From Candidatus Scatocola faecipullorum (lineage in GTDB: Bacteria > Pseudomonadota > Alphaproteobacteria > RF32 > CAG-239): a DNA stretch of 61,376 bases. Positions within the stretch are counted from its first letter, which is position 1, and the number at the start of each line of letters is the position of its first letter. A model generated the notes under the pieces. It had not been told where the DNA came from. It did not search any database and saw only the letters and a list, made by a program, of their open reading frames with translations. The translations under genes were made by a program, and so were the position numbers. Below are positions 1-61,376 of the stretch, in pieces. The stretch is taken from assembly GCA_018714685.1 (NCBI GenBank), contig DVNC01000036.1:1-61376 (forward strand), in the 5' to 3' direction.

Positions 1-116
1 GTCATTGCCCGACTTGATCGGGCAATCCAACAGTTTATCTTCTGGCATCTACGGCTTTTCTTCCTGTCATCTGCGGCTTTTCTCTCTGTCATTATCCGGC
101 TTGACCGGATAATTCA
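1..116. repeat. Two REP-like palindromic units (GTCAT-stem-CTTGA-stem)
   Basis: gtcATTGCCCGActtgaTCGGGCAAT (1-26) and gtcATTATCCGGcttgaCCGGATAAT (88-113). Both have a GTCAT head, a 9-bp stem and a CTTGA loop, with compensatory stem differences. A short CATCTRCGGCTTTTC direct repeat lies between them. Confidence 0.6.
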
Positions 117-190
117 TGCCGCAGAATATCATTTTCTCTGTCATCTGTTGTCTCGCCCGCCGGGAGAGGCATGACCGGAGCATCAGCCAT

Positions 191-220
191 AAAAAATCCC
201 CGGAATGTCCGGGGATTTTT
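191..220. terminator. Intrinsic terminator (bidirectional shape) downstream of the PilT-like gene
   Basis: AAAAAATCCCCGGA-atg-TCCGGGGATTTTT hairpin with A/T tails, 17 bp past the stop at 237. Confidence 0.85.
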
Positions 221-236
221 GTTCAAAACAACAGTT

Positions 237-1199
237 CTATATTTCCGGAAAAATATTTTTGCCGCGGCTCATACGGGTCATCTGGGTTTCGATAGAAGTT
301 GCCAGATTCAGTTTGCCGCCTTTAATAATGCCGCGAACCTGATCGCCCCGGGTTGAATCCGGATTGGTAAACAAATAGCTGACCAGCGGCGTTTTGTTTT
401 TTACGCCGTGCAGGGTTTGGTGAAGCACGCCCAGCATACCGCGGGAAAACAGGTCATAAGCCAGTTCTTCGCTCATCGCTGTGGAGGAGGCGTATTTAAC
501 CACCGAGTTAATCGCATCGGTAATGTTGTTGGCGTGAATGGTTGACAAAACCAGGTGTCCCGAAGTGGCGGCGCGCAAAACTTCACTTGCCGTATCCGGG
601 GTACGGATTTCGCCGACCATAATAAAGCGCGGTTTGGAGCGCAAAGCCGATTTTAAGCCCTCGCCCCAGTTGCCGTTCGGCGGCAGCGTTTGCTTGCACA
701 GGCCCAGACCTCCCGCAACCGAATGATAAACGCCGTCCAGCGGCATTTCGGTCGGGTCTTCGATTGTGTAGGCAAAGCCGCCTTCCATCGTCAGATATTC
801 TTTCATCAGGCTGGAAATAGTGGTTGTTTTACCGGCACCGGTCGGACCGGCGCAGAGAATCAGCCCCGAAGCATTGCTGAGGGAAAGCAGGTATTGTGAA
901 AGTTCAACCGGATATCCCAGACTGTTGAACGGCGGTACTTGTTTTGGCATTTTACGGGCGCAGTATTGAATGCCGTAAATGGAAACCGTTCGTTCCACGC
1001 GATAAAAAATCTCGTCAAACATAACCGAATAACTGGGGTTGTTGCCGTCCCATGACTGTTCTATCAAGTCAAAAAAATCGTCAAAATCTTCGGCTTCCAA
1101 AACCTCCAGTCCGTTAGGCGTAACGTTGTCGGGGATGTAGGCAATTTTGTCCGGCGTAATGTAGATATCCGAGAACAAAACTTCATTTAGTTTAACCAT
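237..1199 (-). CDS. pilT: PilT/PilU-like pilus retraction-type ATPase
   Basis: 320 aa. Walker A GPTGAGKTT, Asp box TIEDPTE, SALRSKP...VGEIR (Walker B), His box GHLVLSTIHA. Lacks the long N-terminal extension and Zn-binding Cys motif of PilB/PilQ. RBS AGAGGA. The symbol is used in the retraction-ATPase sense, not R64 pilT. Confidence 0.75.
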   Translation of the reverse strand: MVKLNEVLFSDIYITPDKIAYIPDNVTPNGLEVLEAEDFDDFFDLIEQSWDGNNPSYSVMFDEIFYRVERTVSIYGIQYCARKMPKQVPPFNSLGYPVELSQYLLSLSNASGLILCAGPTGAGKTTTISSLMKEYLTMEGGFAYTIEDPTEMPLDGVYHSVAGGLGLCKQTLPPNGNWGEGLKSALRSKPRFIMVGEIRTPDTASEVLRAATSGHLVLSTIHANNITDAINSVVKYASSTAMSEELAYDLFSRGMLGVLHQTLHGVKNKTPLVSYLFTNPDSTRGDQVRGIIKGGKLNLATSIETQMTRMSRGKNIFPEI

Positions 1200-1427
1200 G
1201 TTTTCCTCTTTAGTTTTTTATAATTTAAGGCAAAGGAGCATTTTCTGCGGCGTTTTGTTGAATCTCTGCGGAAATTTATCCTTTGTCAGACTCTGTCACA
1301 AATAATTATCGCCCTCAACCAAACATGGGGTCAGTTTAACATTAAAAAGAATAATATTTATTTAATCTTTTATGACATTTTTAAGCTCAAACCGCAAATT
1401 AAACGCTCTTTTTTTGCCGTGGGATAT

Positions 1428-1455
1428 AAAAAACCCCGGCATAACCGGGGTTTTT
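1428..1455 (-). terminator. Intrinsic terminator of the major pilin gene
   Basis: AAAAAACCCCGG-cataa-CCGGGGTTTTT, just downstream of the pilin stop at 1473. Confidence 0.85.
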
Positions 1456-1472
1456 CTTAAGCACTTATACAA

Positions 1473-2102
1473 CTACATGTAATACCAAGTGATTGTTGTA
1501 TAACCATCATCTGTAGCGCAAGTCGTGGCTGCATCTGCCGGTGTAACCGGTAAGTGCATATTATCCCATGCAGCGGCACCTTTAGCCGCAGCATTACCAA
1601 AGGCTGGAGCATTCTGACCTTGCGGCGCTGCATCACTGACTTGAATACCGATAAAACCGGAAGATGCACCGGAACCCCAGTCAGACGTAATAAGCTGGAC
1701 GCAAGCTTCCTGACCCATGTTTTCATACGAAACTCTGAACGCAGAGGCTGTTTGCTGATTGTAATTAACTGTTCCGATGGTAACTGCACCTTGGAAAGCA
1801 TTAACCAGAGTATTAGCACCTACAGCAGAGGCAGCACCTTCCATTTCAGCCGGAACGACACCCATATCTAATGCATTTGATGTGGCCAAACCGGAATAAT
1901 TACGCTGGCCGGAATACAAAGTACGGATATTGGCTACCATCATGGAAACCTGATCCATTGTTTTGGTAATTTTAAATTTTGTCATTGCTTTTGAATAACC
2001 TGCGATACCGCCGACAGACAGAACGCCGATAATTGCGAGCACGCCGAGCATTTCCACCATGGAACGGCCGGTCTGTTCATTTTTTTCAAGTAAGTTAACC
2101 AT
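1473..2102 (-). CDS. pilS: Type IV major prepilin with a PilS-like globular domain
   Basis: Leader MVNLLEKNEQTG, then RSMVEMLGVLAIIGVLSVGGIAGY (Glu at +5, hydrophobic helix). C-domain NAFQGAVTIG...FRVSYENMGQEACVQLIT resembles type IVb PilS and has two Cys. It has its own RBS (AAGGAG), promoter and terminator. Confidence 0.85.
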   Translation of the reverse strand: MVNLLEKNEQTGRSMVEMLGVLAIIGVLSVGGIAGYSKAMTKFKITKTMDQVSMMVANIRTLYSGQRNYSGLATSNALDMGVVPAEMEGAASAVGANTLVNAFQGAVTIGTVNYNQQTASAFRVSYENMGQEACVQLITSDWGSGASSGFIGIQVSDAAPQGQNAPAFGNAAAKGAAAWDNMHLPVTPADAATTCATDDGYTTITWYYM

Positions 2103-2126
2103 TTTCTTTCTCCTTAGTTCAACTGC

Positions 2127-2164
2127 ATTCTATCATAATTATAACAGGTTAAAATTTTGTTACA
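2127..2164 (-). promoter_or_regulatory. Putative pilin promoter: extended -10 (TGATAGAAT) and CtrA-like box GTAA-N7-TTAAC
   Basis: The minus strand reads TGTAACAAAATTTTAACCTGTTATAATTATGATAGAAT. This is one mismatch from the CtrA consensus TTAA-N7-TTAAC. Confidence 0.45.
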
Positions 2165-2226
2165 ATTCTGGCTTTAGCTATATCATTTGCTCTTTATTTA
2201 TAACTTTAGTCATAAAAAATAAAACT

Positions 2227-2826
2227 TTATTCAAACCGCCAGGAAACAATATTGTTTTTGCCGCAATATTTGGCTGCGTCTTGTTTGGTAATCGGCAGCG
2301 GATTACTTCCGCCCCAGTTAAATTCATAGCGCTGTTCGCCGTTGCTGATAATCATCTGCAACAGGCTCAGGCTCTCCCTTTCGTTCAGCCGAAAAGCGGC
2401 CATAACCGTACATTCGCTTTTGTTGAGTTCGGGAAACGTAACCGTAAAATGACGCGTTCCCGGCATGATAATGCTGCCTTGTTCATCTTCACCGATAATA
2501 ACCGGTTTGCCGAAAGCGTTTTGCAGTTTGCCGTCAATCAGCATGCCGCCAGCTTCCAAATTGTTTTTGATGACCGTTTCGGTGTTGAGCCCCCAATATC
2601 CCGGTTTGGTCTGATAAAACAGCCGGATGTTGTTGGCTGTTTGTGCCAGTTGGGTTGCCGCGATTTCAATTTTGGGATTCGGCCGGATAATCCAGGCCAA
2701 AACAATAATAATCGCCGCCGTCATAACTGTAATGGCAATAATAATTTTCTGATCCAGCTTGACCGCACGACGGTAAGCATAAAAACGCTGTTTCAGAAAA
2801 AGCAGATAATCTTTTATTTTTTTCAT
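2227..2826 (-). CDS. PilS-fold pilin-like protein with an uncleaved membrane anchor (minor pilin/accessory)
   Basis: Probable start MKKIKDY at 2826 (199 aa; the longer ORF overlaps pilR). One TM, then ANNIRLFYQTKPGYWGL...QNAFGKPVIIG...FTVTFPELNKSEC, paralogous to the pilin. No G|xxxxE prepilin motif. Confidence 0.7.
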   Translation of the reverse strand: MKKIKDYLLFLKQRFYAYRRAVKLDQKIIIAITVMTAAIIIVLAWIIRPNPKIEIAATQLAQTANNIRLFYQTKPGYWGLNTETVIKNNLEAGGMLIDGKLQNAFGKPVIIGEDEQGSIIMPGTRHFTVTFPELNKSECTVMAAFRLNERESLSLLQMIISNGEQRYEFNWGGSNPLPITKQDAAKYCGKNNIVSWRFE

Positions 2827-2830
2827 TGTC

Positions 2831-3952
2831 TTATCCCATTCCGCTGGTGATTTGGTCTTGCATGTCGAAAACGCCCATAACCGCCCAGGCAATAACGCCG
2901 CCGACGGACAGCAGAGCAACCATGTTCAGAACGCTGGCTTTTTGCTCAATAACATAGACCGATTCTTCCAGCCAGTCATTGGCCAGCTTGTCCATTGCCT
3001 CTTCAAAATTGTCCAGTTCGGAATAAATCTTCAGGTCGGCAATAATCTCCCTGTCCGGGAAATCCAGCCCGGTTTTTTCCAGAGCCTGGCCGAGGTTGTC
3101 ACCGTTATTGACGAAGATGAGCGTCTTATCGATTCTTTCCCGCAGATAAGGGTTTGCATCACGCCGCAGTGCCTGTAATGCGGTTGAAACCGGCGTACCG
3201 CTTTTGACCAGAGCAGACATCGCCAGCAGCCAGCTGATGCCTGAAAAGACTTTATACAACGACCATGGCGGCAAATTGTCGAAAAATGAACGGATTAAAC
3301 CCCGCCAAATGCCGATAGTCAGGTAAATAATCGCCATCACTGTCGGCAGAGCCGCAAAAGCAACCGTCCAGTAGGTTCTGATCCAGTCGGAAACGTCAAC
3401 CAGTGTTTTCGCCGATCCGCGCCAGCGCACATTCGGGGCGGCTTCCTGCATCGGCGGCACCATGTAGGCACCGATACCATACAAAATCAATACCGACATA
3501 AACATCAGGAATGCCGGATAAACGATAGCCCCCACAATCGGACGCACCATTTTGGTCGTTCCTTCCGTTACTTTAATCAGGTTTAATAACGCGCTTTCAA
3601 GGTTAGAGACGTCACCGGTGGAAAGCATCAGTCTTTCACGCGCCGGAGCCCAGCCTTTCAGGGCGTCGGCAAACGTCAAACCGTTTTGCAAAGACTTGGA
3701 CCAAGCTGCAATGGCGATTGCAATCGGCTCGCCTGGACTCTTGCCGCCGTTGCTGGCGCCGTCGTACAGCAAGTCAAGCGCATCCATCAGCGAAAAGCGG
3801 TTAGACATCAGTGAGGCTATTTTCCGATACATCTTCAGTCTTGTCTTGTTAGACATTTTTGTAACAAGTTTGGCATATTGTATTTCAACCGCGCCGACGC
3901 TTTTCATTGCGCGGGTCAATGTCTCGGAACGTTTTTTATCGTCTTGTGCCAT
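2831..3952 (-). CDS. pilR: Type IV pilus inner-membrane platform protein (PilR/GspF/PilC family)
   Basis: 373 aa with two T2SSF-like repeats (SLQNGLTFADAL...AIVYPAFL; NGDNLGQALEKTG) and 3 TM segments. It follows the ATPase, as in R64. Confidence 0.85.
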   Translation of the reverse strand: MAQDDKKRSETLTRAMKSVGAVEIQYAKLVTKMSNKTRLKMYRKIASLMSNRFSLMDALDLLYDGASNGGKSPGEPIAIAIAAWSKSLQNGLTFADALKGWAPARERLMLSTGDVSNLESALLNLIKVTEGTTKMVRPIVGAIVYPAFLMFMSVLILYGIGAYMVPPMQEAAPNVRWRGSAKTLVDVSDWIRTYWTVAFAALPTVMAIIYLTIGIWRGLIRSFFDNLPPWSLYKVFSGISWLLAMSALVKSGTPVSTALQALRRDANPYLRERIDKTLIFVNNGDNLGQALEKTGLDFPDREIIADLKIYSELDNFEEAMDKLANDWLEESVYVIEQKASVLNMVALLSVGGVIAWAVMGVFDMQDQITSGMG

Positions 3953-3961
3953 AAAATCCTC

Positions 3962-5626
3962 CTAGTAAGCCGGACGTTGGTCAAGCAGGCCGCACCAGCG
4001 CTCAACCTCGTCCAAATCAATATAGCCCTTGAGCATACGTTCGATTGCGGCGTCTTTCAACGGCCGCCCGTTCAAATCGCTGGTCCAGTAATCAATTGCT
4101 TTGCGGGTTTCGCCGGCAATCATCAGCTCCAGAAAAACCGCATCCGGCAAAATAATTTCCGGCACGCTCATACGCCCTTTAATTCCCTTGTTGTCGCAAA
4201 ATTTGCACCCCGGTCCGCGCACATAGGTATTTTCAATACCGAAATCGCCCAAGGCAATCTTCAGCCGCTTGACCGCCGGGTCGTTAAGCCTCTCTTTGAC
4301 AGAGACCCGGCAATGCGGACATAATTTGCGGAACAAACGTTGTGAAATCAACCCCTTAACCAATTCAGGATCCGCCAGCATATATGGCTGAATCCCCATG
4401 TCTCGCAGTCGTGTGATAATCGCCGGGGCGCTGTTGGCGTGCAGGGTCGTCCATACGCCGTGTCCGGATAATGCCCCCTTAAAAGTTAATTCTGCCGTAG
4501 CCAAAGCACGAGTTTCGCCCACCATCATAACGTCCGGGTCTGAACGCAGTGCCGCCGACAATGCTTTGGTAAACATTTCGGCCTTTTCTTCTTCGGTATT
4601 GGCATTGGTAACCGGCATCTGCCGGGCGCCGGGAATAGGATATTCCGGCGGGTCTTCCACCGTAATCAGGTTAATTTCGTAATTTTTTTCCTGCAACAGT
4701 TTAATCATGTTGCGTTGCAGGGTTGTTGATTTTCCCGAACCGGTCGGCCCGGCAATAACACTCAATCCGGTCGGAACCGCCCGCAGCCGGTAAAACAGGT
4801 TTTCTTCATATTCGCCGAAACCCAGAGCCTGCAAATCGCCGCTGCCGTCGGGATTTTCATCGGCATACAGCAGACGCATGACCAAATATTGCGAACCGAA
4901 CGCAATCGGGTTAAACTGCAAACGGATAGCCAGAACGTTATGCGGCAGCATCAATTTGCCTTTGGAGCCGCGCAGCGGTGTTGATCCCAGTTTCTGGGCG
5001 CCCTGAAACTCGTTTTGCGCATAGTTTGAGTCGGAAATGTCTGCCGAAGCGAAAGCGGCGCGGACAAAAGATTCGCCCCAGTCTTTGTTATACTCCATCA
5101 CCGTTTGCATCATACCGTTGATGCGAAACATAATCTGCGTGCTGTCGGCCACCACAACGTGAACGTCTGACACCTTTACCGCGGCCGCCCGGGCAATTAC
5201 GTTAACGAAGTCTTTCTGCATTTGCAGTTGGTCAAGGTCTTCATCGCCCTCAATGTCCGACATCGGCTGTGCGCGTTCGCCGTAAGCGTAAACGGCATTG
5301 ATTTCGTTTTGGCTGACATAGGTCGGTTTGCTGATGTTCAGATGTTTTTTGCGGGCCAGAACTTCGAAACTTAAAACGCGCCCGTCAAATTTATGAGATT
5401 CGACAACCAGAAAACGCCCATCGGCAAACAAAGCCAGCAAACGCCGGGTATCGTCATTGATAACCAGCGAAGAACCCGGAAGCGTCAGAAGCTTGTTCCC
5501 GCCGCTGAAAAGGTCATCAATCAGATTATATTTCTTTCCTCCGCCTGCTTCTGAGGCGCCGATAACCTGACCTGAAGTCTTTCCGGCGTCGGAAGCAGCT
5601 TCTTGAATTTCTGATTCGTCGGCCAT
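3962..5626 (-). CDS. pilQ: Type IV pilus assembly ATPase (PilQ/PilB/GspE family)
   Basis: VSDVH, Walker A GPTGSGKSTT, VEDPPEY, ALRSDPDVMMVGETR, GHGVWTTLHANSA, and QRLFRKLCPHC...GCKFC tetracysteine motif. Confidence 0.92.
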   Translation of the reverse strand: MADESEIQEAASDAGKTSGQVIGASEAGGGKKYNLIDDLFSGGNKLLTLPGSSLVINDDTRRLLALFADGRFLVVESHKFDGRVLSFEVLARKKHLNISKPTYVSQNEINAVYAYGERAQPMSDIEGDEDLDQLQMQKDFVNVIARAAAVKVSDVHVVVADSTQIMFRINGMMQTVMEYNKDWGESFVRAAFASADISDSNYAQNEFQGAQKLGSTPLRGSKGKLMLPHNVLAIRLQFNPIAFGSQYLVMRLLYADENPDGSGDLQALGFGEYEENLFYRLRAVPTGLSVIAGPTGSGKSTTLQRNMIKLLQEKNYEINLITVEDPPEYPIPGARQMPVTNANTEEEKAEMFTKALSAALRSDPDVMMVGETRALATAELTFKGALSGHGVWTTLHANSAPAIITRLRDMGIQPYMLADPELVKGLISQRLFRKLCPHCRVSVKERLNDPAVKRLKIALGDFGIENTYVRGPGCKFCDNKGIKGRMSVPEIILPDAVFLELMIAGETRKAIDYWTSDLNGRPLKDAAIERMLKGYIDLDEVERWCGLLDQRPAY

Positions 5627-5634
5627 TTTTTTAC

Positions 5635-7131
5635 TTACCTGATAAACATCCCTTCACGAAGGCTGGGCAATCCCTGACTTGAATTCAAGCTTGGCAGGGG
5701 TTCCAAATCATTGTCGCCGTTTCCGCCCCTTTGCGGCAGCGGGGTAATTCCGGCTCTGGCGGCGGAAGATCTGACCGGTTCACGGTCAAGTACGCCGCCG
5801 GCGGCAAAATATAAATAATCTTTGGTGCCGTTTTTGTCAGCCCGCAGATAAGTCTGCGAAATTTCGTCAACCGTATGACCGCTCTGCAGAACCGTTCCTT
5901 TCTGAACCATAAAGGAAGAACCGCTCTTATTGATTAATTTGGCCGCCAGTTCGTTGCCTTTTCCGCTGATTTCCATAATCGCGTATTCGTCAGACAATTT
6001 CTGATTCTTTTTCTCTTCGGCATTTTCTTCCGAGGCCGAGGCAAAAGGATTGGTCTTGTCTTTGTTCTTTGCCGTATTTTCTTCTTCTCTGGCCAGCTTT
6101 TCCGCCTCCAGTCGTGATTTCAGGATGGAAATCTGCGTTTGCAGATTGGCCAATTCGCGGCTGTAATTCTTTTTTGCCGTTTCTGCGGCGTCGGCTGCCT
6201 TGGAAGCTAACTGAGCCAAGTGGTTAAGCTTCATTTTAAAGTTCTTGACCAGTTTTTCTCTGTCTTCCTCGGTCTTAACGATTTCTCCGTACAAACGGGC
6301 ATTGTTTTCAATCCATTTCTGGTTGGTATCCAGCATTTGCTCTTTATATGCGTTGACAATATTTTCCTGTCTCAGCTTTTCATAGGCAATGTTAAGCTCT
6401 CTCAGCTTCTGCTCTTCTACCAGCAGTTTGCGTTCCTGCTCTTTTTCCCATTCGATCCGCTGCCGTTCTTTTTCCGCTTTTTTCTCATTAATTTCATCAA
6501 CGGCCTTTTGCCGGGCGGCTTTAATTGCGGCAATCTCGTTTTTAACTTTTTCCCGGCGCAGTTCCAAAGTCAGCAGGCTGGTTTGTTTTTCCAAATCAGA
6601 CATCTGGTTAAATAATTCATTGTCAACCTGCGATAGAATTCCTTCGCCGAAGTTGCTGCTTTCCGGTGTCATCGGCTGCGGTCTGGACAGCGGGGACAAT
6701 GTCGGATTAGCCGGCTGCACTTGCGGCGCGGCGGCAGACAACCCTGCTGACGGAGCCTGATTGGCTGCAGTCATAGGCTGTATCGGGGCCGTATTGTTGG
6801 GCGCATTGTTATCCGGCGGCAATAAACCGCTGTCACCGTTCAAATTCGGCAGATTTAAGTCATTTGATGCATTCTGATCCGGCCCGGTCAGAGGAATAAT
6901 CGCTTCATCGTCAGACTGCGGTGCCGGAAGTTCTGTCGGAGCATCATCATTTAACGAAGGCGGAACCAGCAAGCCGCTGTCGTCGTCGGTATCGTTCAGC
7001 GTTATTTCGCTCGGAAGGGCATTGGCTGCACCTGAATTCGGAAGTTGGGCATAAGCCGGCTGCCCGGCTGCGGCTGCAATAATCAGCGCCAGAGCTGTAA
7101 TGCCTAAACTGTTTCTGATATTATAATACAT
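5635..7131 (-). CDS. pilP: PilP-like type IVb pilus protein with a long coiled coil
   Basis: Probable start MYYNIR at 7131, signal peptide ending PAYA, Pro-rich linker and coiled coil. C-terminal MEISGKGNELAAKL...GSSFMVQKGTVLQSGHTVDEIS resembles the IVb PilP domain. Lies between pilO and pilQ. Confidence 0.65.
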   Translation of the reverse strand: MYYNIRNSLGITALALIIAAAAGQPAYAQLPNSGAANALPSEITLNDTDDDSGLLVPPSLNDDAPTELPAPQSDDEAIIPLTGPDQNASNDLNLPNLNGDSGLLPPDNNAPNNTAPIQPMTAANQAPSAGLSAAAPQVQPANPTLSPLSRPQPMTPESSNFGEGILSQVDNELFNQMSDLEKQTSLLTLELRREKVKNEIAAIKAARQKAVDEINEKKAEKERQRIEWEKEQERKLLVEEQKLRELNIAYEKLRQENIVNAYKEQMLDTNQKWIENNARLYGEIVKTEEDREKLVKNFKMKLNHLAQLASKAADAAETAKKNYSRELANLQTQISILKSRLEAEKLAREEENTAKNKDKTNPFASASEENAEEKKNQKLSDEYAIMEISGKGNELAAKLINKSGSSFMVQKGTVLQSGHTVDEISQTYLRADKNGTKDYLYFAAGGVLDREPVRSSAARAGITPLPQRGGNGDNDLEPLPSLNSSQGLPSLREGMFIR

Positions 7132-8398
7132 AGATTGCTCCCTCATAATGCCACTTCTTGCTGGTAACGTCATATTTTATATTATTAATCTCAAGTCCTG
7201 AAAATTTTGTTAATAAATCATTCCAGACCGACGGATTTTGCATCGAGTCAAAACTGAATTTGACTGAACGATATATATTATTGCGCGGCGAAGTATAAGA
7301 AAAACTTGTCAGAGAAATCTCCTGCCCGATAGCCTGAAACATATTGTTCAGTACGTTTTTCAAATCCACGTCCATATATTGCGGCGGCGACGAGATAATA
7401 TCAACCTTATTTAAAGGAACAGAAACCATCATCGTATTTCCGTCATCGGAAACCGATTTGCCCGAAAAATTAATGCCGGACACGTTTAAAGCCTTGTCAA
7501 TCCAACTGATACGGCCGACTTCTCGAGTCCAGAACGTGGTTACACCGCTGGGTCCGCAGGATAAACCGCCGATTTTCCAGCCCGGAGGCATAATTCGAAT
7601 TAATGCATTGATGCCGTCACGACATTGCAACATAATATCTGTCGGGTTATTTAAACGCTCCCACGGCTTTATCTCGGGCGGTTCCTCCACCGGTTTAACG
7701 ATTTTGGGCTGAACCGGGGCGATAATCGGCCGTTTCGGCGGACTGAAAAACAAACTGCTGATAATGCTGGACAGCAGCCAGAAACCGATAATGCCGGAAA
7801 CGGCAATAACCGCAATCAGCTTGGTTCCCCGCAACGCTTTAATCTTTTGCAGTTTGCCTTTGGCACCGCGTTGTAAAAGTTTTCCTAATTCCGGATATTC
7901 GGTCTCTTCAATTTCCCATTCCGGCGGAGCAATTTTGCGGCCCCAGTCCGGCACGGCCAACATCGACAGAAACTGGTTTTTGGCGTCTTCCTCGTTAAGA
8001 AAGAGCATATCGCCGTCAGACAGGATAATATCGTTACGGACGCAGGTGTACCACCAGCCGTTTTTGACTTTGAATACGCCGACGAAAGAAGAGCGGTCGC
8101 TTAATGCTGTAGCCAGAGAAACCGCCGCAGCCGGTGTTCCCGACTTATATCCTTCATGCGAGACGCAAATACCGAACTGCGGCGCTTTGCCCGGTTTGAT
8201 ACAGAAAAGGTCAGCCCCTTCCAAAACGCCTGCGGAAGCTTCTTCCACTTCCGCATACGGATCGTCTTTGTTCTGCAAGGGCTGCCAGAACAAACTGGTG
8301 GCGTAAGACGTTCCTTCGATGTTAATCTCCGTTCCCCAGGAACGGTTAACATTCGAATCAAAGTCTTGATCTTGAAACTTAGCGTCTTCCAGCACCAT
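7121..8398 (-). CDS. pilO: PilO-like (PAP_PilO/PilO2) pilus accessory protein
   Basis: YATSLFWQPL...SLATAL...GWWYTCVRNDIILSDGD cytoplasmic domain, one TM, and a periplasmic PPGWKIGGLSC segment. Directly after the secretin. Confidence 0.75.
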   Translation of the reverse strand: MVLEDAKFQDQDFDSNVNRSWGTEINIEGTSYATSLFWQPLQNKDDPYAEVEEASAGVLEGADLFCIKPGKAPQFGICVSHEGYKSGTPAAAVSLATALSDRSSFVGVFKVKNGWWYTCVRNDIILSDGDMLFLNEEDAKNQFLSMLAVPDWGRKIAPPEWEIEETEYPELGKLLQRGAKGKLQKIKALRGTKLIAVIAVSGIIGFWLLSSIISSLFFSPPKRPIIAPVQPKIVKPVEEPPEIKPWERLNNPTDIMLQCRDGINALIRIMPPGWKIGGLSCGPSGVTTFWTREVGRISWIDKALNVSGINFSGKSVSDDGNTMMVSVPLNKVDIISSPPQYMDVDLKNVLNNMFQAIGQEISLTSFSYTSPRNNIYRSVKFSFDSMQNPSVWNDLLTKFSGLEINNIKYDVTSKKWHYEGAIYVL

Positions 8399-8414
8399 TT
8401 GTTTTTTTCCTATA

Positions 8415-10034
8415 TTAATCTTTCATTCTTGATTCCGGAGATAACGGAGAATCCAGAACCACCGGCGTCAGGATAATGACCAGAATGCTTCTGGTTTTGC
8501 TGGCTGTGGCCGTACCGCCGAGCAGTGAGTTGTTGGCCGAACCGACACCGGATTTTTCACTGGTATTTTCAACCCGTTCATAACCGGTCAGTACCAAAGA
8601 CTGTCCTGATTTCATCGCAACTTCCTGCGTAAACCCGCGGGATTCGATAATCGGGTTCTGAATATATTGTCCGCCGCCTTCGCTGGTTTCGCCGTCGGTA
8701 CGGTCATCCAGACTGACTTTTTCCAACGAAATCAAATCCGAAAGGGTTAGGTTAAACATCAGCATTAACCGTCCGTGTTCCAGAATACGCGGCAAAACGT
8801 CCATGGTAAAACCGGTTTCGATTTCTTCGGTCTCTGTCGAAACGTCATAGTAGCTGGCATCGCCGCCGCTGTTGGTTTTGGTAATTTCCGAAATATAGTT
8901 CTGCTTTTTAACAACCTGAATCGGGGCCGGTTTGTTGTTCAGCGTGGTAACCGTACCGCTGGTAATCAGGTTGGTCGTTCCCTGAGTTGACAAAGCCTGC
9001 AGCGCACCGTTAACGGTAACATTTCCGGGCAGCAGGGTCATTGTCAGGTTCTTGGTGACGTCTTGCCCCAAACCGCCGGCAATACTGGAAACGCCGATGC
9101 TTTCGCCCTGCGGACTTTTCCAAACGGCAGACAAGTCCAAACCATATTGATCGCTGTCGTCAATACTGACCTGCAGAACTTTAACGCTGATGGCCACCTG
9201 ACGTGACAAGCGGGTATTTTGCTCGTTAATGTATTTAGCCACCTTTTTAATGTCGTTCGGTGTTGCGCTGACGGTAATCGTACCGTTGGACGGATCCATC
9301 GTGTATTTTGAATCTTTGTCCAGCATGTTCTTTATGGCAGTTTCAATATTCTTCCAGAAATCCATCTTAGTACTGCTTTGCAGTGAGATGGAAGACGAAC
9401 CGCCGCTGCCCTGTGAAGAACCGCCGACATTAACCGAAAGGGACGGCGTGCTCGGCAGCGTATATAAAACGAAAGTCCTGGTAACGAATTTGTAAAAATA
9501 AATTTCTTTACGGTCATATTTCCACCAAATGCCGAAACGGGAACCGATTTCGTTCAACAGCCCGCTCAACGGTCCCTGATAGGAAACCAGCATCTTGCTG
9601 GGATCGGTCCAGTCCGCGTTGATAGCTTGTGCCGTCGGCTTGTTTTTGGCACCGTTGCTTAAAACTTCTTTTTCCAAATGTGTTGCGTAACTGACGCGCA
9701 TTCCGGTAATTTTGTTAATCATATCGCCGATTTCATACAGCGTAATCGGACGGTTGCTGATTAAGGTAATACCGTCTTTCCCTTCCAGATATGACGGAAT
9801 AGGCTGGCCTTCATATTCTATTTGGCTTGAATCGCCGAGCCAGATATCATTTTTGACGCGAACCACGTCGTCGTTAAGAGCTTTGTCCGGAATTTTGGCC
9901 GTCTCTTTCAGCTGCGTCGTTGCTTCAACCTCGCGGTCAATGGTCGCATCCATTTTGGTTGAAAGCGAACAGGAACCCGCAATTGCGACCATTAAAGCGC
10001 CCAGGCTGTACTTGGTAATCTTATTCATAAGCAT
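8415..10034 (-). CDS. pilN: Type IVb lipoprotein secretin (PilN/BfpB/TcpC family)
   Basis: Lipobox-like IAGSC, YQGPLSGLLNEIGSRFGIWW, Ser/Gly-rich loop, RQVAISVKVLQV, ALSTQG...TTLNNKP, TGFTMDVLPRI, ILVIILTPVV. The start could be 10028, 10034 or 10040; GGAGG spacing favours 10034. Confidence 0.9.
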   Translation of the reverse strand: MLMNKITKYSLGALMVAIAGSCSLSTKMDATIDREVEATTQLKETAKIPDKALNDDVVRVKNDIWLGDSSQIEYEGQPIPSYLEGKDGITLISNRPITLYEIGDMINKITGMRVSYATHLEKEVLSNGAKNKPTAQAINADWTDPSKMLVSYQGPLSGLLNEIGSRFGIWWKYDRKEIYFYKFVTRTFVLYTLPSTPSLSVNVGGSSQGSGGSSSISLQSSTKMDFWKNIETAIKNMLDKDSKYTMDPSNGTITVSATPNDIKKVAKYINEQNTRLSRQVAISVKVLQVSIDDSDQYGLDLSAVWKSPQGESIGVSSIAGGLGQDVTKNLTMTLLPGNVTVNGALQALSTQGTTNLITSGTVTTLNNKPAPIQVVKKQNYISEITKTNSGGDASYYDVSTETEEIETGFTMDVLPRILEHGRLMLMFNLTLSDLISLEKVSLDDRTDGETSEGGGQYIQNPIIESRGFTQEVAMKSGQSLVLTGYERVENTSEKSGVGSANNSLLGGTATASKTRSILVIILTPVVLDSPLSPESRMKD

Positions 10035-10686
10035 TTTCATCCTCCATGGTCTCAACAACTAAGACGCGGTTTCCTTTGTAAAAAGTGGCAATCGGCGCCG
10101 GCCGGGCTCTGGCAAAAGCTCTGATTAACGCGGAGCTGACATCGGCAAAACGGCCGCGGAACATCGCACCGGCCGTGAGCGTGTAATTGCGGTTGGAATT
10201 CCAGATTAATCTCCAGCCGGCTCTTTCGCTCCATTCGGTCAGCAGGTCTTTCAGGGTCTGCCCTTCTTCGGCCAGCCAGTCTTCTACCGGGTCTTCGGCG
10301 TTATATTCGCCGCTGCCGTTAGACATTCCGGTATCGTTTTCCTTGATTTCTTCTTCATAATCGACAACTTCGCTCTCGATAGACGGGGGAATAGCCGCAG
10401 ACATGTTGCTTCCGGCACCGCCGTCAACAATATTCTGGTCGCGCGGCGTTCTTTCGCCGTATTCGCGGTAATCCGCCGCAACTTTCGTATAGTTGACAAA
10501 TTCGCTGTCCTGCATGCCGCCGGCCGGTTGAGCCGCAGCATTGGTTTGGGTGCAGACTTTGTTGCCGTTTTCGTCACATTCGACTTCTTCCGGCGGAATT
10601 TCGACCGGGTGGCTCAAAGTTCCCATGCAGGCGGTAAGGACAAATACCCCCAGTAATCCGGCAGCTAACCGAAAATTTATGCTCAT
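10021..10686 (-). CDS. pilL: TcpQ/PilL-like lipoprotein
   Basis: Lipobox VLTAC. C-terminal WLAEEGQTLKDLLTEWSERAGWRLIW...FRGRF...FYKGNRVLVV is typical of the TcpQ domain. Probable start MSINF at 10686. Confidence 0.75.
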   Translation of the reverse strand: MSINFRLAAGLLGVFVLTACMGTLSHPVEIPPEEVECDENGNKVCTQTNAAAQPAGGMQDSEFVNYTKVAADYREYGERTPRDQNIVDGGAGSNMSAAIPPSIESEVVDYEEEIKENDTGMSNGSGEYNAEDPVEDWLAEEGQTLKDLLTEWSERAGWRLIWNSNRNYTLTAGAMFRGRFADVSSALIRAFARARPAPIATFYKGNRVLVVETMEDENAYE

Positions 10687-10783
10687 ATCTGTGTTTCCTA
10701 AGCTATATTTTGTCATATTTTTACCTATAATACATATTGAAAAATAAATAATCAAGCGTAAGCCATAACTTATTACCAAGGCT

Positions 10784-12733
10784 TTACCAGGCCTTATAGT
10801 AGTCTTGCCACTCGTTATTTTCCTTTATGCCTCCGTTAGAATTGTTGAGTCTTACTGTCCGAATAATAAATGAATTGGGCTCCCTGGTGGTGAAAACCGT
10901 ATTGATTTTGCGGTAATCGACCCCGCTTGACGCCAAAATGTTGTTGAGCAGATTGAGCCGCTTTTGCTGGAGCTCATATGAGCTGCTGCCGTCAATCCTG
11001 ATTTCCAGTCCGACGTTCTTTTCTTCTATCGTCTTGTTGGCAAAAGCCTGCAGCCATTTCAGGGTAACCCCGGAAATTTCGGCTCGGTTCGGTTGGAAAG
11101 CAAGGCGTATTTCGGTCGGTAATATTTTTCCGGTCGTCGCCTTTTGGCGCGATTTTCCGGTAAATTGGTCAAAAAAGCTGGGGCCGCCGCCGTTTTCGTC
11201 TTTGGCGCTGCCGTCTGCGGTCTGGTTTTTGCTGAAAATTGACGTAATGCTTTTAAACAGACCGCCGCTTTCCTTTCCTGAAGACGAAGTTTGCGTCTGC
11301 TTCGCGGGGGCCGGCTGTTCGGCTGCTTCCTGTTCGCTGACTTGCTGCTCGATGTCTTTGTCTTTTTCAGAGGAAACCAGCTGCGGCGTCAGATTGGGGT
11401 CGTTCAAAATATCCTCGGGAATGGGTATCAGCAGGTTGTTGACGACCTCCGAGGCGACTTTAACTTCGCCGCTGCCGCCTTTTTTTAGTTTTTTGTCTGC
11501 TTCGATTGCCTGTTTGACGGCGACATTGTCGGCATTTTTAAAATATGCTTCTTTGGTTATTTGGCGGTTTCTCTGATGCCCGGTGCCTTTGGCCGCAACC
11601 CAGACGCTGTCTTCATTGTTCTTTTCCGCCATAGTTGTCCAGCCGGAAGTTGTGTCGTCTTTCTCTTTCTTTTCTGCCGGCGCCTGATTTTCCGTCATAC
11701 TGCGGATTGTTGCTTTCCCTGTCAGCATGGCCAGCTTATCGGCATTCGGAGTGTCGATAATTTTGGCTTCTGCGGTCTCGATTTTGGCGCTCTGGTCTTT
11801 CTCCAGCGGAATAAGCAGGTTCTCCGGCTCCCCTGCGGAAACTTTTATTTGCTCTTTGGACGGAAAATCAGGCGCCGTATCCGGGTTCGGTGCGGCTTTG
11901 GCGACTTTGAAAGTCGGCGGCAGCGGTTTGTCGGAGACAAGGTTGTCTTCGTTGTTTCCTTCGCTGTCGTCTTCATCGGGAACGCGGGCGATAATAAAGC
12001 TTTCCTCTTCCTCCGCAATCTCGGGGGCGAGAATGTTCTCCGGTTTGGGAGCCGGCTCGGCTTTTTCTTCCCGCGTAATCGGAATGTCCGCTTGCGCCAA
12101 AACCGTTTCCGGCTCTTGGGAAACGGTGGTCATTTTCTTCTTCCGGGCCCGTTCTTCGTTGGGGCGGATAATCTGAACTTTGGCCTGAACGATTTTATTG
12201 CTGAACGGAACCGGGTCTTCAATCGGCTGCTGTAATTCGTTTTCGTCAACCGGCGGAGCACTGCCGATAATATCCTGATAATTTGCCGCAATTTTGTCTT
12301 CCATGGTCTGCGGCTTTTCAGCCGGAGGAGCCGCCGGTTCCGCCTTGGAAACCGTCTGTTGCGGAGCCGGCTGAGGCGCGGAAACGGCCTCTGCGGCCTT
12401 GACAGAAGCTTCTGCGGTTTTTTCGTTCAGATCAAATTCAATGTCGTTGCCGGCAAAAGTCAGAGGGATGGGGTCTTCTGCCGAAACTTCGGACAGTTTT
12501 TCCGTTGAGGGAGAAACGGGCACCGACAAGGCAATTTTTTTAACCGGAATGGTTTTGGCTGCTTTGGCGGGAGAGGGCAGGCTCTTGAAAAACAGGGAAA
12601 TATTTTTGTTGGGAATTTTAATTTCAGTGTCAGAGGGTTTGGAAACACTGAAAAACTCCTTGTTTACGCTCAAAATCGTGAACAAAGAGAAAACAAAGCT
12701 GCAAACAAAAGTTTTTAAACTCGTTTTTCCCAT
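10784..12733 (-). CDS. Membrane-anchored low-complexity protein with a degenerate OmpA-like C-terminal domain
   Basis: 649 aa. N-terminal hydrophobic segment, long P/E/A/K-rich region, C-terminal RLAFQPNRAEIS...LEIRIDG...LQQKRLNLLNNILASSGVDYRKI. Confidence 0.55.
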   Translation of the reverse strand: MGKTSLKTFVCSFVFSLFTILSVNKEFFSVSKPSDTEIKIPNKNISLFFKSLPSPAKAAKTIPVKKIALSVPVSPSTEKLSEVSAEDPIPLTFAGNDIEFDLNEKTAEASVKAAEAVSAPQPAPQQTVSKAEPAAPPAEKPQTMEDKIAANYQDIIGSAPPVDENELQQPIEDPVPFSNKIVQAKVQIIRPNEERARKKKMTTVSQEPETVLAQADIPITREEKAEPAPKPENILAPEIAEEEESFIIARVPDEDDSEGNNEDNLVSDKPLPPTFKVAKAAPNPDTAPDFPSKEQIKVSAGEPENLLIPLEKDQSAKIETAEAKIIDTPNADKLAMLTGKATIRSMTENQAPAEKKEKDDTTSGWTTMAEKNNEDSVWVAAKGTGHQRNRQITKEAYFKNADNVAVKQAIEADKKLKKGGSGEVKVASEVVNNLLIPIPEDILNDPNLTPQLVSSEKDKDIEQQVSEQEAAEQPAPAKQTQTSSSGKESGGLFKSITSIFSKNQTADGSAKDENGGGPSFFDQFTGKSRQKATTGKILPTEIRLAFQPNRAEISGVTLKWLQAFANKTIEEKNVGLEIRIDGSSSYELQQKRLNLLNNILASSGVDYRKINTVFTTREPNSFIIRTVRLNNSNGGIKENNEWQDYYKAW

Positions 12734-13095
12734 AAAATAAAATCCCTCTAAAGCCTTGATAATTCAATATGCGACTCTTGGCAAGCAGATATAATTTTAT
12801 GCACAAAGCTTTGAAAAAAATTTTTCCGTTTGTCGGAATATAGGGGCTTTGCTTTCCCGGAAAGTGATTTTCTGATTTCGGCTTTATTAGAGAAAAATTT
12901 ACTTTTTAGGGGTAGAAATAAGGTGTTTAGGTTTATTTAACTTCTGTGAATTTTTTGTTACAGGAAAAATTATTACATTAAAACAACGAGTTATCTCTTT
13001 TTGTCCAAGTCTTTTTAGGCTGGTAAAAATGCTAAAAATTAGCTATCCTAAAAGAGTATAAGAAGTTTTGCTAAATTAATTGAAGGAGAAAGATT

Positions 13096-13434
13096 ATGCA
13101 ATTTTTAAAGAGAAATATTTTAACTCTTTGCTGCCTGACCTTGTTGGTTGCAATGGGTTTGTGCGGGGATGCCTGGGCTGACGGTGCCAGCTTGATGAGC
13201 ACGGCGCAGACAAAAACCCGTAACGTATTCGATAACGTAAAAACCATTACCTTTATTCTGGGTGGTTTCGGTTTGGTCGGTATTGCCTTCCAGGCCATTA
13301 TCGGTAAGGTAAAATGGACTTGGTTTGCCGGCTTGGCCGTTGGTCTGGGTATTCTGGCTGCTGCCGGTTCAATCGTTGAATATGCAACCGGTTCTACCGA
13401 TGCCGGCTTGGCAACGACTTTCGGTAATATTTAA
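13096..13434 (+). CDS. virB2: VirB2/TrbC-family T4SS pilin 1 (probable major pilin)
   Basis: 112 aa, signal peptide ending AWA, two hydrophobic helices around GKVKW. Strong RBS (GAAGGAG). First gene of the virB operon. Confidence 0.8.
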   Translation: MQFLKRNILTLCCLTLLVAMGLCGDAWADGASLMSTAQTKTRNVFDNVKTITFILGGFGLVGIAFQAIIGKVKWTWFAGLAVGLGILAAAGSIVEYATGSTDAGLATTFGNI

Positions 13435-13439
13435 TCAGC

Positions 13440-13536
13440 GCTTAGCTGCTTAATGATAACTAAAGGGAGGGAACTATGGAAAACTTAACGAGACATGCGC
13501 CATATACCCTCCCTTTTGCTTATCTGCTGGCTAAGC
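13440..13536 (+). other. Long imperfect intergenic RNA hairpin between the virB2 paralogs
   Basis: Nested inverted pairs GCTTAGC/GCTAAGC, GATAA/TTATC, AAAGGGAGGG/CCCTCCCTTT and TATGG/CCATA. Confidence 0.65.
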
Positions 13537-13568
13537 TCAGAAATTATTTACGGGAAAAGGGTGAGAAG

Positions 13569-13937
13569 ATGTTGTGCGTAAAATTAAAGAAATTCCTGGT
13601 CTTTTCAGTAATGGTGTTTGCTGTTTCTTCAATTTTATTTGCAACAAACTCCTTTGCTGAAGACAAGGCCCTGTTCAGTGATTTAACCAATCACGGAGCT
13701 AAAATTTTCGGCGGAATGCGGGAGATTATTTATGCCGTGTCCGGTTTTGGTATTGTCGCGATTGCTATCGGCGGCTTTTTCGGAACCCTGAACTGGAAAT
13801 GGCTGGTTGCGATCATCATAGGTTTGGTCGTTATTGCGCTGACCGCCGGTATCATCAACTATATGGTTGACAGCGATGTCATCACCGATGAAATGATAAC
13901 GGACAGTTTGATTAGTGCGAATGACAATCAGAAATGA
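13569..13937 (+). CDS. virB2: VirB2/TrbC-family pilin 2
   Basis: Probable start MLCVK at 13569, signal peptide ending SFA. IIYAVSGFGIVAIAIGGFFGTLNWKWL aligns with pilin 1. Confidence 0.75.
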   Translation: MLCVKLKKFLVFSVMVFAVSSILFATNSFAEDKALFSDLTNHGAKIFGGMREIIYAVSGFGIVAIAIGGFFGTLNWKWLVAIIIGLVVIALTAGIINYMVDSDVITDEMITDSLISANDNQK

Positions 13938-14028
13938 CGGATGATTTAATCACACGGAGCTGAAGGCTTTTATATTATATCGGCTGAAAAAAATTATTAA
14001 AGAGACGGAACTAAACAAGGAGGCTGCT

Positions 14029-16779
14029 ATGAGAAACTTACTTAAATTGATAAAAAATTTATCATTTCTGCTTTGTTTTGGTTTCGGCCTGAATTATATG
14101 GTTGTGCCGGTTATGGCGCAATCAATCGTACCTCCGGTTATAGAGGAAGAAGCTCCCGATGAAGAAGAAATCGGCGGTTGGAGCACACTGGATAAAAAAA
14201 CACAGGAAACAATTGCCAAAAATCAGGCACGTAATGCCGCCGCCGGACAAAGTGACGAAGCTCGGGCAATTTATGATGCACAGCAGCAGCGATATGACCA
14301 GCGTGACGCCTCCAAAGAAAAATATGCCGACACCTTGAATGCCGGGGATGAACGTATCAGAAATATGGAAGCACTGACCGAGCAGGCCCAGCAGGGTGTT
14401 GCGGCGGCTCAGGAACGCTTGAAAAACGCCAGCACGCCGGAAGAAATGAAGGCGGCCAATGAAGCGTTGAAGCAGGCTCAGCAAGATTTAAAAACAGCTG
14501 AAAAAAATCAGAAAGAAGTCGAGAAAGACGTTAAGAAAGACAATAAAGCCGCCAAAAAAGAAGCTAAGAAAGAAGAAAAAGCCATAGCCAAAGCCGAAAA
14601 AGAGCAGCGCAAGGCTATTGAAAAAGAACAGAAATCGGCGGAAAAAGACCTGAAAAAGGCCAATAAAAAGATTGAAAAACTTGAAGAAAAATGCGCCAAA
14701 GGCAAATGCGACGATGAAGATCTGGCCGATTTGGCTGCTGCCCGAGCCAGTGCGGAATCTGCTCAAACGGCTTTAGATGCGGCCAACCAGAAAGCCAATG
14801 CTTTTTATGCTCAGGATGAAGATGAAGCGGCTGCCGAATATATGGCGGAACGAGATGCGCAGGAAGCCTCTATTGCCGCTGCGGAGGATGCCGACGGTAT
14901 CATTGAGCAGGCCAAGGAAGATTTGGCCGAAGCTCAGTCCAATGCGCCGAAAATGTGCAGCGCGGATGAAATCGGCGGTAACGTCTTTCTGTTGATTGCC
15001 TGCAAAGCCACCACCACCTTGGCCGATTTGCGGGTCATCGCTTACATTATTTCCGGTTTCGGTATGGTTGCGCTTGCTTATGCCGCTATTTTCGGAAAAA
15101 TGAACTGGAAACACCTGGCCAACATCGGTATCGGTTTGTTCCTCTTATCGATGATGACGCCGTTTATCGAGTATTTTACCACCGGCAAAGATAATACCCT
15201 GCGTTTTGGTAAATATCTGCCGGCCGGTTTCTCTGATATTCAGGGCAGTGACGGTCAGGTAACCGACTGCGATGAGGATTTGGATAAAAACAGCACTTTC
15301 TGTAATCAGATTTTGCCGGAAGTCACGGTTACCGGGAAAAAGCAGAAGTGGTCACTAAAAGATTTGAAAGGCTCGATTACGGCCGGTTTAAATGCGGTCC
15401 GCAATGCCAGCGATATGTATAAAGCGGCCAAATCGACGGTCAGCAACGTTAAATCTGCGGTTTCCAATATGACCGCTCAGATTAAGAGCGGTGGCGGCGG
15501 ACTGGACGGTATTATTAATGCGGCCGGCGCTGTGGCCAATGCAACCGGTACGATTGTCAACTCCGGGCAAGTTCTGGCCAATAATATTGCGACCAATGCC
15601 GGTAATCTGTCTAACAATATTCGTGACGCCGGTTCAACCAATGCGGCGCGCGAGGCCCGGGCCGAAGCTCAGGAAACACTTGATAAGTTAACGAAAAAAT
15701 GTAATGCCGGTAACTGCAGTGAGCAGGAAAAGAAATATATGGAACAAATGGAAGAAACGGTGAACAATAATAAAACCGGCGTTAATAAATGGCTTGAAAA
15801 TGACGGAGCCGGCGGTGGTTCGACCATTCTCTCCGGAATTAACAAAGTCGGCAACATTGCCAACAATGCCTCGAACTCAGTTAAAAACGTAGCCAATGCG
15901 GCCAATGAAGGCCAGTCTATCGGCGGTGACGGGGCTTTGGGTAAAATTCTCGGTGTCGGCTTCGGTGTCGGAACGGCGGTAACCGAAGGTATGGATACCG
16001 CGGAACAAAGTAAACAAAACGGAATGTTTGACTTCCGCAGTGATGCAACCAAACGGGAAGAACAGGCTAAAGCCGAAGAAGAGGCCTTTAAAAAGACTTC
16101 CGGCTATGTTAAAAACACGCAGACAACCGCTGACGGCAAAAAGGTCGAAACTCTTGGCGACGGTTCGGTTCGCACCACCTCCAAAGACGGTAAGACTGTA
16201 ACCACAGTTAATAAGGACGGCACCACCACAACCACCAAAGACGGTACAACGGTTGTTAAAAGCCCGGACGGTTCCAGAACCGTTACTGACAGCGCGGGTA
16301 ATAAAGTGACCTACGATGCCAAAGGCAACAAGGTTAAAACCGAGCTGGTCAACGAATATAACCGCGCAACGGCTGAAAGTGTCAAAGAAGCCCTGAACGG
16401 TAAGAAGGAAGAAGAAAAGAAAGAGGAGAAAAAGGAAGAAAAGCCTGCGGCAACAACGCAAACAACAGGATCGGATTTGTCGAAAATTAAAAGTGCATTA
16501 GCTGAACAATGTAAGAGCGGAGATAGCATTTGCAAAACATGTGCTAATTCTGTAAAGTCAACAGATCCGAACAAAGCGGCTGCCGAAGCTCAAGCATGTG
16601 TTGAAAAGCTTAATGCAAAACAAGATGAGCTTCAGAAGGAATACGATCAAGAAATGGAAAAATGGTGTAAACAAAAAGGAGTGAAAGAAGAATGCTTTAT
16701 GGCACCGGAAGGTGCAGATGCTAATCTTACTGCCGCTTGTAAAAAATGCGGTTTCAAGATGGCGTCTCCTTCAAAATGA
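14029..16779 (+). CDS. 916-aa protein with an embedded VirB2-like pilin domain
   Basis: Signal peptide, E/K/A coiled coil, pilin-like LRVIAYIISGFGMVALAYAAIFGKMNWKHL...FIEYFTTG (15001-15186), G/A/N-rich helices, DG-T beta-hairpin repeats and a Cys-rich C-terminus. Confidence 0.75.
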   Translation: MRNLLKLIKNLSFLLCFGFGLNYMVVPVMAQSIVPPVIEEEAPDEEEIGGWSTLDKKTQETIAKNQARNAAAGQSDEARAIYDAQQQRYDQRDASKEKYADTLNAGDERIRNMEALTEQAQQGVAAAQERLKNASTPEEMKAANEALKQAQQDLKTAEKNQKEVEKDVKKDNKAAKKEAKKEEKAIAKAEKEQRKAIEKEQKSAEKDLKKANKKIEKLEEKCAKGKCDDEDLADLAAARASAESAQTALDAANQKANAFYAQDEDEAAAEYMAERDAQEASIAAAEDADGIIEQAKEDLAEAQSNAPKMCSADEIGGNVFLLIACKATTTLADLRVIAYIISGFGMVALAYAAIFGKMNWKHLANIGIGLFLLSMMTPFIEYFTTGKDNTLRFGKYLPAGFSDIQGSDGQVTDCDEDLDKNSTFCNQILPEVTVTGKKQKWSLKDLKGSITAGLNAVRNASDMYKAAKSTVSNVKSAVSNMTAQIKSGGGGLDGIINAAGAVANATGTIVNSGQVLANNIATNAGNLSNNIRDAGSTNAAREARAEAQETLDKLTKKCNAGNCSEQEKKYMEQMEETVNNNKTGVNKWLENDGAGGGSTILSGINKVGNIANNASNSVKNVANAANEGQSIGGDGALGKILGVGFGVGTAVTEGMDTAEQSKQNGMFDFRSDATKREEQAKAEEEAFKKTSGYVKNTQTTADGKKVETLGDGSVRTTSKDGKTVTTVNKDGTTTTTKDGTTVVKSPDGSRTVTDSAGNKVTYDAKGNKVKTELVNEYNRATAESVKEALNGKKEEEKKEEKKEEKPAATTQTTGSDLSKIKSALAEQCKSGDSICKTCANSVKSTDPNKAAAEAQACVEKLNAKQDELQKEYDQEMEKWCKQKGVKEECFMAPEGADANLTAACKKCGFKMASPSK

Positions 16780-16803
16780 TTTTGATGCACAAACCTGATA
16801 GCT

Positions 16804-16835
16804 AAAAAAGGATGTCTTTAGACATCCTTTTTTTT
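16804..16835. terminator. Intrinsic terminator after the virB2 cluster
   Basis: AAAAAAGGATGTCT-tt-AGACATCCTTTTTTTT. Confidence 0.85.
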
Positions 16836-17066
16836 ATGTGGTGCCATGCTGCCCGCATTTTCCTTTCCTGTCTTGTTTGTCCCCGTGTTAAGGGATTTTT
16901 CATAAAAAAAGGATATACTGAACAATAAGGGAAACCCTTTCCCGGCGGTTGAGATTCGTTTTTGAAACGCAGGCTCAACGACGGGCAGGGTGTTGTTAAG
17001 TATAGCTTTTTGTTGCAACTAAATGAGATTGCGCTAGAATCAAACCAAACGTCAGGATTTGTCGCG

Positions 17067-17357
17067 ATGAGAGAAATGATATTAAAAGCCGTAGCCAATC
17101 CTCCCAAGATCTTGTGGGGGCCGTTCCTGCCGACGCTTTTAAATCTGGGTATTCAGTTTCCGCTGATGTTTATGTGCATGGGCGTGTTTAAAATGAACCC
17201 GCTGATTTTCATTGTAACGATTGTTGCCGCGCACGGCGTTATTGTGCTCTGGGGCGGCAAAGAACCGCACATTTCCTCCATGATTCAGGCTTTCGGCCAA
17301 TGCCGCCGGATTAGTAACAACCTTTATAAAGAAAAGGGGAATAAATTTGCGCCCTGA
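17067..17357 (+). CDS. virB3: VirB3-like membrane protein
   Basis: Start MREMILKAVANPPKILWGP (compare VirB3 'L.RP....G.P'), two TMs, KEP motif, 96 aa. Overlaps the virB4 start. Confidence 0.75.
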   Translation: MREMILKAVANPPKILWGPFLPTLLNLGIQFPLMFMCMGVFKMNPLIFIVTIVAAHGVIVLWGGKEPHISSMIQAFGQCRRISNNLYKEKGNKFAP

Positions 17358-19779
17358 TTTTGACTTTTTTACGATTTTTGTTCAAGGCTTGTCCAGCATT
17401 GAGGTTGCGGTCGCCGTCATCGGCTTTGTTTCCGCGGCCGCTTTTGCCGGATTATGGGCCACCAAATTAGGCCGGATTATTCTGCCTCAGCCGCAGGAAT
17501 CCCGGGTGGCTGACTTTTTGCCCTTTAACAAGCTGATGGCCGACGGCATAACCATCCGCTGCTATAACGGCTCTTTTGCCCGCGTGTTCAAGGTTGAAGG
17601 GGTCGATTTGTCGTTTGTGACGGATGAAAAAAGCCTGTCCATGATGGAGGCGCGCAAATCATGGATTGATTCAATGTCCGACCTGCAGGTGGTCTGCCGG
17701 GTGATTACCCTGCGCGAAAGAATTTCCATGGAAGCCGACAGCGGCGATTTCGGCAACCAGCTGCTGGAGCAGATTTCCATGACCTGGCGCAACAATTTGG
17801 ACCGCGTTTACAGCAACGGCCACTATATCGTCCTTTCCGTGGCTGACCGCCCTGAGGCGCTGAAAGACCTCAACTACGCTTCTCAGGCACTGCTCGCCAC
17901 TTTGAACGATTACGGCGTTAAACCGATGTTTGAAACTGAAGACAGTGCCGCCGCCGACAGCCCGCTGGCAATTTTTTCCAAGATTTGCAGCCCGCTCTCC
18001 AAGCCGATGCCCAAAGTGCGCGGAGCCGAGGGATATCAGCTCAATGAACTGCTGACTGCCGACCATATCCATTTTACCGATGAAAAAGGGCTGATTAAAT
18101 TCTTCTCCGGCGACAAGGAAATGTTTGCCATTGTTATGGGCATTCGCAGTTCGGGTGATTATATGGACGAGGGAATGATTGCCTCGCTGCTCTCGATTGA
18201 CTGCGAACTGACCATGCTTCATAACGTTAAGCCTATTTTCAAACCGCACGCCCGCGCTTTGCTGATGCAGCAGCAGCGCATGGCCGCAGTGACCAGTTTT
18301 TCGCCGGATGTCATCAACCAATACAGTGAAGCCCTGTCTGCCATTGAAGACAGCGACGCCGACTATCAGGCGCTGACCGAATATGCCATGGACATTATTA
18401 TCAAAGGCGAAACCATGGAGGAAATCGAATTCGGCGAAAGCGAAGTGCAGCGTATCTGCCGTCTTTTCAGCGTTACTCCGGTTCGGGAGGGCTGGGTGGC
18501 TCAGGCGGCTTTCTTTAACCAGTTTCCGACTTATGACGCTTATCCGCGCACTTATCGTTATTTGTCGCGGGTTGTTGCCATGGCCATTTCTTTTGACAAA
18601 CCGTCTGAAGGCCTGCCGAAGAGTGACTGGGGTCCGGGAGCCATTTCCATTTTCCGCACCACTTCCGGTTCGGCTTACCGTTTCCAATTCCATGTTTCAA
18701 CCGAAGATTCCGCTGTGGCCCACTGTTGCATTATCGGACCGACCGGACAAGGTAAAACCACTTTGCTGACCTTCCTTGCCGGACAGGCGATGCGCCACCA
18801 TGACCTGAAAGTTTTCTTCTTTGACCGTCACCGCGGTGCGGAAATCTTTACCCGTGCGGTTCAAGGGGCTTATGTCGGTTTTGACGGCGATGAAAAAAAC
18901 GTCTCTCTTAACCCGTTTGACTGCCGCAACACGCCGAACAACCGCGCCTTTCTCCGCCGCTGGCTGAAGGCGATTACCATGGTTGACGATGCCCTGTCCG
19001 AAAAGGAAATCGGCCGCGCGGTGACCACGGCGTTTGACTATCTGAAACCCGAGGAACGGATTTTGAAAAACCTTTACAAAAGCTGTTTTTCGCCGACCGG
19101 CAATATGCGCCGCGAGCTCTTCCGCTGGATTAATCCTGACCAGTACGGCAACATTTTCAATGCCGAAAACGACAGCCTGGACTTGGCCAGCAAACGCTTT
19201 ATGGCTTTTGACTTTACCCATATTTTTGAAGACGAAACGCTGGCTCCGGCCGTCATCAGCTACATCATGCACCGTATTATGGCCGAAACCGGCGATACCG
19301 GCGTACCCTCGCTGATTATGATTGATGAAACCGCGCCGATGTTAAAACACCCGATGTTCCGCGATTACTTTATCATCGGTCTGCAGGAAGGACGTAAAAA
19401 ACGTCAGGCTTACCTCTGCGCCTTCCAACAGCCGAACATCATTGACAAACTCGGTGTCGGCGAGGTTATTCGCGGTCAGTGTCAAACCGTCATCTTTTTC
19501 CGTAATCCGCAGGCCATGCCGGAAGACTATGCCAACTGGAACCTGACCCAGCGTGAAATCGACTTTATTTTCGGCAAAAGCTACCGCGATTTTCCTTATG
19601 CGATTTTGCTTTCCCGCCCGGCAACCGGTGAATCTGTTATTCTGGACGTCGATTTAAGCGGTCTCGGGCCGTATCTGAAACTGTACAATTCCGGCCGTAA
19701 GAACGTTCTGCTGGTTGAAGAACTGATTAAGGAATACGGCGAAGCGAACTTTGTTACAAAATATTTAAATATTGGCTGA
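17347..19779 (+). CDS. virB4: VirB4 ATPase
   Basis: 810 aa (TTG start). YRFQFHV...HCCIIGPTGQGKTTL, FFFDRHRGAEIF, LNPF, AFDFT, IMIDE, GRKK...AFQQP, QCQTVIFFRNP. Confidence 0.93.
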   Translation: MRPDFDFFTIFVQGLSSIEVAVAVIGFVSAAAFAGLWATKLGRIILPQPQESRVADFLPFNKLMADGITIRCYNGSFARVFKVEGVDLSFVTDEKSLSMMEARKSWIDSMSDLQVVCRVITLRERISMEADSGDFGNQLLEQISMTWRNNLDRVYSNGHYIVLSVADRPEALKDLNYASQALLATLNDYGVKPMFETEDSAAADSPLAIFSKICSPLSKPMPKVRGAEGYQLNELLTADHIHFTDEKGLIKFFSGDKEMFAIVMGIRSSGDYMDEGMIASLLSIDCELTMLHNVKPIFKPHARALLMQQQRMAAVTSFSPDVINQYSEALSAIEDSDADYQALTEYAMDIIIKGETMEEIEFGESEVQRICRLFSVTPVREGWVAQAAFFNQFPTYDAYPRTYRYLSRVVAMAISFDKPSEGLPKSDWGPGAISIFRTTSGSAYRFQFHVSTEDSAVAHCCIIGPTGQGKTTLLTFLAGQAMRHHDLKVFFFDRHRGAEIFTRAVQGAYVGFDGDEKNVSLNPFDCRNTPNNRAFLRRWLKAITMVDDALSEKEIGRAVTTAFDYLKPEERILKNLYKSCFSPTGNMRRELFRWINPDQYGNIFNAENDSLDLASKRFMAFDFTHIFEDETLAPAVISYIMHRIMAETGDTGVPSLIMIDETAPMLKHPMFRDYFIIGLQEGRKKRQAYLCAFQQPNIIDKLGVGEVIRGQCQTVIFFRNPQAMPEDYANWNLTQREIDFIFGKSYRDFPYAILLSRPATGESVILDVDLSGLGPYLKLYNSGRKNVLLVEELIKEYGEANFVTKYLNIG

Positions 19780-19858
19780 TATGCATATTAGGCGTTTATA
19801 AATGGCGCAAATTTTGGTATTATTAAAATATACGGTTACTTGGCGTATGGAGGTTGCA

Positions 19859-21802
19859 ATGAGTATTTTAAAACATCAAAAACTGATAACCCTGTTCGGG
19901 TTGTCATTGCTCATGTCTCTGTCCTCTCCGGCACAGGCGCAATGGCCTACGCTGGATTTGACTGCAATTAAAGAGGGAATTTCCTCCAAAATCGAACTGG
20001 TCAAACAGTCCAAAATCGTAACCGAAGCCACCAAACTGGGTGGCAAAATGAACAGTGCCATCGGCGATGCCAAATCCTCCGTAACCAAATTTGCCGGTGA
20101 CAACCTCGAAAAAGCCAAGAAAAAAGCCGAAAAACTCCAGAAAGAAAAAGAACGCCTGGAAGAAAAGAAGAAAAAATTAGAAGAGAAAAAAGAAAAACTC
20201 GAAAAACAGAAAAAGAAAATTGAAAAAGCCAAAAAGGCCATGGAAGAAGCCAAAAAACTGAAAGAAGACGCCGAAAAGAAAATTCAGGAAGGCAAAGACA
20301 TGGTCAACGACGTCAAATCTCAGGTTGACGAGGCCAAACAAATGGCTGCCGACGCTCAGGCTGCGGTAAACGATGCCAAAGCAACCGCACAGGGAGCAAT
20401 TGCCGATGCCAAGTCAACGGTCGGTGAAGTAAAATCAACCGTCAACGACGCCAAATCGACAGTCGGCGATGCCGTCGGAACCGTTCGTGAAGAAAAGAAC
20501 GAACTCCAGTCGGCCATTGGCGGACAATCCGGCAGTGCCGCCGCCGACAGCAGTTTTGTCGATGACTATGTTGCACAATATGAAGCCGGAATCAATTCTG
20601 ACGCAAAGATTTATGAACAGATGCCGGCTGCAGATTCTGAAGTCGTGTCTGAAACGCTTCCTGCCGCCGGCGATGTTGCCGCTGAACCGGCAGATGAAGC
20701 CGAAACAGCTCTTGCGCCTGCTGCCGGAGACATGTCGGCTGTGGTTGCCCCGGAAGATATGTCGGCGCAGCAGCCTGTTGCCGCGGTTGCCGGCGCAGCT
20801 CAGACGGTCACCGGCGGAAAACAACTCAATCGCCGTCCGTTCGGCCGCAAAGATATGACAGCCGGAACTGCCGCTGTCCAATCGTCGGCCGTTTCAACCG
20901 TAACCGGTACCCTTCAGACAGCTCCGGCTGCGGTTTCCTCAGCAGCAACCGGTCAAGCCGCAACTCCAGCAACATCGGCAGCAACGCCGTCAGCCGCTGT
21001 TGAAACCGCTCCTGCCGCGGTTAAAACCCAGGCCGTCGGCCGCAGCATTCGCACCCGCGCTTCAGCAGCCCCGTCCGCAGTTTCCGCAGCAGCAACCGGT
21101 CAGGCTGCAACTTCGGCAACATCGGCAGCAACGCCGTCAGCCGCCGTTGAAGCCGCTCCTGCCGCGGTTAAAACCCAACCGGCCAGACGCAGTTTCCGCC
21201 AGCGCGCAACGATAAAAAAAGACAATCAGGCTTCGCTCTTTGAGCTGAAACAATCCGTCAATCTGGCTGCCGGCAGCTATTCCGAAACCCTGATGTTCGG
21301 TGCGGAAGACAGCGGGGAAAGCATTCCCGACGGTGTAATTCATAACGGCGAATATGAAGAGACGATTATTCCAGACACGATTGTTGACTATTGCAACATC
21401 GGGGTTAATCAGCTGCAGGATACTTCGGTTATGCAGAACTGCCTGAAACAGTTGATTACCCACCAGTCTGACAGTGACAATCAGGTTGCGGAGGAAGGCA
21501 AAGCGCTATTCACCAAAGCTACGGCGGAAATTGCCATAGCAACGGTAGCCGAAAGCATGCAGCAAAAGGTTATTGCCGCCAAATATCAGGAACAGGTACA
21601 GGACAAACGGGAAGAAACATTGGCCAGCGCTTCAACGTCGCGTGATGACTCCGGCGGCTTGGCCATGACCAACAGCGGCGAGCAAACGCTGCTTAACGCC
21701 TTAAGCGCAATGGCTGCGGCTCAGTTAAGCATTGACGCGTTCAATCAGGTCGGCGGTTTCACCAAGGAAGACCTCGGTGAAACAGAGGGAGAAGATGAAT
21801 GA
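19859..21802 (+). CDS. Secreted VirB5/TrbJ-like protein with a Lys-rich coiled coil and Ala/Thr repeats
   Basis: Start MSILK at 19859 (GGAGG RBS). AQA|QWPTLDLTAI resembles VirB5/TrbJ N-termini. Located immediately after virB4. Confidence 0.55.
   Translation: MSILKHQKLITLFGLSLLMSLSSPAQAQWPTLDLTAIKEGISSKIELVKQSKIVTEATKLGGKMNSAIGDAKSSVTKFAGDNLEKAKKKAEKLQKEKERLEEKKKKLEEKKEKLEKQKKKIEKAKKAMEEAKKLKEDAEKKIQEGKDMVNDVKSQVDEAKQMAADAQAAVNDAKATAQGAIADAKSTVGEVKSTVNDAKSTVGDAVGTVREEKNELQSAIGGQSGSAAADSSFVDDYVAQYEAGINSDAKIYEQMPAADSEVVSETLPAAGDVAAEPADEAETALAPAAGDMSAVVAPEDMSAQQPVAAVAGAAQTVTGGKQLNRRPFGRKDMTAGTAAVQSSAVSTVTGTLQTAPAAVSSAATGQAATPATSAATPSAAVETAPAAVKTQAVGRSIRTRASAAPSAVSAAATGQAATSATSAATPSAAVEAAPAAVKTQPARRSFRQRATIKKDNQASLFELKQSVNLAAGSYSETLMFGAEDSGESIPDGVIHNGEYEETIIPDTIVDYCNIGVNQLQDTSVMQNCLKQLITHQSDSDNQVAEEGKALFTKATAEIAIATVAESMQQKVIAAKYQEQVQDKREETLASASTSRDDSGGLAMTNSGEQTLLNALSAMAAAQLSIDAFNQVGGFTKEDLGETEGEDE
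20921..21208 (+). repeat. Intragenic tandem duplication, 2 x 147 bp (49 aa)
   Basis: APAAVSSAATGQAATPATSAATPSAAVETAPAAVKTQ at 20921 and APSAVSAAATGQAATSATSAATPSAAVEAAPAAVKTQ at 21068. Confidence 0.9.
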
Positions 21803-22560
21803 TAAAGCGCTTCGTCACATATTGGGCTTTGCCGCTGGCGATGTTGGGCTTTTCCTCCGTCGCCCGGGCGGACATTGAGGCTCCGCAGACAGTAATAGGT
21901 ACGGTTAAAACCGGTATTAAGGAGGCCGAAAGCATTCAGCACGACCTGAATGAAATTCAGGCGGATCTGCGTTCTGCGGCTGAAGGCGTTGCCGGGCCGA
22001 TAAAAGATGCCGCTAAAACGGTAAATGACGTTAAAAACGAAGCTCAAAGCAATATTCAGGCCGTTAAGGACAAAGCAGATGCCGCCAAAAATATTGCCAG
22101 CGACCCCGAAGGCGCTTTAAATACGATGGGCGGCAAGCTGCCCGGTTTTATGACCACGGTTGATACCAATGATTCCGGAGAACTTCGGGATGCGGTCAAA
22201 ACCAACTATTTTACCCAGCGGCCGAAGAGTTCGGTTTCTGCCGACGGACAGGCCGAAGCGGTCAATTCCGTTGAAGTGACCAAGGAACAGGATGAAAAAA
22301 TGGCGGCCGTTCAGCGTGAAAACTTTGCCAACCTTTATGCGCAGGCTTTTACAATCCGCACCAATCTTGCCAAAGAAAAGTCGGAAGACAAAGAGCATAA
22401 GGACAGTCGGGAAATTCTCCAAAACACTAAGGAAATCGCGCTCAGAATGGAAGAACGTTGGCGCCGGATCATGATTATTAACGCTGCCCTGTTTGAGTTC
22501 AAAACCACGCAAAGCAGCCGCCAGTTCTCTTTTGTGCCGGAGGAGGATGAAGATGAATAA
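21799..22560 (+). CDS. Secreted helical protein (VirB5-position paralog 2)
   Basis: 253 aa, signal peptide ending ARA, helical content, translationally coupled (ATGA overlap). Confidence 0.6.
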   Translation: MIKRFVTYWALPLAMLGFSSVARADIEAPQTVIGTVKTGIKEAESIQHDLNEIQADLRSAAEGVAGPIKDAAKTVNDVKNEAQSNIQAVKDKADAAKNIASDPEGALNTMGGKLPGFMTTVDTNDSGELRDAVKTNYFTQRPKSSVSADGQAEAVNSVEVTKEQDEKMAAVQRENFANLYAQAFTIRTNLAKEKSEDKEHKDSREILQNTKEIALRMEERWRRIMIINAALFEFKTTQSSRQFSFVPEEDEDE

Positions 22561-23884
22561 GCTCGGACACATACTGCCTTTGGCTTTGTTTTTTGCCGTT
22601 GCGGGAGGGGAGGCTTCTGCCACCATTAAATTTGACGTCAGCCACACCGCCAATAAAGCGCAGGAAACCGTCAGTGAATGGGCCAAGCAGGCACAAACGG
22701 CATTTGAAGAATCTACCACCATTCAGACCATGATCGCCTATGGCAAAGGCGTGGCCGAAATGGCCAAATGGGTTAAAGAACAAAAGGCGCTGGTTGACCA
22801 GACCATCAGCGACACTGTCGGAGCCGTCAATTCCGTTAAAGATACGGCAACTTCAACCGTCTCTGACATTCAGGGCGAAGTAACCGGAACCGTCGGCGAT
22901 GTAACGGGAGCCGCTGGCGAAAGCGTTGCCGGTGTGGCCGGAGGTGCTGCCGGGGCGGTCTCTGCGGCGGCATCCAAAACCCAGTCGGCGCAAGAGCTTT
23001 TGCAGCTGAAAAATGAGCGTTCGTCGCTTGAATCCGAATATGAAGCCGCCGCCGCGGCCCGCAAAACCGAATTTGAGGGGCAGATAAAATCTTATCAGGA
23101 CAACAATGCGGCCTATCAGCAGATGATTGCCGAGGATCCTTCCCGTAAAGAAGAACTGGAAACCAAAATTATCTCTAATAATGAGACTATTCGCTTTCTG
23201 CAGGAACAGTTTGATAAACGCGAAGCGGAAGAAAAGGCCAAAAGCGATGCTTTGATTGCCGAAGTTGACGCCAAAATCCAAAATCTCCGCGATGTTGCCG
23301 CGGCTGACAGCATGGGGCTGGCAACCGAAGCGGCCGGAGCTTTCAAATCTTTGTTCGGCAACAAGCAGTCTGCCGCCGAACTGAATAAAACGATTGCCAA
23401 TAACTTTATTCCCGAAAACGAGGACATTACTTCCGCCAGTATCAAAAAGGTAAGAAAATACCGTAACAAAACCGCGGCAAACGATGTGCTGACCGCCTAT
23501 GCAACGGCGTTGCAGGTCAGAATTAACCGTTATGAAAAAAATGAAGATGCGCAGGAGACGGCAGACAGCGCAACCATGATGGACGGCGCCACGGCCGCAA
23601 TTGCCATGGACACCCAGCTTAAAGTCAAAAATATGGAAACTTTGCTGGTCTATACCCAGATGCTGATTGCAGATATGAAAATGCGCAGCGCGATGGATTT
23701 GGCTAAACTGACGGTTTATAAACTGCGAGACCCGAGCAAAGACGTTACCCAGTTTAATCTGGACGATTATAAATATAAAAAGCCGAGCAAAATAAATAAA
23801 GAAAACATTCTGAATTTGGCCAAAGAAGCCGGTTCAGCCGCTAAGGATCTTAACAGCAGCGGTGTGACGGGGCTGTTAAAGTAG
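22553..23884 (+). CDS. Secreted coiled-coil protein (VirB5-position paralog 3)
   Basis: Start MNKLG at 22553 after GGAGGAGG, signal peptide ending ASA, long coiled coil. Confidence 0.6.
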   Translation: MNKLGHILPLALFFAVAGGEASATIKFDVSHTANKAQETVSEWAKQAQTAFEESTTIQTMIAYGKGVAEMAKWVKEQKALVDQTISDTVGAVNSVKDTATSTVSDIQGEVTGTVGDVTGAAGESVAGVAGGAAGAVSAAASKTQSAQELLQLKNERSSLESEYEAAAAARKTEFEGQIKSYQDNNAAYQQMIAEDPSRKEELETKIISNNETIRFLQEQFDKREAEEKAKSDALIAEVDAKIQNLRDVAAADSMGLATEAAGAFKSLFGNKQSAAELNKTIANNFIPENEDITSASIKKVRKYRNKTAANDVLTAYATALQVRINRYEKNEDAQETADSATMMDGATAAIAMDTQLKVKNMETLLVYTQMLIADMKMRSAMDLAKLTVYKLRDPSKDVTQFNLDDYKYKKPSKINKENILNLAKEAGSAAKDLNSSGVTGLLK

Positions 23885-23893
23885 GAGGAAACA

Positions 23894-26800
23894 ATGATTA
23901 AATTGACTAAAATTGCGGCGCTTTCTTCCTCTCTGGTTATATTTTCCGGCTTGACGGCTCATGCATTCCTGCTCCCGCCGGGACCGGTAACGCCGACGGT
24001 CGATGCTCCGACGGACGTTACTTTCAGTCTTGAAAATGTCGGAGCGACGGCTCAGATGTATGCCGCTCAGGCTCAGACTTATGCCAATAATATGACCAAA
24101 GCCGCCAAGTCGGCCAAAAAGAAATATATGGACAAGTTTACCGGCTTTATGGGCGGACTGTTCAAGAAAAAGGAAAAGCAGGCTATTCCCGGCTCCAAGA
24201 CGATTCAGGAATCCAAAATCGCCGATATTTATGATGCTGAATCGGTGAAAAAGGCTTTATATACGCTGTTCCTGGCTTATCCTGTCGATTGCGAAAAAGA
24301 TGCCGACAGCTTTGCCGCCTGTGTGGCTTATAAGGAAAAAGCCGAAGAATTTTATCAGGATACGGTTATTGAAATTTATACTTCGGTGCGCCTGCTTGAG
24401 CAGGAAATGCCTAATTTGGCGGTTCAGGTTGAATCGCTGAGCGCTACGTTCAGCGGTGGCGGCGGTGACGGTGCCGAAAGCGGCGATGACGAGAACGGTG
24501 CCCGCAAAAACGCCTTTAATGCTTACGAAACCATGGACAGCATTCTTAAAATTACGCAGGAAGTAACGGCGATGAAAGCCCAGTACGAAGCGGCGCTGAT
24601 GCTTCGTGAACAGGTAAAACCTGCGCCCTATGTCTCCAAAAAGGAGCGTAAAGCTAAAGAAAAAGCAGCCAAAGAGGCCGCTAAAACCTCGTCTTTGTGG
24701 CGTGATGAACCGATAAAAACGGCTTCTCTCGGCGTAGTCTCAACCAGTGAAACGCTGGCTTTCGGCCAATTGGGAATGATAACGCAGGCTGATTTCAAAT
24801 TAAAAACCGAAAATGAAGCGGCGGCAGCCGATGTTGAAGAGGAGGATGATGACGAAGAATATGTTTATGATCCTTCCTTATACGGCACTGTCAGTTTTGA
24901 AGATGCTTCCGAACCACTGATTGCCTCGCCTTTTGCCGGGAATGAGGAAAAAGTTCTTGAACTTGATAAAATTGCCCCGCTTTACGAAAAAGCGCAGGAT
25001 GCACTGGACGTTCATAATCTGCTTCAGGCACTCGACAGCTATCGCGGAATATTTGAAAACTATGAGCAATATAAACAGCTGCATCAGAAGGCTCTGGATG
25101 CCGTTGCCGCTGCTGACCAATGTTCAATTCAATACCTGAAACGCTATTATCCCGACCCTGAACAGGTTTGGAAAGGCAGCATTGCCGATGCGGCGATAAA
25201 TGACTATGATGCCCGCCGGGGAATTTCCGGCTGGGCCGTTAAGGCTTTTGAAGTTGCCAAGTCGGAGGAATCGCTGCCGATTGACACCGACGAGCTGGGA
25301 ACAATTGATATTAACTCCGATATTGATATTGACGACGTCAACAGCATGGAAACCATTAAAGCCGATCTGGAAAAGCAGGATATGGCCAGTTTGGCAAATC
25401 CGGAACAGACGGCTGCCGCTGAAAGGGCCACCCGTGAATCGCAGATGATTTCCTTTAACATCGGTGCCGAAGCGGCGCAGCTTTTGGCGCAGGATCAATA
25501 TGAAGCATCGCCGCAATGGGGAATGCCGAACACGAAGTTTCCCGTCTGGAATGACCAGATTAATTTCTATACTCAGTATCTTGACGGCAAGTATGAGAAT
25601 GTCAAAGATTATCTGCATCAGCTTGACGTCAGCAGCGTTATCGTCGATATTGCCTATCCTTTAAACGATTTGCTTGTTGACGATGAGGAAGAGCGTGCCA
25701 ATAACCGCGCCGGACTTGATAAACTGGCCGGAATGTTAAAGAGTGAAGAACAAAGTTCGGATCCGGCTTCGGTGATGAAAGATCTGGAAAGCAGCCGCGA
25801 TAAATTGCTGCAACAGGCGCAGCAAAGCAAAGCCGCTAAGATGCAGCCGCTGGAAAGCCGCCGGAAAACGCTGGAAACGCAAATGGAACGGGCCTCGACG
25901 TTGCTGTCCGACTACAGTGAACAGCTGAACAGTGCCCGACAGAATAAACTGACTGCCGATACCGGTGTCGAAGTCAAGGAAAGTTTGATTGTCGATTTGG
26001 AAGAACGCCGCGGCGATGATGAAGACAATATGCTGCGCAAAACCGATATTGACTATAATGAAGAAACTTACGAGGTTTCGCCGGAAAAAACGGAAAAGGT
26101 CTATTCCGTTAAAAGAAATGCGACAACGGAGAAAAAAGCCCTGTTTGATACCGATAAAGCCGTTGCCGACTATCAAGACGAAATAAAACAACTGAAATAT
26201 CGGGCGGAACAGCAAAGCGCCGCCGAAGCGGAAGCCGCTTCCCGCCAGAAGCTGATGCCGGTTGAAACCAACAGCAATAACGACGGCTCAGTCAGCCTCT
26301 ATCCTGAAAACGGCGCCGCCGCACTGCCGACGGTAGGCACCGGCAGCGGACAGAAAAAAACGCTTTTCCGTCGTCCGTTCAGTGATAATTCGGCTTACCA
26401 GCCCGTCAAATACAGTTTATCGCAGACGCTGTATTTTGGTGCCCAGTATCCTAATTCGGGGCGCCGTCAGGCCTTCACCGTTAACGCAAACGCTTCTGAG
26501 CCGATAGATTTTCAGGCTGAAAAAGCCAAGCTTGACCGCAAATTGGATGAACAAACCTCGCAAATGACCGAAACAACGACCTATGAAGAAGAAACCGTTG
26601 TTGAAGAAAAGACAACCGAAGCTGAAACCGGAACCTATACCACGGGAGAAATATCGGAAACCATGGAGGTTAATGCGGAAGATACCGAAGATATGGCTCT
26701 GGCAAAGGTACAGCGTGCTGAAAATGAAGAAAAAGCCGCCGCCAGCGAAAAAACCGCAGCTTCGCTTAAAACCCAGGTTGAGCAGAAGCAAAAAGAAATT

Positions 26801-28600
26801 GAGCGGTTAAATCAGCAGTTGGAAACGGTAAAATCCGAGATGGATGCGGTTGAAAACAGTTATATTGCACAAGTTCAGCAGATTGAGCAGGCCTACAATC
26901 AGAAAGTGACGGAAGCCAAAAAGTATGTTGAAAGCAAGCGCAATGCACGTAAAACCTTGGATTTGATCAGTTATTACAAGGAAAAAATCGGCTCGCCGGT
27001 AGCCGGAGTCAACGGATTAATTCCGCCGTTCAGTCTGTTGAATATTTTACGAACCGCAACCGGCCTGACCGATGATACCAAAAATTATGCCGACCAGTTG
27101 ATTGACGATGCCAAAAAGTCAATGCTTAATCTCGGCGATGCTGTTTATGTCGGCCGTGCCGGCGATAAGATTGCCGAAATTCATAACGGCCTGATGGATA
27201 AGCTGCAGGCGCTTCCGGTGGACGGCCTGAGCGAGTTCTCTTCTGCCGTCGGCGCTTATGCCAAAACGGATGCCGTTATCAAACCGTTGACTTCCATGTT
27301 CCAGAAAGTGTTGGTTGAGCAGGCGTGTGCCAATGACAACTGCCGCAAAGTTGATGAAGAATATTTTGTCGGTTCTTACGCCAAAGACCGTGACTTTATG
27401 ATTCCCAAAAACGCGCCGCAGGAATATCTGCCGCCGCTGCGGGAAATGGTTCATTTCGATGATGTCGATTATGAAAATGTCAGCAAAACGGCTGACGGCG
27501 GCATTACCCGTGAAGGTTTCCTCAACAGCGGGGCCAAAATGCCCGAAATCTGGAAACGCATCTTGAACGGCAAAGCCTTTGTCGATAAAGATGTTGATTT
27601 GAAGGTTTTGCTTTCCGAAGGCGGTGAGGCCGCAACCTTTATGCGCGGCGGCCGTTATCCCTGCAAATTGGATGACCAGATTGTCGATATCGATAACGCC
27701 GACGGACAGTTTAAAATTTATACCAGCAAGGCTCTGCCGAGTAAGGCAACGGCCGAACAGAAGGCTTACCGCCCGTCCGCCATGTCGTTGATGCCGGTTT
27801 GCAATGAAATTACCCTGAAAGGGACGCCGGGTTTGTTGGGCAAGTTTTATGTAACGGTAGAAGACAAAGTTGAAGAAGTAACCGCGCAGGGCAAAGTCGC
27901 AACATTTCAGGATTTTGCCGGCGGAGCGGCGCACAGCGAGTTGGGAACGCTGTTAAAGGCGGCTGACAACGGCGTTTTCTTTAATGATGCGCCTGCCGCC
28001 GTCTTTAACCGTTTGAGCAAAATGGCGGAAGAAGCCAGCCAGGATAATTCGTCCTATACCAAAAATATGCAGGACGAAGTCTATAAAAAAGCCATGCTTG
28101 ATCATAACCAGTTTGGCAATTTCCTGACTTTTGCCGAGCAGGAAATCAGTTATCGCCAGGCCTTGGAAGAATTGAAACTGAGTGTGGACGAAGCCAAAGA
28201 AACGTTGTTCGAACAATTTGAAAAAATCGGCTTTACACCGTCAGCCGACTATAATCTGGCCCGCCAGGCCGATTATGATTTGACCAAAGATACGCTGAAC
28301 CGGCGCAAAAATACGCTGGTCAACGAGGGTGTAGAAGAAATGGAGGCCGTTAATGTCTCTGATAACGAGATTGTTGAAGAACGCCTGGATAAAATTAAGA
28401 ATATCTTTACCGCTTTACGCAAAGATAAAGAAGCCTACATCTCTTTGAGCGATGTAACGGACAGCGGTGCCGAACTGGATGAACGGATTAAAACCGAAGA
28501 AGCCAATCATAAGGTGACCGCCGAATATAAGAAACGGGCCGATGAAGAATTTGAAAAACAGCTTAAATCTTATCCGATACCGTTCTGTGCGGCGTATTGA
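23894..28600 (+). CDS. 1568-aa secreted coiled-coil protein (VirB5-position paralog 4)
   Basis: RBS AGGAGG, signal peptide ending AHA, PTVD motif near the mature N-terminus, extensive coiled coils and paired Cys. Confidence 0.65.
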   Translation: MIKLTKIAALSSSLVIFSGLTAHAFLLPPGPVTPTVDAPTDVTFSLENVGATAQMYAAQAQTYANNMTKAAKSAKKKYMDKFTGFMGGLFKKKEKQAIPGSKTIQESKIADIYDAESVKKALYTLFLAYPVDCEKDADSFAACVAYKEKAEEFYQDTVIEIYTSVRLLEQEMPNLAVQVESLSATFSGGGGDGAESGDDENGARKNAFNAYETMDSILKITQEVTAMKAQYEAALMLREQVKPAPYVSKKERKAKEKAAKEAAKTSSLWRDEPIKTASLGVVSTSETLAFGQLGMITQADFKLKTENEAAAADVEEEDDDEEYVYDPSLYGTVSFEDASEPLIASPFAGNEEKVLELDKIAPLYEKAQDALDVHNLLQALDSYRGIFENYEQYKQLHQKALDAVAAADQCSIQYLKRYYPDPEQVWKGSIADAAINDYDARRGISGWAVKAFEVAKSEESLPIDTDELGTIDINSDIDIDDVNSMETIKADLEKQDMASLANPEQTAAAERATRESQMISFNIGAEAAQLLAQDQYEASPQWGMPNTKFPVWNDQINFYTQYLDGKYENVKDYLHQLDVSSVIVDIAYPLNDLLVDDEEERANNRAGLDKLAGMLKSEEQSSDPASVMKDLESSRDKLLQQAQQSKAAKMQPLESRRKTLETQMERASTLLSDYSEQLNSARQNKLTADTGVEVKESLIVDLEERRGDDEDNMLRKTDIDYNEETYEVSPEKTEKVYSVKRNATTEKKALFDTDKAVADYQDEIKQLKYRAEQQSAAEAEAASRQKLMPVETNSNNDGSVSLYPENGAAALPTVGTGSGQKKTLFRRPFSDNSAYQPVKYSLSQTLYFGAQYPNSGRRQAFTVNANASEPIDFQAEKAKLDRKLDEQTSQMTETTTYEEETVVEEKTTEAETGTYTTGEISETMEVNAEDTEDMALAKVQRAENEEKAAASEKTAASLKTQVEQKQKEIERLNQQLETVKSEMDAVENSYIAQVQQIEQAYNQKVTEAKKYVESKRNARKTLDLISYYKEKIGSPVAGVNGLIPPFSLLNILRTATGLTDDTKNYADQLIDDAKKSMLNLGDAVYVGRAGDKIAEIHNGLMDKLQALPVDGLSEFSSAVGAYAKTDAVIKPLTSMFQKVLVEQACANDNCRKVDEEYFVGSYAKDRDFMIPKNAPQEYLPPLREMVHFDDVDYENVSKTADGGITREGFLNSGAKMPEIWKRILNGKAFVDKDVDLKVLLSEGGEAATFMRGGRYPCKLDDQIVDIDNADGQFKIYTSKALPSKATAEQKAYRPSAMSLMPVCNEITLKGTPGLLGKFYVTVEDKVEEVTAQGKVATFQDFAGGAAHSELGTLLKAADNGVFFNDAPAAVFNRLSKMAEEASQDNSSYTKNMQDEVYKKAMLDHNQFGNFLTFAEQEISYRQALEELKLSVDEAKETLFEQFEKIGFTPSADYNLARQADYDLTKDTLNRRKNTLVNEGVEEMEAVNVSDNEIVEERLDKIKNIFTALRKDKEAYISLSDVTDSGAELDERIKTEEANHKVTAEYKKRADEEFEKQLKSYPIPFCAAY

Positions 28601-28621
28601 GATTAAGCGACGGGGAAACTG

Positions 28622-29380
28622 ATGAGCGATTTGAACAATATGTTGGAAGGGACCAAAATTCTGTCTTTGACGGATGCAAATGGTCGGGCGCATGAGTTCA
28701 TCAGTGAAACCGAACAGGAAAAAGCGGGATTTAAGCTCAAATATTACATGTGGCTGTCGCGCCTGTTTATTCTTTTCGCCATTGTTTCACTGCTGGTTTT
28801 TATGAGTACGTCGCTGGCAATTTTCAAACTGGCGCCGCAGGTGACGGTCGAACCGTTTCTGATTATCAATCAGGATACTTCTGACGGAATTGTCCGCGCT
28901 GAAGCGATAACCAACCGTATGGCCTCCAAAAACCAGTTGATGGAAACATTTGTTCAGCAGTATGTCATCCTGCGCAACACCATCATTAATGATGAACGTG
29001 AAATGCAGACCCGCTGGTATCCCGGCGGAATGTTAAGCTTTCTTTCATCTCCCCGGGTGTATAATGAATTTACTCAGTATCGGGAATCAATCTGGGGGCA
29101 GATTCGCCACGACGGCGTGGTCAGGGAGGTGGAAATTATTTCCATCGGAAAGCTTGGCGGGGAGCGCAGCCCGGTTTGGAAGGTTGACTTTAAAACTTAT
29201 GAGCTGTCTCAAAATGCCGTGGACCAAAAGACCAAAGCGCGAATTTTGAGCGTGCGCTACTGGACCGCATCGGTTACCGCTTTCTTTATCCCCGGCCGTG
29301 AATTTGTCGGCTTGCGCTTAATCAATCCGATCGGTTTTACCGTCGTCCGTTATTCGCAGGCTGAAGTCGAAATTCTCTAG
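28622..29380 (+). CDS. virB8: VirB8 paralog 1
   Basis: One TM, then LAPQVTVEPFL, FVQQYVILR, SSPRVYNEF, and the VirB8 C-terminal signature RLINPIGFTVVRY. Confidence 0.85.
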   Translation: MSDLNNMLEGTKILSLTDANGRAHEFISETEQEKAGFKLKYYMWLSRLFILFAIVSLLVFMSTSLAIFKLAPQVTVEPFLIINQDTSDGIVRAEAITNRMASKNQLMETFVQQYVILRNTIINDEREMQTRWYPGGMLSFLSSPRVYNEFTQYRESIWGQIRHDGVVREVEIISIGKLGGERSPVWKVDFKTYELSQNAVDQKTKARILSVRYWTASVTAFFIPGREFVGLRLINPIGFTVVRYSQAEVEIL

Positions 29381-29494
29381 ACTGTTGATAAGTTGGGGAT
29401 TTCCTCAAGACGATATTAGACTTTTAATTTAAAAGAGTATAATTTCGTAATATCTATACGAGTACTCACGAAACATAGATTAAAAGGATAAGAC

Positions 29495-29683
29495 ATGTCT
29501 AAGAAAATTATCGTGCTCTTCCTGCTGTTGCTGCTCTCGGCCTGCGGTGTTTTCGGCTCTTACTATGAAGCCGAGCCGGTCGGCGTCGGCAAAGGCGTGG
29601 ACGAGCTTAAGCTTTCTCCTTGCGCCTGCATGCAGATTGAATTGCCCAAAACGCTTCCCGACTGGTTTGTTGAAACAATTTAG
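29495..29683 (+). CDS. Small lipoprotein, VirB7-like by size and position
   Basis: 62 aa, lipobox LLSAC, SPCAC motif, RBS AAGGA. Directly upstream of virB8-virB9. Confidence 0.65.
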   Translation: MSKKIIVLFLLLLLSACGVFGSYYEAEPVGVGKGVDELKLSPCACMQIELPKTLPDWFVETI

Positions 29684-29694
29684 GGACTGATGAA

Positions 29695-30426
29695 ATGGAC
29701 AATCGTTTAGGCGGAAACAATACTCAGCAGCGTTTAATCGGCGGCCAAACCGCTCCCCAGTCCGCACCGCGGCGTGAGAGCGGTGACGTTTTTGTTGCCA
29801 ATGTCGGTGAAAAACGTTATCTGTGGACGGCTCGTGCTTTTGCGATTATTACCGCAATCAGCTTGTGCTGCAATGTCGTTTTGCTGCTGGCGATTGCCCA
29901 GGTTATGCCGCTCTTCCGTATTGAGCCGTTTCTCCTTACGTTTCAGTCTAAGTCCGAACAGGTTTACAACATTATGCCGGTGCGCGGCAATCTGACCGAC
30001 GAAAAGGCGATTACCGAAGTTTTTGTGCGCGAATATGTGCTCCAGCGCAGTTCCTTTGATCGTGATATTCCGGAAATGGAAGCCCGCTGGATGCCCGGCG
30101 GCCCCATTCAGGAGATGTCGTCTCCCGCGGTTTATCAGGAATTTCTGAATAAAACCGCCAAGCGGGCGATTGATTTAATTCGGAGCCGGAGCCTGCAGCG
30201 AAATGTCCGTATTCTCACGGTTAACGAGTTGGGGCAGGGACTTTGGCAGGTGGAATATGAAACTCAGGATATGTATCCTGATTCCACGGCGCCGGAAATC
30301 AATTACTGGACGGCTTCGCTCCGTGTCAGCTATCGTCGCAAAAGCGTTAAATACGGCGAGCGTCTGAATAATCCCGTCGGTTTCACGGTTGACCGCTATT
30401 CGTTGACGTTTAATAAAGTTAAGTAG
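29695..30426 (+). CDS. virB8: VirB8 paralog 2
   Basis: One TM, PLFRIEPFL, FVREYVLQR, SSPAVYQEF, RLNNPVGFTVDRY. Confidence 0.87.
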   Translation: MDNRLGGNNTQQRLIGGQTAPQSAPRRESGDVFVANVGEKRYLWTARAFAIITAISLCCNVVLLLAIAQVMPLFRIEPFLLTFQSKSEQVYNIMPVRGNLTDEKAITEVFVREYVLQRSSFDRDIPEMEARWMPGGPIQEMSSPAVYQEFLNKTAKRAIDLIRSRSLQRNVRILTVNELGQGLWQVEYETQDMYPDSTAPEINYWTASLRVSYRRKSVKYGERLNNPVGFTVDRYSLTFNKVK

Positions 30427-30445
30427 GTTTATAAGGTATATAAAA

Positions 30446-32089
30446 ATGATTTTGAGAGTTGGCAAATTATTCTTTATCGGCGCTTTGGCGGTTCTGTTCA
30501 GCCGCGCGGCTTATTCTCAGGCGACAATGGGCAGCCTTGACCAGAATGCCGACCAGAGCCAGGGGCAGTATATGCCGATGAACCTGGGCTATGCCGGTTT
30601 TAACTCTCTGGGAATGACGCAGGCCGCCTGGCTTGATCCTCTGCAAAATCTGGGCGAAGGTCAAAGCAAGCCGGCTTATTCCAAATATTACTGGTCGCCC
30701 GATCTGATTCTGCCGATACGTCTCCGCGAAGGGATGATTACCCTGCTTAATTTTCCGCAGTGGGAACTGATTGAAGATATGTATATCGGTGACAACGCTA
30801 CTTTTGACGGGCAGATTTCCGGCCCGAACACCATTTTGCTCTATCCGCGCAAAGGGGCTAACGTTGGCGTCGATACCAACATTATTATCTTTGGCCGCTC
30901 CGGCAACAAATATGTCTTTTATGTCAGAAGTGAAGGTGTTAATACCGAGCGCCTGACCAACTCGATTATTGATATTGATGTCATTGACGGTCCGGCCGGC
31001 TCCCGCGGCGCCGGAATGGTCGGCGGCAGCGTCGGCGGCGGTTCGGGAATGAACGCGTCTTCTTATAAGGCCGGTAACAGCCATTCGGCGGATTCCCTTT
31101 TTACTAAGCGGTTTCAACGGAGTGACTGGATTAAGGAAATTCCGCTTGACCCGACCAAGTTCCGCTTTGATATAGAGGTCTATGTTCCCAATCCTGACGA
31201 TGTGGTCATTGCTCCGGAACGTGTCTGGCGCGATGATATCTTTACTTATATCGATTTGGGCGAAAAAGCTCTGAATATGACCCAGCGTCCGATAGTAACC
31301 CTGATTGTCGAACGCATTGAAGTTCCGGTCGGCTTCCGCACCAAAGGGCCGAACAACCGTCTGATTATCGTTGAAGGCATCGGCGATATGGTTCTGCGCA
31401 ACGGCAAGCGGATTGTTTGCCTGAAAATGCGCCGCTCGGACGATGCCGGTCTGGAAAATGCAACTTATGCGACCGATTTTGATGATTCTGCCTGGGACGT
31501 TCCTCCCGCAATGCCGGGTCAGCAAGCTCGGAACGGACAGGTCTCCGGCGGCAGCGGCAGTGACAGCGAGTTTAACGGCGGCGGGGCTGCCGGCGGCGGA
31601 ATGCCCGGCCAGTATGATATTCAGGTCGGACAAAGTGAAATTGTCGTGCCTCGTTACGGCAATGGCGGTGGCGGTAATGTAAATGTCAATTACCAAGGCC
31701 CGCAGCCCGATGACGGATTTGATTATTCGAAAATGCAGCATATCCGCAACAATAATAAATATGCCGGCAGCGGAGCTGGAGCGCCCGGCGGCAATTTTGG
31801 TTTCGGTGCGGGGTTTGCCGATACGGACAGCTCCAATATTTCCATCGAACTCGGAACCGATGCCAATGTCGGCAATCTGGAAACGCTTTGGAGCCAGCTG
31901 TCGAAAAAATATCCTGATGTCCTCAGCCGCTATGAACCTTTCTTCTCGGTTGACGCGCCGGCAGACGGGCAGGGAAAAGAACTGTTCCACCTCCGGGTCG
32001 GTCCGGTCAAAAGTTTGGAAGCGGGCGACAATGTATGCAGCCGCCTTGGACGTAACGGTGTATTTTGTAGTGTAGTCAGAACGCAATGA
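30446..32089 (+). CDS. virB9: VirB9/TrbG outer-membrane core protein fused to a C-terminal SPOR-like domain
   Basis: Signal peptide, IRLREGMITLLNFP..E.I....GD, TNIII...KYVF, IAPERVWRDDIFTYI, MVLRNGKRIVC. Gly-rich linker, then IELG...LWSQL..KYPDVL...FHLRVGPV...CSRL...GVFCSVV (31831-32089). Confidence 0.85.
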   Translation: MILRVGKLFFIGALAVLFSRAAYSQATMGSLDQNADQSQGQYMPMNLGYAGFNSLGMTQAAWLDPLQNLGEGQSKPAYSKYYWSPDLILPIRLREGMITLLNFPQWELIEDMYIGDNATFDGQISGPNTILLYPRKGANVGVDTNIIIFGRSGNKYVFYVRSEGVNTERLTNSIIDIDVIDGPAGSRGAGMVGGSVGGGSGMNASSYKAGNSHSADSLFTKRFQRSDWIKEIPLDPTKFRFDIEVYVPNPDDVVIAPERVWRDDIFTYIDLGEKALNMTQRPIVTLIVERIEVPVGFRTKGPNNRLIIVEGIGDMVLRNGKRIVCLKMRRSDDAGLENATYATDFDDSAWDVPPAMPGQQARNGQVSGGSGSDSEFNGGGAAGGGMPGQYDIQVGQSEIVVPRYGNGGGGNVNVNYQGPQPDDGFDYSKMQHIRNNNKYAGSGAGAPGGNFGFGAGFADTDSSNISIELGTDANVGNLETLWSQLSKKYPDVLSRYEPFFSVDAPADGQGKELFHLRVGPVKSLEAGDNVCSRLGRNGVFCSVVRTQ

Positions 32090-35000
32090 GCAAAGAAGTC
32101 TTAACCCATTCCGAAAGTTATGTGAAGAAAACCAACCGCATTATTCTTGTGGTTGGTCTTACTTCGTTTGTAATTTTCGTAATCGGGGTGATGCTTCTGA
32201 TGCAAAGCGGCCCGGTTCAGGAGGATTATACCGAGCCGGTGTTTACGGACAACGATGATGCGTTGAACATTTCCAATGATACCGGTCCGACGGATAATAT
32301 TGAGTTCGGGGTGGTTGATGACGGCGAACCGCCGATAACCACGACGCCGAACCCGGTTCAAATGGGGCAGGTCGTGCTCGGAACCGATGCCAAAAATGTT
32401 TTGACTCTTGGTACCAACGCCAAAGCTGCCGTCAGCATTATTTCCGTTCAGCTGGCCGAACCGCCGTTTGACGGTTTTACTTTTGAAGACGACTGTTCGG
32501 GAAAAACTTTGCGCGGGCATGAAACCTGCGATATTACCATGGGCTGGTCGCCGGTTGTTCCCGGAAACGTTCAAAACAACTTTATCATTGCCTGGCATGA
32601 AGCCAATTTAACCAATGCAAACGCCAAATCGGCAAAAGTTCCGGTTGAAGGCAATGCCATCCGCAAAGAAGATTGTAATTTCTGTGAGCAGACTCTGCCC
32701 GGAAAAACAGATGCGCCGACAGCTCAGGGCACTTTGAAAACGCGTAATGCCATCGGCCCTAACGGCGAAGTTATAGGTACCATTGACGAAGACGGTTATG
32801 TCCGTGATGCCAACGGCAATGTCATCGGCCGCGTCAATTCTGCCGGAATGGTGGTTGATGAAAACGGCAATGTTATCGGTGTCGCCGAAAACCGTCGCCT
32901 GGTTTATGATGAAAACGGCAATGTCATCGGTTATGTCAATCCTGACGGAACAGTGGTTGACAAAGACGGCAATATCATCGGCCGCATGCTTCCCGACGGA
33001 ACGGTGGTGGATCTGAACGGTAATGTTATCGGCCGGGCGGTCGATGCCGGTTTCGTTTACGACAAAAACGGCAATATTATCGGCCGTGTCCAGCCTGACG
33101 GTTCCGTTGTCGATATGAACGGCAATGTTATTGGCCGGTTAAATGAAAAAGGCGAAGTTGTGGATACGGACGGCAACGTCATCGGCCGCGTCAGCAAACA
33201 GGGACGGGTTGCCGTTGATGAAAACGGCAATGTTATCGGCGTGGTTATGCCAGACGGCTCTGTCGTTGATAAAAACGGCAATATCGTCGGCTTTGTCGAT
33301 GAAAACGGCCGGGTTGTCGGCAAAAACATCCTCGGCAATGCCGGCGGACAGGTCAAGCTTGCTTACGACAAAAACGGCAAAGTTATCGGTTATGTTGATG
33401 AAAACGGCAATGTTGTAGATGCTCACGGCAATGTCATCGGCCATGTTGACGGTGCGGGAAATGTTGTTGACGAAAACGGCAACGTCATCGGCAAAGCCGT
33501 TTCTCTGCCCCAGCGCCGTCTCGCGTATGACAAAAACGGCAATATTATGGGCTATATCGACAAAGACGGCAATGTTATTGACCCCGGCGGCAACATTATC
33601 GGCAAAGTCCAACCGGACGGTTCCATTGTTGACGCCAACGGCAACGTTATCGGTCAGGCCGCCACTATTCCCGGCCGCCGTCTGGTCTATGACAAAGACG
33701 GCAATGTTATCGGCTATGTTGACGAAGACGGCAATGTCCGCGATGCCAACGGTAATATTATCGGCCGTGTTCTGCCCGACGGAACGGTGGTTGACAAAGA
33801 CGGCAATGTCATCGGCAAAGTAGCGGATATGAATATCGGAGCCCAGCGCCGTCTGGCTTATGACAAAGACGGCAATGTCATCGGCTACATCGATGAAAAC
33901 GGCAATGTGGTCGATTTTAACGGCAACGTTATCGGCAAGATGCTGGAAGACGGCACATTGGTTGACTTGGACGGCAATGTTATCGGCAAAGCCGGTGAAT
34001 TGGTGAATCTGGTGCTGGATAAAGACGGTAAAGTTATAGGCTATTTGACCGAGGACGGCAAGGTTTATGATTTAAACGGCAATCAAATCGGTTATGTTGA
34101 TGAAAACGGCAATATCGTCAGCACTCAGGATAAAACGCTGGGTGCTTTGGTCCAAACCCGGATGATTCCGATTACGCCGAAAGGAACGGTTTTGGGACGC
34201 CTGAACAGCGACGGAACCGTCGTTCAGGATATGAAAACGGTCGGGCGTGTCCTTTCCAACGGTCTGGTGCGCGATCCCTCGGGATCGGAAGTTATCGCCC
34301 GTTTGGTGCGCGGCGGACTGGTCGTCGGCTATGGCTGTAAAAATATCGGTTATCTGGAAGCTGACGGAAAAATCCGCAAAGGAAATCAGGAAACAAAATT
34401 AAAGCCGATGCCGGACGGTGTCATTCTTGATGCCGAAAACAATTATGTCGGTGAAGTGGTTAAAACCGGACGGGTCTTTGACAATACCTGCACTTATCTC
34501 GGCGATGTCGGAACCGACGGAATTGTCCGCACGCCGGAAGGCGTTTACGTCGGCTGTGTTAATCCGGACGGAACCGTGCTGAACGAGCAGGGCGAAATTA
34601 TCGGCGGCGTGGCTCGCAGCGGCGTGGCGGTCTCTTATGACGGCGAATATTTGGGACAGGTTTCTCCTGACGGTCTGGTTATCGCTTTGTCTCAGCAGCC
34701 GGTCGGCTGTGTCGGCACTTACGGTGATGTCTTCAGCAAAAACGGCAGCTATATCGGCCGCGTTTTGGATAAAACTTATGCCTATGATTTGCACGGCAAT
34801 TTTATGAATGTTGTCGGGCCGAATGGCAAGGTCGCAATCAGCGGCCAGCCTGATGCCCGCCTCTATGCCAATAATCTGGTCGCCAATAACCGCAATGAAA
34901 TTATCGGCGTTTTGATGGATGAAAAGACGACGCTTCTGACGCCGGAAGGAAAGTTCCTCGGCCGCCTGTTTCCTGACGGGCAGGTTTATAATGAAAAGGG

Positions 35001-36003
35001 TGTTGCCGTCGGCAAAATCAACGGCGATTTGGCCAGCTTCTACGGTCGTCAGCTCGGTGCCGTCGTCAAAAAAGGGCTGGTTGCCGATTTTAAGGGCAAT
35101 CCGATTGGTTTGGTAAACCATGACGGGCAGGTTATCAATCGTTTTGGCGAGGTCTTGGGGCATATTGACGCCAAAGGAAGCTTTATTGACGCCAAAGGAG
35201 ACTATCGCGGCGGTGTTGTGTCCAAGGGCAGCGCTATCGGCTATGACGGTTCTTTCCTCGGTTACGCCGTAACCGACGGTGCGGTTATCAGCATGGAAGG
35301 AGCCAAAGTCGGACAGGTAACCTCGGATAACAAGGTGGTTGACTTGAAAAATAAAGTCATCGGCGAAGTCATTCCTGAAAATATCGTAGTTGACATCTGG
35401 GGCAATTATAAAGGGCGCGTCAACTCCTTGGGCGATGTTATCGACCTGAAAGATGAAGTTATTTCCGCTGTTTTGCCCGGAGGCTCGACCGATAAGAACC
35501 TGAGCCTGCTGCACCGCGGTGCGGTAATTGACTTTGGCGGCAACCTGACCGGGGCCGTTATGCCGGACGGAACCGTCATTGATCGTGAAAACGTTGCCGT
35601 CGGCCGAGTTCTCTCCGACGGAAACGTCATCAGCCGGGCCGGCAAACTGATAGGTGAGGTGGTCAACGGCGATATTGTTATTGATAACTCTGATAAAGTT
35701 GTGGGCTATGTTAATTTTGATGGTAAAATCAGAGACCGGGACGGCAGTCTGATCGGGCGTATGCTGTCCGGTGATTTAGCCATTGACAACAATGACAATA
35801 TTATGGGAAAGGTTTACAAAATCGGAGCGACGGTTTTGGGTAATGACGGCAATTACGTCGGCCGTCTGACGGCGGAAGGAACCGTTGTCGATGCCGAAGG
35901 AAAATCCATCGGTTACCTGAAGAACAACGGCTCTTATATTGATTTGGATAAGAAGGTGGCGGGCTATGCGCTTCAGGAAGTCGCAAAGAACCGGAGGAAC
36001 TGA
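32086..36003 (+). CDS. Membrane-anchored protein with an ASH/Ig-like domain and ~1000 aa of DG-x-V-V-D-x-N-G-N-V-I-G (DUF3659-like) repeats
   Basis: N-terminal TM IILVVGLTSFVIFVIGVMLLM, then PNPVQMGQV...TL...C...L...C.I...W.P...G Ig-like domain, then dozens of ~16-aa repeats. Coupled to virB9 (ATGA). Confidence 0.8.
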   Translation: MSKEVLTHSESYVKKTNRIILVVGLTSFVIFVIGVMLLMQSGPVQEDYTEPVFTDNDDALNISNDTGPTDNIEFGVVDDGEPPITTTPNPVQMGQVVLGTDAKNVLTLGTNAKAAVSIISVQLAEPPFDGFTFEDDCSGKTLRGHETCDITMGWSPVVPGNVQNNFIIAWHEANLTNANAKSAKVPVEGNAIRKEDCNFCEQTLPGKTDAPTAQGTLKTRNAIGPNGEVIGTIDEDGYVRDANGNVIGRVNSAGMVVDENGNVIGVAENRRLVYDENGNVIGYVNPDGTVVDKDGNIIGRMLPDGTVVDLNGNVIGRAVDAGFVYDKNGNIIGRVQPDGSVVDMNGNVIGRLNEKGEVVDTDGNVIGRVSKQGRVAVDENGNVIGVVMPDGSVVDKNGNIVGFVDENGRVVGKNILGNAGGQVKLAYDKNGKVIGYVDENGNVVDAHGNVIGHVDGAGNVVDENGNVIGKAVSLPQRRLAYDKNGNIMGYIDKDGNVIDPGGNIIGKVQPDGSIVDANGNVIGQAATIPGRRLVYDKDGNVIGYVDEDGNVRDANGNIIGRVLPDGTVVDKDGNVIGKVADMNIGAQRRLAYDKDGNVIGYIDENGNVVDFNGNVIGKMLEDGTLVDLDGNVIGKAGELVNLVLDKDGKVIGYLTEDGKVYDLNGNQIGYVDENGNIVSTQDKTLGALVQTRMIPITPKGTVLGRLNSDGTVVQDMKTVGRVLSNGLVRDPSGSEVIARLVRGGLVVGYGCKNIGYLEADGKIRKGNQETKLKPMPDGVILDAENNYVGEVVKTGRVFDNTCTYLGDVGTDGIVRTPEGVYVGCVNPDGTVLNEQGEIIGGVARSGVAVSYDGEYLGQVSPDGLVIALSQQPVGCVGTYGDVFSKNGSYIGRVLDKTYAYDLHGNFMNVVGPNGKVAISGQPDARLYANNLVANNRNEIIGVLMDEKTTLLTPEGKFLGRLFPDGQVYNEKGVAVGKINGDLASFYGRQLGAVVKKGLVADFKGNPIGLVNHDGQVINRFGEVLGHIDAKGSFIDAKGDYRGGVVSKGSAIGYDGSFLGYAVTDGAVISMEGAKVGQVTSDNKVVDLKNKVIGEVIPENIVVDIWGNYKGRVNSLGDVIDLKDEVISAVLPGGSTDKNLSLLHRGAVIDFGGNLTGAVMPDGTVIDRENVAVGRVLSDGNVISRAGKLIGEVVNGDIVIDNSDKVVGYVNFDGKIRDRDGSLIGRMLSGDLAIDNNDNIMGKVYKIGATVLGNDGNYVGRLTAEGTVVDAEGKSIGYLKNNGSYIDLDKKVAGYALQEVAKNRRN

Positions 36004-36004
36004 A

Positions 36005-39000
36005 TTGAGTTTGCGGATGAACGGATATAACTTTTTGCTGGCCAGATTAATCCGTGGGGCCTGTATTGTCGCGGGCATGCTCTTGCTGAACCTGTCTGCC
36101 GCGGCCGCTCAGGAGATTACCGCTGTTGACTTCAACGGCGATTTAATCGGTAAAGTTATTCCCGACGGTAAGGTCGTCAGTTTTGACAACCAGCTGATTG
36201 GCAACGTAACCGCCGACAGCTTGATTACCGATTTTGACGGAAACATCATCGGCGGCGTTATTCCGCAGGGTATTGCCATCGGCAACGACAATAAACCGCT
36301 CGGTAAAGTAAATAACGACGGCTCCGTTCGTCTGGCTTCGGGAAAGATTATTGCAAAAGTGCTGCCTAACGGCCTGGTTGTTGATGACTTTTTCAACATA
36401 ACCGGTGCCGTGCTGTTCCCCGGTCTGGTCTATTCTGATGACGGGCGTACTGTCGGCCGCCTGACCGGTGACGGTCTCTATACCAATCTGCAGGGGCAGG
36501 AAATCGGTTTCATTTCTCCTGACGGTTATGCTTATCGCCGGGTCGGACAGGAATATGTTCTGGACGGCCGCCTGATTTCCTCCAAAATGGTGGTTTCGCA
36601 GTCGGGCGAATTTATCGGCAGTGTGGCTCCCGGCGGCAATGTAACGAATTTTGATGCGGTTACCATCGGTTTTATCAAAGCCAACGGATTTGCCTATAAT
36701 GAAAATAATCAGATTATCGGAAGTATCGTCCGCTCGGGCTATGCGCTTGACAACAACGGAAAATATCTCGGCTTTGTGACTTATAACGGCGAAGTCGTCA
36801 ATAAAAATAACGTGGTCGGCCATTTGCAGGCAGACGGTCTGATTGCCGGAGACAACGGGGAATTAATCGGTTATGTGGTTGATTTTGCCGCGACGGCTAC
36901 CGATTTGAACGGTAAATATCTGGGGCGTATTATGCCGGAAGGCAAACTTGCCCGCAGCCGGGATATAATCGGCTCGGTCGGAGCCCGCGGAATAACTTAT
37001 GCTGCCGACGGTACCGTAAACGGTAAATTGATACAGGCCGGTCCTGTTTTTGACTATCGCGGCGGTCTCCGCGGTCACGCGCTGAAAAATGCTTCGGTCA
37101 TTTTGCTGGAAGGAACCCCTGCCGGCTATATTATGGACAACATTGCTTATGAAAATGCCGGTCGGGCTATCGGTGCCACCATGGGAAATCTGCTGGCAAT
37201 CAATACCGGCAACCAAACTTTGGGCATGGTTGGCATCAGCGGTATGGTCATGGACGGCGAAGAACGCAAATTTATGTCTCCGTTCGGCTATCTCTTTTCG
37301 GCTGACGGCAAAACCGGCGGCCGCGGCTTGGCTTTGTCTTCGATTTATAATCTGACCGGAGCGCCGGTTGCCCAGATGACTCCGGCTGGCGGTCTGATCA
37401 ACAAAAATGCGGCGGCTATCGGCAAATTGACTCAGTCGGGCTTTAATATTGACGAACGTAATCTGGTTATCGGCAAGAATTTGGAAGCCGGCTATGTCGT
37501 CGGTCCGGCCGGACAGAGCCTCGGCAATTTGTCCGAGAGCAATCTGGTTTTGAACAATAATCTGGAACCGGTTGCCAAACTTCTGCCGGATAACACGGTT
37601 GTTTCCGCAGACAGCAATACATCGGTGAATATGATGCCGGTTGTCGGCCGCGGTTCGGTTAATAATATGGTTCTGGCCTTCAGCGGCAGTCTGATCGGCT
37701 ACGCCGGCCCTTCCGGGATTGTCCGTGATTTCAACGGGGCGCGTTTGGGCAAAGTGGCGGCTGAAGATATGGTGCTTGACAATATGGGCTCCAGCCTTGG
37801 CGGCACTGTCGGCTATGCGCCGGTCATCGATAACAAATGTTCTCTTTTAGGCGTGATAACGCCCCGCGGCGACATTCGCAATTACCGTGAAACGGTCATG
37901 GGGCGCCCGCTGCTGAACGGACAGGCTATTTCCGAAAACGGAAGCTATATGGGCTATGCGGTTAAACCCACGGCGGTCATTGACTATAACGGCAATATTA
38001 TCGGTACCGTGTCGGCCACCGGACAGGTAATGAACTATAACAATGATGTTCTGGGCTGTATCGATAAAAGAGGTTTCCTGAAATCTGACGAAGGAATGTC
38101 TCTGGCTCATACGATTGAATATGCCCCTGTTATGAACTTTAACGGAATAATTATCGGCCGCAATATCCTGGACGGACAGATTGTCAATGACCAGAACCAG
38201 TTCATCGGCTACACTCAGGCCAACGGAAACGTTAATTCCAAAACCGGTATGCCGATCGGCCACCTGTTTAAATATCGTCATGCTTTCAGCCTGGCCAACA
38301 AATATATCGGCCGCATTAATGAAAAAGCTGAAGTGATTGACGGCAGCGGCGCCGTCGTCGGAACCGTCGATTTTGAAGGCAATGTCTCCCGGGAGAACCA
38401 TAAAATCGGCTATGCTCTGTATGATATGTATGTTTATGACAATGATTTTGAGGCAATCGGCTATATTCTGAAAGACGGTACCGTGCTCTCCTTTATTAAC
38501 CAAAATCTGGGAACATTGAGCAAAGGCTTTCTGATTAATAAAAACGGCGAAGTTACCGGCCGCGGCAACAGAGATTTTTACATTCGCGACGACAGCAACT
38601 TGATTCTCGGCGAATTATACCTGAACGGCGAATTGCGCGATAACAGCGGCAATGTTCTCGGCACGGTCACCAAAAACGGCAGCATCATAGACAAGGACGG
38701 GCGCGTCGTGGCCATGGCCAAACCGCTGCAGTATTATGGAGAAATGGTTGCCCGTGAAAAAGTTTATGACCAAAACGGCAACTTAATCGGCTATGTTAAC
38801 GCCGATGGTTCGGTAACCGACGAAAACGGAAATATTATCGGCTACGTCCAGAACGGCAAAGTCGTAGATAAATCCGGCAAGCTGTTGGGTGAGCTGGCCA
38901 GTGAGAAAGTGGCTTACGACAAAGACGGCAATATCATCGGTAAAGTTCTGCCGGACGGAACGGTAGTGGATGCCAACGGCAAAGTGATTGGCAAAGTCGG

Positions 39001-41206
39001 AGCCAACGGTGAAATTACCGATGCAAACGGTAATTTGATCGGTTCCATTAAAGGGCCGGGCAGCGGCGATAATCTTGCCTATGATGCAAACGGCAATGTC
39101 CTCGGGCGGATTTTGCCCGACGGTTCGGTTATCGACGGCAACGGTAACGTTATCGGGCATGTTAATGCCAAAGGAGAAATCGTTGACAACAGCGGAAAGG
39201 TGATAGGCGTTTCCGGAAAAGAAATGCTGGCTTATGATGCTGACGGAAATGTTATCGGCCGCTTGTTGCCGGATGGTTCTGTTGTCGATTTGAACGGTAA
39301 TGTTGTCGGCCATGTCAATGAAAACGGCGAGGTTGTAGATGCCGACGGTAATGTCATCGGCAGCGCCAGCACGGCCAATCTGGCTTTTGATGAAAACGGA
39401 AAAGTTATCGGACAGGTGTTGGCCGACGGAACCGTCGTTGACGCCAACGGCAAGGTAATCGGCAGGGTTAATGCTAAAGGTGAAGTTGTTGACAATTCCG
39501 GAAATGTCGTCGGCAAAGCAAATATTGACAGCTTGGCGTTTGACAAGGACGGACGCGTCATTGGCCGCGTTAATGCCAACGGCGATGTGGTTGACAAAGA
39601 CGGCAAGGTGATAGGCCGCGTTAATGAAAATGGTGAAGTCGTCAGTGCTGACGGCAAAGTCATCGGCTATGCCAAAAAGCCGTCCTGGTACAAACGTCCC
39701 GGAGCATTGCCTGAAATCGGCCTTTCGCCGGAAGAACGCGAAATAACCGAAAAATATCGCAAGTCTTTAGGCATTGCCCTGACGCCGGACGGTGAATATC
39801 TTGGTGAAATTATGGAAGACGGTCGCGTCGTTAACAAGGCCGGAGAAGTTGTCGGCCACCGTATGCCTGACGGTTTGATTATTGATGACGAAGGCGCCCT
39901 GGTCGGTATTGAGGAGAGTGAAAAGCCGGCCGCAGGTGAAATGTTTATTCCCGCTGGAACCTTCGGCAAAGGCGGTGCTTATGGCACCGGAACCGGACCG
40001 GGTGCAAATCTTGGTCCCGGCGGCGGCTTTGGCCCCGGTGAACGGTATGATCCCCAGCGAGCCGCTGCGCTTGATGCCGCGCAGCAGGAACGCCGCAGCA
40101 ATATGCAGGTCGGCAAAATCAGCAGCAACATCAGTCCGGATGCTTTCGACGGTATGCAGAAAAACTGGGATGAGCAGGGCATTAAAAAGGCCATTTCCTC
40201 CTGGAGGGTTGACTTAAGTGAAATGATTTTCGCCGATAAGCCGATTCCCGCGGTTATTGCCCGTTCGATTGACAGTAACAATCCGACCCCGGTAACAGCC
40301 TATGTTGAACGTAATATTTACGCCGAGGAAGGACGTAAAATCATTATTCCTGCCGGCAGCCGTATTATGGGAACTCTCGGCGGCCTGACCGGAACCTCGG
40401 AAACCACGTCACAGTCGGCGAAAGTTCAAATTTCTTGGGAACGCCTGATTCGTCCGGACGGTTCGCTGTTTGTCTTCAGCGGTGTCACCGGCGATGCGCA
40501 GGGCCGCGGCGGTGCTTTGGGCTATCTTGACCAGCAGCTGTTTAAGAAATATACGTTGCCGATTATGACCACGGCTTTGACCAGCTATACTTCCTATATG
40601 ATGGCCGATGACGAGAATACCGACAGCGGCAGCGTTAACGAAACGCCGAAACAGCAGGCCGCCAATGATGCCCGCCAGAACTTCCTGAATCAGATGAACC
40701 AAGTCTTTGAGCAGATTTTGTCGGATAAAACCAATATTCGCCCGCTGACTTATGTTCCCGCCGGCACCCGCATCATTGTTTATCCGAACGTTGATCTCTG
40801 GATGCGCACCCGTGAACGCAATCCGCAGGAATTGGGCGGTCAGGGCAAGAAAGACGTCTTTATTGATGACCCGCAGACCACCGGTAAGCGTGAGCTTGAA
40901 AAGAACCGCCGCAGCCTCGGCAAGACCGAGACTGCTCCGACCGGTGCCGGCAGCGTTGTTTATGAATCTCAGGATATAGACGTTGAAGCCGCCGGCGGAA
41001 CGCCTACATTGATTGATGACAGCAAGCCGTCTAATTCCGGCAAGAAAACCAATAATCCGCCGCCGCTGATTTCCAGCCCGGTCGCCGGGGCAACCCCGCC
41101 GCCTCCGCCGTCTTTCGCCACATCCCCCACTCCGGGAGCGGCAACCGCGGGCAGCAACACCGGCAGCAGCAATAATACCAATAACAGCGTTCCGCAGCTG
41201 TTCTAA
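36005..41206 (+). CDS. virB10: Giant VirB10/TrbI with ~1250 aa of N-terminal repeats
   Basis: Probable TTG start at 36005 (GGAGG 7 nt upstream; alternative ATG at 36017), signal peptide AAAA|QE and repeats. TrbI domain at ~40240-40800: IPAVIARSIDS..P..VTAYVERNIY...IPAGSRIMG...WERLIRPDG...DAQGRGG...VPAGTRIIV. Confidence 0.88.
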   Translation: MSLRMNGYNFLLARLIRGACIVAGMLLLNLSAAAAQEITAVDFNGDLIGKVIPDGKVVSFDNQLIGNVTADSLITDFDGNIIGGVIPQGIAIGNDNKPLGKVNNDGSVRLASGKIIAKVLPNGLVVDDFFNITGAVLFPGLVYSDDGRTVGRLTGDGLYTNLQGQEIGFISPDGYAYRRVGQEYVLDGRLISSKMVVSQSGEFIGSVAPGGNVTNFDAVTIGFIKANGFAYNENNQIIGSIVRSGYALDNNGKYLGFVTYNGEVVNKNNVVGHLQADGLIAGDNGELIGYVVDFAATATDLNGKYLGRIMPEGKLARSRDIIGSVGARGITYAADGTVNGKLIQAGPVFDYRGGLRGHALKNASVILLEGTPAGYIMDNIAYENAGRAIGATMGNLLAINTGNQTLGMVGISGMVMDGEERKFMSPFGYLFSADGKTGGRGLALSSIYNLTGAPVAQMTPAGGLINKNAAAIGKLTQSGFNIDERNLVIGKNLEAGYVVGPAGQSLGNLSESNLVLNNNLEPVAKLLPDNTVVSADSNTSVNMMPVVGRGSVNNMVLAFSGSLIGYAGPSGIVRDFNGARLGKVAAEDMVLDNMGSSLGGTVGYAPVIDNKCSLLGVITPRGDIRNYRETVMGRPLLNGQAISENGSYMGYAVKPTAVIDYNGNIIGTVSATGQVMNYNNDVLGCIDKRGFLKSDEGMSLAHTIEYAPVMNFNGIIIGRNILDGQIVNDQNQFIGYTQANGNVNSKTGMPIGHLFKYRHAFSLANKYIGRINEKAEVIDGSGAVVGTVDFEGNVSRENHKIGYALYDMYVYDNDFEAIGYILKDGTVLSFINQNLGTLSKGFLINKNGEVTGRGNRDFYIRDDSNLILGELYLNGELRDNSGNVLGTVTKNGSIIDKDGRVVAMAKPLQYYGEMVAREKVYDQNGNLIGYVNADGSVTDENGNIIGYVQNGKVVDKSGKLLGELASEKVAYDKDGNIIGKVLPDGTVVDANGKVIGKVGANGEITDANGNLIGSIKGPGSGDNLAYDANGNVLGRILPDGSVIDGNGNVIGHVNAKGEIVDNSGKVIGVSGKEMLAYDADGNVIGRLLPDGSVVDLNGNVVGHVNENGEVVDADGNVIGSASTANLAFDENGKVIGQVLADGTVVDANGKVIGRVNAKGEVVDNSGNVVGKANIDSLAFDKDGRVIGRVNANGDVVDKDGKVIGRVNENGEVVSADGKVIGYAKKPSWYKRPGALPEIGLSPEEREITEKYRKSLGIALTPDGEYLGEIMEDGRVVNKAGEVVGHRMPDGLIIDDEGALVGIEESEKPAAGEMFIPAGTFGKGGAYGTGTGPGANLGPGGGFGPGERYDPQRAAALDAAQQERRSNMQVGKISSNISPDAFDGMQKNWDEQGIKKAISSWRVDLSEMIFADKPIPAVIARSIDSNNPTPVTAYVERNIYAEEGRKIIIPAGSRIMGTLGGLTGTSETTSQSAKVQISWERLIRPDGSLFVFSGVTGDAQGRGGALGYLDQQLFKKYTLPIMTTALTSYTSYMMADDENTDSGSVNETPKQQAANDARQNFLNQMNQVFEQILSDKTNIRPLTYVPAGTRIIVYPNVDLWMRTRERNPQELGGQGKKDVFIDDPQTTGKRELEKNRRSLGKTETAPTGAGSVVYESQDIDVEAAGGTPTLIDDSKPSNSGKKTNNPPPLISSPVAGATPPPPPSFATSPTPGAATAGSNTGSSNNTNNSVPQLF

Positions 41207-41218
41207 GGAGTTTAAACA

Positions 41219-42187
41219 ATGAGTTTTAAGGTTCTGGAATCTGTTCTTCGTCCCTTGGCTTACTGGTATAACCAGGAAAACATCGAGGAAGTTGCCGTCA
41301 ACCGCTCTGGGCAGGTTTGGCTGCGCCTGCGCGGCAAACGCGCTTATCCCTGGGTGATGTATAAAGATGAAAAACTTACTAAAGAATATCTGACGGATTT
41401 GCTTTATATTATTGCCAATACCTATGAACTTCCCTTTGACCCGGTACAGGGAACGCCGGTGGTTTATGCCACCATCCCCGGCGACCACCGTTTTTCTGCC
41501 GTCAGCGGACGTAACGTTATGTATGACCAGGATGACCTGACCGGCGGTGTCGCTCTGACAATCCGTGTCCACAGCGACGATGTTGCTTTCGGGTTGCAGG
41601 ACTATGGCCTGAAACAAGGCGAAAGCCTGCATAAGGTTAATCCTCTGAAAGATATTCAGGACCCCGAAGATCCCTATGAGCGTCTGCTGTTGAGCATTAA
41701 ACGCGGGGACCATATTCTCGTTTCCGGCGCTACGGCAACCGGTAAAACCACGTTCTTAAACAACCTGCTTAAGATTTTGGATATCCATAAGCGGATTATC
41801 ACAATTGAAGATACGCGCGAATTGCTGGTGCCGCATCCGAACCGTGTTCATATTGTTATGTCCCGTACCGAGCAGACTAACGAGTTCGACTATTCGAAAA
41901 TTATCGACCTGGTGGTTCGTTTTACGCCCGACGCCATCATCGGCGGCGAGATTTCTACCAATAACGCCGGCGCATTGTGGGAGCTGATGGGATCCGGTCA
42001 CGATAACTGCCTGGCCACCATCCATGCCGAAAGTTCGGAAGCAGCCTATGAAGCTTTTGTTGACCGTATTCTGCACAGCTATCCGACAATTGACCGTGAA
42101 AAAACCATTAAGGAAATGCACCGCAAACTCCGTGTTGTCCAAATCAACCGCGACGGCAACCTGCGTGCGGTAACCGAAGTAACATAA
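41219..42187 (+). CDS. virB11: VirB11 ATPase
   Basis: IEEVAVN, ILVSGATATGKTTFLN, RIITIEDTREL, RFTPDAIIGGE, GHDNCLATIHA. Confidence 0.92.
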   Translation: MSFKVLESVLRPLAYWYNQENIEEVAVNRSGQVWLRLRGKRAYPWVMYKDEKLTKEYLTDLLYIIANTYELPFDPVQGTPVVYATIPGDHRFSAVSGRNVMYDQDDLTGGVALTIRVHSDDVAFGLQDYGLKQGESLHKVNPLKDIQDPEDPYERLLLSIKRGDHILVSGATATGKTTFLNNLLKILDIHKRIITIEDTRELLVPHPNRVHIVMSRTEQTNEFDYSKIIDLVVRFTPDAIIGGEISTNNAGALWELMGSGHDNCLATIHAESSEAAYEAFVDRILHSYPTIDREKTIKEMHRKLRVVQINRDGNLRAVTEVT

Positions 42188-42189
42188 AT

Positions 42190-42220
42190 AAAAAAGCCCC
42201 TTTGAAAGGGGCTTTTTTTT
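42190..42220. terminator. Bidirectional intrinsic terminator between convergent operons
   Basis: AAAAAAGCCCCTTT-g-AAAGGGGCTTTTTTTT between the virB11 stop and the convergent stop at 42219. Confidence 0.9.
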
Positions 42221-42932
42221 ATTGCAGCGGCGGAATGTTCAGCTGGGCAATGTCTCCGGGACGGATTTTTACATTTGAATAGCGCATGTTTCCTGTCTCA
42301 ATAACAAATCGCTGACGGCTGGTCAGCTGGGACGCCAAATCATAGAAATCACGTCCGCTGAGCTCCTGCCGTTGAGGATTCATAATATATAAAACACAAC
42401 CCTGCGTCCGTTCGGCCACGCCGCAACGGGCACGTCCCCGCGGCACTTCCGGGTTAATCACGACGCCTTGCAAACCGTCGCGGACAATCGTTTGCTGCGT
42501 AAAGAACAGTTTGGCAAACATAAAGCCGACGACAAAAACCATTGCCGCAATAATCGACATGCCTTTCATGGTGAACATATTGTTTTGCATCAGTTGTTCT
42601 TTAAACGGCAGTTTTTGCGGGGTAATGTCGCTTTCGTCAATAAACTGCGGCTGATAGCCTTCCTGCTGATTGTAAACGTTGCTTTCCTGATTGAGCGCCG
42701 GCAGATTGGCATTGCCGTCCAGAATATCGTCAATATTATAATCGCTGCGTCCCTGATTGCTTAAAAAGCCTCCCTGCGGCTCGCTACCGTGCATCTGCAT
42801 GCCCGGAGCCTGCGGAGCCGACGGATTCGGTTGTCCGATATATCTTTTGATCGGGCGCTTGACTTTTTTAAGCCTGCGTGTCGGGTCAAAATTCTGCGGT
42901 TGGTTCGGAGTATTGGGATTCATGTCTGTCAT
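42219..42932 (-). CDS. Hypothetical single-TM protein
   Basis: 237 aa. Disordered P/Q/N-rich N-terminus, one TM, and a compact C-domain with two Cys ending in NVKIRPGDIAQLNIP. Confidence 0.75.
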   Translation of the reverse strand: MTDMNPNTPNQPQNFDPTRRLKKVKRPIKRYIGQPNPSAPQAPGMQMHGSEPQGGFLSNQGRSDYNIDDILDGNANLPALNQESNVYNQQEGYQPQFIDESDITPQKLPFKEQLMQNNMFTMKGMSIIAAMVFVVGFMFAKLFFTQQTIVRDGLQGVVINPEVPRGRARCGVAERTQGCVLYIMNPQRQELSGRDFYDLASQLTSRQRFVIETGNMRYSNVKIRPGDIAQLNIPPLQ

Positions 42933-42941
42933 GGGAAATCC

Positions 42942-44204
42942 TTACCTGTTATTTTGTAATGTTTTGTTTGTTTTCAAGGTTCTGATAATACGCGGAACCA
43001 TAAAGACGACAGTCTCTGATTTCGGCGATTTTTTATCAAATATTTGATTGGGAATGCCGATAATCATAAAGTTTTCACCAATGCGGCTGCGAACGTTGAA
43101 TTGTGTTATCTGACCGTTGGTCGCCTCCAGAGTAATGTCTGAAAAAATCCGGTTGTTATGTTCTAACGAAGCCTTGGCCAAAACCGACAATCCGGTCTCC
43201 AGAGAATCTCTGGCGCTGCATTTGCCGATATCAAAGCGGGCAAACCACAAATTCGGAACCACGAATTTTCCTTCTGCAACCGGGATAACCATTGCCTGTT
43301 GCCCCAAAAAACTGCGCAGGGTTGAAATGTTCAGGTCGTTTGACGTGGTCAGCGCGCGCCCGATAACGCCGGTCTTAGTGGTTTTAATAGTGCCGAAATC
43401 AAAGGTTTTCAACAAGTCTTGCCACTCAATGTCATCATCGGCACTGTAAGGGTAAATGCGGAAAACGTTAACGTCAAAGGCAATCAGTGTCGGATTGTCT
43501 TCAAAATAGGCCACCAGTTTGTTAATCTTATTGCGCAGTTCGAAATCGGCTTCAAATGTCACCGAGTAATCGGCCCAGTCCGTCGTCACGTCGGTAATGC
43601 CCGATCCGCGTAAAACGTCCAGCAAAGCCAGCAGGATAGGGCGTGATTTCGGTACATACAGGCTGAAATTAGCTTTACGGCTGATGGTCAGTGTTTTGGT
43701 TTCGGCGTTATAGGCATAATAAATTTCGGCGGCATCGGCAATCATTCCGATAACTTCCGACAGTTCGCCGCGCAGATTTTCCGCCGAAATGCTGGCATAG
43801 GGCGCATCTTTTGCCACCAGTTTGATGCCTGCTTCCTTGGTCAGCTTATACATGGCTTTTTCCGCCGGCATGGTTGCAAAGGTAAAGCCCGTCACCTCAA
43901 ATCGGGGCAGCATGTCATTTTTGCCGTTGCGAACCATATTGAACGCCTTGACGTTATAGGGAATGGTCGTAATCATTTCCTGTGTGTTCCAGTTGACGTA
44001 ACAGCGCAGCGGAGACTCCAAATCCAATGAACTGGCGCCTTTCGGAGTGCGTATCATGTTCGGATCTTGCGGCAGAATGGTTTCCGAGACAATCTTTTCA
44101 TCCAGTGTCAGTTCGCGCGGCTTCTCTTTGGGAGCGCAGGCCGCGATAATTCCGACTGCCATTAATAACCAACCTAAACGGCTTTTTTCAAACCAGTTCT
44201 TCAT
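42942..44204 (-). CDS. Divergent short secretin-like lipoprotein
   Basis: Lipobox IAAC, N0-like LRGELSEVIGMIADAAEIYYAY...LTI, IAFDVNVFRI..DIEW, LGQQA, TGLSV, GENFMIIG, SETVVFMVPRII. These motifs parallel those of the PilN at 8415. Confidence 0.6.
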   Translation of the reverse strand: MKNWFEKSRLGWLLMAVGIIAACAPKEKPRELTLDEKIVSETILPQDPNMIRTPKGASSLDLESPLRCYVNWNTQEMITTIPYNVKAFNMVRNGKNDMLPRFEVTGFTFATMPAEKAMYKLTKEAGIKLVAKDAPYASISAENLRGELSEVIGMIADAAEIYYAYNAETKTLTISRKANFSLYVPKSRPILLALLDVLRGSGITDVTTDWADYSVTFEADFELRNKINKLVAYFEDNPTLIAFDVNVFRIYPYSADDDIEWQDLLKTFDFGTIKTTKTGVIGRALTTSNDLNISTLRSFLGQQAMVIPVAEGKFVVPNLWFARFDIGKCSARDSLETGLSVLAKASLEHNNRIFSDITLEATNGQITQFNVRSRIGENFMIIGIPNQIFDKKSPKSETVVFMVPRIIRTLKTNKTLQNNR

Positions 44205-44935
44205 TATTCTTCCGTACCTTCGTTTTTGGGCGGAACTGCCTGGCCGCCCTCCGGATTAACCGGTTTCTTTATTTTAATTACTTTTTTCAGTTCTTTGTTG
44301 GCCTGGTCCTGAGCCATAAGTTTGTCCATCAGCTGATCCATGTTCATTCCCGCGCCGAGAGTCGGGTCGTCAGCCACGGTGGTTACTGCACCCAAAGCCT
44401 CTTTCATCTTTTCAATTTCCGAAGCGTCTTCTTTAATCATCTCCGGGGATGAATTGTTGCGCAGTTCTTCCTGATATTCGCTCAGCGTCTTTTTCAATTC
44501 GTTCAGGCCGCCGGCAATTTTCTTTTCCACATAAGGATATAGTTCCTTATGTTGCAGAATATAATCGCCGGTATCGCTGATTTCCTCCAAAACATCCAAA
44601 ATATATCCGTAAAAAGGATATTCTTCCATGGCAATATTGCCCATTCGCACGCAACGCGCCGCAATCCGGGAAATTGTCCGGTCATAATAGTCTTTGAGCA
44701 GAATATAATTGTCCAGATACCAGAGGCTTTCCTTGCTGGCTCCGCCCTGAGCCTGCGGCTGGGACATGCCGGGATGAGGCTGTTGTACCGTTTGAGGCCG
44801 GGCAGCCGCCGGTTGCGGAGCCGCATTCGGCATCGCCGCGGCCGGATTGGCCTGCGGTTTCGGTTGCGCCGGCTGCTGTTGAGCCGGAGCCTGCGGATTA
44901 ACCGGATTTTGTTCCGTCAAATTATTTGGTTCCAT
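44204..44935 (-). CDS. Hypothetical cytoplasmic protein with a Q/P-rich N-terminus
   Basis: 243 aa, RBS AAGGAG, coupled to the downstream gene. Confidence 0.75.
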   Translation of the reverse strand: MEPNNLTEQNPVNPQAPAQQQPAQPKPQANPAAAMPNAAPQPAAARPQTVQQPHPGMSQPQAQGGASKESLWYLDNYILLKDYYDRTISRIAARCVRMGNIAMEEYPFYGYILDVLEEISDTGDYILQHKELYPYVEKKIAGGLNELKKTLSEYQEELRNNSSPEMIKEDASEIEKMKEALGAVTTVADDPTLGAGMNMDQLMDKLMAQDQANKELKKVIKIKKPVNPEGGQAVPPKNEGTEE

Positions 44936-45011
44936 ATCAGCTCCTTAACTGTCTTTTCAATTTAATTTAGCCGCCGGGGTTTGTAAATTGTTTTCTCACA
45001 GCTTTACCCAA

Positions 45012-48000
45012 TTATATGGTTCCCTGCGGCTTATAAGGTTCATTTGGGGCTTCTCCGGTCTCTAAATCGGCCAAACCGGGCCCGTCGCCGATGTCTTCGG
45101 GAATTTTAAATGTTTCTTCCTCCTTGGCGGTTTCAAGATTGTCATAAACATTATCCTGAAAATAAACTTCCCCGCTGTACATCGAGCTTAGTGAGGTCGT
45201 TTCGGTTTCCGCCGGTGTTTGCAAAGCTGTTTCGGGGCGATAGGGATCGTCTGTCGGAGTTGTTTCCGCACTTTCTGTTTGCTGCGGGAATTCGGCTGTG
45301 CTGCCGTCATCTTCGGGAACTTCTTCATATTCCCATTCCCAGTCGCTTCCTTCGCCGCTTTCGGCCTGATATGTTTCTTCACCCTCGGGAATTTCAACAT
45401 ATTCCCACTCACCGTCGCCGTTTCCTGCCTCGGCTTCTTCTTCCGGAACCTCGACATACTCCCAGTCTTCGTCGGCGCCGGCCTCGTCTTCGGGAATTTC
45501 GACATATTCCCAGCCTTCATCCTCACTTTGGGTTTGAATGGCAGAACCGGCATCTGCGGCAGAAGTTCCTTCGTCTTCGGAAACTTCTTCATAGTCCCAT
45601 TCCCAATCCTGGGCCTCATAGCTTTCAGTGTCCGGGCCTGTCGGAACTGCTGCGGAGCTGTTCGCCGGTTGTGCCGTTTCGGCTGTGTTGCCGTCATCTT
45701 CGGAAACTTCTTCATACTCCCATTCCCAGTCGCCTTCCGCCGTATTTCCATCAACACTTTCGGCAACGCTTTCTTCTTCGGGAACCGCAACATATTCCCA
45801 ACCCTCGTCGGTATTTTCTGCCGAAGCTTCGTCGGTTGCGGCAGTATCCGGCTCGGTCGCGGTTTCTTCTTCGGGAACGGCAGCATATTCCCAGCCTTCG
45901 TCGGCAATTTCTGCCGGAGTTTCGTCGGTTGCGGCGGTATCCGGCTCGGCAATGTTTTCTTCATCGGGAACCGCAGCATATTCCCAACCCTCGTCGGCAT
46001 TTTCTGCCGGAGCTTCGGTGGTTACAGCGGTATCCGGCTCAGCCGCGGTTTCTTCTTCGGGAACCGCAACATATTCCCAGCCTTCGTCGGCATTTTCTGC
46101 CGGAGCTTCGTCGGTTACGGCGGTATCCGGCTCGGCCGCGGTTTCCTCAGGAGAAACTGTGTCTTCGCTAAGCGGAGAATTTTGTATCGGCTTGCTAATA
46201 TCTTCCGTTTCCGCCGAAGAGGTATCGGCCTCAATGCCCCAGTCGGTGGCAATTTCCTCACTCGGTAAATCTACCGGTTCGGCAGGAATATTTTCTGCCG
46301 GAAATTCTTCCGTTGTCGTATGATATCCCCAGTCGTCATTGTCCGCAAGAACCGCGGAAGACTGTTCCTCAGAGGCCGGTTCTTCCGTTTGAGCGGTTTG
46401 CTCCGGCTGAAGTTGGGACAAAATTTCTTCTGCCGGAACTTCGACATACTCCCATTGGTCTTCATCGGCGGCAGTATCTTCGGAAGCCGGAGAGAGTTCT
46501 GCGGTTTTTTCCGGTTCGGCCGCGGCAGACGGTACATCATTGTCAAACAGTGAGAAATCCAGACCGCCGTTTGATGCCTCTTGCTTCTCAGGGAAAGAAA
46601 AATCATTTGCTGCTTTTTCTGCGGGATCTTCTTCTTTTTGATTCTTTTTACCGCTCAGATTACTGACTTTGTCTGTCAGTGTGCTGACCTTATCAAACAG
46701 GGAAGAGGCCAGACTGTCCAGAGACAAACCTTCACTGTTTTTCTTTTTTTTCTTCTTCTTTTTTTTCTTTTTTTGTACGGCAATTTCTTCACCGCCGGCA
46801 ATAATTTCAGTATCATCGTTGTCTTCGGTATCGTCGCCGAAAATTTCTCTGCTGATATCGGTGGTCTGAATAACCGGAGCAGCCGGCGCTGCGTTTATTT
46901 CTTCGTCAGGCAAGGGCCGCAGCGGCTCAGCCCGGGGAACCGGCGAAACATGGTAATCTTCCGGCACAGCCTGCGCCGCCGGAGCCGTATAGACAACGGG
47001 ATGAGCCTGCAGAAATTTCAGGTTTTCTTTCTGCATTTCTTTGATGGCTGTAATAATCGACTGTGTCGAAAGCTGCTGGCTTTCTTTCAGAGCCAGCGTA
47101 ATGATAGATGACAACTCGCTGGTTTGGGTTTTAGCCATTTCTCTGAACAGTTCCGACTGAATTTTGACAATGCCGTTCAGCATCTCATCCACCGGCGGAA
47201 AGGTTGCTGCGGTGTTTATCTGAATATTGTTGGCATTGTTGTTTGAACTTGAAGCATTGGCAGCCGTGTTGTTCTGAACCAGCATTTGCGCCAGCCGGTT
47301 TTGAGCCTCGATATTGGCCTTGTTGTTCTGAGCCATGATCTCTGCCAGTTTGTTTTGCGACGAAACAATAGCCTGTGTAACCGCTTCGGAATCTTTTTTA
47401 CGAATATCGTCGTTAGCGGCAATAGCTTCTTTGAGCGCCGAGGCGATTTCTTTGGCAAAGGACGCATCAGCCGTAAACGTCGAACTTATCGGCTGGAAAA
47501 CGGTTTTGGCCGGAGAGGCCTGCCCGGTTTGCTGTGCCTGTTGTTGGGCTTGTAGTTGCGCCTGTGCCTGAGCCAAAGCTTGCGCCTGGGCTTGTATCTG
47601 TGCCTGAGCGGCGGCAGCCGCTTCTTTCGCTGCCTGCGCAGCCTGAACGGCTATCTTGGCCTGTGCTTCCGCCGCAGCCCGGGCCGCGGCTTCTGCGGCT
47701 GCCTGAGCCGCAATCTGTGCCGTTTCTGCCTGAGTATCCGCAGAGGGGGTGTGATGCTGGTTGTTTGCTTCAGCCAAAGCCGTTGCCAGAATTTTGGCCC
47801 GGGTCTCTTCTTCATAATCAGCCTGCGGTGCTGCATCGGGCGTGCTGCGAACCAAACCGTTTTTTTCTTCCAGCTCGTCAACATACTGCTGCAAAACGGC
47901 TCCGCCCGGCAACGAACTGAACATGCCGCGGATTTCTGCCGGCTGTTCCAATATCATTTGGTTGAAGGCTTGTTTTCTTTCGTCGGTAAAAATATGCAGC

Positions 48001-48101
48001 TGCCGGAAGATGTTTAAAAAGCGCTGCGCAATAATAACCGGGTCATCCTCTGTCCCGATTTTATTGTAGTTCTTTTTTGTTTTTCCGGCCGTTTCTATCA
48101 A
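45012..48101 (-). CDS. 1029-aa highly acidic protein with WEY repeats and a poly-Lys tract
   Basis: Long ORF (TTG start) with no signal peptide or TM. A/Q coiled coil, 11 consecutive Lys (46740-46772) and ~11 acidic W-E-(W-E/D)-Y motifs. Confidence 0.8.
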   Translation of the reverse strand: MIETAGKTKKNYNKIGTEDDPVIIAQRFLNIFRQLHIFTDERKQAFNQMILEQPAEIRGMFSSLPGGAVLQQYVDELEEKNGLVRSTPDAAPQADYEEETRAKILATALAEANNQHHTPSADTQAETAQIAAQAAAEAAARAAAEAQAKIAVQAAQAAKEAAAAAQAQIQAQAQALAQAQAQLQAQQQAQQTGQASPAKTVFQPISSTFTADASFAKEIASALKEAIAANDDIRKKDSEAVTQAIVSSQNKLAEIMAQNNKANIEAQNRLAQMLVQNNTAANASSSNNNANNIQINTAATFPPVDEMLNGIVKIQSELFREMAKTQTSELSSIITLALKESQQLSTQSIITAIKEMQKENLKFLQAHPVVYTAPAAQAVPEDYHVSPVPRAEPLRPLPDEEINAAPAAPVIQTTDISREIFGDDTEDNDDTEIIAGGEEIAVQKKKKKKKKKKKNSEGLSLDSLASSLFDKVSTLTDKVSNLSGKKNQKEEDPAEKAANDFSFPEKQEASNGGLDFSLFDNDVPSAAAEPEKTAELSPASEDTAADEDQWEYVEVPAEEILSQLQPEQTAQTEEPASEEQSSAVLADNDDWGYHTTTEEFPAENIPAEPVDLPSEEIATDWGIEADTSSAETEDISKPIQNSPLSEDTVSPEETAAEPDTAVTDEAPAENADEGWEYVAVPEEETAAEPDTAVTTEAPAENADEGWEYAAVPDEENIAEPDTAATDETPAEIADEGWEYAAVPEEETATEPDTAATDEASAENTDEGWEYVAVPEEESVAESVDGNTAEGDWEWEYEEVSEDDGNTAETAQPANSSAAVPTGPDTESYEAQDWEWDYEEVSEDEGTSAADAGSAIQTQSEDEGWEYVEIPEDEAGADEDWEYVEVPEEEAEAGNGDGEWEYVEIPEGEETYQAESGEGSDWEWEYEEVPEDDGSTAEFPQQTESAETTPTDDPYRPETALQTPAETETTSLSSMYSGEVYFQDNVYDNLETAKEEETFKIPEDIGDGPGLADLETGEAPNEPYKPQGTI
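45781..46152 (-). repeat. Intragenic tandem repeat, 4 x 93 bp (31 aa)
   Basis: Units start at 45781, 45874, 45967 and 46060 (plus strand); peptide EEETAAEPDTAVTxEAPAENADEGWEYxAVP. Confidence 0.9.
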
Positions 48102-48212
48102 TTTTTTACCCGAATCTGTCTCTCATCAGTTTAAAATCTATCCATATTACCGATTTTACTTCTGATGTTGTAAATTTCAGGTTAATAAAACGGGGCGGAA
48201 ACGGCAGAAATC

Positions 48213-48242
48213 AAAAAAAACTCCGCCGCAGCGGAGTTTTTT
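48213..48242 (-). terminator. Intrinsic terminator after the XRE regulator
   Basis: AAAAAAAACTCCGC-cgca-GCGGAGTTTTTT adjacent to the stop at 48244. Confidence 0.85.
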
Positions 48243-48243
48243 C

Positions 48244-49215
48244 TTAAAGGTAGATTGCAACCACTTTATGAAGGCTGTTCAAATCGTCGTTGCTGATTTC
48301 AATCCGTTCATCCGGATTCCATCTCAAGCCGTAAAGCTGTCCGTTTTCATCTTCGCGGATACTGACGATTTTGGCTTCTTTTTCATTGCTGTAATAAACG
48401 GCAATGTCTCCGACGCTGACAACATCCTGCGGATCGACAAACAAAATTGAACGTGTCGGCAACAGGCTTCCGAGGCGGCGGGTGCAGAGATTAACGGCAT
48501 AAGCGTCTTTTTTGTTGTATAACTGCGGCGGACGCTGAACTTTTTTGGTCTCCTGACTGAATTCAATGATAACGTCGCCGTCTTTTCCGGCCACGCCGTA
48601 AACTGAAATTTTAACGCCGTCCTGATTGGAATTTCCGAAAGCGGAAATTGCTCCGCGCGGGGTGGACAACAGTTTGTATTTGGCATCGTTGCGCTGAATA
48701 ATCTCTTCCAGCATGCCTTTGTCTTCCAGAGCTTTAATCTGCTCTTTCAACTCTTCCGGAGCCATATTGATGGCCTTGGCAATATTTTTAAATTCTTTGT
48801 CGGAAACTTCACGCTGGCCCATTTCAATACGGTGGTAAACTGAAAGGGTCATATCGGCGCTTTCGGCAACTTCAATCAGCGTCAGGTTCTTTTCGTTGCG
48901 GATCTGACGCAAACCGGCACCCAAAGTTTTCAAACCGCTTTTTTCGTTGATTTTGTTTCTTCTCTCCTGTTCGCGCCTCCAGGATTGGACAACTTCCTGC
49001 TGGGAATTCTGTTCATTAACAAATAAATCCTGCAGCGGGCAGTCCAGAAATTCGGCAACACGAACCAGCTGCTCCTGGTCCACGCGGCGGTAACCCTTTT
49101 CAATTTTAGAGATTGCAGAAAGGCTGACGGACAAATGATCGGCAAGTTCCTGCATCGAGCGTCCGCGAAGTCTTCTGTACATTCTGATTTGGTTCGGGAA
49201 AATAATTTCTTCCAT
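48244..49215 (-). CDS. XRE-family regulator with two HTH domains and a degenerate S24/CI-like C-terminal domain
   Basis: IRMYRRLRGRSMQELADHLSVSLSAISKIEKG and LRQIRNEKNLTLIEVAESADMTLSVYHRIEMG. C-terminal VYGVAG...RPPQL...AYAV...ILFVDP..VSVGDIAV...HKVVAI. Confidence 0.85.
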   Translation of the reverse strand: MEEIIFPNQIRMYRRLRGRSMQELADHLSVSLSAISKIEKGYRRVDQEQLVRVAEFLDCPLQDLFVNEQNSQQEVVQSWRREQERRNKINEKSGLKTLGAGLRQIRNEKNLTLIEVAESADMTLSVYHRIEMGQREVSDKEFKNIAKAINMAPEELKEQIKALEDKGMLEEIIQRNDAKYKLLSTPRGAISAFGNSNQDGVKISVYGVAGKDGDVIIEFSQETKKVQRPPQLYNKKDAYAVNLCTRRLGSLLPTRSILFVDPQDVVSVGDIAVYYSNEKEAKIVSIREDENGQLYGLRWNPDERIEISNDDLNSLHKVVAIYL

Positions 49216-49335
49216 TTGAGTCCACCTTTTATTGTAATAAACACAACTTCATAATTTGTTTGTATCATAAATATAAGCGTTATATTAATCAAGAAAATAG
49301 TACAAAAAAAGACAATTTGTGTACAAATATAACTG

Positions 49336-49363
49336 TAAAGCCGGGAATTTCTTCCCGGCTTTA
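49336..49363 (-). terminator. Hairpin/terminator ending the virB6-like operon
   Basis: TAAAGCCGGGAA-tttc-TTCCCGGCTTTA, 19 bp past the stop at 49382. The U-tract is short. Confidence 0.65.
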
Positions 49364-49381
49364 ATCAAGACGGCTGCCGCC

Positions 49382-52300
49382 TTATTTTCCGAATTCGGCC
49401 ATCGGCTGGTCTTTTCCGTAAGTGGCGACTTGTTCTCTGAAAAGCTGCATATCCGCTTCGCTCATCATAATTTCGTCTGCCGGAACAGACCGGTTGAATT
49501 TGCCGTTGCTGTCCATTGAGCGGGTGTGTGCCGAATTATAGTTTTTGGCAAAGGCATAGTTGTTTTTAACGCTCTTGGCATCAACCGTGCCATCCTTGTT
49601 CAGATGGTAATTTGATTTTTTGTTGATGATGCCGTCGGACGCATAGCTTTCGGCTTTGCCGTTTTTGCCGATGTGGGTGTAAGTCAGCATATCACGCTTG
49701 TCACCCTTGGTCATCTCAAAGATGCTGGTCGAGCCGTCGGCATTGGTCTGCTTAACCCTGAAGACTTCGCGTCCCTGGTCATCCAGCGTACGGCTGACCT
49801 CGCGGTCTTTGAATTCGCGGTTCATATCTGCCCCGGGAACACCGCCCATACGTTCCTGCATCATCTGGTTCATAATCGCCTTATCGACATCGTCATTGGA
49901 CATGCCGCTGCCGCTGCGGATTGCATGAATGGCCACTTCGTTGCGGGTGCCGTCACGGTTCAGCAATGTCTTCCCGGCAGCGGTATTCATTCTTGTTTCC
50001 TCGCGAATAAGGTTTCCGTCTTTGTCATAAGTCTTCTTGTTCTGAATGAACTTGTCATTGTTAACGGAGGTTGCCTTATTGCCGCGCAGGCTCTGTTTTG
50101 CCCGTGTAACCGTTCTGGTGCCGTCCGGAGCAACTTGCAGCGTATCGGTAACCTTGCGGCCGTACCAGGTACGGTGTTGCAAAGTTTTGTTGCCGTCGGC
50201 ATCGGTTACCGTTCGGTCATCGTTTTCAATTTTTTTAGCTCGGCGGTTTACTTTATATGAGTTATAAGCTTCCCGCCCGCGGTCAAGAGCCATGCCGCCG
50301 ACTTTACGGGTTGCTTTGCCCGCTGTTTTGAGCCCTCCGATTGCCGCGGTGTTTGCCGTGGATGCGGCCAAACCGCCGACTTTCGAACCGATGTCTTTGA
50401 CGCCGATGCTCTTGGCGAAACTTCCGGCAAAGGAATTGGCTTCACCCAGAACCGCCCAGCCGAGAATCATATAGAAAACGAGTTTCAGGAATGTGGTTCC
50501 CCACCATGCCAGATTGCTCAGAATAACCTTGTAACCGCTTCGGGTTCCGACATCAGACATCGCTCCGCCGCTCTCAACCCCTGCTTTTGATAAAACATCC
50601 ATCAGACCGTTGGTCAGAATAAAGATAATCAGCGACAGGAAAATAAAGTTAAACATACAGTTAAGGAACGTATCCCACACTTTGCCCACATATTTTTGCG
50701 TTGATTTGAAAGCGTAAGCCCCGATTGCCGCCGGCAGCAGCGCCGTCGCCACCGTCAGCTGCAAAACCGAGTCAATCAGCAGGAACGGATAGATAATCAG
50801 CAGCAGAATTGCGGCAATCCACAACACAAGACCGACAATCAGATAGCCCAGATGCGGGAAGAGGGCAAGGCCGTGCCATGATTCGACATACAAAGCGACG
50901 CAAATGGATGTCGAGCCCAAAGCCATAACATCAAGAATTTTATCCTGAATGGTCTTAATTGTGCACAAAATGCTGACACCCATACTGGCCGGAAGGCCTG
51001 CACCTTTTTCTTCGGTTAAAATATCAAACGTGGATCCGTCGCAGGTTTCGCCGTTCGCACCTTCAGTCGCAATTTGCGCCAGTTTAAACCCGGTATTGAA
51101 TATCGGTTCCATCGCCAGCCGGAAAAAGTCTGCCGAATTGAGACGCAGCAGCGTGACGACAATCAGCACCAGAAACGCTTTGTTCAAAATTGTTTTAACC
51201 AGAATACTCGGATTCTTTTGCTCCATGGAGGAAATAAACTGCATAACCGTAATGCCGAGCCAGAGAGCAAAGCCGACGCAAACCAGCATGATAACGCCGT
51301 CTGCCAGTGCATTGTATGATTTTTTCGCAACCGAGCTGGCGGTATTAAACAAAACACCGAAAATATCACAGAAAATACATGTCTTGAAACTGCTGCGATA
51401 ACTTTCGACATTACATTCGCGATCGCCTTTATCTGCGGATTCGGTAGATACCGCGCCGGTATATTCATTTAAATAAGCCGGGCGGGACGCTTGCCCGAGC
51501 CGGACGGAAGCCGACGGATATTCGTCTTCTTCACAGGCGCGTTTGCCGGTAACTTTTTGTGAGGCTTCTTCCAAAGATGAGCCGTTTTCCATTTCTTTTC
51601 GAATAGCTAACGATTCGAGCGCTAATTTTTCATCTTTGGCCGCGCGTTTGGCATAAGGGGTTTTATCTGCATATCCCGAATACATGACTTCGGCATAGCT
51701 TGCATAATAAGCGGAAATAATCGTTTCGTCGGAAGCCGTTTCAAAGGTTTCGGGAGCAATTGCTCTTTGAACCGCCTGAAAATTGTTTCTCATCGGGCCG
51801 GCACCGGCAACCGCACCGGCTAAAATAATCATATCCATTTCGGGAGAGCGGTTAAGCAAACTTCCCATGCCGGCTTTTTTCAAAACACTTTTGCCGTAGC
51901 TTAAATAGTGATTTTCAATATATTCTCTTTGTGAAGTTCCGAAAGAACTGTCTTGGGAGGCTAAGGCCTGCCATTTCTGCGAAAATTGCGTAGCCGGCGG
52001 ATTGCAGGCGGCGTTAATGGTGCTTTGCAATGAGCCGCCTATTTCCAGTGCCTTATATTTACTGGGATCATTCTTCTGCAAATGTTGCAAATAACTGGCC
52101 ATTGTTGAATTATTCCATTTTGAGGAATCCCGGTAGCAGACCATTTGCGAAACGCCATAAGAACAGCCGCCTTTATCATCTGCCCAGCATTTGTTGAAAG
52201 CGCCGGCATCGCCTCCGGATTCACCCTGTTGGTGAAAAGCGGACAGATTATCTGCCGGAAGCAGTTTGCCGCATTTGCCTAAACTGGCTTCCGCCGTCAC

Positions 52301-53101
52301 CATTTGCGGATCCGGATCGTTTTCGATAACCGGTGCTTCCGGAACCGGAACGTTGCCGTCGCACAAAGCATCTGCCGAAGCGCAGGCGGGAGACAAAATC
52401 TTACCTTTTCCCGTGCCGCCGTCACGCAGTTCAATATGCAGGTGAGCGCCATATGCGCCGTGTTTGGTCGTGCCGTCCGAACAACCGGTGGTTCCGACGT
52501 AGCCGATGGTCGTTCCTTTGGCGATTTTTTCTTTGGTTCCTGCAATTTTTTTTGTTTTGTCGGCAAATTTTTGCAGATGCATATATGTTGTTGTATATTG
52601 TCCGCCGCCGGCTTTTTCATGCTGCATAATAACAGTATTGCCGCCGCCGCCGTAACAGGAGCTGATTGATAAAATAACTCCGTCGGCCGCTGCGGTAACC
52701 GGAGTCCCTTCCGGTACGGCGACATCCATCCCCTGATGTTCACGATAACATTTGCCGTCGGGATATTTTACTTTTGTGCTGTATGAACTGTTGCAACTGG
52801 TAGAACGGTGGCAGGCTTCTTCGGAAATTCGTCCGACGGAGTTGAGAGAACCTTTGGTTTCAACCGGAACAGTATTCAGACAGCCTTTTTGCATTTCTTC
52901 AATTCGGCTGTTGGGATAAAGCTTCCTTGAAGCTGCGGCACCGTCAATTTTACAGGGATGAAATTGAACGGCGCAGGTATTAGACACGTCTGCGGCCCGA
53001 GCGGAGGAGATGCCGGCCGTATTCAAGCCCAGCCATAAAACGGCGGCAAATGCCAATCCGGCTTGTCTGGTCAATTTAGATATGTTAGTCATCATCTCCA
53101 T
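49382..53101 (-). CDS. virB6: VirB6/TrbL-like protein 4, fused to an M23 peptidase and a lysozyme-like (VgrG3-type) domain
   Basis: Signal peptide, M23 motifs HQGMD, YMHL and HLHIE, then ESGG...DKGGCSYGVSQM...FSQKWQALASQDSSFGTSQREYIENHY. Followed by CIFC, a polytopic domain with LIDSVLQL...LLP....YAFKSTQKY..W, and a basic C-terminal tail. Confidence 0.75.
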   Translation of the reverse strand: MEMMTNISKLTRQAGLAFAAVLWLGLNTAGISSARAADVSNTCAVQFHPCKIDGAAASRKLYPNSRIEEMQKGCLNTVPVETKGSLNSVGRISEEACHRSTSCNSSYSTKVKYPDGKCYREHQGMDVAVPEGTPVTAAADGVILSISSCYGGGGNTVIMQHEKAGGGQYTTTYMHLQKFADKTKKIAGTKEKIAKGTTIGYVGTTGCSDGTTKHGAYGAHLHIELRDGGTGKGKILSPACASADALCDGNVPVPEAPVIENDPDPQMVTAEASLGKCGKLLPADNLSAFHQQGESGGDAGAFNKCWADDKGGCSYGVSQMVCYRDSSKWNNSTMASYLQHLQKNDPSKYKALEIGGSLQSTINAACNPPATQFSQKWQALASQDSSFGTSQREYIENHYLSYGKSVLKKAGMGSLLNRSPEMDMIILAGAVAGAGPMRNNFQAVQRAIAPETFETASDETIISAYYASYAEVMYSGYADKTPYAKRAAKDEKLALESLAIRKEMENGSSLEEASQKVTGKRACEEDEYPSASVRLGQASRPAYLNEYTGAVSTESADKGDRECNVESYRSSFKTCIFCDIFGVLFNTASSVAKKSYNALADGVIMLVCVGFALWLGITVMQFISSMEQKNPSILVKTILNKAFLVLIVVTLLRLNSADFFRLAMEPIFNTGFKLAQIATEGANGETCDGSTFDILTEEKGAGLPASMGVSILCTIKTIQDKILDVMALGSTSICVALYVESWHGLALFPHLGYLIVGLVLWIAAILLLIIYPFLLIDSVLQLTVATALLPAAIGAYAFKSTQKYVGKVWDTFLNCMFNFIFLSLIIFILTNGLMDVLSKAGVESGGAMSDVGTRSGYKVILSNLAWWGTTFLKLVFYMILGWAVLGEANSFAGSFAKSIGVKDIGSKVGGLAASTANTAAIGGLKTAGKATRKVGGMALDRGREAYNSYKVNRRAKKIENDDRTVTDADGNKTLQHRTWYGRKVTDTLQVAPDGTRTVTRAKQSLRGNKATSVNNDKFIQNKKTYDKDGNLIREETRMNTAAGKTLLNRDGTRNEVAIHAIRSGSGMSNDDVDKAIMNQMMQERMGGVPGADMNREFKDREVSRTLDDQGREVFRVKQTNADGSTSIFEMTKGDKRDMLTYTHIGKNGKAESYASDGIINKKSNYHLNKDGTVDAKSVKNNYAFAKNYNSAHTRSMDSNGKFNRSVPADEIMMSEADMQLFREQVATYGKDQPMAEFGK

Positions 53102-53113
53102 AATAACACCTGC

Positions 53114-55237
53114 TTAATTCGGCTTATTGTTGTCTTTCGGGCTGTCGCCTTCTTTCTTGCCCTCATTGTCTTTTTTGTCTGCGTCTTTATTGTCTTTGTT
53201 GGCATCTTTGCCGCCGTTTACCCGGTTTTTGACAAAGTTGACGGCCCCGCCGGCAACGGCTCCGGCAGCCCGTGTCGCCTGATGAGTGACAACGCCGCCG
53301 GCAAAAGACGCGGCCTGAGTGACCTTGTTTTTTACAAAGGCGGTCATCTGGGTTGCTTTCATGTGCATCGGAGAGGCATCACCGAATGTGCTGTCGTTAA
53401 AGAATTTTCCGACATAACCGGTAACCGTGGCGCCGATCATTTTAATGCTGTAAACATAAGCAAACATAATCAGGATAAAGTTTGCGCCTGAAATGGAAAA
53501 GGTGTTGGAAACCCATTCCGCATCGCCGGCCTTGATTTTGGCATAGAAAGTCGTCAAATCGCCTAATGACACGCTTATCAGCGATAATGCATAAGAAGTG
53601 GTCAAAGCCAGGAAAGTAAACAAAGCTGCCGAACGGAAAATAATGCTCATGCACGATGTAAACTTGCCTGATGTCGGCCCGAACGGCCAGAGACCGATAA
53701 CAATCGGCAGTGCCATAATGCAGAATCCGATTTTGAAACAAACGTCAAGCAGATAGTAACCGATACCTAAAGTCAGCATAAAACCGCAGAACCAGATAGC
53801 GGCACCGCACAGCCAAATCCAGAGGTCAGGAATACGGATAGTGACGTTAACACCGAATAATCCGCCAGTATATTCCAACATGCCTGCATTAAAAGAGTGG
53901 CAGGTGAGGGCATGTCCGATAACCAGATTGGTGGAAACCGTCTTGTCGATTCCCTCGGTTAAAGCCATAATTTTGTTAATAACTACCGGAGAAATAATTT
54001 CTGTACCGTTATAGGTAAAGTTTGAGGTCAAAGCAACTTTGATTATTCCCTGATTTGCCGCCTGTAACAATCCCAGCCCGTAGTCGGCACCGGCCAGCAG
54101 CAAAGGATTGACGAACAGGTCAACAATGGCGCCGATCCCCACGTTAATTACGATATAGGCGGCGGCAACCTTGAACATGAAGATCAGCAGTGTGTTGAGA
54201 ATGCTCATCGGTTCTTGGTTGGTAAAAGCCGAGACAAGCTTCAGGGCAAATGCGGCCAGCCACAACATTGATCCGATAACCAACACCTTGCTTCCGGCTT
54301 CTCTGGTTAAATCATAAACTTTACCGCAGGCATTCATAAACGTCGTAATCAGCGTCATGATAATTTTGCAGGAATAACAGGTGGACTGATACATCTTCTG
54401 CATGTCGGGAATACTGCAAGCCGAATTGTCCCCGCGTTTTACCGTTATGCCGTCCTCTTCGGTTGTGTTTTTCCCTGTTTCATCAGTCTTAACCGTATAA
54501 GAAGAAAATCCGGCTGTTGTTGTAACAACGGTACTGGTATCCGTACCCTTTTCTACAGGTTTCTGTTTTTCTCCAAATAAAGGTTTTTTCACATCTTCAG
54601 ACTTTTTACATGTATAAGATAATGTTGATGAAGAATATGAACCTCCCGTCCCTTGAACTGACACACTGTAGCTGGAGTAGCATTCCATACCTTCCGGACA
54701 TCCTCGCGGATATTCGCTGCCGCAAGGTTGATATTCTCCGGCTGCAACGGCACGCTTATGCTCAGCTAATTCTTCGGCACGTGCAAACTCTAATTCCGTG
54801 TTTAATTTTTCATATTCCGCTTTTAAGCTGTCGTATTCATTTTTAAAACTGGGGTTTTGAGCAATAATTTTATCAAATCTTTGGTTATATTCGTCAACAG
54901 TTTCCTGTTTCCATCCCCAGTCAAAAGATTGAGTTGGAAATACATTTGTATCTACTTTTTCACCATTATCTTCTCTTTGTTCTAAGTGTTTTGCTAATTT
55001 TTCGCAAAAATTTTTTAATTTTGTTGTGGCTGCATTAACTTCATTAACCTTTTGCTGCGTTTTTTGAGTGTCCAAAGGCTCAAAAGCTTTTTCTCCTTTG
55101 GAACGGCCTTGATAAGCAGAGCCGCATGTTTCTTCAGTAAAATTTATCGTCCAAGCATTAACCGGGCGGATAACGCTAAGGGAAAGAAATCCTGCCAGAA
55201 AGAAGTTAAAAATATGTTTGAGGAGTTTATCAGTCAT
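53114..55237 (-). CDS. virB6: VirB6/TrbL-like protein 3 with an AT-rich N-terminal cargo domain
   Basis: Signal peptide, ~250-aa soluble domain, CYSC, multiple TMs, YYLLD..F...ALPI.IGLWPFGPT. Confidence 0.7.
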   Translation of the reverse strand: MTDKLLKHIFNFFLAGFLSLSVIRPVNAWTINFTEETCGSAYQGRSKGEKAFEPLDTQKTQQKVNEVNAATTKLKNFCEKLAKHLEQREDNGEKVDTNVFPTQSFDWGWKQETVDEYNQRFDKIIAQNPSFKNEYDSLKAEYEKLNTELEFARAEELAEHKRAVAAGEYQPCGSEYPRGCPEGMECYSSYSVSVQGTGGSYSSSTLSYTCKKSEDVKKPLFGEKQKPVEKGTDTSTVVTTTAGFSSYTVKTDETGKNTTEEDGITVKRGDNSACSIPDMQKMYQSTCYSCKIIMTLITTFMNACGKVYDLTREAGSKVLVIGSMLWLAAFALKLVSAFTNQEPMSILNTLLIFMFKVAAAYIVINVGIGAIVDLFVNPLLLAGADYGLGLLQAANQGIIKVALTSNFTYNGTEIISPVVINKIMALTEGIDKTVSTNLVIGHALTCHSFNAGMLEYTGGLFGVNVTIRIPDLWIWLCGAAIWFCGFMLTLGIGYYLLDVCFKIGFCIMALPIVIGLWPFGPTSGKFTSCMSIIFRSAALFTFLALTTSYALSLISVSLGDLTTFYAKIKAGDAEWVSNTFSISGANFILIMFAYVYSIKMIGATVTGYVGKFFNDSTFGDASPMHMKATQMTAFVKNKVTQAASFAGGVVTHQATRAAGAVAGGAVNFVKNRVNGGKDANKDNKDADKKDNEGKKEGDSPKDNNKPN

Positions 55238-55239
55238 TT

Positions 55240-56565
55240 TTACCTCCCCCGCAAACTGTTCATTTTGTTTTTGAACGAAGCGACTTTGGCTTTTCCGTTC
55301 TGAACTTTTTCAATAATTTTGCGTCCGGCGGCGACCTTGCTGACGGCGGCAACTGCACCGGCGGTAAAGATACTGCCCAGAACTTTGGCTGCACCGATAA
55401 TAACTGCTTTGGCTTTGGCGTTAAAGCTGCCTTTTGAGCTGCCGCCGACCAGAGAATCGGTTACCTGCTGCGCCAGCTGAACGGAAGAAGCAATCAGAAA
55501 ACCGATCATCAGCAGGCACATAAACGGAATGCTGAATTCTTTGAAATCTTTATCCGTGCCGTTTTCAAAAATGTCGGCATTGTCGATGATAATTTGCTCC
55601 AAAGCCAGCATGGCAATTGCAATCATAATTGCCATAAACATCATAAATGCGGCAGAATTCAAAATGGTGACAAAGCCTTGCGACAGCCATTTTTTAGTTG
55701 GTCCGAAAGGATATCCCATAATCAAAATCGGCAGCATAACCACCATAATCGTAAATCTGAAAATAGTGTCAACCAGATAAAAGACAAATCCGAGTTTGAC
55801 GAAAGTAAAGCAGGCGATAATCATCAGACCGATAATCGTGGCCATAAAGCCCGGAGCTTTCAAGACCTTATAAGCCATTGCCAGTCCCAGATTCATCCGG
55901 TCATTCATGGCACAGACCATGCATTTCATCATCTCTTTCGGCGATTCGGGGAAACCGCTCAAATCGGCATTGGCAACAGCGTCGGACAATTTGCAGATAA
56001 TAGATTTGCCTGCGGTAAAACTAAATCCGAAAACTTTTATGGAATTGGCCTTGCTGTCGCTGAGCGAGGCATGAGCCAGCAATTCGCTTGAAAATTCCAG
56101 AAACGCATTATAAACCGGAAAAATAATGTCATTCATGAAGAACAGCAGCTGCTGTGGGGATGATGCCACATAACCGCAGGCAAAACAAAGGAAGAATTTT
56201 CGGGCAATTTCGGTCCAGGTCTCTCCGATGTTTTCTTCGGTAAACGAACTGACATGTTTCAGCAGGCGGATAGAAAGCCAAACCGCAAAGGCAACCATCA
56301 TGAAAGTCAGGGCGCCGGAAGTAATCTTGTTATAGGTTCCCATTGCCACTTTGCCCATGTTGTCATAAAGCAGTTCAATGATAGAGTCCTGCCAGCATGT
56401 TGCCTGATCTTGCGCGATGCTCTGTTCATCAACGTCCCCTTTTACGGCTGCCCGCGATGTATCCGGGTTTTTATCGTCATTGGCACAGGCGGTAAGCATG
56501 AACATAGAGACTGCAACCACCAGCAGCAGTTTCAAAACTCGTCCTATGTCAATACTTTTCCACAT
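55240..56565 (-). CDS. virB6: VirB6/TrbL-like protein 2 (lipoprotein signal, minimal form)
   Basis: Lipobox MLTAC, CWQD, multiple TMs, FYLVDTIFRF...LPILIMGYPFGPTKKWL. Confidence 0.72.
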   Translation of the reverse strand: MWKSIDIGRVLKLLLVVAVSMFMLTACANDDKNPDTSRAAVKGDVDEQSIAQDQATCWQDSIIELLYDNMGKVAMGTYNKITSGALTFMMVAFAVWLSIRLLKHVSSFTEENIGETWTEIARKFFLCFACGYVASSPQQLLFFMNDIIFPVYNAFLEFSSELLAHASLSDSKANSIKVFGFSFTAGKSIICKLSDAVANADLSGFPESPKEMMKCMVCAMNDRMNLGLAMAYKVLKAPGFMATIIGLMIIACFTFVKLGFVFYLVDTIFRFTIMVVMLPILIMGYPFGPTKKWLSQGFVTILNSAAFMMFMAIMIAIAMLALEQIIIDNADIFENGTDKDFKEFSIPFMCLLMIGFLIASSVQLAQQVTDSLVGGSSKGSFNAKAKAVIIGAAKVLGSIFTAGAVAAVSKVAAGRKIIEKVQNGKAKVASFKNKMNSLRGR

Positions 56566-56589
56566 TGTCGTTACTCTGTTATAAAATAA

Positions 56590-59427
56590 TTATTTTTTCG
56601 GGTTGCGTTTTTTCATTTCGTCTTGAACATATTGGTTCTTGTAACGCTCATTCTCCTGTTTTATGGCATCCAGCTCGCTTTGAGCCTTTTGAGTGTCGGC
56701 TTTAGCCTTGTTATAGGCGGCTTCGGCTTTGACGGCCTCTTCAAACTGAGCGTTTGCCAGGTTTTCAAAGTTCTTTTTCTGAGCCGGGTCAGAGGCGGAC
56801 TGAGCCTTTTTCAGGTAGTCATCGGCTCTGCGGTTATGATAATTCATTTTACCCTGAGCTTCGTTTTCCGCTTTTTTGTTGCGGGCAACTTCTGCCGTCT
56901 GGTTTTGAATCATCTGCCGGCCGGCTCTGCCGTTGGCGGTGTTGTTGTAATCACTTTCCAGCTGCTGTCTCATTTGCTCGGGTGTCTGTTGCGGCGTCTG
57001 AGTCTGCTGCGCATCCGCCTGATTTCCGTGCGGTGTTCCGCCTTGAGCGGCACCGCCTTGCGGGGTTGACGGATTCGTCGGTGTTTGCGGCGAAGGTGTT
57101 GCCGGTTGCTGCGACCGCGGTCCGGCCTGCTGCATCTTCTTGATTTGATTCTCACCGCCATCACCCAAGGCACTATGAGAGAGAGGATTACTTTTTATTT
57201 CATTTTGTGCTGTTTGATTCTGAGCATTGGAAAGAGTTGGATTCGATTTATTTTGTAAAGCACCTCCATCACCTAAAGCAGAATGAGCTAAAGGATTCGT
57301 TTTTGCTCGAAGTGCAGCTTTATTTCCGGCAGCGCCGCTGCGGCGTCCTAAGCCGACAGCACCCCAAACTTTATCTTTCGCCCAATCTCTGCCTTTGTTG
57401 ACAACATTGGTAAGCCCGGTTTTGTCACTGACGGCTTTAGCCGCGCCGAGACCTGTCTTAAGGGTTCCCTGAACGCCTTTTGTCGCAGCACCATAAGCCA
57501 GACCGCCGATGTTGGCACCGATTTTCGGTCCGCCGCCGCCGGCCATGGTTCCGGCCAAATCAGAAGCTTGTCCGGTCAGTTTAAAGGCAAACAGACAGCA
57601 GGCAACCAAGACCAGGAAGCCGGCAAAGCCGATATCCAGTAATTCTTTGAGTTCTTGAACGTTATTACCGTTCAAGGCTTTCATAATGGCATCAAATCCG
57701 CCTTTGGAACCGGTTAATCCCTGTCCCAGCAATTCAACGTTGATACTGACGACCAATCCCATGAAAACATAAACGAAGAATGTGTTCATAAAGATACCCC
57801 AGCCTTTGCTCGTATAGTTGCGGGTTGCCTTAAACGGCCAGCAGGCGATCAGGAACGGCATCAAAGCGCCGATAATGCCCAGCTGAATTGTCGCATCAAT
57901 CAGATAGAAAGCAAAAGCCAAAGAGATAATCCAGCCCATGACCCAAATGGCAAATCCTTGGAACATCATGCCGAAATCCCACAAAACGTTGCGGACCGGT
58001 CCGATACTCTCTTTACCGGCATTGCGGGCAACGCACATTAAAGACGAACCGACGCTCTGCGGAACGGCCACTTCGGCTTGTACGGCTTTGATAAAGCAAT
58101 CCAGATTGGTGTAAAGGTATGCCGGCATAACCCCGTTTGACACGCCCTGAAGCGTTTTTGAAACGTCACAGGCCGCCAGATAGCTGTCGTTTTTAGCAAA
58201 CAGCAGACTTGAACCGAATTCAAAGCCGGCTTTAAGTACGGGGCCCACAATGTAGCCGTAAACAATATTGGCGTTTTTTAACATATAATAAGCTACCAGA
58301 ACCTTAAACATATTGACCAGCAGCTCGGTTACGAATTTGGGTGCATCCTGCTTGGTAAACGAACTGACGTTTTTCAAAACCATAAAAGCAATCACAATGG
58401 CAAAACCAATCAGCATCACATTGGCTAACGGCCCGGCCAGTTTGTCATAAGCTTTGGTGGACATGCTTTGTGCCGCATTGAAAATCGTTTTAAATAACGG
58501 GCAGTAAATACAGCTTCTGGATTCTGCCAGCTTGGCCGGCAACGGCACACAACCGCGGGTAACGCCGGTAATGGACTGGAATTTGTCGCCCTCCATTATG
58601 AAATAATATTCAGCAAGGATAATGGGGTTGCCATCTTTGTCTTTACCCATGACAGTATATTTATAAAGAGATTGCCCGGCCTTAATGGTTGTCTGCATGC
58701 TGTTAAGTTCTTCGACTTTCTGATCAAGTTGCTGTGCTGTAGAAAGTGCAGATTTGCCAAGTTCATGAAGTTTTTGAGCTACGGCATTGTATTCTTGGAC
58801 GACACTGAGGGCCTTTTGCAGGGCTTGTTTCTGTTTCTCATCTTTGGCTTCCACATTAGTAATACTGGAAGCATCAATAGTTTTCGTATTGGAAATCAGT
58901 TGCTGTGTGGACCATGTATAGCTGCCGTTAATCAAGCGTCTCAGCGAATCCGGATCTTCGGCATAGTTTTTTGCCGCCATGGATCCTACTGCCAGAACTA
59001 TACCGCCGATAACCAATCCCACACCCCCGGTGCCGATTGCCAGACCGACAGCACCGATAATGGCAAGGGCACCGCCGATAATTGCCGTCTTTTCAAAACC
59101 ATCCAGCTCTTTTTGCACTTCTCCAACTTTTTTTTGCAATTCTTCAATCTGTTTCTGATAGCCTTCAATCCCTTCCATATTTTTTTTGTATTTATCTTGG
59201 AGACCTTTAATCTCAGAAAGCAGGTTACCGCGGATTTTGGCTAATTCTTCATTTTTTAATTTTTCTGCATGGGTGCCGTTGTCGTCGGGTGTCATCAGGC
59301 GATTGATTGTTTCATTAACCTCTTTGCTGACAGCTTCGTTTTCAGCAAAAGCATTGCCCGGAGCAGACAGCATCCAGGTTCCGAGCACTAACAGGGAGGT
59401 ATATTTTATAAACTTATTTATCGTCAT
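56590..59427 (-). CDS. virB6: VirB6/TrbL-like protein 1 with an N-terminal coiled coil/Gly-rich hydrophobic hairpin and a long C-terminal tail
   Basis: Probable start MTINK at 59427 (GGAGG RBS), signal peptide AFA, CIYC, FYLIDATIQL...LMPFLIACWPFKATRNYTSKGW, and a TrbL-like Gly/Ala tail. NPL(A/S)HSALGDGG is duplicated at a 108-bp spacing. Confidence 0.75.
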   Translation of the reverse strand: MTINKFIKYTSLLVLGTWMLSAPGNAFAENEAVSKEVNETINRLMTPDDNGTHAEKLKNEELAKIRGNLLSEIKGLQDKYKKNMEGIEGYQKQIEELQKKVGEVQKELDGFEKTAIIGGALAIIGAVGLAIGTGGVGLVIGGIVLAVGSMAAKNYAEDPDSLRRLINGSYTWSTQQLISNTKTIDASSITNVEAKDEKQKQALQKALSVVQEYNAVAQKLHELGKSALSTAQQLDQKVEELNSMQTTIKAGQSLYKYTVMGKDKDGNPIILAEYYFIMEGDKFQSITGVTRGCVPLPAKLAESRSCIYCPLFKTIFNAAQSMSTKAYDKLAGPLANVMLIGFAIVIAFMVLKNVSSFTKQDAPKFVTELLVNMFKVLVAYYMLKNANIVYGYIVGPVLKAGFEFGSSLLFAKNDSYLAACDVSKTLQGVSNGVMPAYLYTNLDCFIKAVQAEVAVPQSVGSSLMCVARNAGKESIGPVRNVLWDFGMMFQGFAIWVMGWIISLAFAFYLIDATIQLGIIGALMPFLIACWPFKATRNYTSKGWGIFMNTFFVYVFMGLVVSINVELLGQGLTGSKGGFDAIMKALNGNNVQELKELLDIGFAGFLVLVACCLFAFKLTGQASDLAGTMAGGGGPKIGANIGGLAYGAATKGVQGTLKTGLGAAKAVSDKTGLTNVVNKGRDWAKDKVWGAVGLGRRSGAAGNKAALRAKTNPLAHSALGDGGALQNKSNPTLSNAQNQTAQNEIKSNPLSHSALGDGGENQIKKMQQAGPRSQQPATPSPQTPTNPSTPQGGAAQGGTPHGNQADAQQTQTPQQTPEQMRQQLESDYNNTANGRAGRQMIQNQTAEVARNKKAENEAQGKMNYHNRRADDYLKKAQSASDPAQKKNFENLANAQFEEAVKAEAAYNKAKADTQKAQSELDAIKQENERYKNQYVQDEMKKRNPKK

Positions 59428-59608
59428 CGTCGTCTCCTCCGGCAAAAGGATTGCCCAGAACTTTTATTGCAATAATAAATACAACCGCCACCAGAGCTAA
59501 TGCGCCCCAAAAGGCATAACGAGAGGTAAACCAGCCGAAGAAGTCAATATAATAGGCTCCGATAATGGCCATAAAGATGATTATGTTTACCAGTATTGCT
59601 CTCATCAT
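59414..59608 (-). CDS. Small two-TM membrane protein heading the virB6-like operon
   Basis: 64 aa, two hydrophobic helices, RBS GAGG, overlaps the start of the next gene. Confidence 0.7.
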   Translation of the reverse strand: MMRAILVNIIIFMAIIGAYYIDFFGWFTSRYAFWGALALVAVVFIIAIKVLGNPFAGGDDDDDK

Positions 59609-59705
59609 ATCCTCGGTTTTTTAAAGCTTCTGCTTCATGCTATCTCTATTCTAGCATATAAAAGTAAAAAAATTTGTTACAGTTTTTTGATTTTTTCGCC
59701 ATGTT

Positions 59706-60548
59706 TCAGAACTTGCCCTGATTCAAAAATTTGACGCACCTGCGAACAACTTCTTCATTTTTAAAAGGATTAAAAAACGTATTTTTTATCGTAATTGTTT
59801 GTTTGACGTCTTTTAGTTCGGCATCTTCGCCGCTTCCCAGCATTTGCCGCCATTTTTCGGGCAGCAGGAACAGGATTCGTTTCCACACCGGCACGCAATT
59901 GATAATGCCGACTTGCTGAGGATTCTCAAACGGCGGAAGGCGTTTGGCCGCTTCCGGCGTAACATCTTTCAGAATCGGTCCCAGAACCCGTTGAAAAAGC
60001 CGGTATTTGTCCAACAGCTTAAACAGAGTGCTTCCCTGATTCGGAGGGCTGACCTCTACAATCCGGTTGAGCTTTATTTTGTGCCGCCACGGCGAATCAA
60101 ACGAAAGCAATTTCCTTAAAATGACGCCGCCGATACCGTTTGTTACAAAAGAAACTTCCTGTACGTCTTCCAGATGATTCATAAAAAAGTCAAGCTGGCG
60201 AATGTGTCCGTCGATTCTCTTGCGGGTGGAAGGATAGTTGATTGCCGCGGCCATATAGCCGTTTTTCAGCGCCTCTCGCCACAAAGGCTTGAAGATGTTT
60301 TTGCTTTCGCCGAGTCCGTGCAGCATAATAACCATATGTCCCTTCTGCCGCGAAAGCTGGAAGACTTCAATATATTTAAGAAAAGCACGCCGGCAGTTCT
60401 CAAAACGGCCTTCCGCGCGCCGAATGTCCCAGTTATCCAGGAGCCGGTATTGTTTCGTCTTATAATTTCTCTGGATTCGCCACTTTTGATAAAAAAAGAC
60501 GTCTTCCCAGAATTGGCTGCCGCCCAGAGTAAAAAAGTCGAATCGCAT
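59706..60548 (-). CDS. Alpha/beta-hydrolase-fold (lipase/PGAP1-like) protein, apparently catalytically degenerate
   Basis: MLHGL, INYPS, SPPNQGS. The nucleophile elbow reads FVTNGIGG where active family members have FVTHSMGG. Confidence 0.75.
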   Translation of the reverse strand: MRFDFFTLGGSQFWEDVFFYQKWRIQRNYKTKQYRLLDNWDIRRAEGRFENCRRAFLKYIEVFQLSRQKGHMVIMLHGLGESKNIFKPLWREALKNGYMAAAINYPSTRKRIDGHIRQLDFFMNHLEDVQEVSFVTNGIGGVILRKLLSFDSPWRHKIKLNRIVEVSPPNQGSTLFKLLDKYRLFQRVLGPILKDVTPEAAKRLPPFENPQQVGIINCVPVWKRILFLLPEKWRQMLGSGEDAELKDVKQTITIKNTFFNPFKNEEVVRRCVKFLNQGKF

Positions 60549-60565
60549 CGGTTAAGACTCCTGAA

Positions 60566-61003
60566 TCAGTTCTTTTGTGTAACGCCGGTGTCATTCGGAA
60601 TTGCCGTGATTGTCACCAGCGATTCGTCGCCGCCCAGCCGCTCAATCAGAATTTGAATTGCCCTGCGGTCGCGCAAGTAAGTCATATGGCTGATTTTTGC
60701 GCGCACAACCGCCACTTCCGACCAACGCAGCTTCGGCATTTCGGAAACGTAGAAATCATAAATGCTGTTGGCTGAAAAAGGAGTCGAAAAAATCAAACTG
60801 CCGCTCCAGTTCTGCCCGCTGCCCAGAGTTCTGGTCTCACCCATATCTATATAAGAGGGTTCCGGAAACGGAACATCGGGAAAACTTGCAAACGCCGGCG
60901 GAACTTCGGAACCGTCGACTCCTTTTAATATCGGCTTCTCCTGATTCCCGCAAGCCGAAAGGATTACAACTAAAGTTAGAGCTAAGATACTGTTTTTTAA
61001 CAT
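60566..61003 (-). CDS. Hypothetical lipoprotein
   Basis: 145 aa, lipobox ILSAC, FPDVPFP...GSGQNWSGSL...YDFYVSEMP..RW. Confidence 0.8.
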   Translation of the reverse strand: MLKNSILALTLVVILSACGNQEKPILKGVDGSEVPPAFASFPDVPFPEPSYIDMGETRTLGSGQNWSGSLIFSTPFSANSIYDFYVSEMPKLRWSEVAVVRAKISHMTYLRDRRAIQILIERLGGDESLVTITAIPNDTGVTQKN

Positions 61004-61139
61004 AAATGCTACCTTGTTATCTTTTTTCGTTATGCTATATTGAACCTATAGTAAGGCGATAAGGTTAAAAAAAAGGAAACAAACCCTCGTTTTCCTTTCA
61101 AAAAACATGCACAAAAAATTATCCTCTAATCAATGAGTT

Positions 61140-61376
61140 AGAAAAAATGTGAAAAAAAATCAAATTTTTTTGCTTTTTTGTGTTGACATCTTGCTTGGGT
61201 TGTCCTATAAACCACTTCGCCGACACGGTAACGGTGCTTCACTTAAAACACCAACCGAATGGCAGTTATAGAACAGAGTGAATAAGAAGAAAAAAGAGGA
61301 TACGCAGACGGTATTTAGTATTGAGAAAATATGAATAAAGTCTGAAGTATTCAAAGGAACCAAAGAAATTCTTTTA
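61140..61376 (+). promoter_or_regulatory. Strong sigma70 promoter with UP-like A/T tracts, probably an rRNA operon promoter/leader
   Basis: TTGACA (61183-88), 17-bp spacer, TATAAA (61206-11), then C-rich CCACTTCGCCG and a non-coding leader to the window end. No rRNA sequence is visible in the window. Confidence 0.6.

What the first reader, a model, noticed from the sequence alone, without database searches (positions are those of the whole stretch)
237..59608. Combined type IVb pilus + expanded VirB T4SS island with no DNA-transfer genes: candidate contact-dependent attach-and-breach machine
Seen: an R64-order pil operon and a virB2-virB11 operon are transcribed divergently from one intergenic region (12734-13095). 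A third operon of four virB6-like genes follows. No VirD4/TraG coupling protein, relaxase, integrase or transposase is recognisable, and the flanks look chromosomal (REP-like repeats, rRNA-like promoter). Established: T4bP plus a transfer system occurs on IncI plasmids and some ICEs, together with a coupling protein and relaxase; virB6/virB8/virB2 expansion is a hallmark of the host-interaction T4SS of Rickettsiales. Inference: this is a domesticated, non-conjugative system in which the pilus captures a target cell and a much-enlarged T4SS with wall-degrading and possibly membrane-active domains acts on it. That would fit predation, epibiosis or symbiosis by an uncultured alphaproteobacterium.
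Basis: partly seen in the sequence, partly recalled or inferred. Interest (0 to 1): 0.93.

Follow-up and report, generated by a model that had tools for sequence, protein, structure and literature searches.

The report
Core chromosomal pilus-plus-T4SS of gut Alphaproteobacteria
An entire order of uncultured, small-genome gut Alphaproteobacteria keeps, as a fixed chromosomal trait, a type IVb pilus wired next to a greatly enlarged type IV secretion system that came from plasmid conjugation genes but has lost its DNA-nicking enzyme, so it most likely serves contact with, and delivery into, another cell.

Summary
The window is one whole contig. It carries an R64-order type IVb pilus operon and, divergent from it, virB2-virB11. 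A block of four VirB6 paralogs follows. The window has no relaxase, coupling protein, integrase or transposase.

The reading is partly right.
- The system is chromosomal and vertically inherited. VirB4 and the pilus secretin are each present in 150 of 151 sampled genomes of the order, and the same genome lacks both.
- No relaxase was found with four Pfam families in this genome. MobA/MobL was found in 1 of 61 genomes of the family, as a broken fragment.
- The genome does encode a cognate VirD4, plus a paralog, elsewhere in the chromosome. More VirB2, VirB8 and PilT-like copies lie beside housekeeping genes.
- VirB4 nests inside a clade of alphaproteobacterial plasmid modules that carry MobA/MobL and VirD4. 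This is a domesticated conjugation machine, not a shown relative of the Rickettsiales system.
- The wall-degrading VirB6 head occurs in only 6 of 26 relatives.

The target and the cargo are unknown. VirD4's conserved nuclease-like neighbour keeps DNA transfer open as a rival.

The scan has met parts of this system before on other genomes: the VirB3/4 pair, the split VirB10, and the orphan VirD4 operon. This report ties them together.

The parts
1..236 (.). Dispersed palindromic repeats at the contig end. They probably caused the assembly break.
   Evidence: blastn of bases 1-236 hits more than 15 other contigs of the genome. One of the hits is the end of C50, which holds the genes that flank the island in relative G011.
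237..1199 (-). PilT/PilU-like ATPase (320 aa), a candidate pilus retraction motor
   Evidence: Pfam T2SSE at 102 bits. The best NCBIfam match is pilT_fam at E 4e-32, below its cut-off. A 56%-identical paralog lies on C50.
1473..2102 (-). PilS-type type IVb prepilin
   Evidence: Pfam PilS at 63 bits and Bundlin at 41.8 bits. The sequence shows a leader ending in G, an E at position +5 and a TM helix.
2227..2919 (-). Second pilin-like protein (Bundlin-like)
   Evidence: Pfam Bundlin at 22.1 bits against a cut-off of 22.3. One TM helix. Kept in relatives at 28-60% identity.
2831..3952 (-). PilR-like platform protein (T2SSF)
   Evidence: Pfam T2SSF at 91.2 bits, two stretches.
3962..5626 (-). PilQ-like assembly ATPase (T2SSE)
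   Evidence: Pfam T2SSE at 218.8 bits. It is 36-39% identical to pilus ATPases on E. coli and alphaproteobacterial plasmids.
5635..7173 (-). PilP-domain protein (512 aa)
   Evidence: NCBIfam TIGR03021 pilP_fam at 41.8 bits against a cut-off of 34.65, residues 340-440.
7121..8398 (-). PilO (pilin accessory protein)
   Evidence: Pfam PAP_PilO at 47.3 bits, over the full profile length.
8415..10058 (-). PilN-like secretin
   Evidence: Pfam Secretin at 59.1 bits. Found in 150 of 151 genomes of the order.
10021..10779 (-). TcpQ-domain protein
   Evidence: Pfam TcpQ at 62.8 bits.
10784..12733 (-). First gene of the pilus operon, 649 aa, exported, no known family
   Evidence: No Pfam or NCBIfam hit. 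N-terminal hydrophobic segment. Only the C-terminal half is conserved in relatives, at 31-46% identity.
12734..13095 (.). Shared divergent intergenic region between the pilus operon and the virB operon
   Evidence: ORF layout and sequence. The simple sigma-70 scan found no more sites than shuffles give. The same divergent layout occurs in G023, G015 and G025.
13096..13434 (+). VirB2 pilin a
   Evidence: Pfam TrbC at 37.1 bits. Two more copies, 83% and 76% identical, lie on C41 and C59 beside obg and rlmN.
13476..13937 (+). VirB2 pilin b
   Evidence: Pfam TrbC at 30.5 bits.
14029..16779 (+). 916-aa exported protein with an internal VirB2-like core (about residues 331-391)
   Evidence: BLASTP to VirB2a at E 1e-9 and to VirB2b at E 1e-10. 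Pfam TrbC at 17.3 bits, below its cut-off.
17067..17357 (+). VirB3 (the 96-aa core of ORF 16962-17357)
   Evidence: hhalign against six plasmid VirB3 proteins gives probability 96.8% and E 2.6e-10 over 84 columns. The gene overlaps the start of virB4.
17347..19779 (+). VirB4 ATPase
   Evidence: Pfam CagE_TrbE_VirB at 44.6 bits. NCBIfam VirB4_CagE at 364 bits, below its cut-off of 643. PDB TrwK at E 9e-42. Found in 150 of 151 genomes of the order.
19802..28600 (+). Four exported proteins of no known family (666, 253, 463 and 1568 aa) in the virB5-virB7 slot
   Evidence: No family was found in them or in their orthologs and the ESM Atlas gave no lead. They have signal-peptide-like N-termini and no further TM helix. 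They are 41-67% identical to the closest species, where VirB4 is 97%. The test against VirB5 was inconclusive.
28622..29380 (+). VirB8 a
   Evidence: Pfam VirB8 at 64.2 bits.
29695..30426 (+). VirB8 b
   Evidence: Pfam VirB8 at 82.1 bits. A third VirB8 lies on C49 beside an oligopeptidase gene.
30446..32089 (+). VirB9 with a C-terminal SPOR (peptidoglycan-binding) domain
   Evidence: Pfam CagX at 42.2 bits and SPOR at 28 bits.
32086..36003 (+). 1305-aa inner-membrane-anchored beta-flower repeat protein, a paralog of the VirB10 N-part
   Evidence: Pfam Bflower_2 at 288.9 bits in 13 stretches. One N-terminal TM helix, and BLASTP to VirB10 at E 3e-83.
35939..41206 (+). Giant VirB10 (1755 aa). It has an N-terminal TM helix, about 1300 aa of beta-flower repeats and a C-terminal TrbI domain.
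   Evidence: Pfam TrbI at 114.8 bits, residues 1430-1621, and Bflower_2 at 264 bits. The exact start codon was not checked.
41219..42187 (+). VirB11 ATPase
   Evidence: Pfam T2SSE at 77.3 bits. The best NCBIfam match is VirB11 at E 6e-43, below its cut-off. It is 99% identical in the closest species.
42219..48101 (-). Accessory four-gene operon. In order: a 1029-aa acidic repeat protein, a 243-aa protein, a 420-aa lipoprotein-like protein and a 237-aa TM protein.
   Evidence: No Pfam family. The same gene order follows virB11 in G001 and G011. The 1029-aa protein has about a dozen acidic W-E-Y repeats and a run of 12 lysines. The AF2 model of the 420-aa protein failed.
48244..49215 (-). Double-HTH (XRE-type) regulator
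   Evidence: Pfam HTH_3 at 91 bits, two stretches. It is 95-96% identical in the closest species.
49382..53101 (-). VirB6-like protein (1239 aa) with an N-terminal M23 peptidase, a VgrG3-C-like domain and a charged C-terminal extension
   Evidence: Pfam Peptidase_M23 at 71.4 bits, T6SS_VgrG3-like_C at 47.6 bits, and TrbL at 22.5 bits (below its cut-off). The HxxxD and HxH motifs are present. PDB M23 hits. The N-module is found in only 6 of 26 relatives.
53114..55237 (-). VirB6-like paralog (707 aa)
   Evidence: BLASTP to the other three paralogs at E 5e-8 to 3e-25, and 6-7 TM segments.
55240..56565 (-). VirB6-like paralog (441 aa)
   Evidence: Pfam TrbL at 22.5 bits, below its cut-off. BLASTP paralogy and TM segments.
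56590..59445 (-). VirB6-like paralog (951 aa)
   Evidence: Pfam TrbL at 27.1 bits against a cut-off of 25.9. BLASTP paralogy.
59706..61003 (-). Two conserved genes of unknown family (280 aa and a 145-aa lipoprotein-like protein) that end the island in every relative examined
   Evidence: No Pfam hit. They lie next to the contig end in G001, G011, G004, G008, G041 and G042.
61183..61376 (+). Promoter-like site and a repeated sequence at the contig end, possibly the start of a multi-copy (rRNA?) unit
   Evidence: The sequence shows TTGACA-17-TATAAA behind an A/T-rich stretch. The last 113 bases recur at the end of contig C8 at 98% identity. No rRNA was seen.

Best explanation
This is a domesticated VirB/VirD4-type type IV secretion system that has become part of the core chromosome of an order of uncultured gut and rumen Alphaproteobacteria. 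Record titles call them CAG:495, 'Azospirillum sp. 51_20' and Candidatus Scatocola.

What is shown:
- It descends from the MobA/MobL-VirB-VirD4 conjugation modules of alphaproteobacterial plasmids.
- It has lost the relaxase.
- Its virD4 and spare virB2, virB8 and pilT copies are scattered among housekeeping genes.
- VirB6 has expanded to four copies. VirB10 has grown into a giant beta-hairpin-repeat protein with a free-standing twin.
- It has stayed genetically linked to an R64-type type IVb pilus.

What is inferred:
- The pilus, with its PilT-like ATPases, catches another cell and pulls it close.
- The T4SS, fed by the unlinked cognate VirD4, passes macromolecules into that cell, most likely proteins.
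- The exported parts are exposed to a partner or an enemy and therefore evolve fast.

The target (bacterium, protist or host cell) and the cargo are not known.
For: Anatomy:
- All core parts were identified: VirB2, B3, B4, B6, B8, B9, B10 and B11.
- Pilus parts N, O, P, Q, R and S were identified.
- The prepilin peptidase lies elsewhere, beside htpG.

Core-genome status:
- VirB4 is in 150 of 151 genomes of the order, in single copy, at 67-97% identity, in 20 of 20 genera.
- The secretin is also in 150 of 151 genomes, and the same genome misses both.
- 269 of 289 candidate stretches in the species-genome collection encode a VirB4 relative.

Chromosomal context:
- In G011 the island lies on a 300-kb contig beside dnaX, a lon-like gene, dnaA and recF.
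- Those flanking genes map to C50 and C42 of this genome.

Pilus-T4SS linkage:
- The divergent layout of the window recurs in G023 and G015, and in G025, which belongs to another family.
- In G001 and G011 the pilus operon runs straight into virB3-virB4 on the same strand.
- I compared 34 genomes by eye. In 30 of them virB4 and the secretin gene lie on one contig, and in 29 they are within 13 kb.

Coupling protein:
- VirD4 on C57 has Walker A and Walker B motifs.
- It is present in 23 of 24 genomes of the family.
- It is 32-36% identical to the VirD4 of the same plasmids whose VirB4 is the nearest relative.

Origin: in an 18-row VirB4 tree the 5 sequences of this order form one group (support 100/100). 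That group is sister to Microvirga pMVF16-3 (97/96). It lies inside a clade of plasmid modules with MobA/MobL and VirD4.

No relaxase:
- Pfam Relaxase, TrwC, MobA_MobL and TraI_2 each found 0 matches in this genome.
- MobA_MobL was found in 1 of 61 genomes of the family. It is a fragment with stop codons on a 1.2-kb contig.

Uneven divergence from the closest species G004:
- Conserved: VirB4 97%, VirB11 99%, VirB8 91-93%.
- Divergent: the exported unknowns 41-67%, the VirB6 paralogs 55-69%, and the 916-aa VirB2-like protein 56%.
- Baseline: flanking genes of G011 against this genome have a median of 69% identity (34-92%). 14 of the 16 flanking genes were found.
Against: - No substrate or effector was identified. 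A crude clustering of C-terminal 130-aa tails of 1349 ORFs gave only ordinary-looking paralog families. Only one ankyrin-repeat ORF exists.
- The nearest relatives are conjugation modules.
- The conserved neighbour of VirD4 is a membrane-tethered protein with a weak NERD nuclease match, E 0.022. Earlier notes of this scan call it nuclease-like. DNA is therefore not excluded as cargo.
- VirD4 was not found in G020, which is 100% complete.
- In G021 no pilus gene lies within 20 kb upstream of virB3.
- Functional coupling of pilus and T4SS rests on gene linkage alone.
- Expression was not shown.
Confidence: 0.6

Rival explanations
1. It is still a DNA-handling machine: conjugative mobilisation of chromosomal DNA, DNA release, or DNA uptake. 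An unrecognised DNA-processing enzyme would replace the relaxase. The candidate is the membrane-tethered nuclease-like protein always found beside VirD4.
For: - VirB4 nests among conjugative plasmid modules.
- VirD4 matches the T4SS-DNA_transf, TraG-D_C and TrwB_AAD_bind families.
- The 433-aa neighbour of VirD4 has a weak NERD nuclease-domain match.
- Several earlier notes of this scan describe it as a conserved nuclease-fold partner.
- Type IVb pili support liquid mating in IncI plasmids (recalled).
Against: - None of the four relaxase families tested is present in this genome. MobA/MobL was found in 1 of 61 genomes of the family, as a fragment.
- A single-copy, vertically inherited core gene set in 150 of 151 genomes is not how conjugative elements are distributed.
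- The NERD match is far below the Pfam cut-off (15.7 bits against 22.1), and the protein has no relative in the PDB by sequence.
Confidence: 0.17
2. The pilus and the T4SS are two independent machines that merely sit side by side. The pilus would serve adhesion, twitching or colonisation. The T4SS would serve something else.
For: - Linkage is not absolute. In G021 no pilus gene lies within 20 kb upstream of virB3.
- In 4 of the 34 genomes compared, the two marker genes lie on different contigs.
- The closest plasmid T4SS modules have no pilus genes within 15-20 kb.
Against: - The two are adjacent in two families of the order and share one intergenic region.
- They are fused into one co-directional array in G001 and G011.
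- The same single genome lacks both.
- The 4 split cases are at or near contig ends.
Confidence: 0.15
3. One reading: a system without a coupling protein, in which wall-degrading and membrane-active domains carried by the enlarged T4SS itself breach the captured cell.
For: - The M23 domain has intact HxxxD and HxH motifs. It is joined to a VgrG3-C-like domain on one VirB6 paralog.
- Beta-flower repeats belong to the Tubby-like clan, some of whose members bind lipids (PMC10584680, passages read).
Against: - A cognate VirD4 exists and is conserved.
- The M23/VgrG3 head is present in only 6 of 26 relatives.
- It is fused to a polytopic membrane protein behind a signal peptide. That fits remodelling of the cell's own wall, the VirB1 role, at least as well.
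Confidence: 0.05
4. The contig is a plasmid or an integrative conjugative element wrongly binned with the genome.
For: The window is a stand-alone 61-kb contig ending in repeats.
Against: - Relatives carry the island inside contigs of 135-582 kb beside dnaA, dnaX and recF.
- Identity falls in step with kinship, from 97% to 67%.
- The window has no integrase, relaxase or tRNA.
- G+C content is like the rest of the genome.
Confidence: 0.02

Closest known systems
MobA/MobL-VirB-VirD4 conjugation modules on alphaproteobacterial plasmids (Microvirga sp. VF16 pMVF16-3, Erythrobacter aureus plasmid, Sphingosinicella sp. p1)
   Same: These are the nearest sequence relatives. Identities are VirB4 35-39%, VirB11 about 40%, VirB9 33-36%, VirB8 up to 34% and VirD4 32-36%. 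The order virB2-B3-B4-(unknowns)-B8-B9-B10-B11 is the same. VirB4 of this order is sister to the Microvirga protein in the tree.
   Different: - The plasmid modules have a MobA/MobL relaxase upstream and virD4 directly after virB11. Topoisomerase or primase genes lie beside them.
- They have a normal-sized VirB10 and no annotated pilus genes nearby.
- Here the relaxase is gone, virD4 has moved away and VirB6, B8 and B2 are multiplied.
- Here VirB10 is about three times longer and a type IVb pilus operon is attached.
IncI1 plasmid R64 thin pilus (pilL-pilV) with its transfer system, and ICEs of the PFGI-1/ICEclc type (recalled)
   Same: They have a type IVb pilus with the secretin, PilO, PilP, ATPase, platform and PilS-pilin genes in the same order, encoded next to a T4SS. 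The pilus ATPase here is 36% identical to those on E. coli plasmids. In R64 the pilus stabilises cell pairs for the T4SS in liquid (recalled).
   Different: - Those are mobile elements with a relaxase and oriT. Their T4SS are of other types (I and G, recalled).
- Here the pair is a fixed chromosomal trait with a VirB-like T4SS.
- Here the last pilus gene is a PilT/PilU-like ATPase, and the prepilin peptidase is elsewhere.
- No PilV or shufflon was seen.
Rickettsiales vir homolog (rvh) T4SS (Gillespie et al. 2009, PMC2653234, abstract read)
   Same: Both are chromosomal and vertically inherited. Both are split into islets among housekeeping genes. Both have duplicated VirB8, an 'extraordinarily duplicated' and enlarged VirB6 and no recognisable VirB5. 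Both belong to a small-genome alphaproteobacterium.
   Different: - rvh duplicates VirB4 and VirB9. Here each is single.
- rvh has no linked type IVb pilus.
- Its stated affinities are to Legionella lvh. Here the nearest relatives are plasmid modules. No rvh sequence was in my tree, so kinship is untested.
- The resemblance looks convergent.
Relaxase-less chromosomal T4SS of Patescibacteria (Quinonero-Coronel et al. 2025, PMC12102498, abstract read)
   Same: It is a lineage-wide, chromosomal T4SS that forms its own VirB4 clade, derives from conjugation machinery and mostly lacks a relaxase. It belongs to small-genome bacteria and is sometimes near dnaA. The abstract states it is essential for epibiotic growth in Saccharimonadia.
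   Different: That system is of the monoderm (MPF-FATA) type in a different phylum. This one is a diderm VirB-type system with a full outer-membrane core, a secretin pilus and a VirD4.
Xanthomonadales bacteria-killing T4SS (Souza et al. 2015; seen only as a reference entry in PMC12857230; features recalled)
   Same: It is a chromosomal VirB/VirD4 system without a relaxase that acts on other bacteria. Peptidoglycan hydrolases are part of its arsenal.
   Different: - Its effectors carry a shared C-terminal signal domain and have immunity partners. Its VirB7 has an extra domain.
- None of these was found here. The test was crude.
- A plasmid Xanthomonas VirB4 lies in the other main branch of my tree.
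Helicobacter pylori CagY (recalled)
   Same: It is a VirB10 homolog enlarged by a very long repeat region.
   Different: The repeats here are beta-flower/DUF3659-type beta-hairpins. They are also carried by a separate upstream protein, and by the tail of a VirB6 paralog in a relative.

Membership tests
VirB/VirD4-type (type IVA, MPF-T-like) T4SS | VirB4 ATPase | tested here: met
   Pfam at 44.6 bits. NCBIfam VirB4_CagE at E 1.5e-108, though below the curated cut-off. TrwK at E 9e-42.
VirB/VirD4-type (type IVA, MPF-T-like) T4SS | Outer-membrane core VirB9 and VirB10 with VirB7 | tested here: inconclusive
   VirB9 (CagX at 42.2 bits) and VirB10 (TrbI at 114.8 bits) are met. No VirB7 was recognised. 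The 420-aa lipoprotein-like candidate could not be folded, pLDDT 35.
VirB/VirD4-type (type IVA, MPF-T-like) T4SS | Inner-membrane parts VirB3, VirB6 and VirB8 | tested here: met
   VirB3 by hhalign at 96.8%. VirB8 occurs twice in the window and once elsewhere. There are four VirB6-like paralogs. One is above the Pfam TrbL cut-off, two are below it and one is known by BLAST only.
VirB/VirD4-type (type IVA, MPF-T-like) T4SS | VirB2 pilin and VirB5 minor pilin | tested here: inconclusive
   VirB2 is met: two copies in the window, two elsewhere, plus a VirB2-like core in a 916-aa protein. VirB5 was not recognised. The 253-aa candidate gave an all-helical but low-confidence model, pLDDT 43. Its hhalign probability was 38%.
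VirB/VirD4-type (type IVA, MPF-T-like) T4SS | VirB11 and VirD4 ATPases | tested here: met
   VirB11 is in the window. VirD4 is outside the window, on C57, with a paralog on C42.
VirB/VirD4-type (type IVA, MPF-T-like) T4SS | VirB1 lytic transglycosylase | tested here: not met
   No SLT-type domain was found in any window ORF. An M23 plus VgrG3-C-like head on one VirB6 paralog may stand in for it, but only in 6 of 26 relatives. The rest of the genome was not searched for SLT.
Conjugative system (mating-pair apparatus + coupling protein + relaxase + oriT) | Relaxase | tested here: not met
   PF03432, PF08751, PF03389 and PF07514 each gave 0 matches in the own genome, which is 98.8% complete. PF03389 was found in 1 of 61 genomes of the family, as a broken fragment. 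MOBV, MOBT, MOBB and MOBC-type relaxases were not searched.
Conjugative system (mating-pair apparatus + coupling protein + relaxase + oriT) | oriT | not tested
   No model of an oriT for this clade was at hand.
Integrative conjugative element or plasmid | Integrase, att sites or tRNA target, and patchy distribution | tested here: not met
   The window has no integrase and no tRNA. The three integrase-family genes of the genome lie on other contigs. Distribution is 150 of 151 genomes, with identity falling in step with kinship.
R64-type type IVb pilus | Secretin PilN, PilO, PilP, ATPase PilQ, platform PilR and PilS-type prepilin, in that order | tested here: met
   The gene order is read.
R64-type type IVb pilus | Prepilin peptidase PilU, PilV adhesin with shufflon, and PilT transglycosylase (recalled list) | tested here: inconclusive
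   A prepilin peptidase is present but unlinked, on C59 beside htpG. No PilV, shufflon or transglycosylase was recognised in the window. The last gene is instead a PilT/PilU-like ATPase.
Rickettsiales rvh T4SS | Duplicated VirB4, VirB8 and VirB9, five VirB6, no VirB5, islets, and common descent with other rvh (features from the PMC2653234 abstract) | tested here: inconclusive
   - VirB8 (3 copies), VirB6 (4 copies) and scattering are met.
- VirB4 and VirB9 are single.
- VirB5 is unresolved.
- Descent was not tested, because no rvh sequence was available. The nearest relatives found are plasmid modules.
Xanthomonadales-type killing T4SS | Effectors sharing a C-terminal recognition domain with adjacent immunity genes, and VirB7 with an extra domain (recalled) | tested here: inconclusive
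   Clustering of C-terminal tails gave no obvious effector family. One weak SUKH_5 immunity-like match lies two genes after virD4, E 9.5e-5, below the cut-off. No VirB7 was found.

The most novel reading that the evidence does not exclude
The whole order lives by obligate cell-to-cell contact, as epibionts, predators or parasites of other gut microbes or of host or protist cells. It would use one composite machine. A retractile type IVb pilus docks the partner. A conjugation-derived T4SS then bridges the gap with a giant beta-flower VirB10 scaffold and four VirB6 paralogs. The T4SS exchanges macromolecules, loaded by a relocated VirD4 with a nuclease-like partner. This would be a diderm counterpart of the pilus-plus-T4SS lifestyle of Saccharibacteria, in a common human-gut lineage.
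Probability: 0.25. Interest if true: 0.85.

Novelty: new variant of a known kind. Interest (0 to 1): 0.7.

Why it matters
- These bacteria are common in the guts of people, poultry and ruminants. They have genomes of 1.3-1.9 Mb and have not been cultured, judging from the record titles, which are all MAGs or uncultured.
- About 60 kb, roughly 3.5% of such a small genome, is spent on this machine, which is kept in 150 of 151 genomes. That points to something central to how they live.
- Most public records call VirB4 a hypothetical protein.
- I found no paper linking this group to type IV secretion.
- The system is a clean natural example of a conjugation apparatus turned into a fixed organelle, and it has a conserved pilus partner. 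It also gives a home to the 'orphan' VirD4 operon that this scan has flagged many times.
- It offers concrete handles for finding the partner organism and for cultivation: the pilins, the VirB2 variants and the exported fast-evolving proteins.

Tried and rejected
1. Structure prediction. The 420-aa lipoprotein-like protein gave pLDDT 35 (5-row alignment). The 253-aa VirB5 candidate gave pLDDT 43 (4-row alignment). Both models were too poor for a fold search, so none was run.
2. ESM Atlas for the 1568-aa and 1029-aa proteins returned only their own or unnamed clusters.
3. Pfam on orthologs of the unknown proteins. The 10 long orthologs gave nothing except a weak Bflower_2 match in one VirB6 tail. 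The 25 shorter ones gave nothing except TrbC in 1 of 25.
4. hhalign of the 253-aa family against seven plasmid VirB5-slot proteins gave probability 38%, covering the signal peptide and first helix only. I reject it as evidence either way.
5. The search for a shared C-terminal secretion-signal domain found only ordinary-looking paralog families, and these were not annotated. The method is crude and is no evidence of absence.
6. Ankyrin repeats, as a sign of eukaryote-directed effectors, turned up one 273-aa ORF. This is uninformative.
7. Expression.
   - Four RNA-library runs of one study (chicken gut metatranscriptomes, coded X1-X4) hold 84-87% of the sampled words of 12000-20000.
   - Their contigs cover 1-20000 at 95-100% identity.
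   - In all four runs the contigs stop on either side of the divergent intergenic region and of the gap before virB3. The virB2-to-916-aa contig has the highest per-contig depth.
   - Contigs cannot show transcription, starts or levels. DNA carry-over is possible, only one study is involved and no silent control stretch was laid. I do not count this as evidence of expression.
8. The sigma-70 and terminator scan of the divergent region found no more sites than shuffles give.
9. The search for homologous proteins with VirB4 returned only close relatives in its best 120, all at 82% identity or more. It gave no outgroup names, so Rickettsiales, Legionella lvh and chromosomal Xanthomonas sequences are missing from the tree.
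10. PDB sequence searches with the two VirD4 neighbours gave no hit.

Supplementary files of the papers were not opened.

Full report
**What the window is**

The window is the whole of contig C58 (61,376 bp) of a 1.74-Mb, 62-contig genome rated 98.8% complete. Its G+C content, about 49%, is like that of the other contigs. It has no tRNA and no Rfam family at the gathering score.

Close relatives of its VirB4 come from metagenome-assembled genomes. Their record titles read 'uncultured Alphaproteobacteria', 'Proteobacteria bacterium CAG:495', 'Azospirillum sp. 51_20' and 'Candidatus Scatocola faecigallinarum'. They come from human, chicken, mouse and ruminant gut samples. Earlier notes of this scan on the same genome also call it a gut alphaproteobacterium.

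**Check of the observation**

I scanned 36 ORFs with Pfam and ten of them with NCBIfam.

The minus-strand block 237-12733 is a type IVb pilus operon. In transcription order it encodes:
- a 649-aa exported unknown;
- a TcpQ-domain protein;
- a secretin;
- PilO;
- a protein with a PilP domain (TIGR03021, above its cut-off);
- a T2SSE ATPase;
- a T2SSF platform protein;
- a Bundlin-like pilin;
- a PilS-type prepilin whose leader ends in G and has E at +5;
- a 320-aa ATPase whose best match is the PilT/PilU retraction family, below that family's cut-off.

The plus-strand block 13096-42187 starts 362 bases away on the other strand. It encodes:
- two VirB2 pilins;
- a 916-aa protein with an internal VirB2-like core (BLASTP E 1e-9 to 1e-10);
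- VirB3, whose 96-aa core gives hhalign 96.8% against six plasmid VirB3 proteins;
- VirB4;
- four exported proteins of no family (666, 253, 463 and 1568 aa);
- two VirB8;
- VirB9 with a C-terminal SPOR domain;
- a 1305-aa membrane-anchored protein built of beta-flower/DUF3659 repeats;
- a 1755-aa VirB10, made of the same repeats for about 1300 residues and then a TrbI domain;
- VirB11.

The remaining minus-strand genes are:
- a four-gene accessory operon (42219-48101);
- a double-HTH regulator;
- four VirB6-like proteins of 1239, 707, 441 and 951 aa, which are paralogs of one another (E 5e-8 to 1e-37).

The 1239-aa protein starts with a signal peptide, an M23 peptidase domain with HxxxD and HxH in place, and a VgrG3-C-like domain.

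No window ORF matched a coupling protein, relaxase, integrase or transposase.

**Flanks**

Bases 1-236 are palindromic repeats that recur on many contigs. Near the right end there is a TTGACA-17-TATAAA site behind an A/T-rich stretch. The last 113 bases recur at the end of contig C8.

In G001, G011, G004, G008, G041 and G042 the contig also ends a few hundred bases beyond the last two island genes. A multi-copy sequence therefore follows the island in the whole group. It may be an rRNA operon, but none was seen.

In G011 the island lies on a 300-kb contig. Beyond the pilus operon come an M20 peptidase, dnaX, a lon-like gene, dnaA and recF. 14 of 16 of these flanking genes have their best match on C50 or C42 of this genome. 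The end of C50 carries the same repeat as the left end of the window. The island is chromosomal.

**Distribution**

- VirB4 is present in 23 of 24 other genomes of the family. The miss is 81% complete.
- It is also present in the one genome sampled from a second family of the order, and in only 2 of 15 other families of the class.
- In a larger draw it is present in 150 of 151 genomes of the order, in 20 of 20 genera. It is single-copy at 67-97% identity, falling in step with kinship.
- The pilus secretin is also present in 150 of 151 genomes. The one genome without it (G168, 99% complete) is the one without VirB4.
- I compared the top of both lists by eye for 34 genomes. In 30 the two genes share a contig, and in 29 they are within 13 kb. 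The other 4 are split over contigs.

The divergent arrangement of the window is also found in G023 and G015, and in G025 of the second family. In G001 and G011 the pilus operon is inverted, so that it runs directly into virB3-virB4 about 100 bases after the last pilin gene. In G011 the virB2 genes have also moved about 35 kb away. In G021 no pilus gene lies within 20 kb upstream of virB3.

The genome does have coupling proteins.

The first is a 740-aa VirD4 on C57.
- It has Walker A and B motifs and an acidic tail.
- It sits in an operon of unknown proteins next to mipZ and a D,D-carboxypeptidase gene.
- It is present in 23 of 24 genomes of the family at 72-95% identity. It was not found in G020.
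- It is 32-36% identical to the VirD4 of the very plasmids whose VirB4 is closest. It is therefore the cognate coupling protein, moved away from the channel genes.

The second is a 27%-identical paralog (789 aa). It lies on C42 between a pentapeptide-repeat gene and mgsA.

More parts are scattered beside housekeeping genes:
- VirB2 copies next to obg and rlmN;
- a third VirB8 next to an oligopeptidase gene;
- a second PilT-like ATPase on C50;
- the prepilin peptidase next to htpG.

**Relaxase**

Pfam Relaxase, TrwC, MobA_MobL and TraI_2 found nothing in this genome. MobA_MobL is the family used by the nearest plasmid relatives. It was found in 1 of 61 genomes of the family, as a fragment with three stop codons on a 1.2-kb contig. 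The three integrase-family genes lie on other contigs. Other relaxase families (MOBV, MOBT, MOBB, MOBC) were not searched.

**Origin**

Against 72,556 plasmid records, the best VirB4 matches are:
- Microvirga sp. VF16 pMVF16-3 at 39%;
- an Erythrobacter aureus plasmid at 35%;
- Sphingosinicella p1 at 35%;
- plasmids of the amoeba symbiont Candidatus Paracaedimonas at 30%.

Everything else is at or below about 28%. The first three carry the same module: MobA/MobL, (DnaB-like), VirB2, B3, B4, unknowns, B8, B9, B10, B11, VirD4. Topoisomerase or primase genes lie beside it, and no pilus genes are annotated within 15-20 kb.

I built a maximum-likelihood tree of 18 VirB4 proteins (LG+G4, rooted on a TrbE).
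- The 5 sequences of this order form one group (100/100).
- That group is sister to Microvirga (97/96).
- It lies within a clade that also holds Erythrobacter and Sphingosinicella, Azospirillum argentinense p5 (MobA/MobL next door), Paracaedimonas, Magnetospira and Nitrosospira.
- The clade is separated (100/99) from the branch with Agrobacterium pTi VirB4, a Xanthomonas plasmid, IncX4, Campylobacter and Mesorhizobium.

Rows I could not include are Rickettsiales rvh, Legionella lvh, chromosomal Xanthomonadales systems, and the F, I and G types. Together with the order-wide vertical pattern and the missing relaxase, it says that the system is a conjugation apparatus that was captured once and kept.

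**Rates of change**

Against the closest species, G004:
- VirB11 is 99% identical, VirB4 97%, the regulator 96% and VirB8 91-93%.
- VirB9 is 86% and VirB10 82%.
- The 253-, 666-, 463- and 1568-aa exported proteins are 41, 48, 58 and 67%.
- The 1029-aa acidic protein is 45%.
- The 916-aa VirB2-like protein is 56%.
- The VirB6 paralogs are 55-69%.

Against G011, flanking genes have a median identity of 69% (34-92%). VirB4 and VirB11 are 88-92%, and the exported unknowns are 29-36%. The motors are among the most conserved proteins. The exported parts are among the least conserved.

Domain make-up also shifts:
- The M23/VgrG3 head of the 1239-aa VirB6 is found full-length in only 6 of 26 relatives, all of the same genus, at 49-64% identity.
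- The tail of its G011 ortholog carries a beta-flower match.
- In G001 a VirB2-like segment lies inside the ortholog of the 463-aa protein.

**Beta-flower repeats**

These families were defined from predicted structures. They are short beta-hairpin repeats with a [DNEQ]xxG tip. [quoted passage not shown] Both repeat proteins here have one N-terminal TM helix. By the usual VirB10 topology, the repeats should lie outside the cytoplasm. Whether they stay in the periplasm or reach the surface is unknown.

**The VirD4 operon**

The 433-aa protein just upstream of virD4 has N-terminal TM helices, a charged linker and a C-terminal domain. That domain gives a weak NERD nuclease match (E 0.022, below the cut-off). 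The 155-aa protein two genes downstream has a weak SUKH_5 immunity-type match (E 9.5e-5, below the cut-off). Neither the 433-aa protein nor the 204-aa neighbour has a relative in the PDB by sequence.

At least eight earlier notes of this scan, on other genomes of the group, describe this operon. They call it an 'orphan' VirD4 with a membrane-tethered nuclease-fold partner and no channel nearby. Other notes describe the VirB3/VirB4 pair, the exported proteins in the virB5-virB7 slot and the repeat protein beside VirB10. I did not re-derive the nuclease fold.

Taken together with the present island, the simplest reading is that the orphan operon is the substrate-loading module of this channel.

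**Mechanism**

Shown:
- A complete set of channel, pilin and motor genes of a VirB-type T4SS.
- An unlinked cognate VirD4.
- A linked type IVb pilus with a secretin and two kinds of ATPase.
- Chromosomal, order-wide, vertical inheritance.
- Descent from plasmid conjugation modules.
- No detectable relaxase.

Inferred:
- The pilus binds another cell, and the PilT-like ATPases retract it.
- The T4SS then delivers cargo chosen by VirD4.
- The SPOR domain on VirB9, and the M23/VgrG3 head where present, fit anchoring in, and local opening of, the cell's own wall.
- The fast-evolving exported proteins and the multiple VirB2 variants face a partner, an immune system or phages.

I put about 0.6 on this overall picture. 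The anatomical and evolutionary parts are near 0.9. Protein rather than DNA cargo, and true pilus-T4SS cooperation, are each nearer 0.6.

The main rival, at 0.17, is that DNA is still moved with the help of the nuclease-like VirD4 partner. The second rival, at 0.15, is that pilus and T4SS are only neighbours.

**Literature**

No paper in the held library contains both 'RF32' and 'type IV secretion'. None contains 'CAG-239', 'Alphaproteobacteria' and 'secretion system' together. Two broader searches gave nothing on this group. 'RF32' and 'CAG-239' are names I recalled for this lineage. No tool confirmed the GTDB name.

Comparators read:
- Gillespie et al. 2009 on the Rickettsia rvh system (abstract).
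- Quinonero-Coronel et al. 2025 on the relaxase-less chromosomal T4SS of Patescibacteria (abstract).
- A 2025 T4SS nomenclature review (term search only).

Supplements were not opened.

**Verdict**

The finding is real and more than chance. It is a new variant of a known kind: a domesticated, relaxase-less T4SS. Four things make it notable.
- It is universal in a common gut order.
- It has a conserved partnership with a type IVb pilus.
- It has a giant beta-flower VirB10 pair and a fourfold VirB6.
- Its VirD4 module has been dispersed.

Its function remains an inference.

Noticed in passing
window 45012-48101 (- strand): This 1029-aa protein has no signal peptide or TM helix. It is 15% Glu and 15% Ala, with a run of 12 lysines and about a dozen acidic repeats built around a G-W-E-Y-V-x-V-P-E-E core. 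Only its first 90 or so residues are conserved in G001 and G011, where the protein is half as long.
   Followed up: partly
G000:C57 about 37700-45500 (locus L004 9701-17463, - strand): VirD4 sits in an operon of unknown proteins. The 433-aa upstream neighbour is membrane-tethered with a weak NERD nuclease match. A 155-aa gene downstream has a weak SUKH_5 immunity-like match, so the 204-aa and 155-aa genes may be a toxin-immunity pair.
   Followed up: partly
G000:C42:126238-128607 (locus L005 9239-11608): A second, divergent VirD4 paralog (789 aa, 27% identical to the first) lies between a pentapeptide-repeat protein and mgsA. A SPOR-domain protein lies upstream. A comparable second hit was seen in roughly half of the relatives searched.
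   Followed up: partly
window 1-236 and many other contigs: Short palindromic repeats (units of about 27-30 and about 60-110 bases) are dispersed over at least 15 contigs, often at contig ends.
   Followed up: partly
relatives, pilus secretin gene: In 11 of the listed secretin matches one in-frame TAG lies inside the aligned stretch. The genomes are G147, G064, G111, G105, G169, G178, G145, G172, G101, G092 and one more, and they span several genera. It may simply lie upstream of the true start, where the query overlaps the preceding gene. Not examined.
   Followed up: no
G013:C4:41061-43487: VirB4 of this relative has one in-frame TGA. This could be a sequencing error, a pseudogene or recoding. 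Not examined.
   Followed up: no
locus L018 7466-9040 (G001:C2): In G001 the ortholog of the 463-aa exported protein carries a VirB2-like segment near its C-terminus. No separate virB2 lies before virB3 there.
   Followed up: partly
G011:C1 about 82-95 kb (locus L025): In G011 the relocated virB2 genes and the 916-aa homolog lie about 8 kb from dnaA-dnaN-recF. The Patescibacteria paper also notes T4SS genes near dnaA.
   Followed up: no
window 1473-2102 and 12942-16800, in RNA-library contigs X1-X4: In the metatranscriptome assemblies, the contigs over the PilS pilin (in two of the four runs) and over virB2a-virB2b-916aa (in all four runs) have several-fold higher per-contig depth than their neighbours. 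Contig depth cannot rank genes, so this is only a lead for a raw-read analysis.
   Followed up: no

Follow-up and report, generated by a model that had tools for sequence, protein, structure and literature searches.

Pilins of the VirB2/TrbC family are typically ~70-120 aa long and are regarded as small, uniform building blocks, contact with the target being credited to VirB5 or to outer-membrane adhesins. The ORF at 14029-16779 carries such a module within 916 aa. It lies in the window, the stretch of 61,376 nucleotides of Candidatus Scatocola faecipullorum (contig DVNC01000036.1) analysed here. The original prediction had taken the protein, here called giant pilin 3, for a minor pilin displaying adhesin- or effector-like cargo on the pilus of a type IV secretion system (T4SS).

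Pilin module and added domains

An AAGGAGG ribosome-binding site was read 7 nt upstream of the ATG. Based on AF2 modelling and the translation, the protein is predicted to consist, in this order, of a signal peptide, a ~260-aa coiled coil, the pilin hairpin, a ~290-aa helical-hairpin domain, a nine-strand beta-meander and a disulfide-rich tip. The features are:

14029..16779, + strand: giant pilin 3, whole ORF including the stop codon, 916 aa
14029..14118, + strand: Sec-type signal peptide, residues 1-30 (read from the translation)
14161..14943, + strand: N-terminal coiled-coil rod, residues 45-305 (AF2)
14692..14709, + strand: first C-x-x-G-x-C turn, C222/C227 (regex match)
14974..15231, + strand: VirB2/TrbC pilin module, residues 316-401 (hhalign, BLASTP, AF2)
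15214..16098, + strand: post-pilin helical-hairpin domain, residues 396-690 (domain HMM, AF2)
15700..15717, + strand: second C-x-x-G-x-C turn, C558/C563 (regex match)
16099..16368, + strand: nine-strand beta-hairpin meander with DG/T-rich repeats, residues 691-780 (AF2)
16462..16656, + strand: variable tip cassette, residues 812-876 (121-sequence alignment, tblastn coordinates)
16474..16776, + strand: Cys-rich helical tip, residues 816-916, 8 Cys (AF2 and sequence)

The segment 15001-15186 (residues 325-386) had been matched by eye with the two small pilins encoded just upstream, and this resemblance is confirmed. In BLASTP, residues 333-391 align with pilin 1 (36% identity, E 6e-11) and residues 334-382 with pilin 2 (45% identity, E 6e-12). 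An alignment of 65 giant-family sequences was compared by hhalign with 28 small pilins, a Pfam pass being established for the window's two; it matched them with a probability of 99.3% (E 8.8e-21, 87 columns), giant residues 316-401 corresponding to residues 30-112 of pilin 1. A lack of significant profile similarity, which would have refuted the prediction, is thus contradicted. In hmmscan the Pfam TrbC profile (PF04956) scored only 17.3 bits (E 0.0057), under its cut-off of 27.9, and covered profile positions 47-88 of 98. The same profile gives the module 21 bits in a six-frame genome search and matches 61 of 95 extended relatives at E<=0.01. The ORF carries a complete, strongly conserved VirB2/TrbC pilin module.

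As in the VirB2/TrbC/TraA pilins (PF04956; A. tumefaciens T-pilus), the module has alpha1 and a two-helix hydrophobic hairpin (helices 319-354 and 360-383; pLDDT ~82 in the AF2 domain model) with a basic loop, K357-M-N-W-K361-H362, between the two helices; the GFG, GK..WK, GL and EY positions are kept, and the gene precedes virB3-virB4. In the 65-sequence alignment, K357 is invariant and K361 is conserved in at least 90%. Unlike those pilins, which measure ~70-120 aa when mature, the protein has 916 aa, a C-terminal extension of 520 residues and a signal peptide (residues 1-30) lying ~285 residues away from a module that starts at ~316. No hydrophobic signal-peptide-like stretch immediately precedes alpha1, unlike in the small paralogues. 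The Sec-type N-terminus and the hydrophobic hairpin at 319-383 also depart from the build of type 4 filament pilins, whose class III signal peptide carries a prepilin-peptidase site and which have just one hydrophobic helix, at the N-terminus. The VirB5 profile PF07996 has no match in giant pilin 3 at E<=1.

The signal peptide shows a basic n-region, a hydrophobic core and V-M-A ahead of Q31 in the translation, and cleavage probably follows A30. The predicted ~300-aa coiled coil beside the pilin segment is well supported by the long AF2 helices spanning 45-305 (pLDDT ~90-97), with individual helices at 76-133, 137-223, 229-259 and 264-305 (pLDDT 89-97). The first C-x-x-G-x-C turn, placed by AF2 at 224-228, joins two long helices. 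A KL..KC..G.C...E motif had been claimed on both sides of the pilin module. The C-x-x-G-x-C core does occur at 222 and 558, preceded each time by KL..K, but the full motif with E at +4 is found solely at 553. For the second turn, the family consensus includes KCxxGxC.

C-terminal to the module, 521 residues were counted, close to the ~530 aa first estimated. The post-pilin domain, which contains the Gly-rich stretch GKILGVGFGVGTAV, is helical in the AF2 model with mostly low confidence; the hairpin 538-580 around the second cysteine turn reaches pLDDT 82-97 in the domain model. The expected DG/T-rich hairpin repeats are modelled as nine beta strands at 694-772 (pLDDT 89-94). The tip, described earlier as Cys-rich and AT-rich, indeed holds its eight cysteines at 828-907 but is merely mildly AT-rich, the last 250 nt having 40.4% GC and the rest of the gene 42-54%. 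Past the signal peptide, cysteines come in local pairs along the protein, and thin rods or sheets are the shape predicted by AF2 for every added module.

No known adhesin, effector or receptor-binding fold was recognised in the extensions by Pfam, PDB profile, Foldseek, ESM Atlas or VIA-align searches, and the “cargo” of the original prediction is therefore an inference; its pilin half is supported by BLASTP and hhalign. Foldseek returned nothing at E<=1e-3 for the full model, and its best match for the beta meander was the single-layer beta-sheet TCP10/G-box (4bxr_B, E 3.2e-3). The TCP10_C/G-box family (PF07202) has no Pfam match in giant pilin 3 and is matched by 5 of 95 relatives; the beta-flower/DUF3659 families (PF21785, PF12396) have no Pfam match in it either. 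Residues 691-916 align with a 1305-aa neighbour at a best BLASTP E of 0.003, and an ESM Atlas search with the last 521 residues yielded nothing usable.

In a PDB sequence-profile search with the 65-sequence alignment, chemoreceptor and coronavirus HR1 helices matched the post-pilin helices weakly and compositionally (best E 5.4e-4); solved VirB2 was not among the matches listed. VIA-align of the residue 306-700 model found generic long helical hairpins (Z<=9.7, under the meaningful level for helical models). A complex prediction combining residues 306-402 and two mature pilin 1 chains scored 0.00 in a run without controls, which is evidence neither way.

Relatives and strain variation

All 13 genomes of the genus have intact orthologues, and 7 genomes besides this one gave full-length matches without an internal stop. 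The best 120 of 247 database matches measure 794-959 aa, with 81-100% identity over the aligned segment, and long ORFs of the same build occur at 20 of 27 loci. A library of 1.84 billion proteins yields 403 matching cluster representatives (E<=0.001); of the 150 best, 125 reach at least 300 aa. This suggests that modular T4SS pilins form a widespread class that is so far unannotated.

In a tree built from 70 pilin modules, one clade of 23 rows (SH-aLRT 97) unites every extended form (20) with 3 small pilins in third position. Giant pilin 3 thus groups with the third-position pilins of related genera. These come in three sizes: canonical (124-142 aa), 373-540 aa, and 770-1459 aa. The smallest is represented by a canonical 124-aa clade member (G021) with its signal peptide directly before alpha1, and the 373-540 aa forms consist of the pilin plus a C-terminal helical domain. 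The post-pilin domain HMM matches 94 of 150 representatives as well as third pilins of 373-540 aa from other genera, and the helical-hairpin domain is the ancestral extension. In this lineage a canonical pilin paralogue has gained domains stepwise, from 124 aa through ~400 aa to ~900-1450 aa. Elongated modules were added on both sides of the pilin module.

In 50 distant relatives, conservation is highest in the pilin module, with a median identity of 60%, followed by the post-pilin domain (33%), beta region (22%), N-terminal coil (21%) and tip (11%). Among 121 near-identical sequences, mean pairwise identity is 0.997 in the pilin and 0.973 in the post-pilin domain, against 0.784 in the coil (with indels) and 0.723 in the tip; coil and tip are the most variable parts between near-identical strains. 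The coil region 101-305 is 83-209 aa long, with 92 alleles in the 121 sequences. Tip variability between strains, suggested at the outset as worth checking, is thus substantial and takes the form of two discrete cassette types, each keeping four Cys. By tblastn, no silent copy of alternative tip alleles was found in the genome (best E 1.7); in this assembly the tip variation is therefore one of alleles that differ from strain to strain. Tandem DNA repeats form short, weak arrays only, and do not alone explain the coil-length polymorphism.

The pilin array and its secretion system

The gene is third in a tandem array of pilins 1, 2 and 3, upstream of virB3/virB4:

13096..13434, + strand: pilin 1, 112 aa, canonical VirB2/TrbC (Pfam TrbC 37.1 bits, cut-off 27.9; pilin-1 clade of the tree)
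13476..13937, + strand: pilin 2, 153 aa as listed (Pfam TrbC 30.5 bits; pilin-2 clade of the tree)
16804..16835, + strand: intrinsic terminator (stem GGAUGUC/GACAUCC, extra A/U pairs, then a U8 tract)
16962..17357, + strand: VirB3-like ORF, 131 aa (weak NCBIfam VirB3 match, E 0.026, plus its place before virB4)
17347..19779, + strand: VirB4 ATPase, 810 aa (Pfam CagE_TrbE_VirB, E 2.2e-11)

The true start of pilin 2 may be the internal ATG at 13569 (MLCVKLKK...); several orthologues begin with MLxx in the alignment. The terminator hairpin was left unlisted by a consensus terminator scan and was found by reading, then folding (-16.9 kcal/mol, z -4.06). The gene is present in RNA-library assemblies from chicken gut and faeces, contigs that alone do not prove transcription. 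Independent contigs cover the entire gene gaplessly, with 7 differences, and one extends from pilin 1 as far as the stop codon of the giant. Those from two studies end at 16790-16800, a weak hint for the terminator only. Contig depth (204-227 for the pilin contig versus 27-53 downstream in runs X1 and X2, with some of the stretch uncovered in runs X5 and X6) cannot rank expression.

The host T4SS is chromosomal and similar to the Rickettsiales-vir-homolog (rvh) type; its complement comprises three VirB2, two VirB8 and several VirB6 with extensions. VirB5 is not recognisable: PF07996 finds no match at E<=0.1 in a genome that is 98.8% complete. Enlarged parts of the system in the window include a 1755-aa VirB10, the 1305-aa beta-flower protein and a 547-aa VirB9 with a SPOR domain; the VirB6 paralogues measure 441-1239 aa. 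After virB4, ORFs of 666 aa and 253 aa have N-termini that look like signal peptides by eye. They are presumed helical from Pfam matches to helical/coiled-coil families and could be divergent VirB5. Their similarity to each other (best E 0.006) lies in low-complexity helices, and neither is significantly similar to the post-pilin domain in BLASTP (E 1.7 and 0.35).

In Rickettsiales rvh systems, as outlined in a Wolbachia preprint (10.1101/2025.08.29.673095), VirB2, VirB6 and VirB8 paralogues are expanded and VirB5 is absent. The window's system, likewise alphaproteobacterial, has the corresponding complement. The VirB2 paralogue itself is extended here, whereas in the Rickettsiales, going by these accounts, VirB6 carries the giant extensions, as described for Anaplasma (PMC7648143), and VirB2 is just duplicated. 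A literature search found no published account of an extended or fused VirB2, and one on gut RF32 Alphaproteobacteria and T4SS returned nothing relevant.

Possible role on the pilus

We tentatively propose, with a probability of about 0.45, that giant pilin 3 is a minor pilin of modular build that the T4SS pilus displays, perhaps at its tip, in a system without a detectable VirB5. This role agrees with the gene's place in the operon, the export signals, the pairing of cysteines and the variability of the ends. The two hydrophobic helices would be embedded in the inner membrane, and the basic loop would lie on the cytoplasmic side; both extensions would then be periplasmic, where the 16 cysteines could pair. 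The T4SS would extract the protein like any VirB2 and incorporate it as a rare pilus subunit. The T-pilus has its termini outward and its basic loop toward the lumen, and in the giant both extensions would sit outside the filament. Its likeliest position is the distal, first layer, since thin rods that precede the filament can exit via the channel. There the giant would act as nucleator and contact device in place of the undetected VirB5, with the strain-variable coil and tip as exposed, selected surfaces.

Several points count against display: the ~285 and ~520 extra residues may clash with filament packing and passage through the outer-membrane complex, and the near-invariance of the post-pilin domain between strains fits contact with the machine rather than with a target. 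Giant pilin 3 alone also stays under Pfam's TrbC cut-off, its extensions resemble no known adhesin or receptor-binding fold, and one of the two ORFs after virB4 could be a divergent VirB5.

The same features, the giant's size and its near-invariant pilin and post-pilin domains, would suit a pilin-derived machine part that stays in the cell, its hairpin anchored in the inner membrane or docked on the VirB6/VirB3 pilin-binding platform and its rods spanning the periplasm as scaffold, ruler or plug of an unusually large T4SS. Repeats and coils have enlarged other components of the system as well, and a periplasmic location suits paired cysteines equally well. However, coil-length and cassette-like tip variation would be unusual for a buried scaffold, and the gene is grouped with two pilins ahead of the terminator, away from the machine genes; we consider this explanation somewhat unlikely. 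VirB2/TrbC pilins, such as RP4 TrbC, are trimmed at both ends, and the extensions might be pro-domains (an intramolecular chaperone or secreted by-product) cut off to free a normal-sized pilin. The pilin module being the best-conserved part would agree with this. But alpha1 lacks the preceding signal-peptide-like stretch, an S26/TraF-type peptidase was not seen among the subset of window ORFs scanned, and the extensions are long, structured, disulfide-rich and accumulated stepwise, so such processing seems improbable. An assembly or gene-calling artefact falsely fusing a small pilin to adjacent ORFs, conceivable in a 62-contig metagenome-assembled genome, can practically be dismissed given the long database matches, the stop-free full-length matches in other genomes, the long ORFs of the same build and the gapless RNA-library contigs.

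As a displayed minor pilin, the giant would resemble a VirB5/TraC-type subunit in being rare, helical and exported, and in nucleating at the tip and contacting the target, although it shows no sequence relation to VirB5 (PF07996), which lacks the pilin hairpin. If displayed on pili, extended T4SS pilins of this class would also correspond to the modular type IV pilins, for example Streptococcus sanguinis PilB (PMC8179133), which fuse a pilin module to a functional module and display it on the filament. Those pilins belong to unrelated type 4 filaments, with a class III signal peptide, a single N-terminal helix and, in the same account, an extra module at the C-terminus only.

Display would bear on what nucleates and tips rvh-type pili without VirB5. 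In a more speculative version, to which we give little credence, five giant pilins form the first filament layer in the VirB5-less rvh-like T4SSs of small-genome, host-associated Alphaproteobacteria: they would nucleate the pilus and carry a bundle of >10-nm rods with a strain-variable, disulfide-rich head, and the conserved Gly-zipper-like helical hairpins would contact or insert into the target membrane. If true, this would explain both pilus start and attachment without VirB5. Rod-like domains on a pilin grown from ~120 to 916 residues in an uncultured gut alphaproteobacterium may show how secretion pili contact target cells, and the variable tip cassettes are a starting point for studying how individual strains in gut communities recognise their targets or hosts. 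T4SS-type pilin arrays are also mentioned for Patescibacteria (PMC12102498).

A pilin module within a 916-residue protein

Three pilin genes precede virB3 and virB4:

13096-13434, forward: pilin 1, 112 aa; Pfam TrbC/VirB2 37.1 bits, above the cut-off
13476-13937, forward: pilin 2, 153 aa; 30.5 bits, above the cut-off
14029-16779, forward: giant pilin, 916 aa; AAGGAGG ribosome-binding site 7 nt upstream of the ATG

The giant scores 17.3 bits (E 0.0057, profile positions 47-88), below the Pfam TrbC/VirB2 cut-off of 27.9 bits. By BLASTP, its residues 333-391 align with pilin 1 (36% identity, E 6e-11) and residues 334-382 with pilin 2 (45%, E 6e-12). The profile of the giant family (n=65) matches that of the small pilins (n=28) over 87 columns (hhalign 99.3%, E 8.8e-21). 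Because this similarity is significant by both methods, the pilin segment that the original prediction placed inside the long protein is borne out, at the profile level as well. Residues 316-401 correspond to 30-112 of pilin 1 and span the entire mature pilin, alpha1 included. The positions invariant in small pilins (F45, G57-F58-G59, G70, G83-L84, Y96) and W74, kept in at least 90%, have counterparts in the giant, read by eye from the hhalign rows (F320, G343-F344-G345, G356, G369-L370, Y382 and W360). On homology, the module is a member of the VirB2/TrbC superfamily. The giant departs from canonical pilins in two defining respects: it falls short of the Pfam cut-off, and it is not a small protein with an adjoining signal peptide.

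No description of an extended, fused or paralogous VirB2 was found in the literature searched, nor of such a pilin in that on RF32/gut and on modular type IV pilins; in the available part of PMC12102498, VirB2 arrays are mentioned, fusions are not. In its mode of working, if any, the giant would resemble VirB5 and modular type IV pilins such as PilB of S. sanguinis (available part of PMC8179133), but it belongs to neither family.

AlphaFold2 modelling from the 65-sequence alignment divides the protein as follows:

Residues 45-305: helical rod (helices 76-133, 137-223, 229-259, 264-305), pLDDT 89-97
Residues 319-354 and 360-383: pilin hairpin, a hydrophobic helix pair
Residues 400-670: helical post-pilin region, low confidence
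Residues 538-580: second CxxGxC hairpin, confident
Residues 694-772: beta-hairpin meander, pLDDT 89-94
Residues 816-906: helical tip, pLDDT 71-86

The full-length model has a mean pLDDT of 70.1 and a pTM of 0.48, and the placement of the domains relative to each other is therefore unreliable. In a separate model of residues 306-700 (101 sequences), pLDDT rises to ~82 in the pilin hairpin and to 82-97 in the one at 538-580. The N-terminus, judged by eye from the translation, reads as a Sec signal, with a basic n-region, a hydrophobic core and V-M-A before Q31. Beyond it, 16 cysteines are locally paired (222/227, 310/325, 414/425 and 558/563, with the remaining eight in the tip), C310 and C325 being conserved in at least 90% of the giant-family alignment. 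The Cys motif noted on both sides of the module is present as C-x-x-G-x-C at 222 and 558, each preceded by KL..K. Both motifs fall at modelled turns joining long helices, and would most simply be disulfide-stapled hairpin turns. The C-terminal features that had been described from the sequence are found too: nine beta strands account for the hairpin repeats (694-772), eight cysteines lie at 828-907, and the final 250 nt are mildly AT-rich (40.4% GC). Inside the post-pilin domain, a conserved Gly-rich hydrophobic stretch, GKILGVGFGVGTAV (window 15940-15985, residues ~638-652), has the glycine-zipper-like family consensus LGxxLGxxxGxGTA.

Conservation and growth of the extended pilins

In 50 distant relatives, drawn from 64 rows as those with <45% overall identity, no region is better conserved than the pilin module: its median identity to the window's protein is 60%, followed by the post-pilin domain (33%), the beta region (22%), the N-terminal coil (21%) and the tip (11%, covered by 11 rows only). 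The variation between strains was determined on 121 near-identical sequences (the query and the best 120 of 247 database matches). Mean pairwise identity is 0.997 in the module, 0.973 in the post-pilin domain and 0.979 in the beta region, 0.784 in the coil (101-305), which has 92 alleles of 83-209 aa, and 0.723 in the tip (816-916). Some of the differences in coil length may stem from noise in short-read assembly, the region being repetitive. Tip residues 812-876 occur as two discrete cassettes between conserved flanks, four cysteines being retained in each. Over this segment, 65 sequences carry the window's string and the three commonest alternatives hold 17, 10 and 4; over residues 800-916, the second type is represented by strings shared by 12, 7, 3, 3, 2 and 2 sequences, plus singletons. 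At 16462, a loose end from sequencing run X6 spells, as judged by eye, SNDVMTDAD, with which the second cassette begins. The window's genome holds no silent copy of this alternative cassette.

The giant finds a match (E<=0.001) in 27 of 41 related genomes: in 13/13 of the same genus, in 24/24 of the family with the window's genome excluded and in 2/16 from other families of the class. Six other genomes of the genus match over at least ~70% of the query (residues 90-761 or more) at 60-65% identity with no internal stop, and four additional genomes at 35-36%. In 20 of the 27 loci examined, an extended pilin (at least 250 aa) lies behind two small pilins; in four, the third pilin is a small one of 124-142 aa, and a contig end cuts three. 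Third pilins form a series of 124-142 aa, 373-540 aa (module at residues ~29-131, immediately behind the signal peptide), 770-1280 aa for the genus of the window (module at 110-649; the shortest of these ORFs, with 770 aa, begins at a contig end and may be truncated) and 1459 aa (genome G024). In a quick maximum-likelihood tree (87 columns), in which many forks are unresolved, 70 pilin modules fall into three groups. The giant's group (23 rows, SH-aLRT 97) unites all 20 extended forms with three small third-position pilins. Its member from genome G021 is a canonical 124-aa pilin in which AYA|ADNIF abuts alpha1.

Searching residues 300-700 against 1.84 billion cluster representatives returned 403 proteins at E<=0.001 (177 at <=1e-10, 46 at <=1e-30). 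The best 150 measure <200 aa (17), 200-299 aa (8), 300-599 aa (71), 600-999 aa (38) and at least 1000 aa (16). Pfam TrbC recognises 61 of the 95 relatives scanned (each at least 250 aa long) at E<=0.01 and misses the other 34. Domain HMMs built from the giant-family alignment detect the post-pilin domain in 94 of the best 150 representatives, the coil in 34, the beta meander in 21 and the tip in 9. The post-pilin domain is also found in the 373-540 aa forms and was therefore added first; the insertion at the N-terminus, the beta meander and the tip followed later.

A PF04956 search of 201 genomes across the class gave a match in 47, 12 of the 77 match rows falling in stop-to-stop frames of at least 300 aa. 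Eleven such loci were retrieved; the lineage HMM recognised ORFs in five and nothing in the other six. These five include a 1073-aa relative in the window's family and a 428-aa form with an N-terminal module. Two more of their proteins, of 570 aa (L034 973-2685, genome G057) and 442 aa (L036 2498-3826, genome G056), carry the module at the extreme C-terminus after an N-terminal part of ~370-450 aa, the reverse of the layout of most extended forms. In another alphaproteobacterial family, a six-gene pilin array (L040 1199-4126, genome G199) includes a gene for a 304-aa protein with three tandem modules, and library proteins P0248, P0258, P0223 and P0250 have two or three tandem modules.

The surrounding secretion locus

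The T4SS genes and their neighbours are arranged as follows:

237-12733, reverse: type IVb pilus cluster, upstream of and divergent from the T4SS pilin genes
Downstream of the giant, same strand: weak VirB3 match, then VirB4
19802-21802 and 21799-22560, forward: ORFs of 666 and 253 aa, after virB4 in the usual virB5 place; like ORFs of 463 and 1568 aa (downstream, same strand), without family assignment
Downstream, same strand: two VirB8 genes
30446-32089, forward: VirB9/CagX, 547 aa, SPOR domain at its end
32086-36003, forward: beta-flower/DUF3659/RHS-like repeat protein, 1305 aa
35939-41206, forward: VirB10/TrbI, 1755 aa; the 1305-aa protein's repeats recur ahead of its TrbI domain
Downstream, same strand: VirB11
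Opposite strand: TrbL/VirB6-like paralogues of 441, 951 and 1239 aa
49382-53101, reverse: the 1239-aa paralogue; its weak TrbL/VirB6 match is accompanied by an M23 peptidase and, at the C-terminus, by a VgrG3-like domain of the peptidoglycan hydrolase type

The entire outer part of the T4SS looks enlarged in a Cag-like manner. A possible role of the 1239-aa protein, as a VirB6 paralogue, is to cut cell walls, either that of its own cell, where it would replace VirB1, or that of a target cell. The type IVb cluster contains two T2SSE ATPases, T2SSF, PilO, a secretin and TcpQ; its 512-aa and 649-aa ORFs have no family match. Outside the window, the same genome has VirD4-like genes (contigs C57 and C42) and two further TrbC-family pilin genes (G000:C41:5971-6255 and G000:C59:8257-8538), both above the Pfam cut-off. 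In pilin 2, an N-terminal extension of 31 residues (13476-13568, forward) lies ahead of an internal MLCVKLKK, which may be the true start; its orthologues divide into long and short forms.

No PF07996 (VirB5) match at E<=0.1 was found in the window's genome (98.8% complete). The 666-aa and 253-aa ORFs have signal-peptide-like N-termini (by eye), an acidic tail at each C-terminus and sub-threshold Pfam matches to helical or coiled-coil families only, and could be divergent VirB5 proteins. With three VirB2 genes, two for VirB8, extended paralogues of VirB6 and no recognisable VirB5, this locus resembles the rvh systems of Rickettsiales as outlined in the available part of a Wolbachia preprint (10.1101/2025.08.29.673095), in which VirB5-less pilus polymerisation is termed 'unresolved'.

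Proposed position in the pilus and possible transcription unit

The giant combines a complete conserved pilin module, acquired flanks that grew by stepwise domain accretion and an operon place with pilins; it also has export signals, paired cysteines and variable distal parts. Our tentative reading, put at roughly 45%, is that of a displayed pilus subunit. In the T-pilus, according to the available part of its description, both VirB2 termini point outward and the basic loop, together with phospholipid, is on the luminal side. Both extensions of the giant would lie in the periplasm while it is membrane-bound, and on the outside once it is part of a filament. The distal first layer would be the most plausible site, because the added modules are predicted to be thin rods or sheets and large appendages pack poorly along a shaft; there, the giant could stand in for the undetected VirB5.

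A non-secreted, pilin-derived periplasmic scaffold is the next most likely reading, at somewhat lower odds. A processed pro-pilin is unlikely. That the giant is an artefact is very unlikely, with long uninterrupted matches in six other genomes of the genus.

Returning to the displayed subunit, its gene may be transcribed together with the small pilins. The stretch is contained in 12 listed runs from five studies, five of them recorded as RNA (chicken gut and faeces metatranscriptomes). Two chicken-gut RNA libraries each gave one contig, from 13091/13148 to 16790/16798, extending from pilin 1 to the stop codon of the giant; a contig of a second study stops at 16800. RNA-library contigs resume separately at 16947-17040, and between these positions lies:

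16804-16835: intrinsic terminator, -16.9 kcal/mol, z -4.06

Such contigs prove neither transcription, transcript ends nor levels, and hint only weakly at a separate transcription unit of the three pilin genes.

Follow-up and report, generated by a model that had tools for sequence, protein, structure and literature searches.

Our analysis shows that the protein encoded by ORF 49382-53101 is a member of a large VirB6 family with swappable heads. The ORF lies in the window, that is, the whole 61,376-nt stretch of DNA analysed, a contig of an uncultured alphaproteobacterium. From the N-terminus, its parts are a signal peptide, an M23 domain, a VgrG3-C/GH46-like glycosidase domain, a linker, a VirB6 membrane domain and a C-terminal domain (Table 1), and its product belongs to a protein cluster at 100% identity with 1956 member sequences. 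An earlier note on this DNA had recognised M23, VgrG3-like and VirB6-like domains. Profiles and predicted folds independently confirmed each of these assignments, but a conserved C-terminal domain of about 300 aa had been overlooked. The triple fusion it described is also real, not as a one-off but as one form of a large family whose heads can be swapped. Literature searches for VirB6 fused to such hydrolase heads found none described. Hydrolases linked to T4SS are already known; our work suggests that their fusion to a VirB6 scaffold with variable heads is the new part.

Table 1. Positions in the window of the parts of the headed VirB6 protein and of the neighbouring T4SS genes.
Feature	Position	Strand	Extent	Basis
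Whole ORF, hydrolase-headed VirB6 paralogue	49382..53101	(-)	1239 aa	
Predicted Sec signal peptide (A-R-A/A)	52994..53101	(-)	residues 1-36	judged by eye
Predicted M23 (LytM-type) zinc endopeptidase domain	52367..52771	(-)	residues ~111-245	Pfam, conservation, fold
VgrG3-C/GH46-chitosanase-fold glycosidase domain	51587..52273	(-)	residues ~277-505	profile, fold, conservation
Linker/tether, partly disordered	51386..51586	(-)	residues ~506-572	pLDDT, alignment
VirB6/TrbL membrane domain, five predicted TM helices	50399..51385	(-)	residues ~573-901	fold, relatives
Conserved beta-rich C-terminal domain, predicted cytoplasmic	49385..50284	(-)	residues ~940-1239	conservation, model
VirB6-like paralogue, upstream	53114..55237	(-)	707 aa	profile E 8.3e-4
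VirB6-like paralogue	55240..56565	(-)	441 aa	Pfam TrbL E 1.1e-4; profile E 1.1e-10
VirB6-like paralogue	56590..59445	(-)	951 aa	Pfam TrbL 27.1 bits (above cut-off); profile E 5.2e-36
Downstream gene, two HTH_3 domains	48244..49215	(-)	323 aa	Pfam
Remaining T4SS: VirB2-like, VirB4, two VirB8, VirB9-SPOR, giant VirB10, VirB11	13476..42187	(+)		

Domain architecture

Inspected by eye, the N-terminus combines a K/R n-region, a hydrophobic core and the A-R-A/A site and looks like a Sec signal peptide; the N-termini of homologues resemble it in the alignment. Each motif string quoted in the earlier note is present in the translation. HQGMD, placed near 52730, starts at residue 122 (nt 52738-52724), and HLHIE, placed near 52430, starts at residue 220 (nt 52444-52430), with YMHL from residue 173 between them. 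GESGG (from residue 293), DKGGCSYG (from 309) and RSPEMD (from 418) lie in the span of ~51600-52240 that had been assigned to the second domain, which corresponds to residues ~288-500.

The Pfam profile Peptidase_M23 (PF01551) matches residues 121-229 with 71.4 bits (E 7.3e-20, cut-off 28.7). H122, D126, H175, H220 and H222, which we take to be the zinc-binding and catalytic residues from the HxxxD and HxH motifs and the intervening catalytic His, are invariant in 26 of 26 sequences. The predicted model superposes on 2gu1 (Z 16.0, rmsd 1.9 A, 134 residues aligned) and on ShyA (6ue4_B, Z 15.6). Motifs and model together show a LytM-type beta fold with an intact active site. The LytM domains of EnvC also match the model (Z 14.3-14.8), and the domain might, like EnvC or NlpD, have degenerated and serve as an activator or scaffold. 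We find this exceedingly improbable: known degenerate LytM factors have lost the HxxxD / H / HxH site, whereas all five of its residues are present and invariant here.

The second domain is matched by the profile T6SS_VgrG3-like_C (PF21277) over residues 292-473 (E 2.6e-12, 47.6 bits, cut-off 27; 51.3 bits when scored against the genome). Profile searches of the PDB retrieved 4noo_A (E 1.7e-10), 4nso_A (3.4e-10) and the chitosanase 7c6c (5.1e-7). The predicted fold superposes on V. cholerae VgrG3C (4nso_A: Z 15.3, rmsd 3.3 A, 189 of 197 residues aligned; 4noo_A: Z 14.9) and on GH46 chitosanases (Z 10.5-13.6), so that both comparisons bear out the lysozyme-superfamily (GH46-like) fold expected of a VgrG3-like domain. 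Glu294 and Asp309 are invariant in 21 of 21 sequences and align with the E and D of 'ESAG...DYGGASYG' in 4noo_A; they presumably match E827 and D842, the putative catalytic residues of VgrG3, a role that literature searches did not bear out. The motif E-x15-D-GG-SYG-Q is common to both proteins in the profile alignment. The C-terminal domain of VgrG3 (4NOO, 4NSO) shares family, fold and motif with the second domain at an identity of only 20%, and the protein studied here differs from VgrG3 in having no VgrG spike, no T6SS context and lineage-specific cysteines. Five such cysteines are invariant in the N-terminal half (C277, C313, C322, C366 and C523), which fits residence in an oxidising periplasm. 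As an identity for the whole protein, a VgrG3-type T6SS effector was rejected in view of the N-terminal signal peptide and M23 domain, the T4SS context and the short gap to the HTH gene. A VirB1-type SLT protein was rejected because Pfam gave no SLT match in this protein.

In the predicted model, long flexible linkers flank the second domain on both sides; residues 537-560 of the linker leading to the membrane have pLDDT <50, and the alignment columns of this linker are low-complexity and variable. The match of Pfam TrbL/VirB6 (PF04610) to residues 703-843 (E 1.1e-4, 22.5 bits) falls below the cut-off of 25.9. Despite this score, the proposed VirB6-like membrane domain is confirmed by its fold and relatives. 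TrbL was matched in 16 of 21 relatives at E <= 0.01 (best E 6.2e-8), the domain aligns over 272 of 272 residues with 8rt9_F from the R388 TrwJ/VirB5-TrwI/VirB6 stalk (Z 16.2, rmsd 4.8 A; next unrelated fold match, Z 7.0), and Foldseek gave E 6.1e-4 (prob 1.00). Like those of the other two domains, these scores lie well outside what chance would give. From its length and residue range (2-273), chain F is probably TrwI and not TrwJ. The whole solved chain of R388 TrwI/VirB6 (8RT9, 7O3V, 8RTD) thus superposes on residues 573-901 at 15% identity, but the R388 protein has neither N-terminal enzymes nor a 300-aa C-terminal domain, and here there are four paralogues.

Hydrophobic segments and the predicted model agree on five hydrophobic helices, which with the signal peptide and positive-inside charges point to an N-out/C-in topology; residues 758-776 and 779-797 may instead be read as a hairpin, giving six TMs. 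The C-terminal domain is kept across the family. Its model shows beta hairpins (pLDDT 75-92), and its fold matches are weak single-layer sheets only (OspA, teneurin, Rhs; Z 5-7). With the N-terminus outside, five TMs to cross and K/R-rich sequence past the last of them, this domain would be cytoplasmic.

The T4SS locus

Four VirB6 paralogues stand in tandem in the only T4SS of the genome, and this gene comes last among them. The system is chromosomal, is kept across the lineage and adjoins a cluster of type IVb pilus genes and genes for giant repeat proteins. VirB4 is present in a single copy in the genome, one VirB9 was found and there are two VirB8. The fusion marks a conserved four-VirB6 T4SS, for which a search with two families found no relaxase, in a widespread uncultured order of small-genome Alphaproteobacteria: a homologue is present in 195 of 201 genomes of the order. 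Tandem VirB6 ORFs were matched by profile in 18 other small alphaproteobacterial genomes.

The SLT domain is absent from the 61-kb contig, but two SLT-domain ORFs occur elsewhere in the genome (593 aa on C32, 262 aa on C33); the VirB1 that the earlier note had called missing is thus missing from the contig, not from the genome. Three further M23 ORFs were found in the genome. Many M23 proteins work in cell shape or division, the top fold matches of the M23 domain include ShyA, Csd3 and DipM, and the gene is near-universal in the lineage, all of which would suit a role in cell-wall housekeeping (growth, shape or division) outside the T4SS, with the VirB6-like domain as a mere anchor. We consider such a role highly improbable, as the gene always lies inside the four-paralogue VirB6 block of the T4SS, the head shifts between adjacent VirB6 paralogues yet never leaves the block, and the other M23 and SLT ORFs could do this work.

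Among the 22 loci searched for flanks, 18 have an HTH gene 3' of the VirB6 gene, whatever the head type, and 17 keep the order 707-aa paralogue, headed VirB6, HTH gene, again irrespective of the head; locus L039, too short for the 707-aa paralogue, still has the HTH gene after the VirB6 gene. The gap between the two genes is 166 bp here and 134-319 bp over the window and 8 other loci, too short in these loci to accommodate an immunity gene specific to the head. No TsiV3-like immunity gene adjoins the headed VirB6 gene. The downstream region differs in the SLT clade, with a gap of ~1.1 kb in L044 and L072 and a 199-aa ORF with a signal-peptide-like start in L042, and an immunity gene may lie downstream in this clade.

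Exchangeable heads

Heads were recognised with HMMs built from the lineage in 70 positional orthologues, a non-random sample chosen by hand. Thirty carry M23 only, 19 M23 with a VgrG3C-like module and 2 a VgrG3C-like module only; 4 heads contain SLT (M23+SLT, SGNH+SLT, M23+SGNH+SLT and SLT, one each), and 15 orthologues have no recognised head. SLT was found in 4 of 65 orthologue heads. The neighbouring VirB6 paralogue (the 707-aa orthologue) bears the M23 domain in 6 of the 15 headless cases. No VirB6 paralogue in the fetched stretch has an HMM-recognised hydrolase in 9 of the 70 genomes, which indicates that the head is dispensable. SLT takes the same slot as the VgrG3C-like module, including in three congeners, so the two modules are interchangeable; some congeners have an SGNH/GDSL-like module beside SLT.

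Heads are inherited mostly within clades, with 14 head changes on the TM-core tree against a shuffled mean of 34.2. On the same tree, the VgrG3C-like module underwent at least 4 gains or losses and M23 at least 7. Between congeners, heads are 45-61% identical and the core 69-72%; heads therefore diverge only somewhat faster than the core and do not show the pattern of hypervariable toxins. Within one genus, the heads are of several types and sit on two highly divergent alleles.

A probable built-in wall-opening function

We think it reasonably probable that the tethered enzymes act on the producer's own wall, as a built-in VirB1-like function. The earlier note had left the choice between own wall and target wall open; what favours the own wall is that some orthologues within the genus have a VirB1-type SLT domain where the VgrG3C-like module would be. 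The Sec pathway would take the N-terminus across the inner membrane, so that both enzymes would be periplasmic, connected to the five-helix VirB6 domain by some 70 flexible linker residues, with the C-terminal beta domain turned towards the cytoplasm. The M23 endopeptidase is predicted to cleave peptide cross-links and the VgrG3C/GH46-fold glycosidase to cleave glycan strands, a two-enzyme logic as in Gram-positive T4SS hydrolases. In the solved R388 machine, the VirB6 domain makes up a pentameric stalk base in the inner membrane. The enzymes tethered to it here would open the producer's peptidoglycan exactly at the passage point of the stalk or pilus.

The place and timing of own-wall cutting by a diderm T4SS have so far only been modelled. 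The hydrolase-VirB6 fusion, SLT included in congeners, is a Rosetta-stone hint at a possible coupling between wall cutting and the base of the stalk, and it could help to place the hydrolase when cryo-ET maps are interpreted. That a T6SS effector fold serves here as a resident part of a machine also makes the boundary between toxins and assembly enzymes less sharp.

Some observations run against this reading. Among characterised proteins, the second domain is closest to an antibacterial T6SS effector; heads were repeatedly gained or lost; the several head types in one genus, on two divergent alleles, resemble polymorphic toxins; the head is dispensable, and the two SLT ORFs elsewhere in the genome could serve as VirB1. 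Moreover, soluble VirB1 acts together with VirB8/9/10 before insertion of the VirB5/VirB6 stalk in a current assembly model given in a review (PMC12624023), an order that a VirB6-borne hydrolase does not fit.

Alternatively, the T4SS could act on competitors, prey or host bacteria as a weapon or entry tool, with the head cutting the target wall after being freed from VirB6 by proteolysis or while displayed at the contact site. The homology of the second domain to the antibacterial effector domain of VgrG3, the variation of heads inside one genus, a chromosomal and near-universal T4SS with no relaxase of the two families searched, the neighbouring pilus cluster and giant repeat proteins, and the much faster evolution of the VirB6 paralogues than of their flanks (60-75% against 95-99% identity across loci) are all consistent with this, and the SGNH/GDSL-like module of congeners would suit O-acetylated foreign walls. 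We nevertheless find it unlikely: the head is covalently fused to a five-TM inner-membrane domain and is not known to be cleaved or released, no neighbouring immunity gene tracks the head type in the loci checked, the slot of the head can be taken by SLT, the canonical own-wall domain, head sequences are without hypervariability and several genomes do without a head altogether. It is quite unlikely, too, that this abundant bacterial family keeps the T4SS, with no relaxase found, as a contact-dependent device aimed at other cells, the VirB6 heads being its cutting edge, swappable wall-breaching tools (M23, VgrG3C-like, SLT, SGNH esterase) matched to target walls and released or pushed out with the stalk.

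The periplasmic part might also be cleaved off and serve pilus formation or adhesion beside or instead of cutting. VirB1 of Agrobacterium is processed and VirB1* promotes T-pilus formation, according to the available text of PMC2653234, and the flexible linkers on both sides of the second domain could permit a similar release. Such a factor is very unlikely here: there is no sign of processing, and the strict conservation at both active sites speaks for selection on catalysis.

Relation to known systems

Action on the producer's own wall would liken the protein to VirB1 of A. tumefaciens and its relatives, which presumably open the producer's peptidoglycan locally for T4SS assembly and whose SLT domain recurs in the same slot in the same-genus orthologues. 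Gram-positive VirB1-like hydrolases belong to monoderm systems and are held in the membrane by a simple N-terminal TM segment, whereas the anchor here is a polytopic VirB6 subunit, C-terminal to the enzymes, in a diderm-type system with VirB9 and VirB10. In the sections of PMC12857230 that deal with them, the domains of these hydrolases are CHAP, SLT, MUR and LytM, and PrgK (pCF10), TraG (pIP501) and Orf14 (Tn916) unite glycan- and peptide-cutting domains in one T4SS subunit, as here. VirB1 itself appears there as a soluble single-enzyme SLT protein (PMC12857230); here two enzymes, SLT-free, are fused to VirB6. VirB1 is described as non-essential in the available text of PMC2653234, and the head is likewise dispensable in some lineages.

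VgrG3C is fired into a target, whereas its counterpart here has a predicted signal peptide and a membrane tether. The peptidoglycan-hydrolase effectors of bacteria-killing Xanthomonadales T4SSs are linked to a T4SS too, but they are secreted as separate proteins, have a secretion domain at the C-terminus, are paired with cognate immunity proteins and are not known to be fused to VirB6. The terms VirB6, M23 and peptidoglycan all occur in the review PMC6536674.

The tandem arrangement recalls RvhB6a-e of the Rickettsiales, five enlarged VirB6 paralogues with flanking extensions; here there are four, also in small-genome Alphaproteobacteria. Rickettsiales rvh-like T4SS have several VirB6, duplicated VirB4, VirB8 and VirB9, and no VirB5. 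In the accessible portion of PMC2653234, RvhB6 proteins measure 674-1154 aa, the VirB1-like transglycosylase of Rickettsia is a separate protein of ~290 aa, and a hydrolase domain on RvhB6 is not mentioned. VirB8 is duplicated here as in the Rickettsiales-type T4SS, but VirB4 is single here against two there.

Domain architecture of the headed VirB6 paralogue

By domain membership, the product of the studied gene is an M23 peptidase, a glycosidase of the PF21277/GH46 fold and a VirB6 subunit in a single chain. Every motif quoted in the earlier note was present in the translation where that note had placed it, and its three-domain reading was confirmed, since the M23 and VgrG3-like_C families score above their Pfam cut-offs and VirB6 is recognised by fold comparison. 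VirB6 is the weakest of the three assignments on Pfam. An NCBIfam match covered the M23 part only, far under any equivalog cut-off.

Coordinates of the features discussed, in the window unless another locus or residue numbering is named.
Feature	Location	Position	Strand	Remarks
Type IVb pilus cluster	window	237-12733	-	two PilS/bundlin-like pilins, T2SSF platform, two T2SSE ATPases, PilO-like, secretin, TcpQ-like
VirB9/CagX-like protein with C-terminal SPOR domain	window	30446-32089	+	28 bits, cut-off 21
Two giant repeat proteins	window	32086-41206	+	beta-flower, DUF3659 and RHS-like repeats
1029-aa ORF	window	45012-48101	-	no Pfam match
323-aa protein, two HTH_3 domains	window	48244-49215	-	directly downstream of the studied gene
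Studied ORF	window	49382-53101	-	1239 residues
Peptidase_M23	studied protein	residues 121-229		Pfam 71.4 bits, cut-off 28.7
T6SS_VgrG3-like_C (PF21277)	studied protein	residues 292-473		Pfam 47.6 bits, cut-off 27
TrbL/VirB6	studied protein	residues 703-843		Pfam 22.5 bits, slightly below cut-off 25.9
199-aa ORF, signal-peptide-like start	L042 (G119, same genus)	1872-2468	-	directly downstream of SGNH+SLT-headed VirB6
M23-VirB6 fusion	L070 (G231, other alphaproteobacterial family)	34-1977	+	648 aa; M23 84-186, TrbL 399-550

A model of residues 1-560, built with 21 aligned relatives (A2), has a mean pLDDT of 79.5, both enzyme domains lying mostly at 85-97. Two stretches, residues 250-267 and 537-560, fall below 50 and are probably flexible linkers. 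When the predicted model was superposed on solved structures, the M23 domain matched 2gu1 (Z 16.0, rmsd 1.9 Å, 134 residues) and ShyA (Z 15.6). Its putative zinc site comprises H122 and D126 (HxxxD), H175, and H220 and H222 (HxH), all invariant in the 26 sequences of alignment A1, whose identities range from 37 to 87%. Because these five active-site residues are invariant, the domain does not look like a degenerate LytM factor, and a non-catalytic role of that type is very improbable.

The second domain was harder to reach. A single-sequence search against PDB sequences returned M23 chains only, VgrG3 appearing with a profile of relatives; likewise, the top Foldseek rows for the two-domain model were all M23, and a VIA comparison then gave matches to VgrG3C and to chitosanases. 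Residues 282-502 superpose on 4nso_A, the C-terminal domain of Vibrio cholerae VgrG3, over 189 of 197 residues (Z 15.3, rmsd 3.3 Å, 20% identity) and on 4noo_A (Z 14.9), with GH46 chitosanases as weaker fold matches (Z 10.5-13.6). A profile of this domain alone (A4) found 4noo_A (E 1.7e-10), 4nso_A (3.4e-10) and a chitosanase (5.1e-7) in the PDB. Profile and predicted fold thus agree with the lysozyme-like VgrG3 reading proposed from the sequence. In the A4 alignment, Glu294 and Asp309 align with the Glu and Asp of VgrG3 'ESAG...(15)...DYGGASYGCYQM', which we take to be its catalytic residues E827 and D842. All 21 sequences share Glu294, N303, Asp309, G311, Y315, G316 and Q319. Five cysteines in or just after the domain (C277, C313, C322, C366 and C523) are also invariant across the family, the VgrG3 counterparts of C313 and C322 being Ala and Ser; this pattern would fit a protein residing in the oxidising periplasm. 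PF21277 occurs at one place only in the window's genome, the studied gene. A 2023 paper (PMC9927483) describes VgrG3 of strain N16961 as an effector that targets the cell wall and has a lysozyme-like domain. We reject an identity of the whole protein with that effector, since the studied protein lacks a spike, a T6SS and a neighbouring immunity gene.

Membrane domain and predicted topology

The model of residues 541-1239, folded with alignment A3 (21 relatives), has a mean pLDDT of 71.5. Residues 573-901 superpose on 8rt9_F, a stalk subunit of the R388 system, over 272 of 272 residues (Z 16.2, rmsd 4.8 Å), and on 7o3v_F and 8rtd_L (both Z 16.1); the first unrelated row after the R388 chains stands at Z 7.0. 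Foldseek with the membrane half placed the same chains on top (E 6.1e-4, prob 1.00). Entry 8rt9 contains both TrwJ/VirB5 and TrwI/VirB6, and chain F was taken as VirB6 because it is helical, spans residues 2-273 and aligned to the hydrophobic helices. Moreover, 16 of the 21 relatives match Pfam TrbL (best E 6.2e-8), and together with the fold this bears out the VirB6-like membrane domain suggested earlier. A profile of the membrane half found no VirB6 among PDB sequences, its best match being an ABC permease (E 0.21).

The model and a hydropathy scan place five membrane helices at about 600-622, 631-652, 755-777, 808-829 and 869-890. With these helices and a putative cleaved signal peptide, both enzymes and the loop 653-754 are predicted to be periplasmic, and the K-rich loop 798-807, the K/R-rich stretch past the last helix and a conserved beta-rich domain at about 940-1239 to be cytoplasmic. 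The membrane domain might alternatively be read with six helices. The predicted layout corresponds to the topology of Agrobacterium tumefaciens VirB6. The C-terminal domain gave weak matches only, to single-layer beta sheets (OspA, teneurin, Rhs; Z 5-7), and no usable match in the ESM Atlas.

Relatives and distribution

Of 7996 candidates scored in the protein collection, 189 are relatives at E ≤ 0.001, and the cluster at 100% identity holds 1956 member sequences. The only name attached by any source is 'MAG: M23 family metallopeptidase [Alphaproteobacteria bacterium]'. Among species-representative genomes, four loci were found at 59-66% identity, all in MAG records of uncultured Alphaproteobacteria or of an uncultured proteobacterium. 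Matches at E ≤ 1e-20, most of them to the membrane and C-terminal parts, occur in 195 of 201 genomes of this order (1.1-2.0 Mb), from 22 of 22 genera. The chromosomal T4SS is kept across the lineage. Class-wide, a profile of these parts matches 21 of 301 genomes, all of them small (0.9-2.5 Mb) and often with two or three VirB6 ORFs in tandem. An M23-TrbL fusion was found in one of eight VirB6 ORFs scanned from other families (locus L070), and the M23-VirB6 fusion thus also occurs outside the family of the window. A tblastn search of the plasmid collection retrieved 190 records, each matching the M23 part only, over no more than 15% of the query; it revealed no comparable hydrolase-VirB6 fusion, VirB6 divergence being too great for absence to be inferred.

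Variation of heads among orthologues

Positional orthologues were gathered from 76 loci, one per genome. Six were dropped: L043, whose sequence is incomplete, and L092-L096 (genus g6 and a second family), whose core is only 25-29% identical and whose orthology is uncertain. The remaining 70 are a hand-picked set, composed of the 30 best matches and of genomes chosen for unusual ORF length or genus coverage. Heads, that is, the parts ahead of the membrane core, were typed with local HMMs from A2 and A4 and by phmmer with SLT and SGNH pieces. In this set, 30 genomes have M23 only, 19 have M23 with the VgrG3C-like domain and two the VgrG3C-like domain only. M23 + SLT, SGNH + SLT, M23 + SGNH + SLT and SLT alone occur once each, and no head was recognised in 15. 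Pfam gives a concordant picture for the 65 heads that are 60 residues or longer (M23 51, PF21277 17, SLT 4, GH46 5, GDSL 1), the GDSL/SGNH matches lying under the cut-off. SLT combined with a further module occurs in three heads, all from the window's own genus, and SLT alone in one head (L086) from genus g2.

Seven of the 15 orthologues without a recognised head have fewer than 100 residues ahead of the core. In six of the 15, the upstream paralogue (orthologous to the 707-aa gene of the window) carries M23 ahead of its own membrane core. For the other nine, HMMs built from the lineage detected neither M23, VgrG3C-like nor SLT domains on the paralogue N-terminal heads in the VirB6 block and its flanks, nor a stand-alone hydrolase gene inside the block, although divergent hydrolases could escape such models; all four paralogues were recovered in six of these nine. 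In L105, the ORF of the 707-aa paralogue contains a single weak SLT-like match (E 6.2e-4), situated far towards the C-terminus.

Head types cluster on a tree of the membrane core (a quick IQ-TREE reconstruction with SH-aLRT only, rooted with the 951-aa paralogue), requiring 14 changes against a possible minimum of seven and a shuffled mean of 34.2. On this tree, the VgrG3C-like module was gained or lost at least four times and M23 at least seven times. Four loci of the window's genus (L041, L042, L044 and L072) form a long, well supported branch, with ORFs of 1186-1858 aa and a core only 37-41% identical to that of the window, versus 66-70% in another five congeners. Their entire gene is thus a very divergent allele.

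Secretion system context

The genome of the window (1.74 Mb, 62 contigs, 98.8% complete) has a single VirB4, and the window is the whole of contig C58. This contig encodes a VirB2-like pilin, VirB4, two VirB8, VirB9 with SPOR, VirB10 and VirB11; the four tandem VirB6-like genes (951, 441, 707 and 1239 aa) lie on the opposite strand to the rest of the T4SS, the first three at 53114-59445 and the studied gene in last position. The SPOR domain of the VirB9/CagX-like protein, which binds peptidoglycan, is a second link between the T4SS and the wall. The giant proteins are a 1305-aa repeat protein and VirB10 itself (1755 aa), in which some 1000 residues of repeats precede the TrbI domain (1430-1621). 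On C57 and C42, apart from the sole VirB4, there are two ORFs (740 and 791 aa) for VirD4/TraG-like coupling proteins, and neither of the two families searched for relaxases (Relaxase and TrwC) had a match anywhere in the genome. The suggestion that VirB1 is missing holds for the T4SS cluster, as no SLT domain occurs on C58, but not for the genome, in which SLT ORFs of 593 aa (C32) and 262 aa (C33) are present elsewhere.

Neighbouring genes and divergence

In 17 of 22 loci searched, the 707-aa paralogue, the headed VirB6 and the two-HTH gene succeed one another in this order, regardless of the head. In an eighteenth, L039, the HTH gene is still 3′ of VirB6 and the locus is too short to contain the 707-aa paralogue. 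In the window, 166 bp separate the VirB6 stop from the HTH gene; the corresponding distance is 134-319 bp in L020, L023, L034, L036, L037, L039, L045 and L046. Intervals of this size leave no room for a head-specific immunity gene in these nine loci. In the SLT clade, the interval is about 1.1 kb long, with no convincing ORF, in L044 and L072, and L041 and L042 have no HTH gene within about 2.5 kb. L042 possesses the 199-aa ORF, absent from the other loci checked, whose position and start suggest that it may encode an inhibitor or immunity protein, or something unrelated.

Comparison with congeners (L001, L003 and L004) gave 60-75% identity for the four VirB6 paralogues, 54-56% for the 1029-aa ORF, 84-90% for a 243-aa ORF, 95% for the HTH protein and 98-99% for VirB11. 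In this comparison the HTH protein is second only to VirB11, which places its gene among the best conserved of the locus; across genera it remains 60-93% identical, and it may regulate the VirB6 block. This fast divergence of the VirB6 paralogues relative to their neighbours could be expected if the heads acted on the wall of another cell, as could the toxin ancestry of the second domain, the variety of heads within one genus, the SGNH modules of some congeners and a lineage-wide system in which no relaxase was found. However, the head is tethered to the membrane, no co-varying immunity gene was found, and divergence from the five closest congeners is only moderately greater in the heads (45-61% identity) than in the core (69-72%). 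We therefore consider action on other cells unlikely.

A probable wall-opening function built into the machine

We favour, as the probable explanation, a wall-opening function that is built in and serves the T4SS's own machine. Arguments for it are that the enzymes are covalently joined to an inner-membrane subunit of the T4SS, are predicted to face the periplasm, have strictly conserved active sites and are flanked by flexible linkers, as is the VirB1-type SLT domain that occupies the same slot in congeners. The M23 endopeptidase and the glycan-cutting second domain would together open the wall for the T4SS. The release of a VirB1*-like fragment appears less plausible even than action on other cells, and a housekeeping role less plausible again. 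VirB6 is listed as a pentamer in R388 in a table of PMC12624023; by analogy, up to five heads could be present at the stalk base, the true number being uncertain given four paralogues.

Gram-negative VirB1 is a soluble SLT protein according to the available portions of two T4SS reviews (PMC12857230; PMC12624023), and the studied protein, which has no SLT domain, is not VirB1. The only fusion mentioned in those portions is VirB3-VirB4 (PMC12857230; PMC12624023). The Gram-positive proteins PrgK, TraG and Orf14 likewise combine an endopeptidase with a glycan-cutting enzyme, as described in PMC12857230. The system resembles the Rickettsiales T4SS, which also has several VirB6 (RvhB6a-e, 674-1154 aa) and whose VirB1-like transglycosylase is a separate protein, according to PMC2653234. 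We found no description of a hydrolase-VirB6 fusion in the open-access literature and bioRxiv, judged mostly from titles and abstracts, and no literature on type IV secretion in RF32. The fusion is not a new principle; as a natural one, it suggests a possible coupling of wall cutting to the base of the VirB6 stalk, and it sits in a conserved, unstudied T4SS of a widespread uncultured lineage.

Other features of the contig

The type IVb pilus cluster looks complete and directly adjoins the T4SS. The AT skew of the 1029-aa ORF is strongly negative, and both of its strands contain many long frames that overlap; an Rfam scan of the window returned no RNA family. As in the window (53101 to 61376), the distance from the start of the orthologue to the end of the contig is 8-9.5 kb in many relatives (for example G133:C8, G166:C43, G033:C4, G152:C32, G046:C16 and G037:C1, each a genome and its contig). 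Since the assemblies seem to break at a common place, a repeat may lie beyond the 145-aa ORF at the end of the window.
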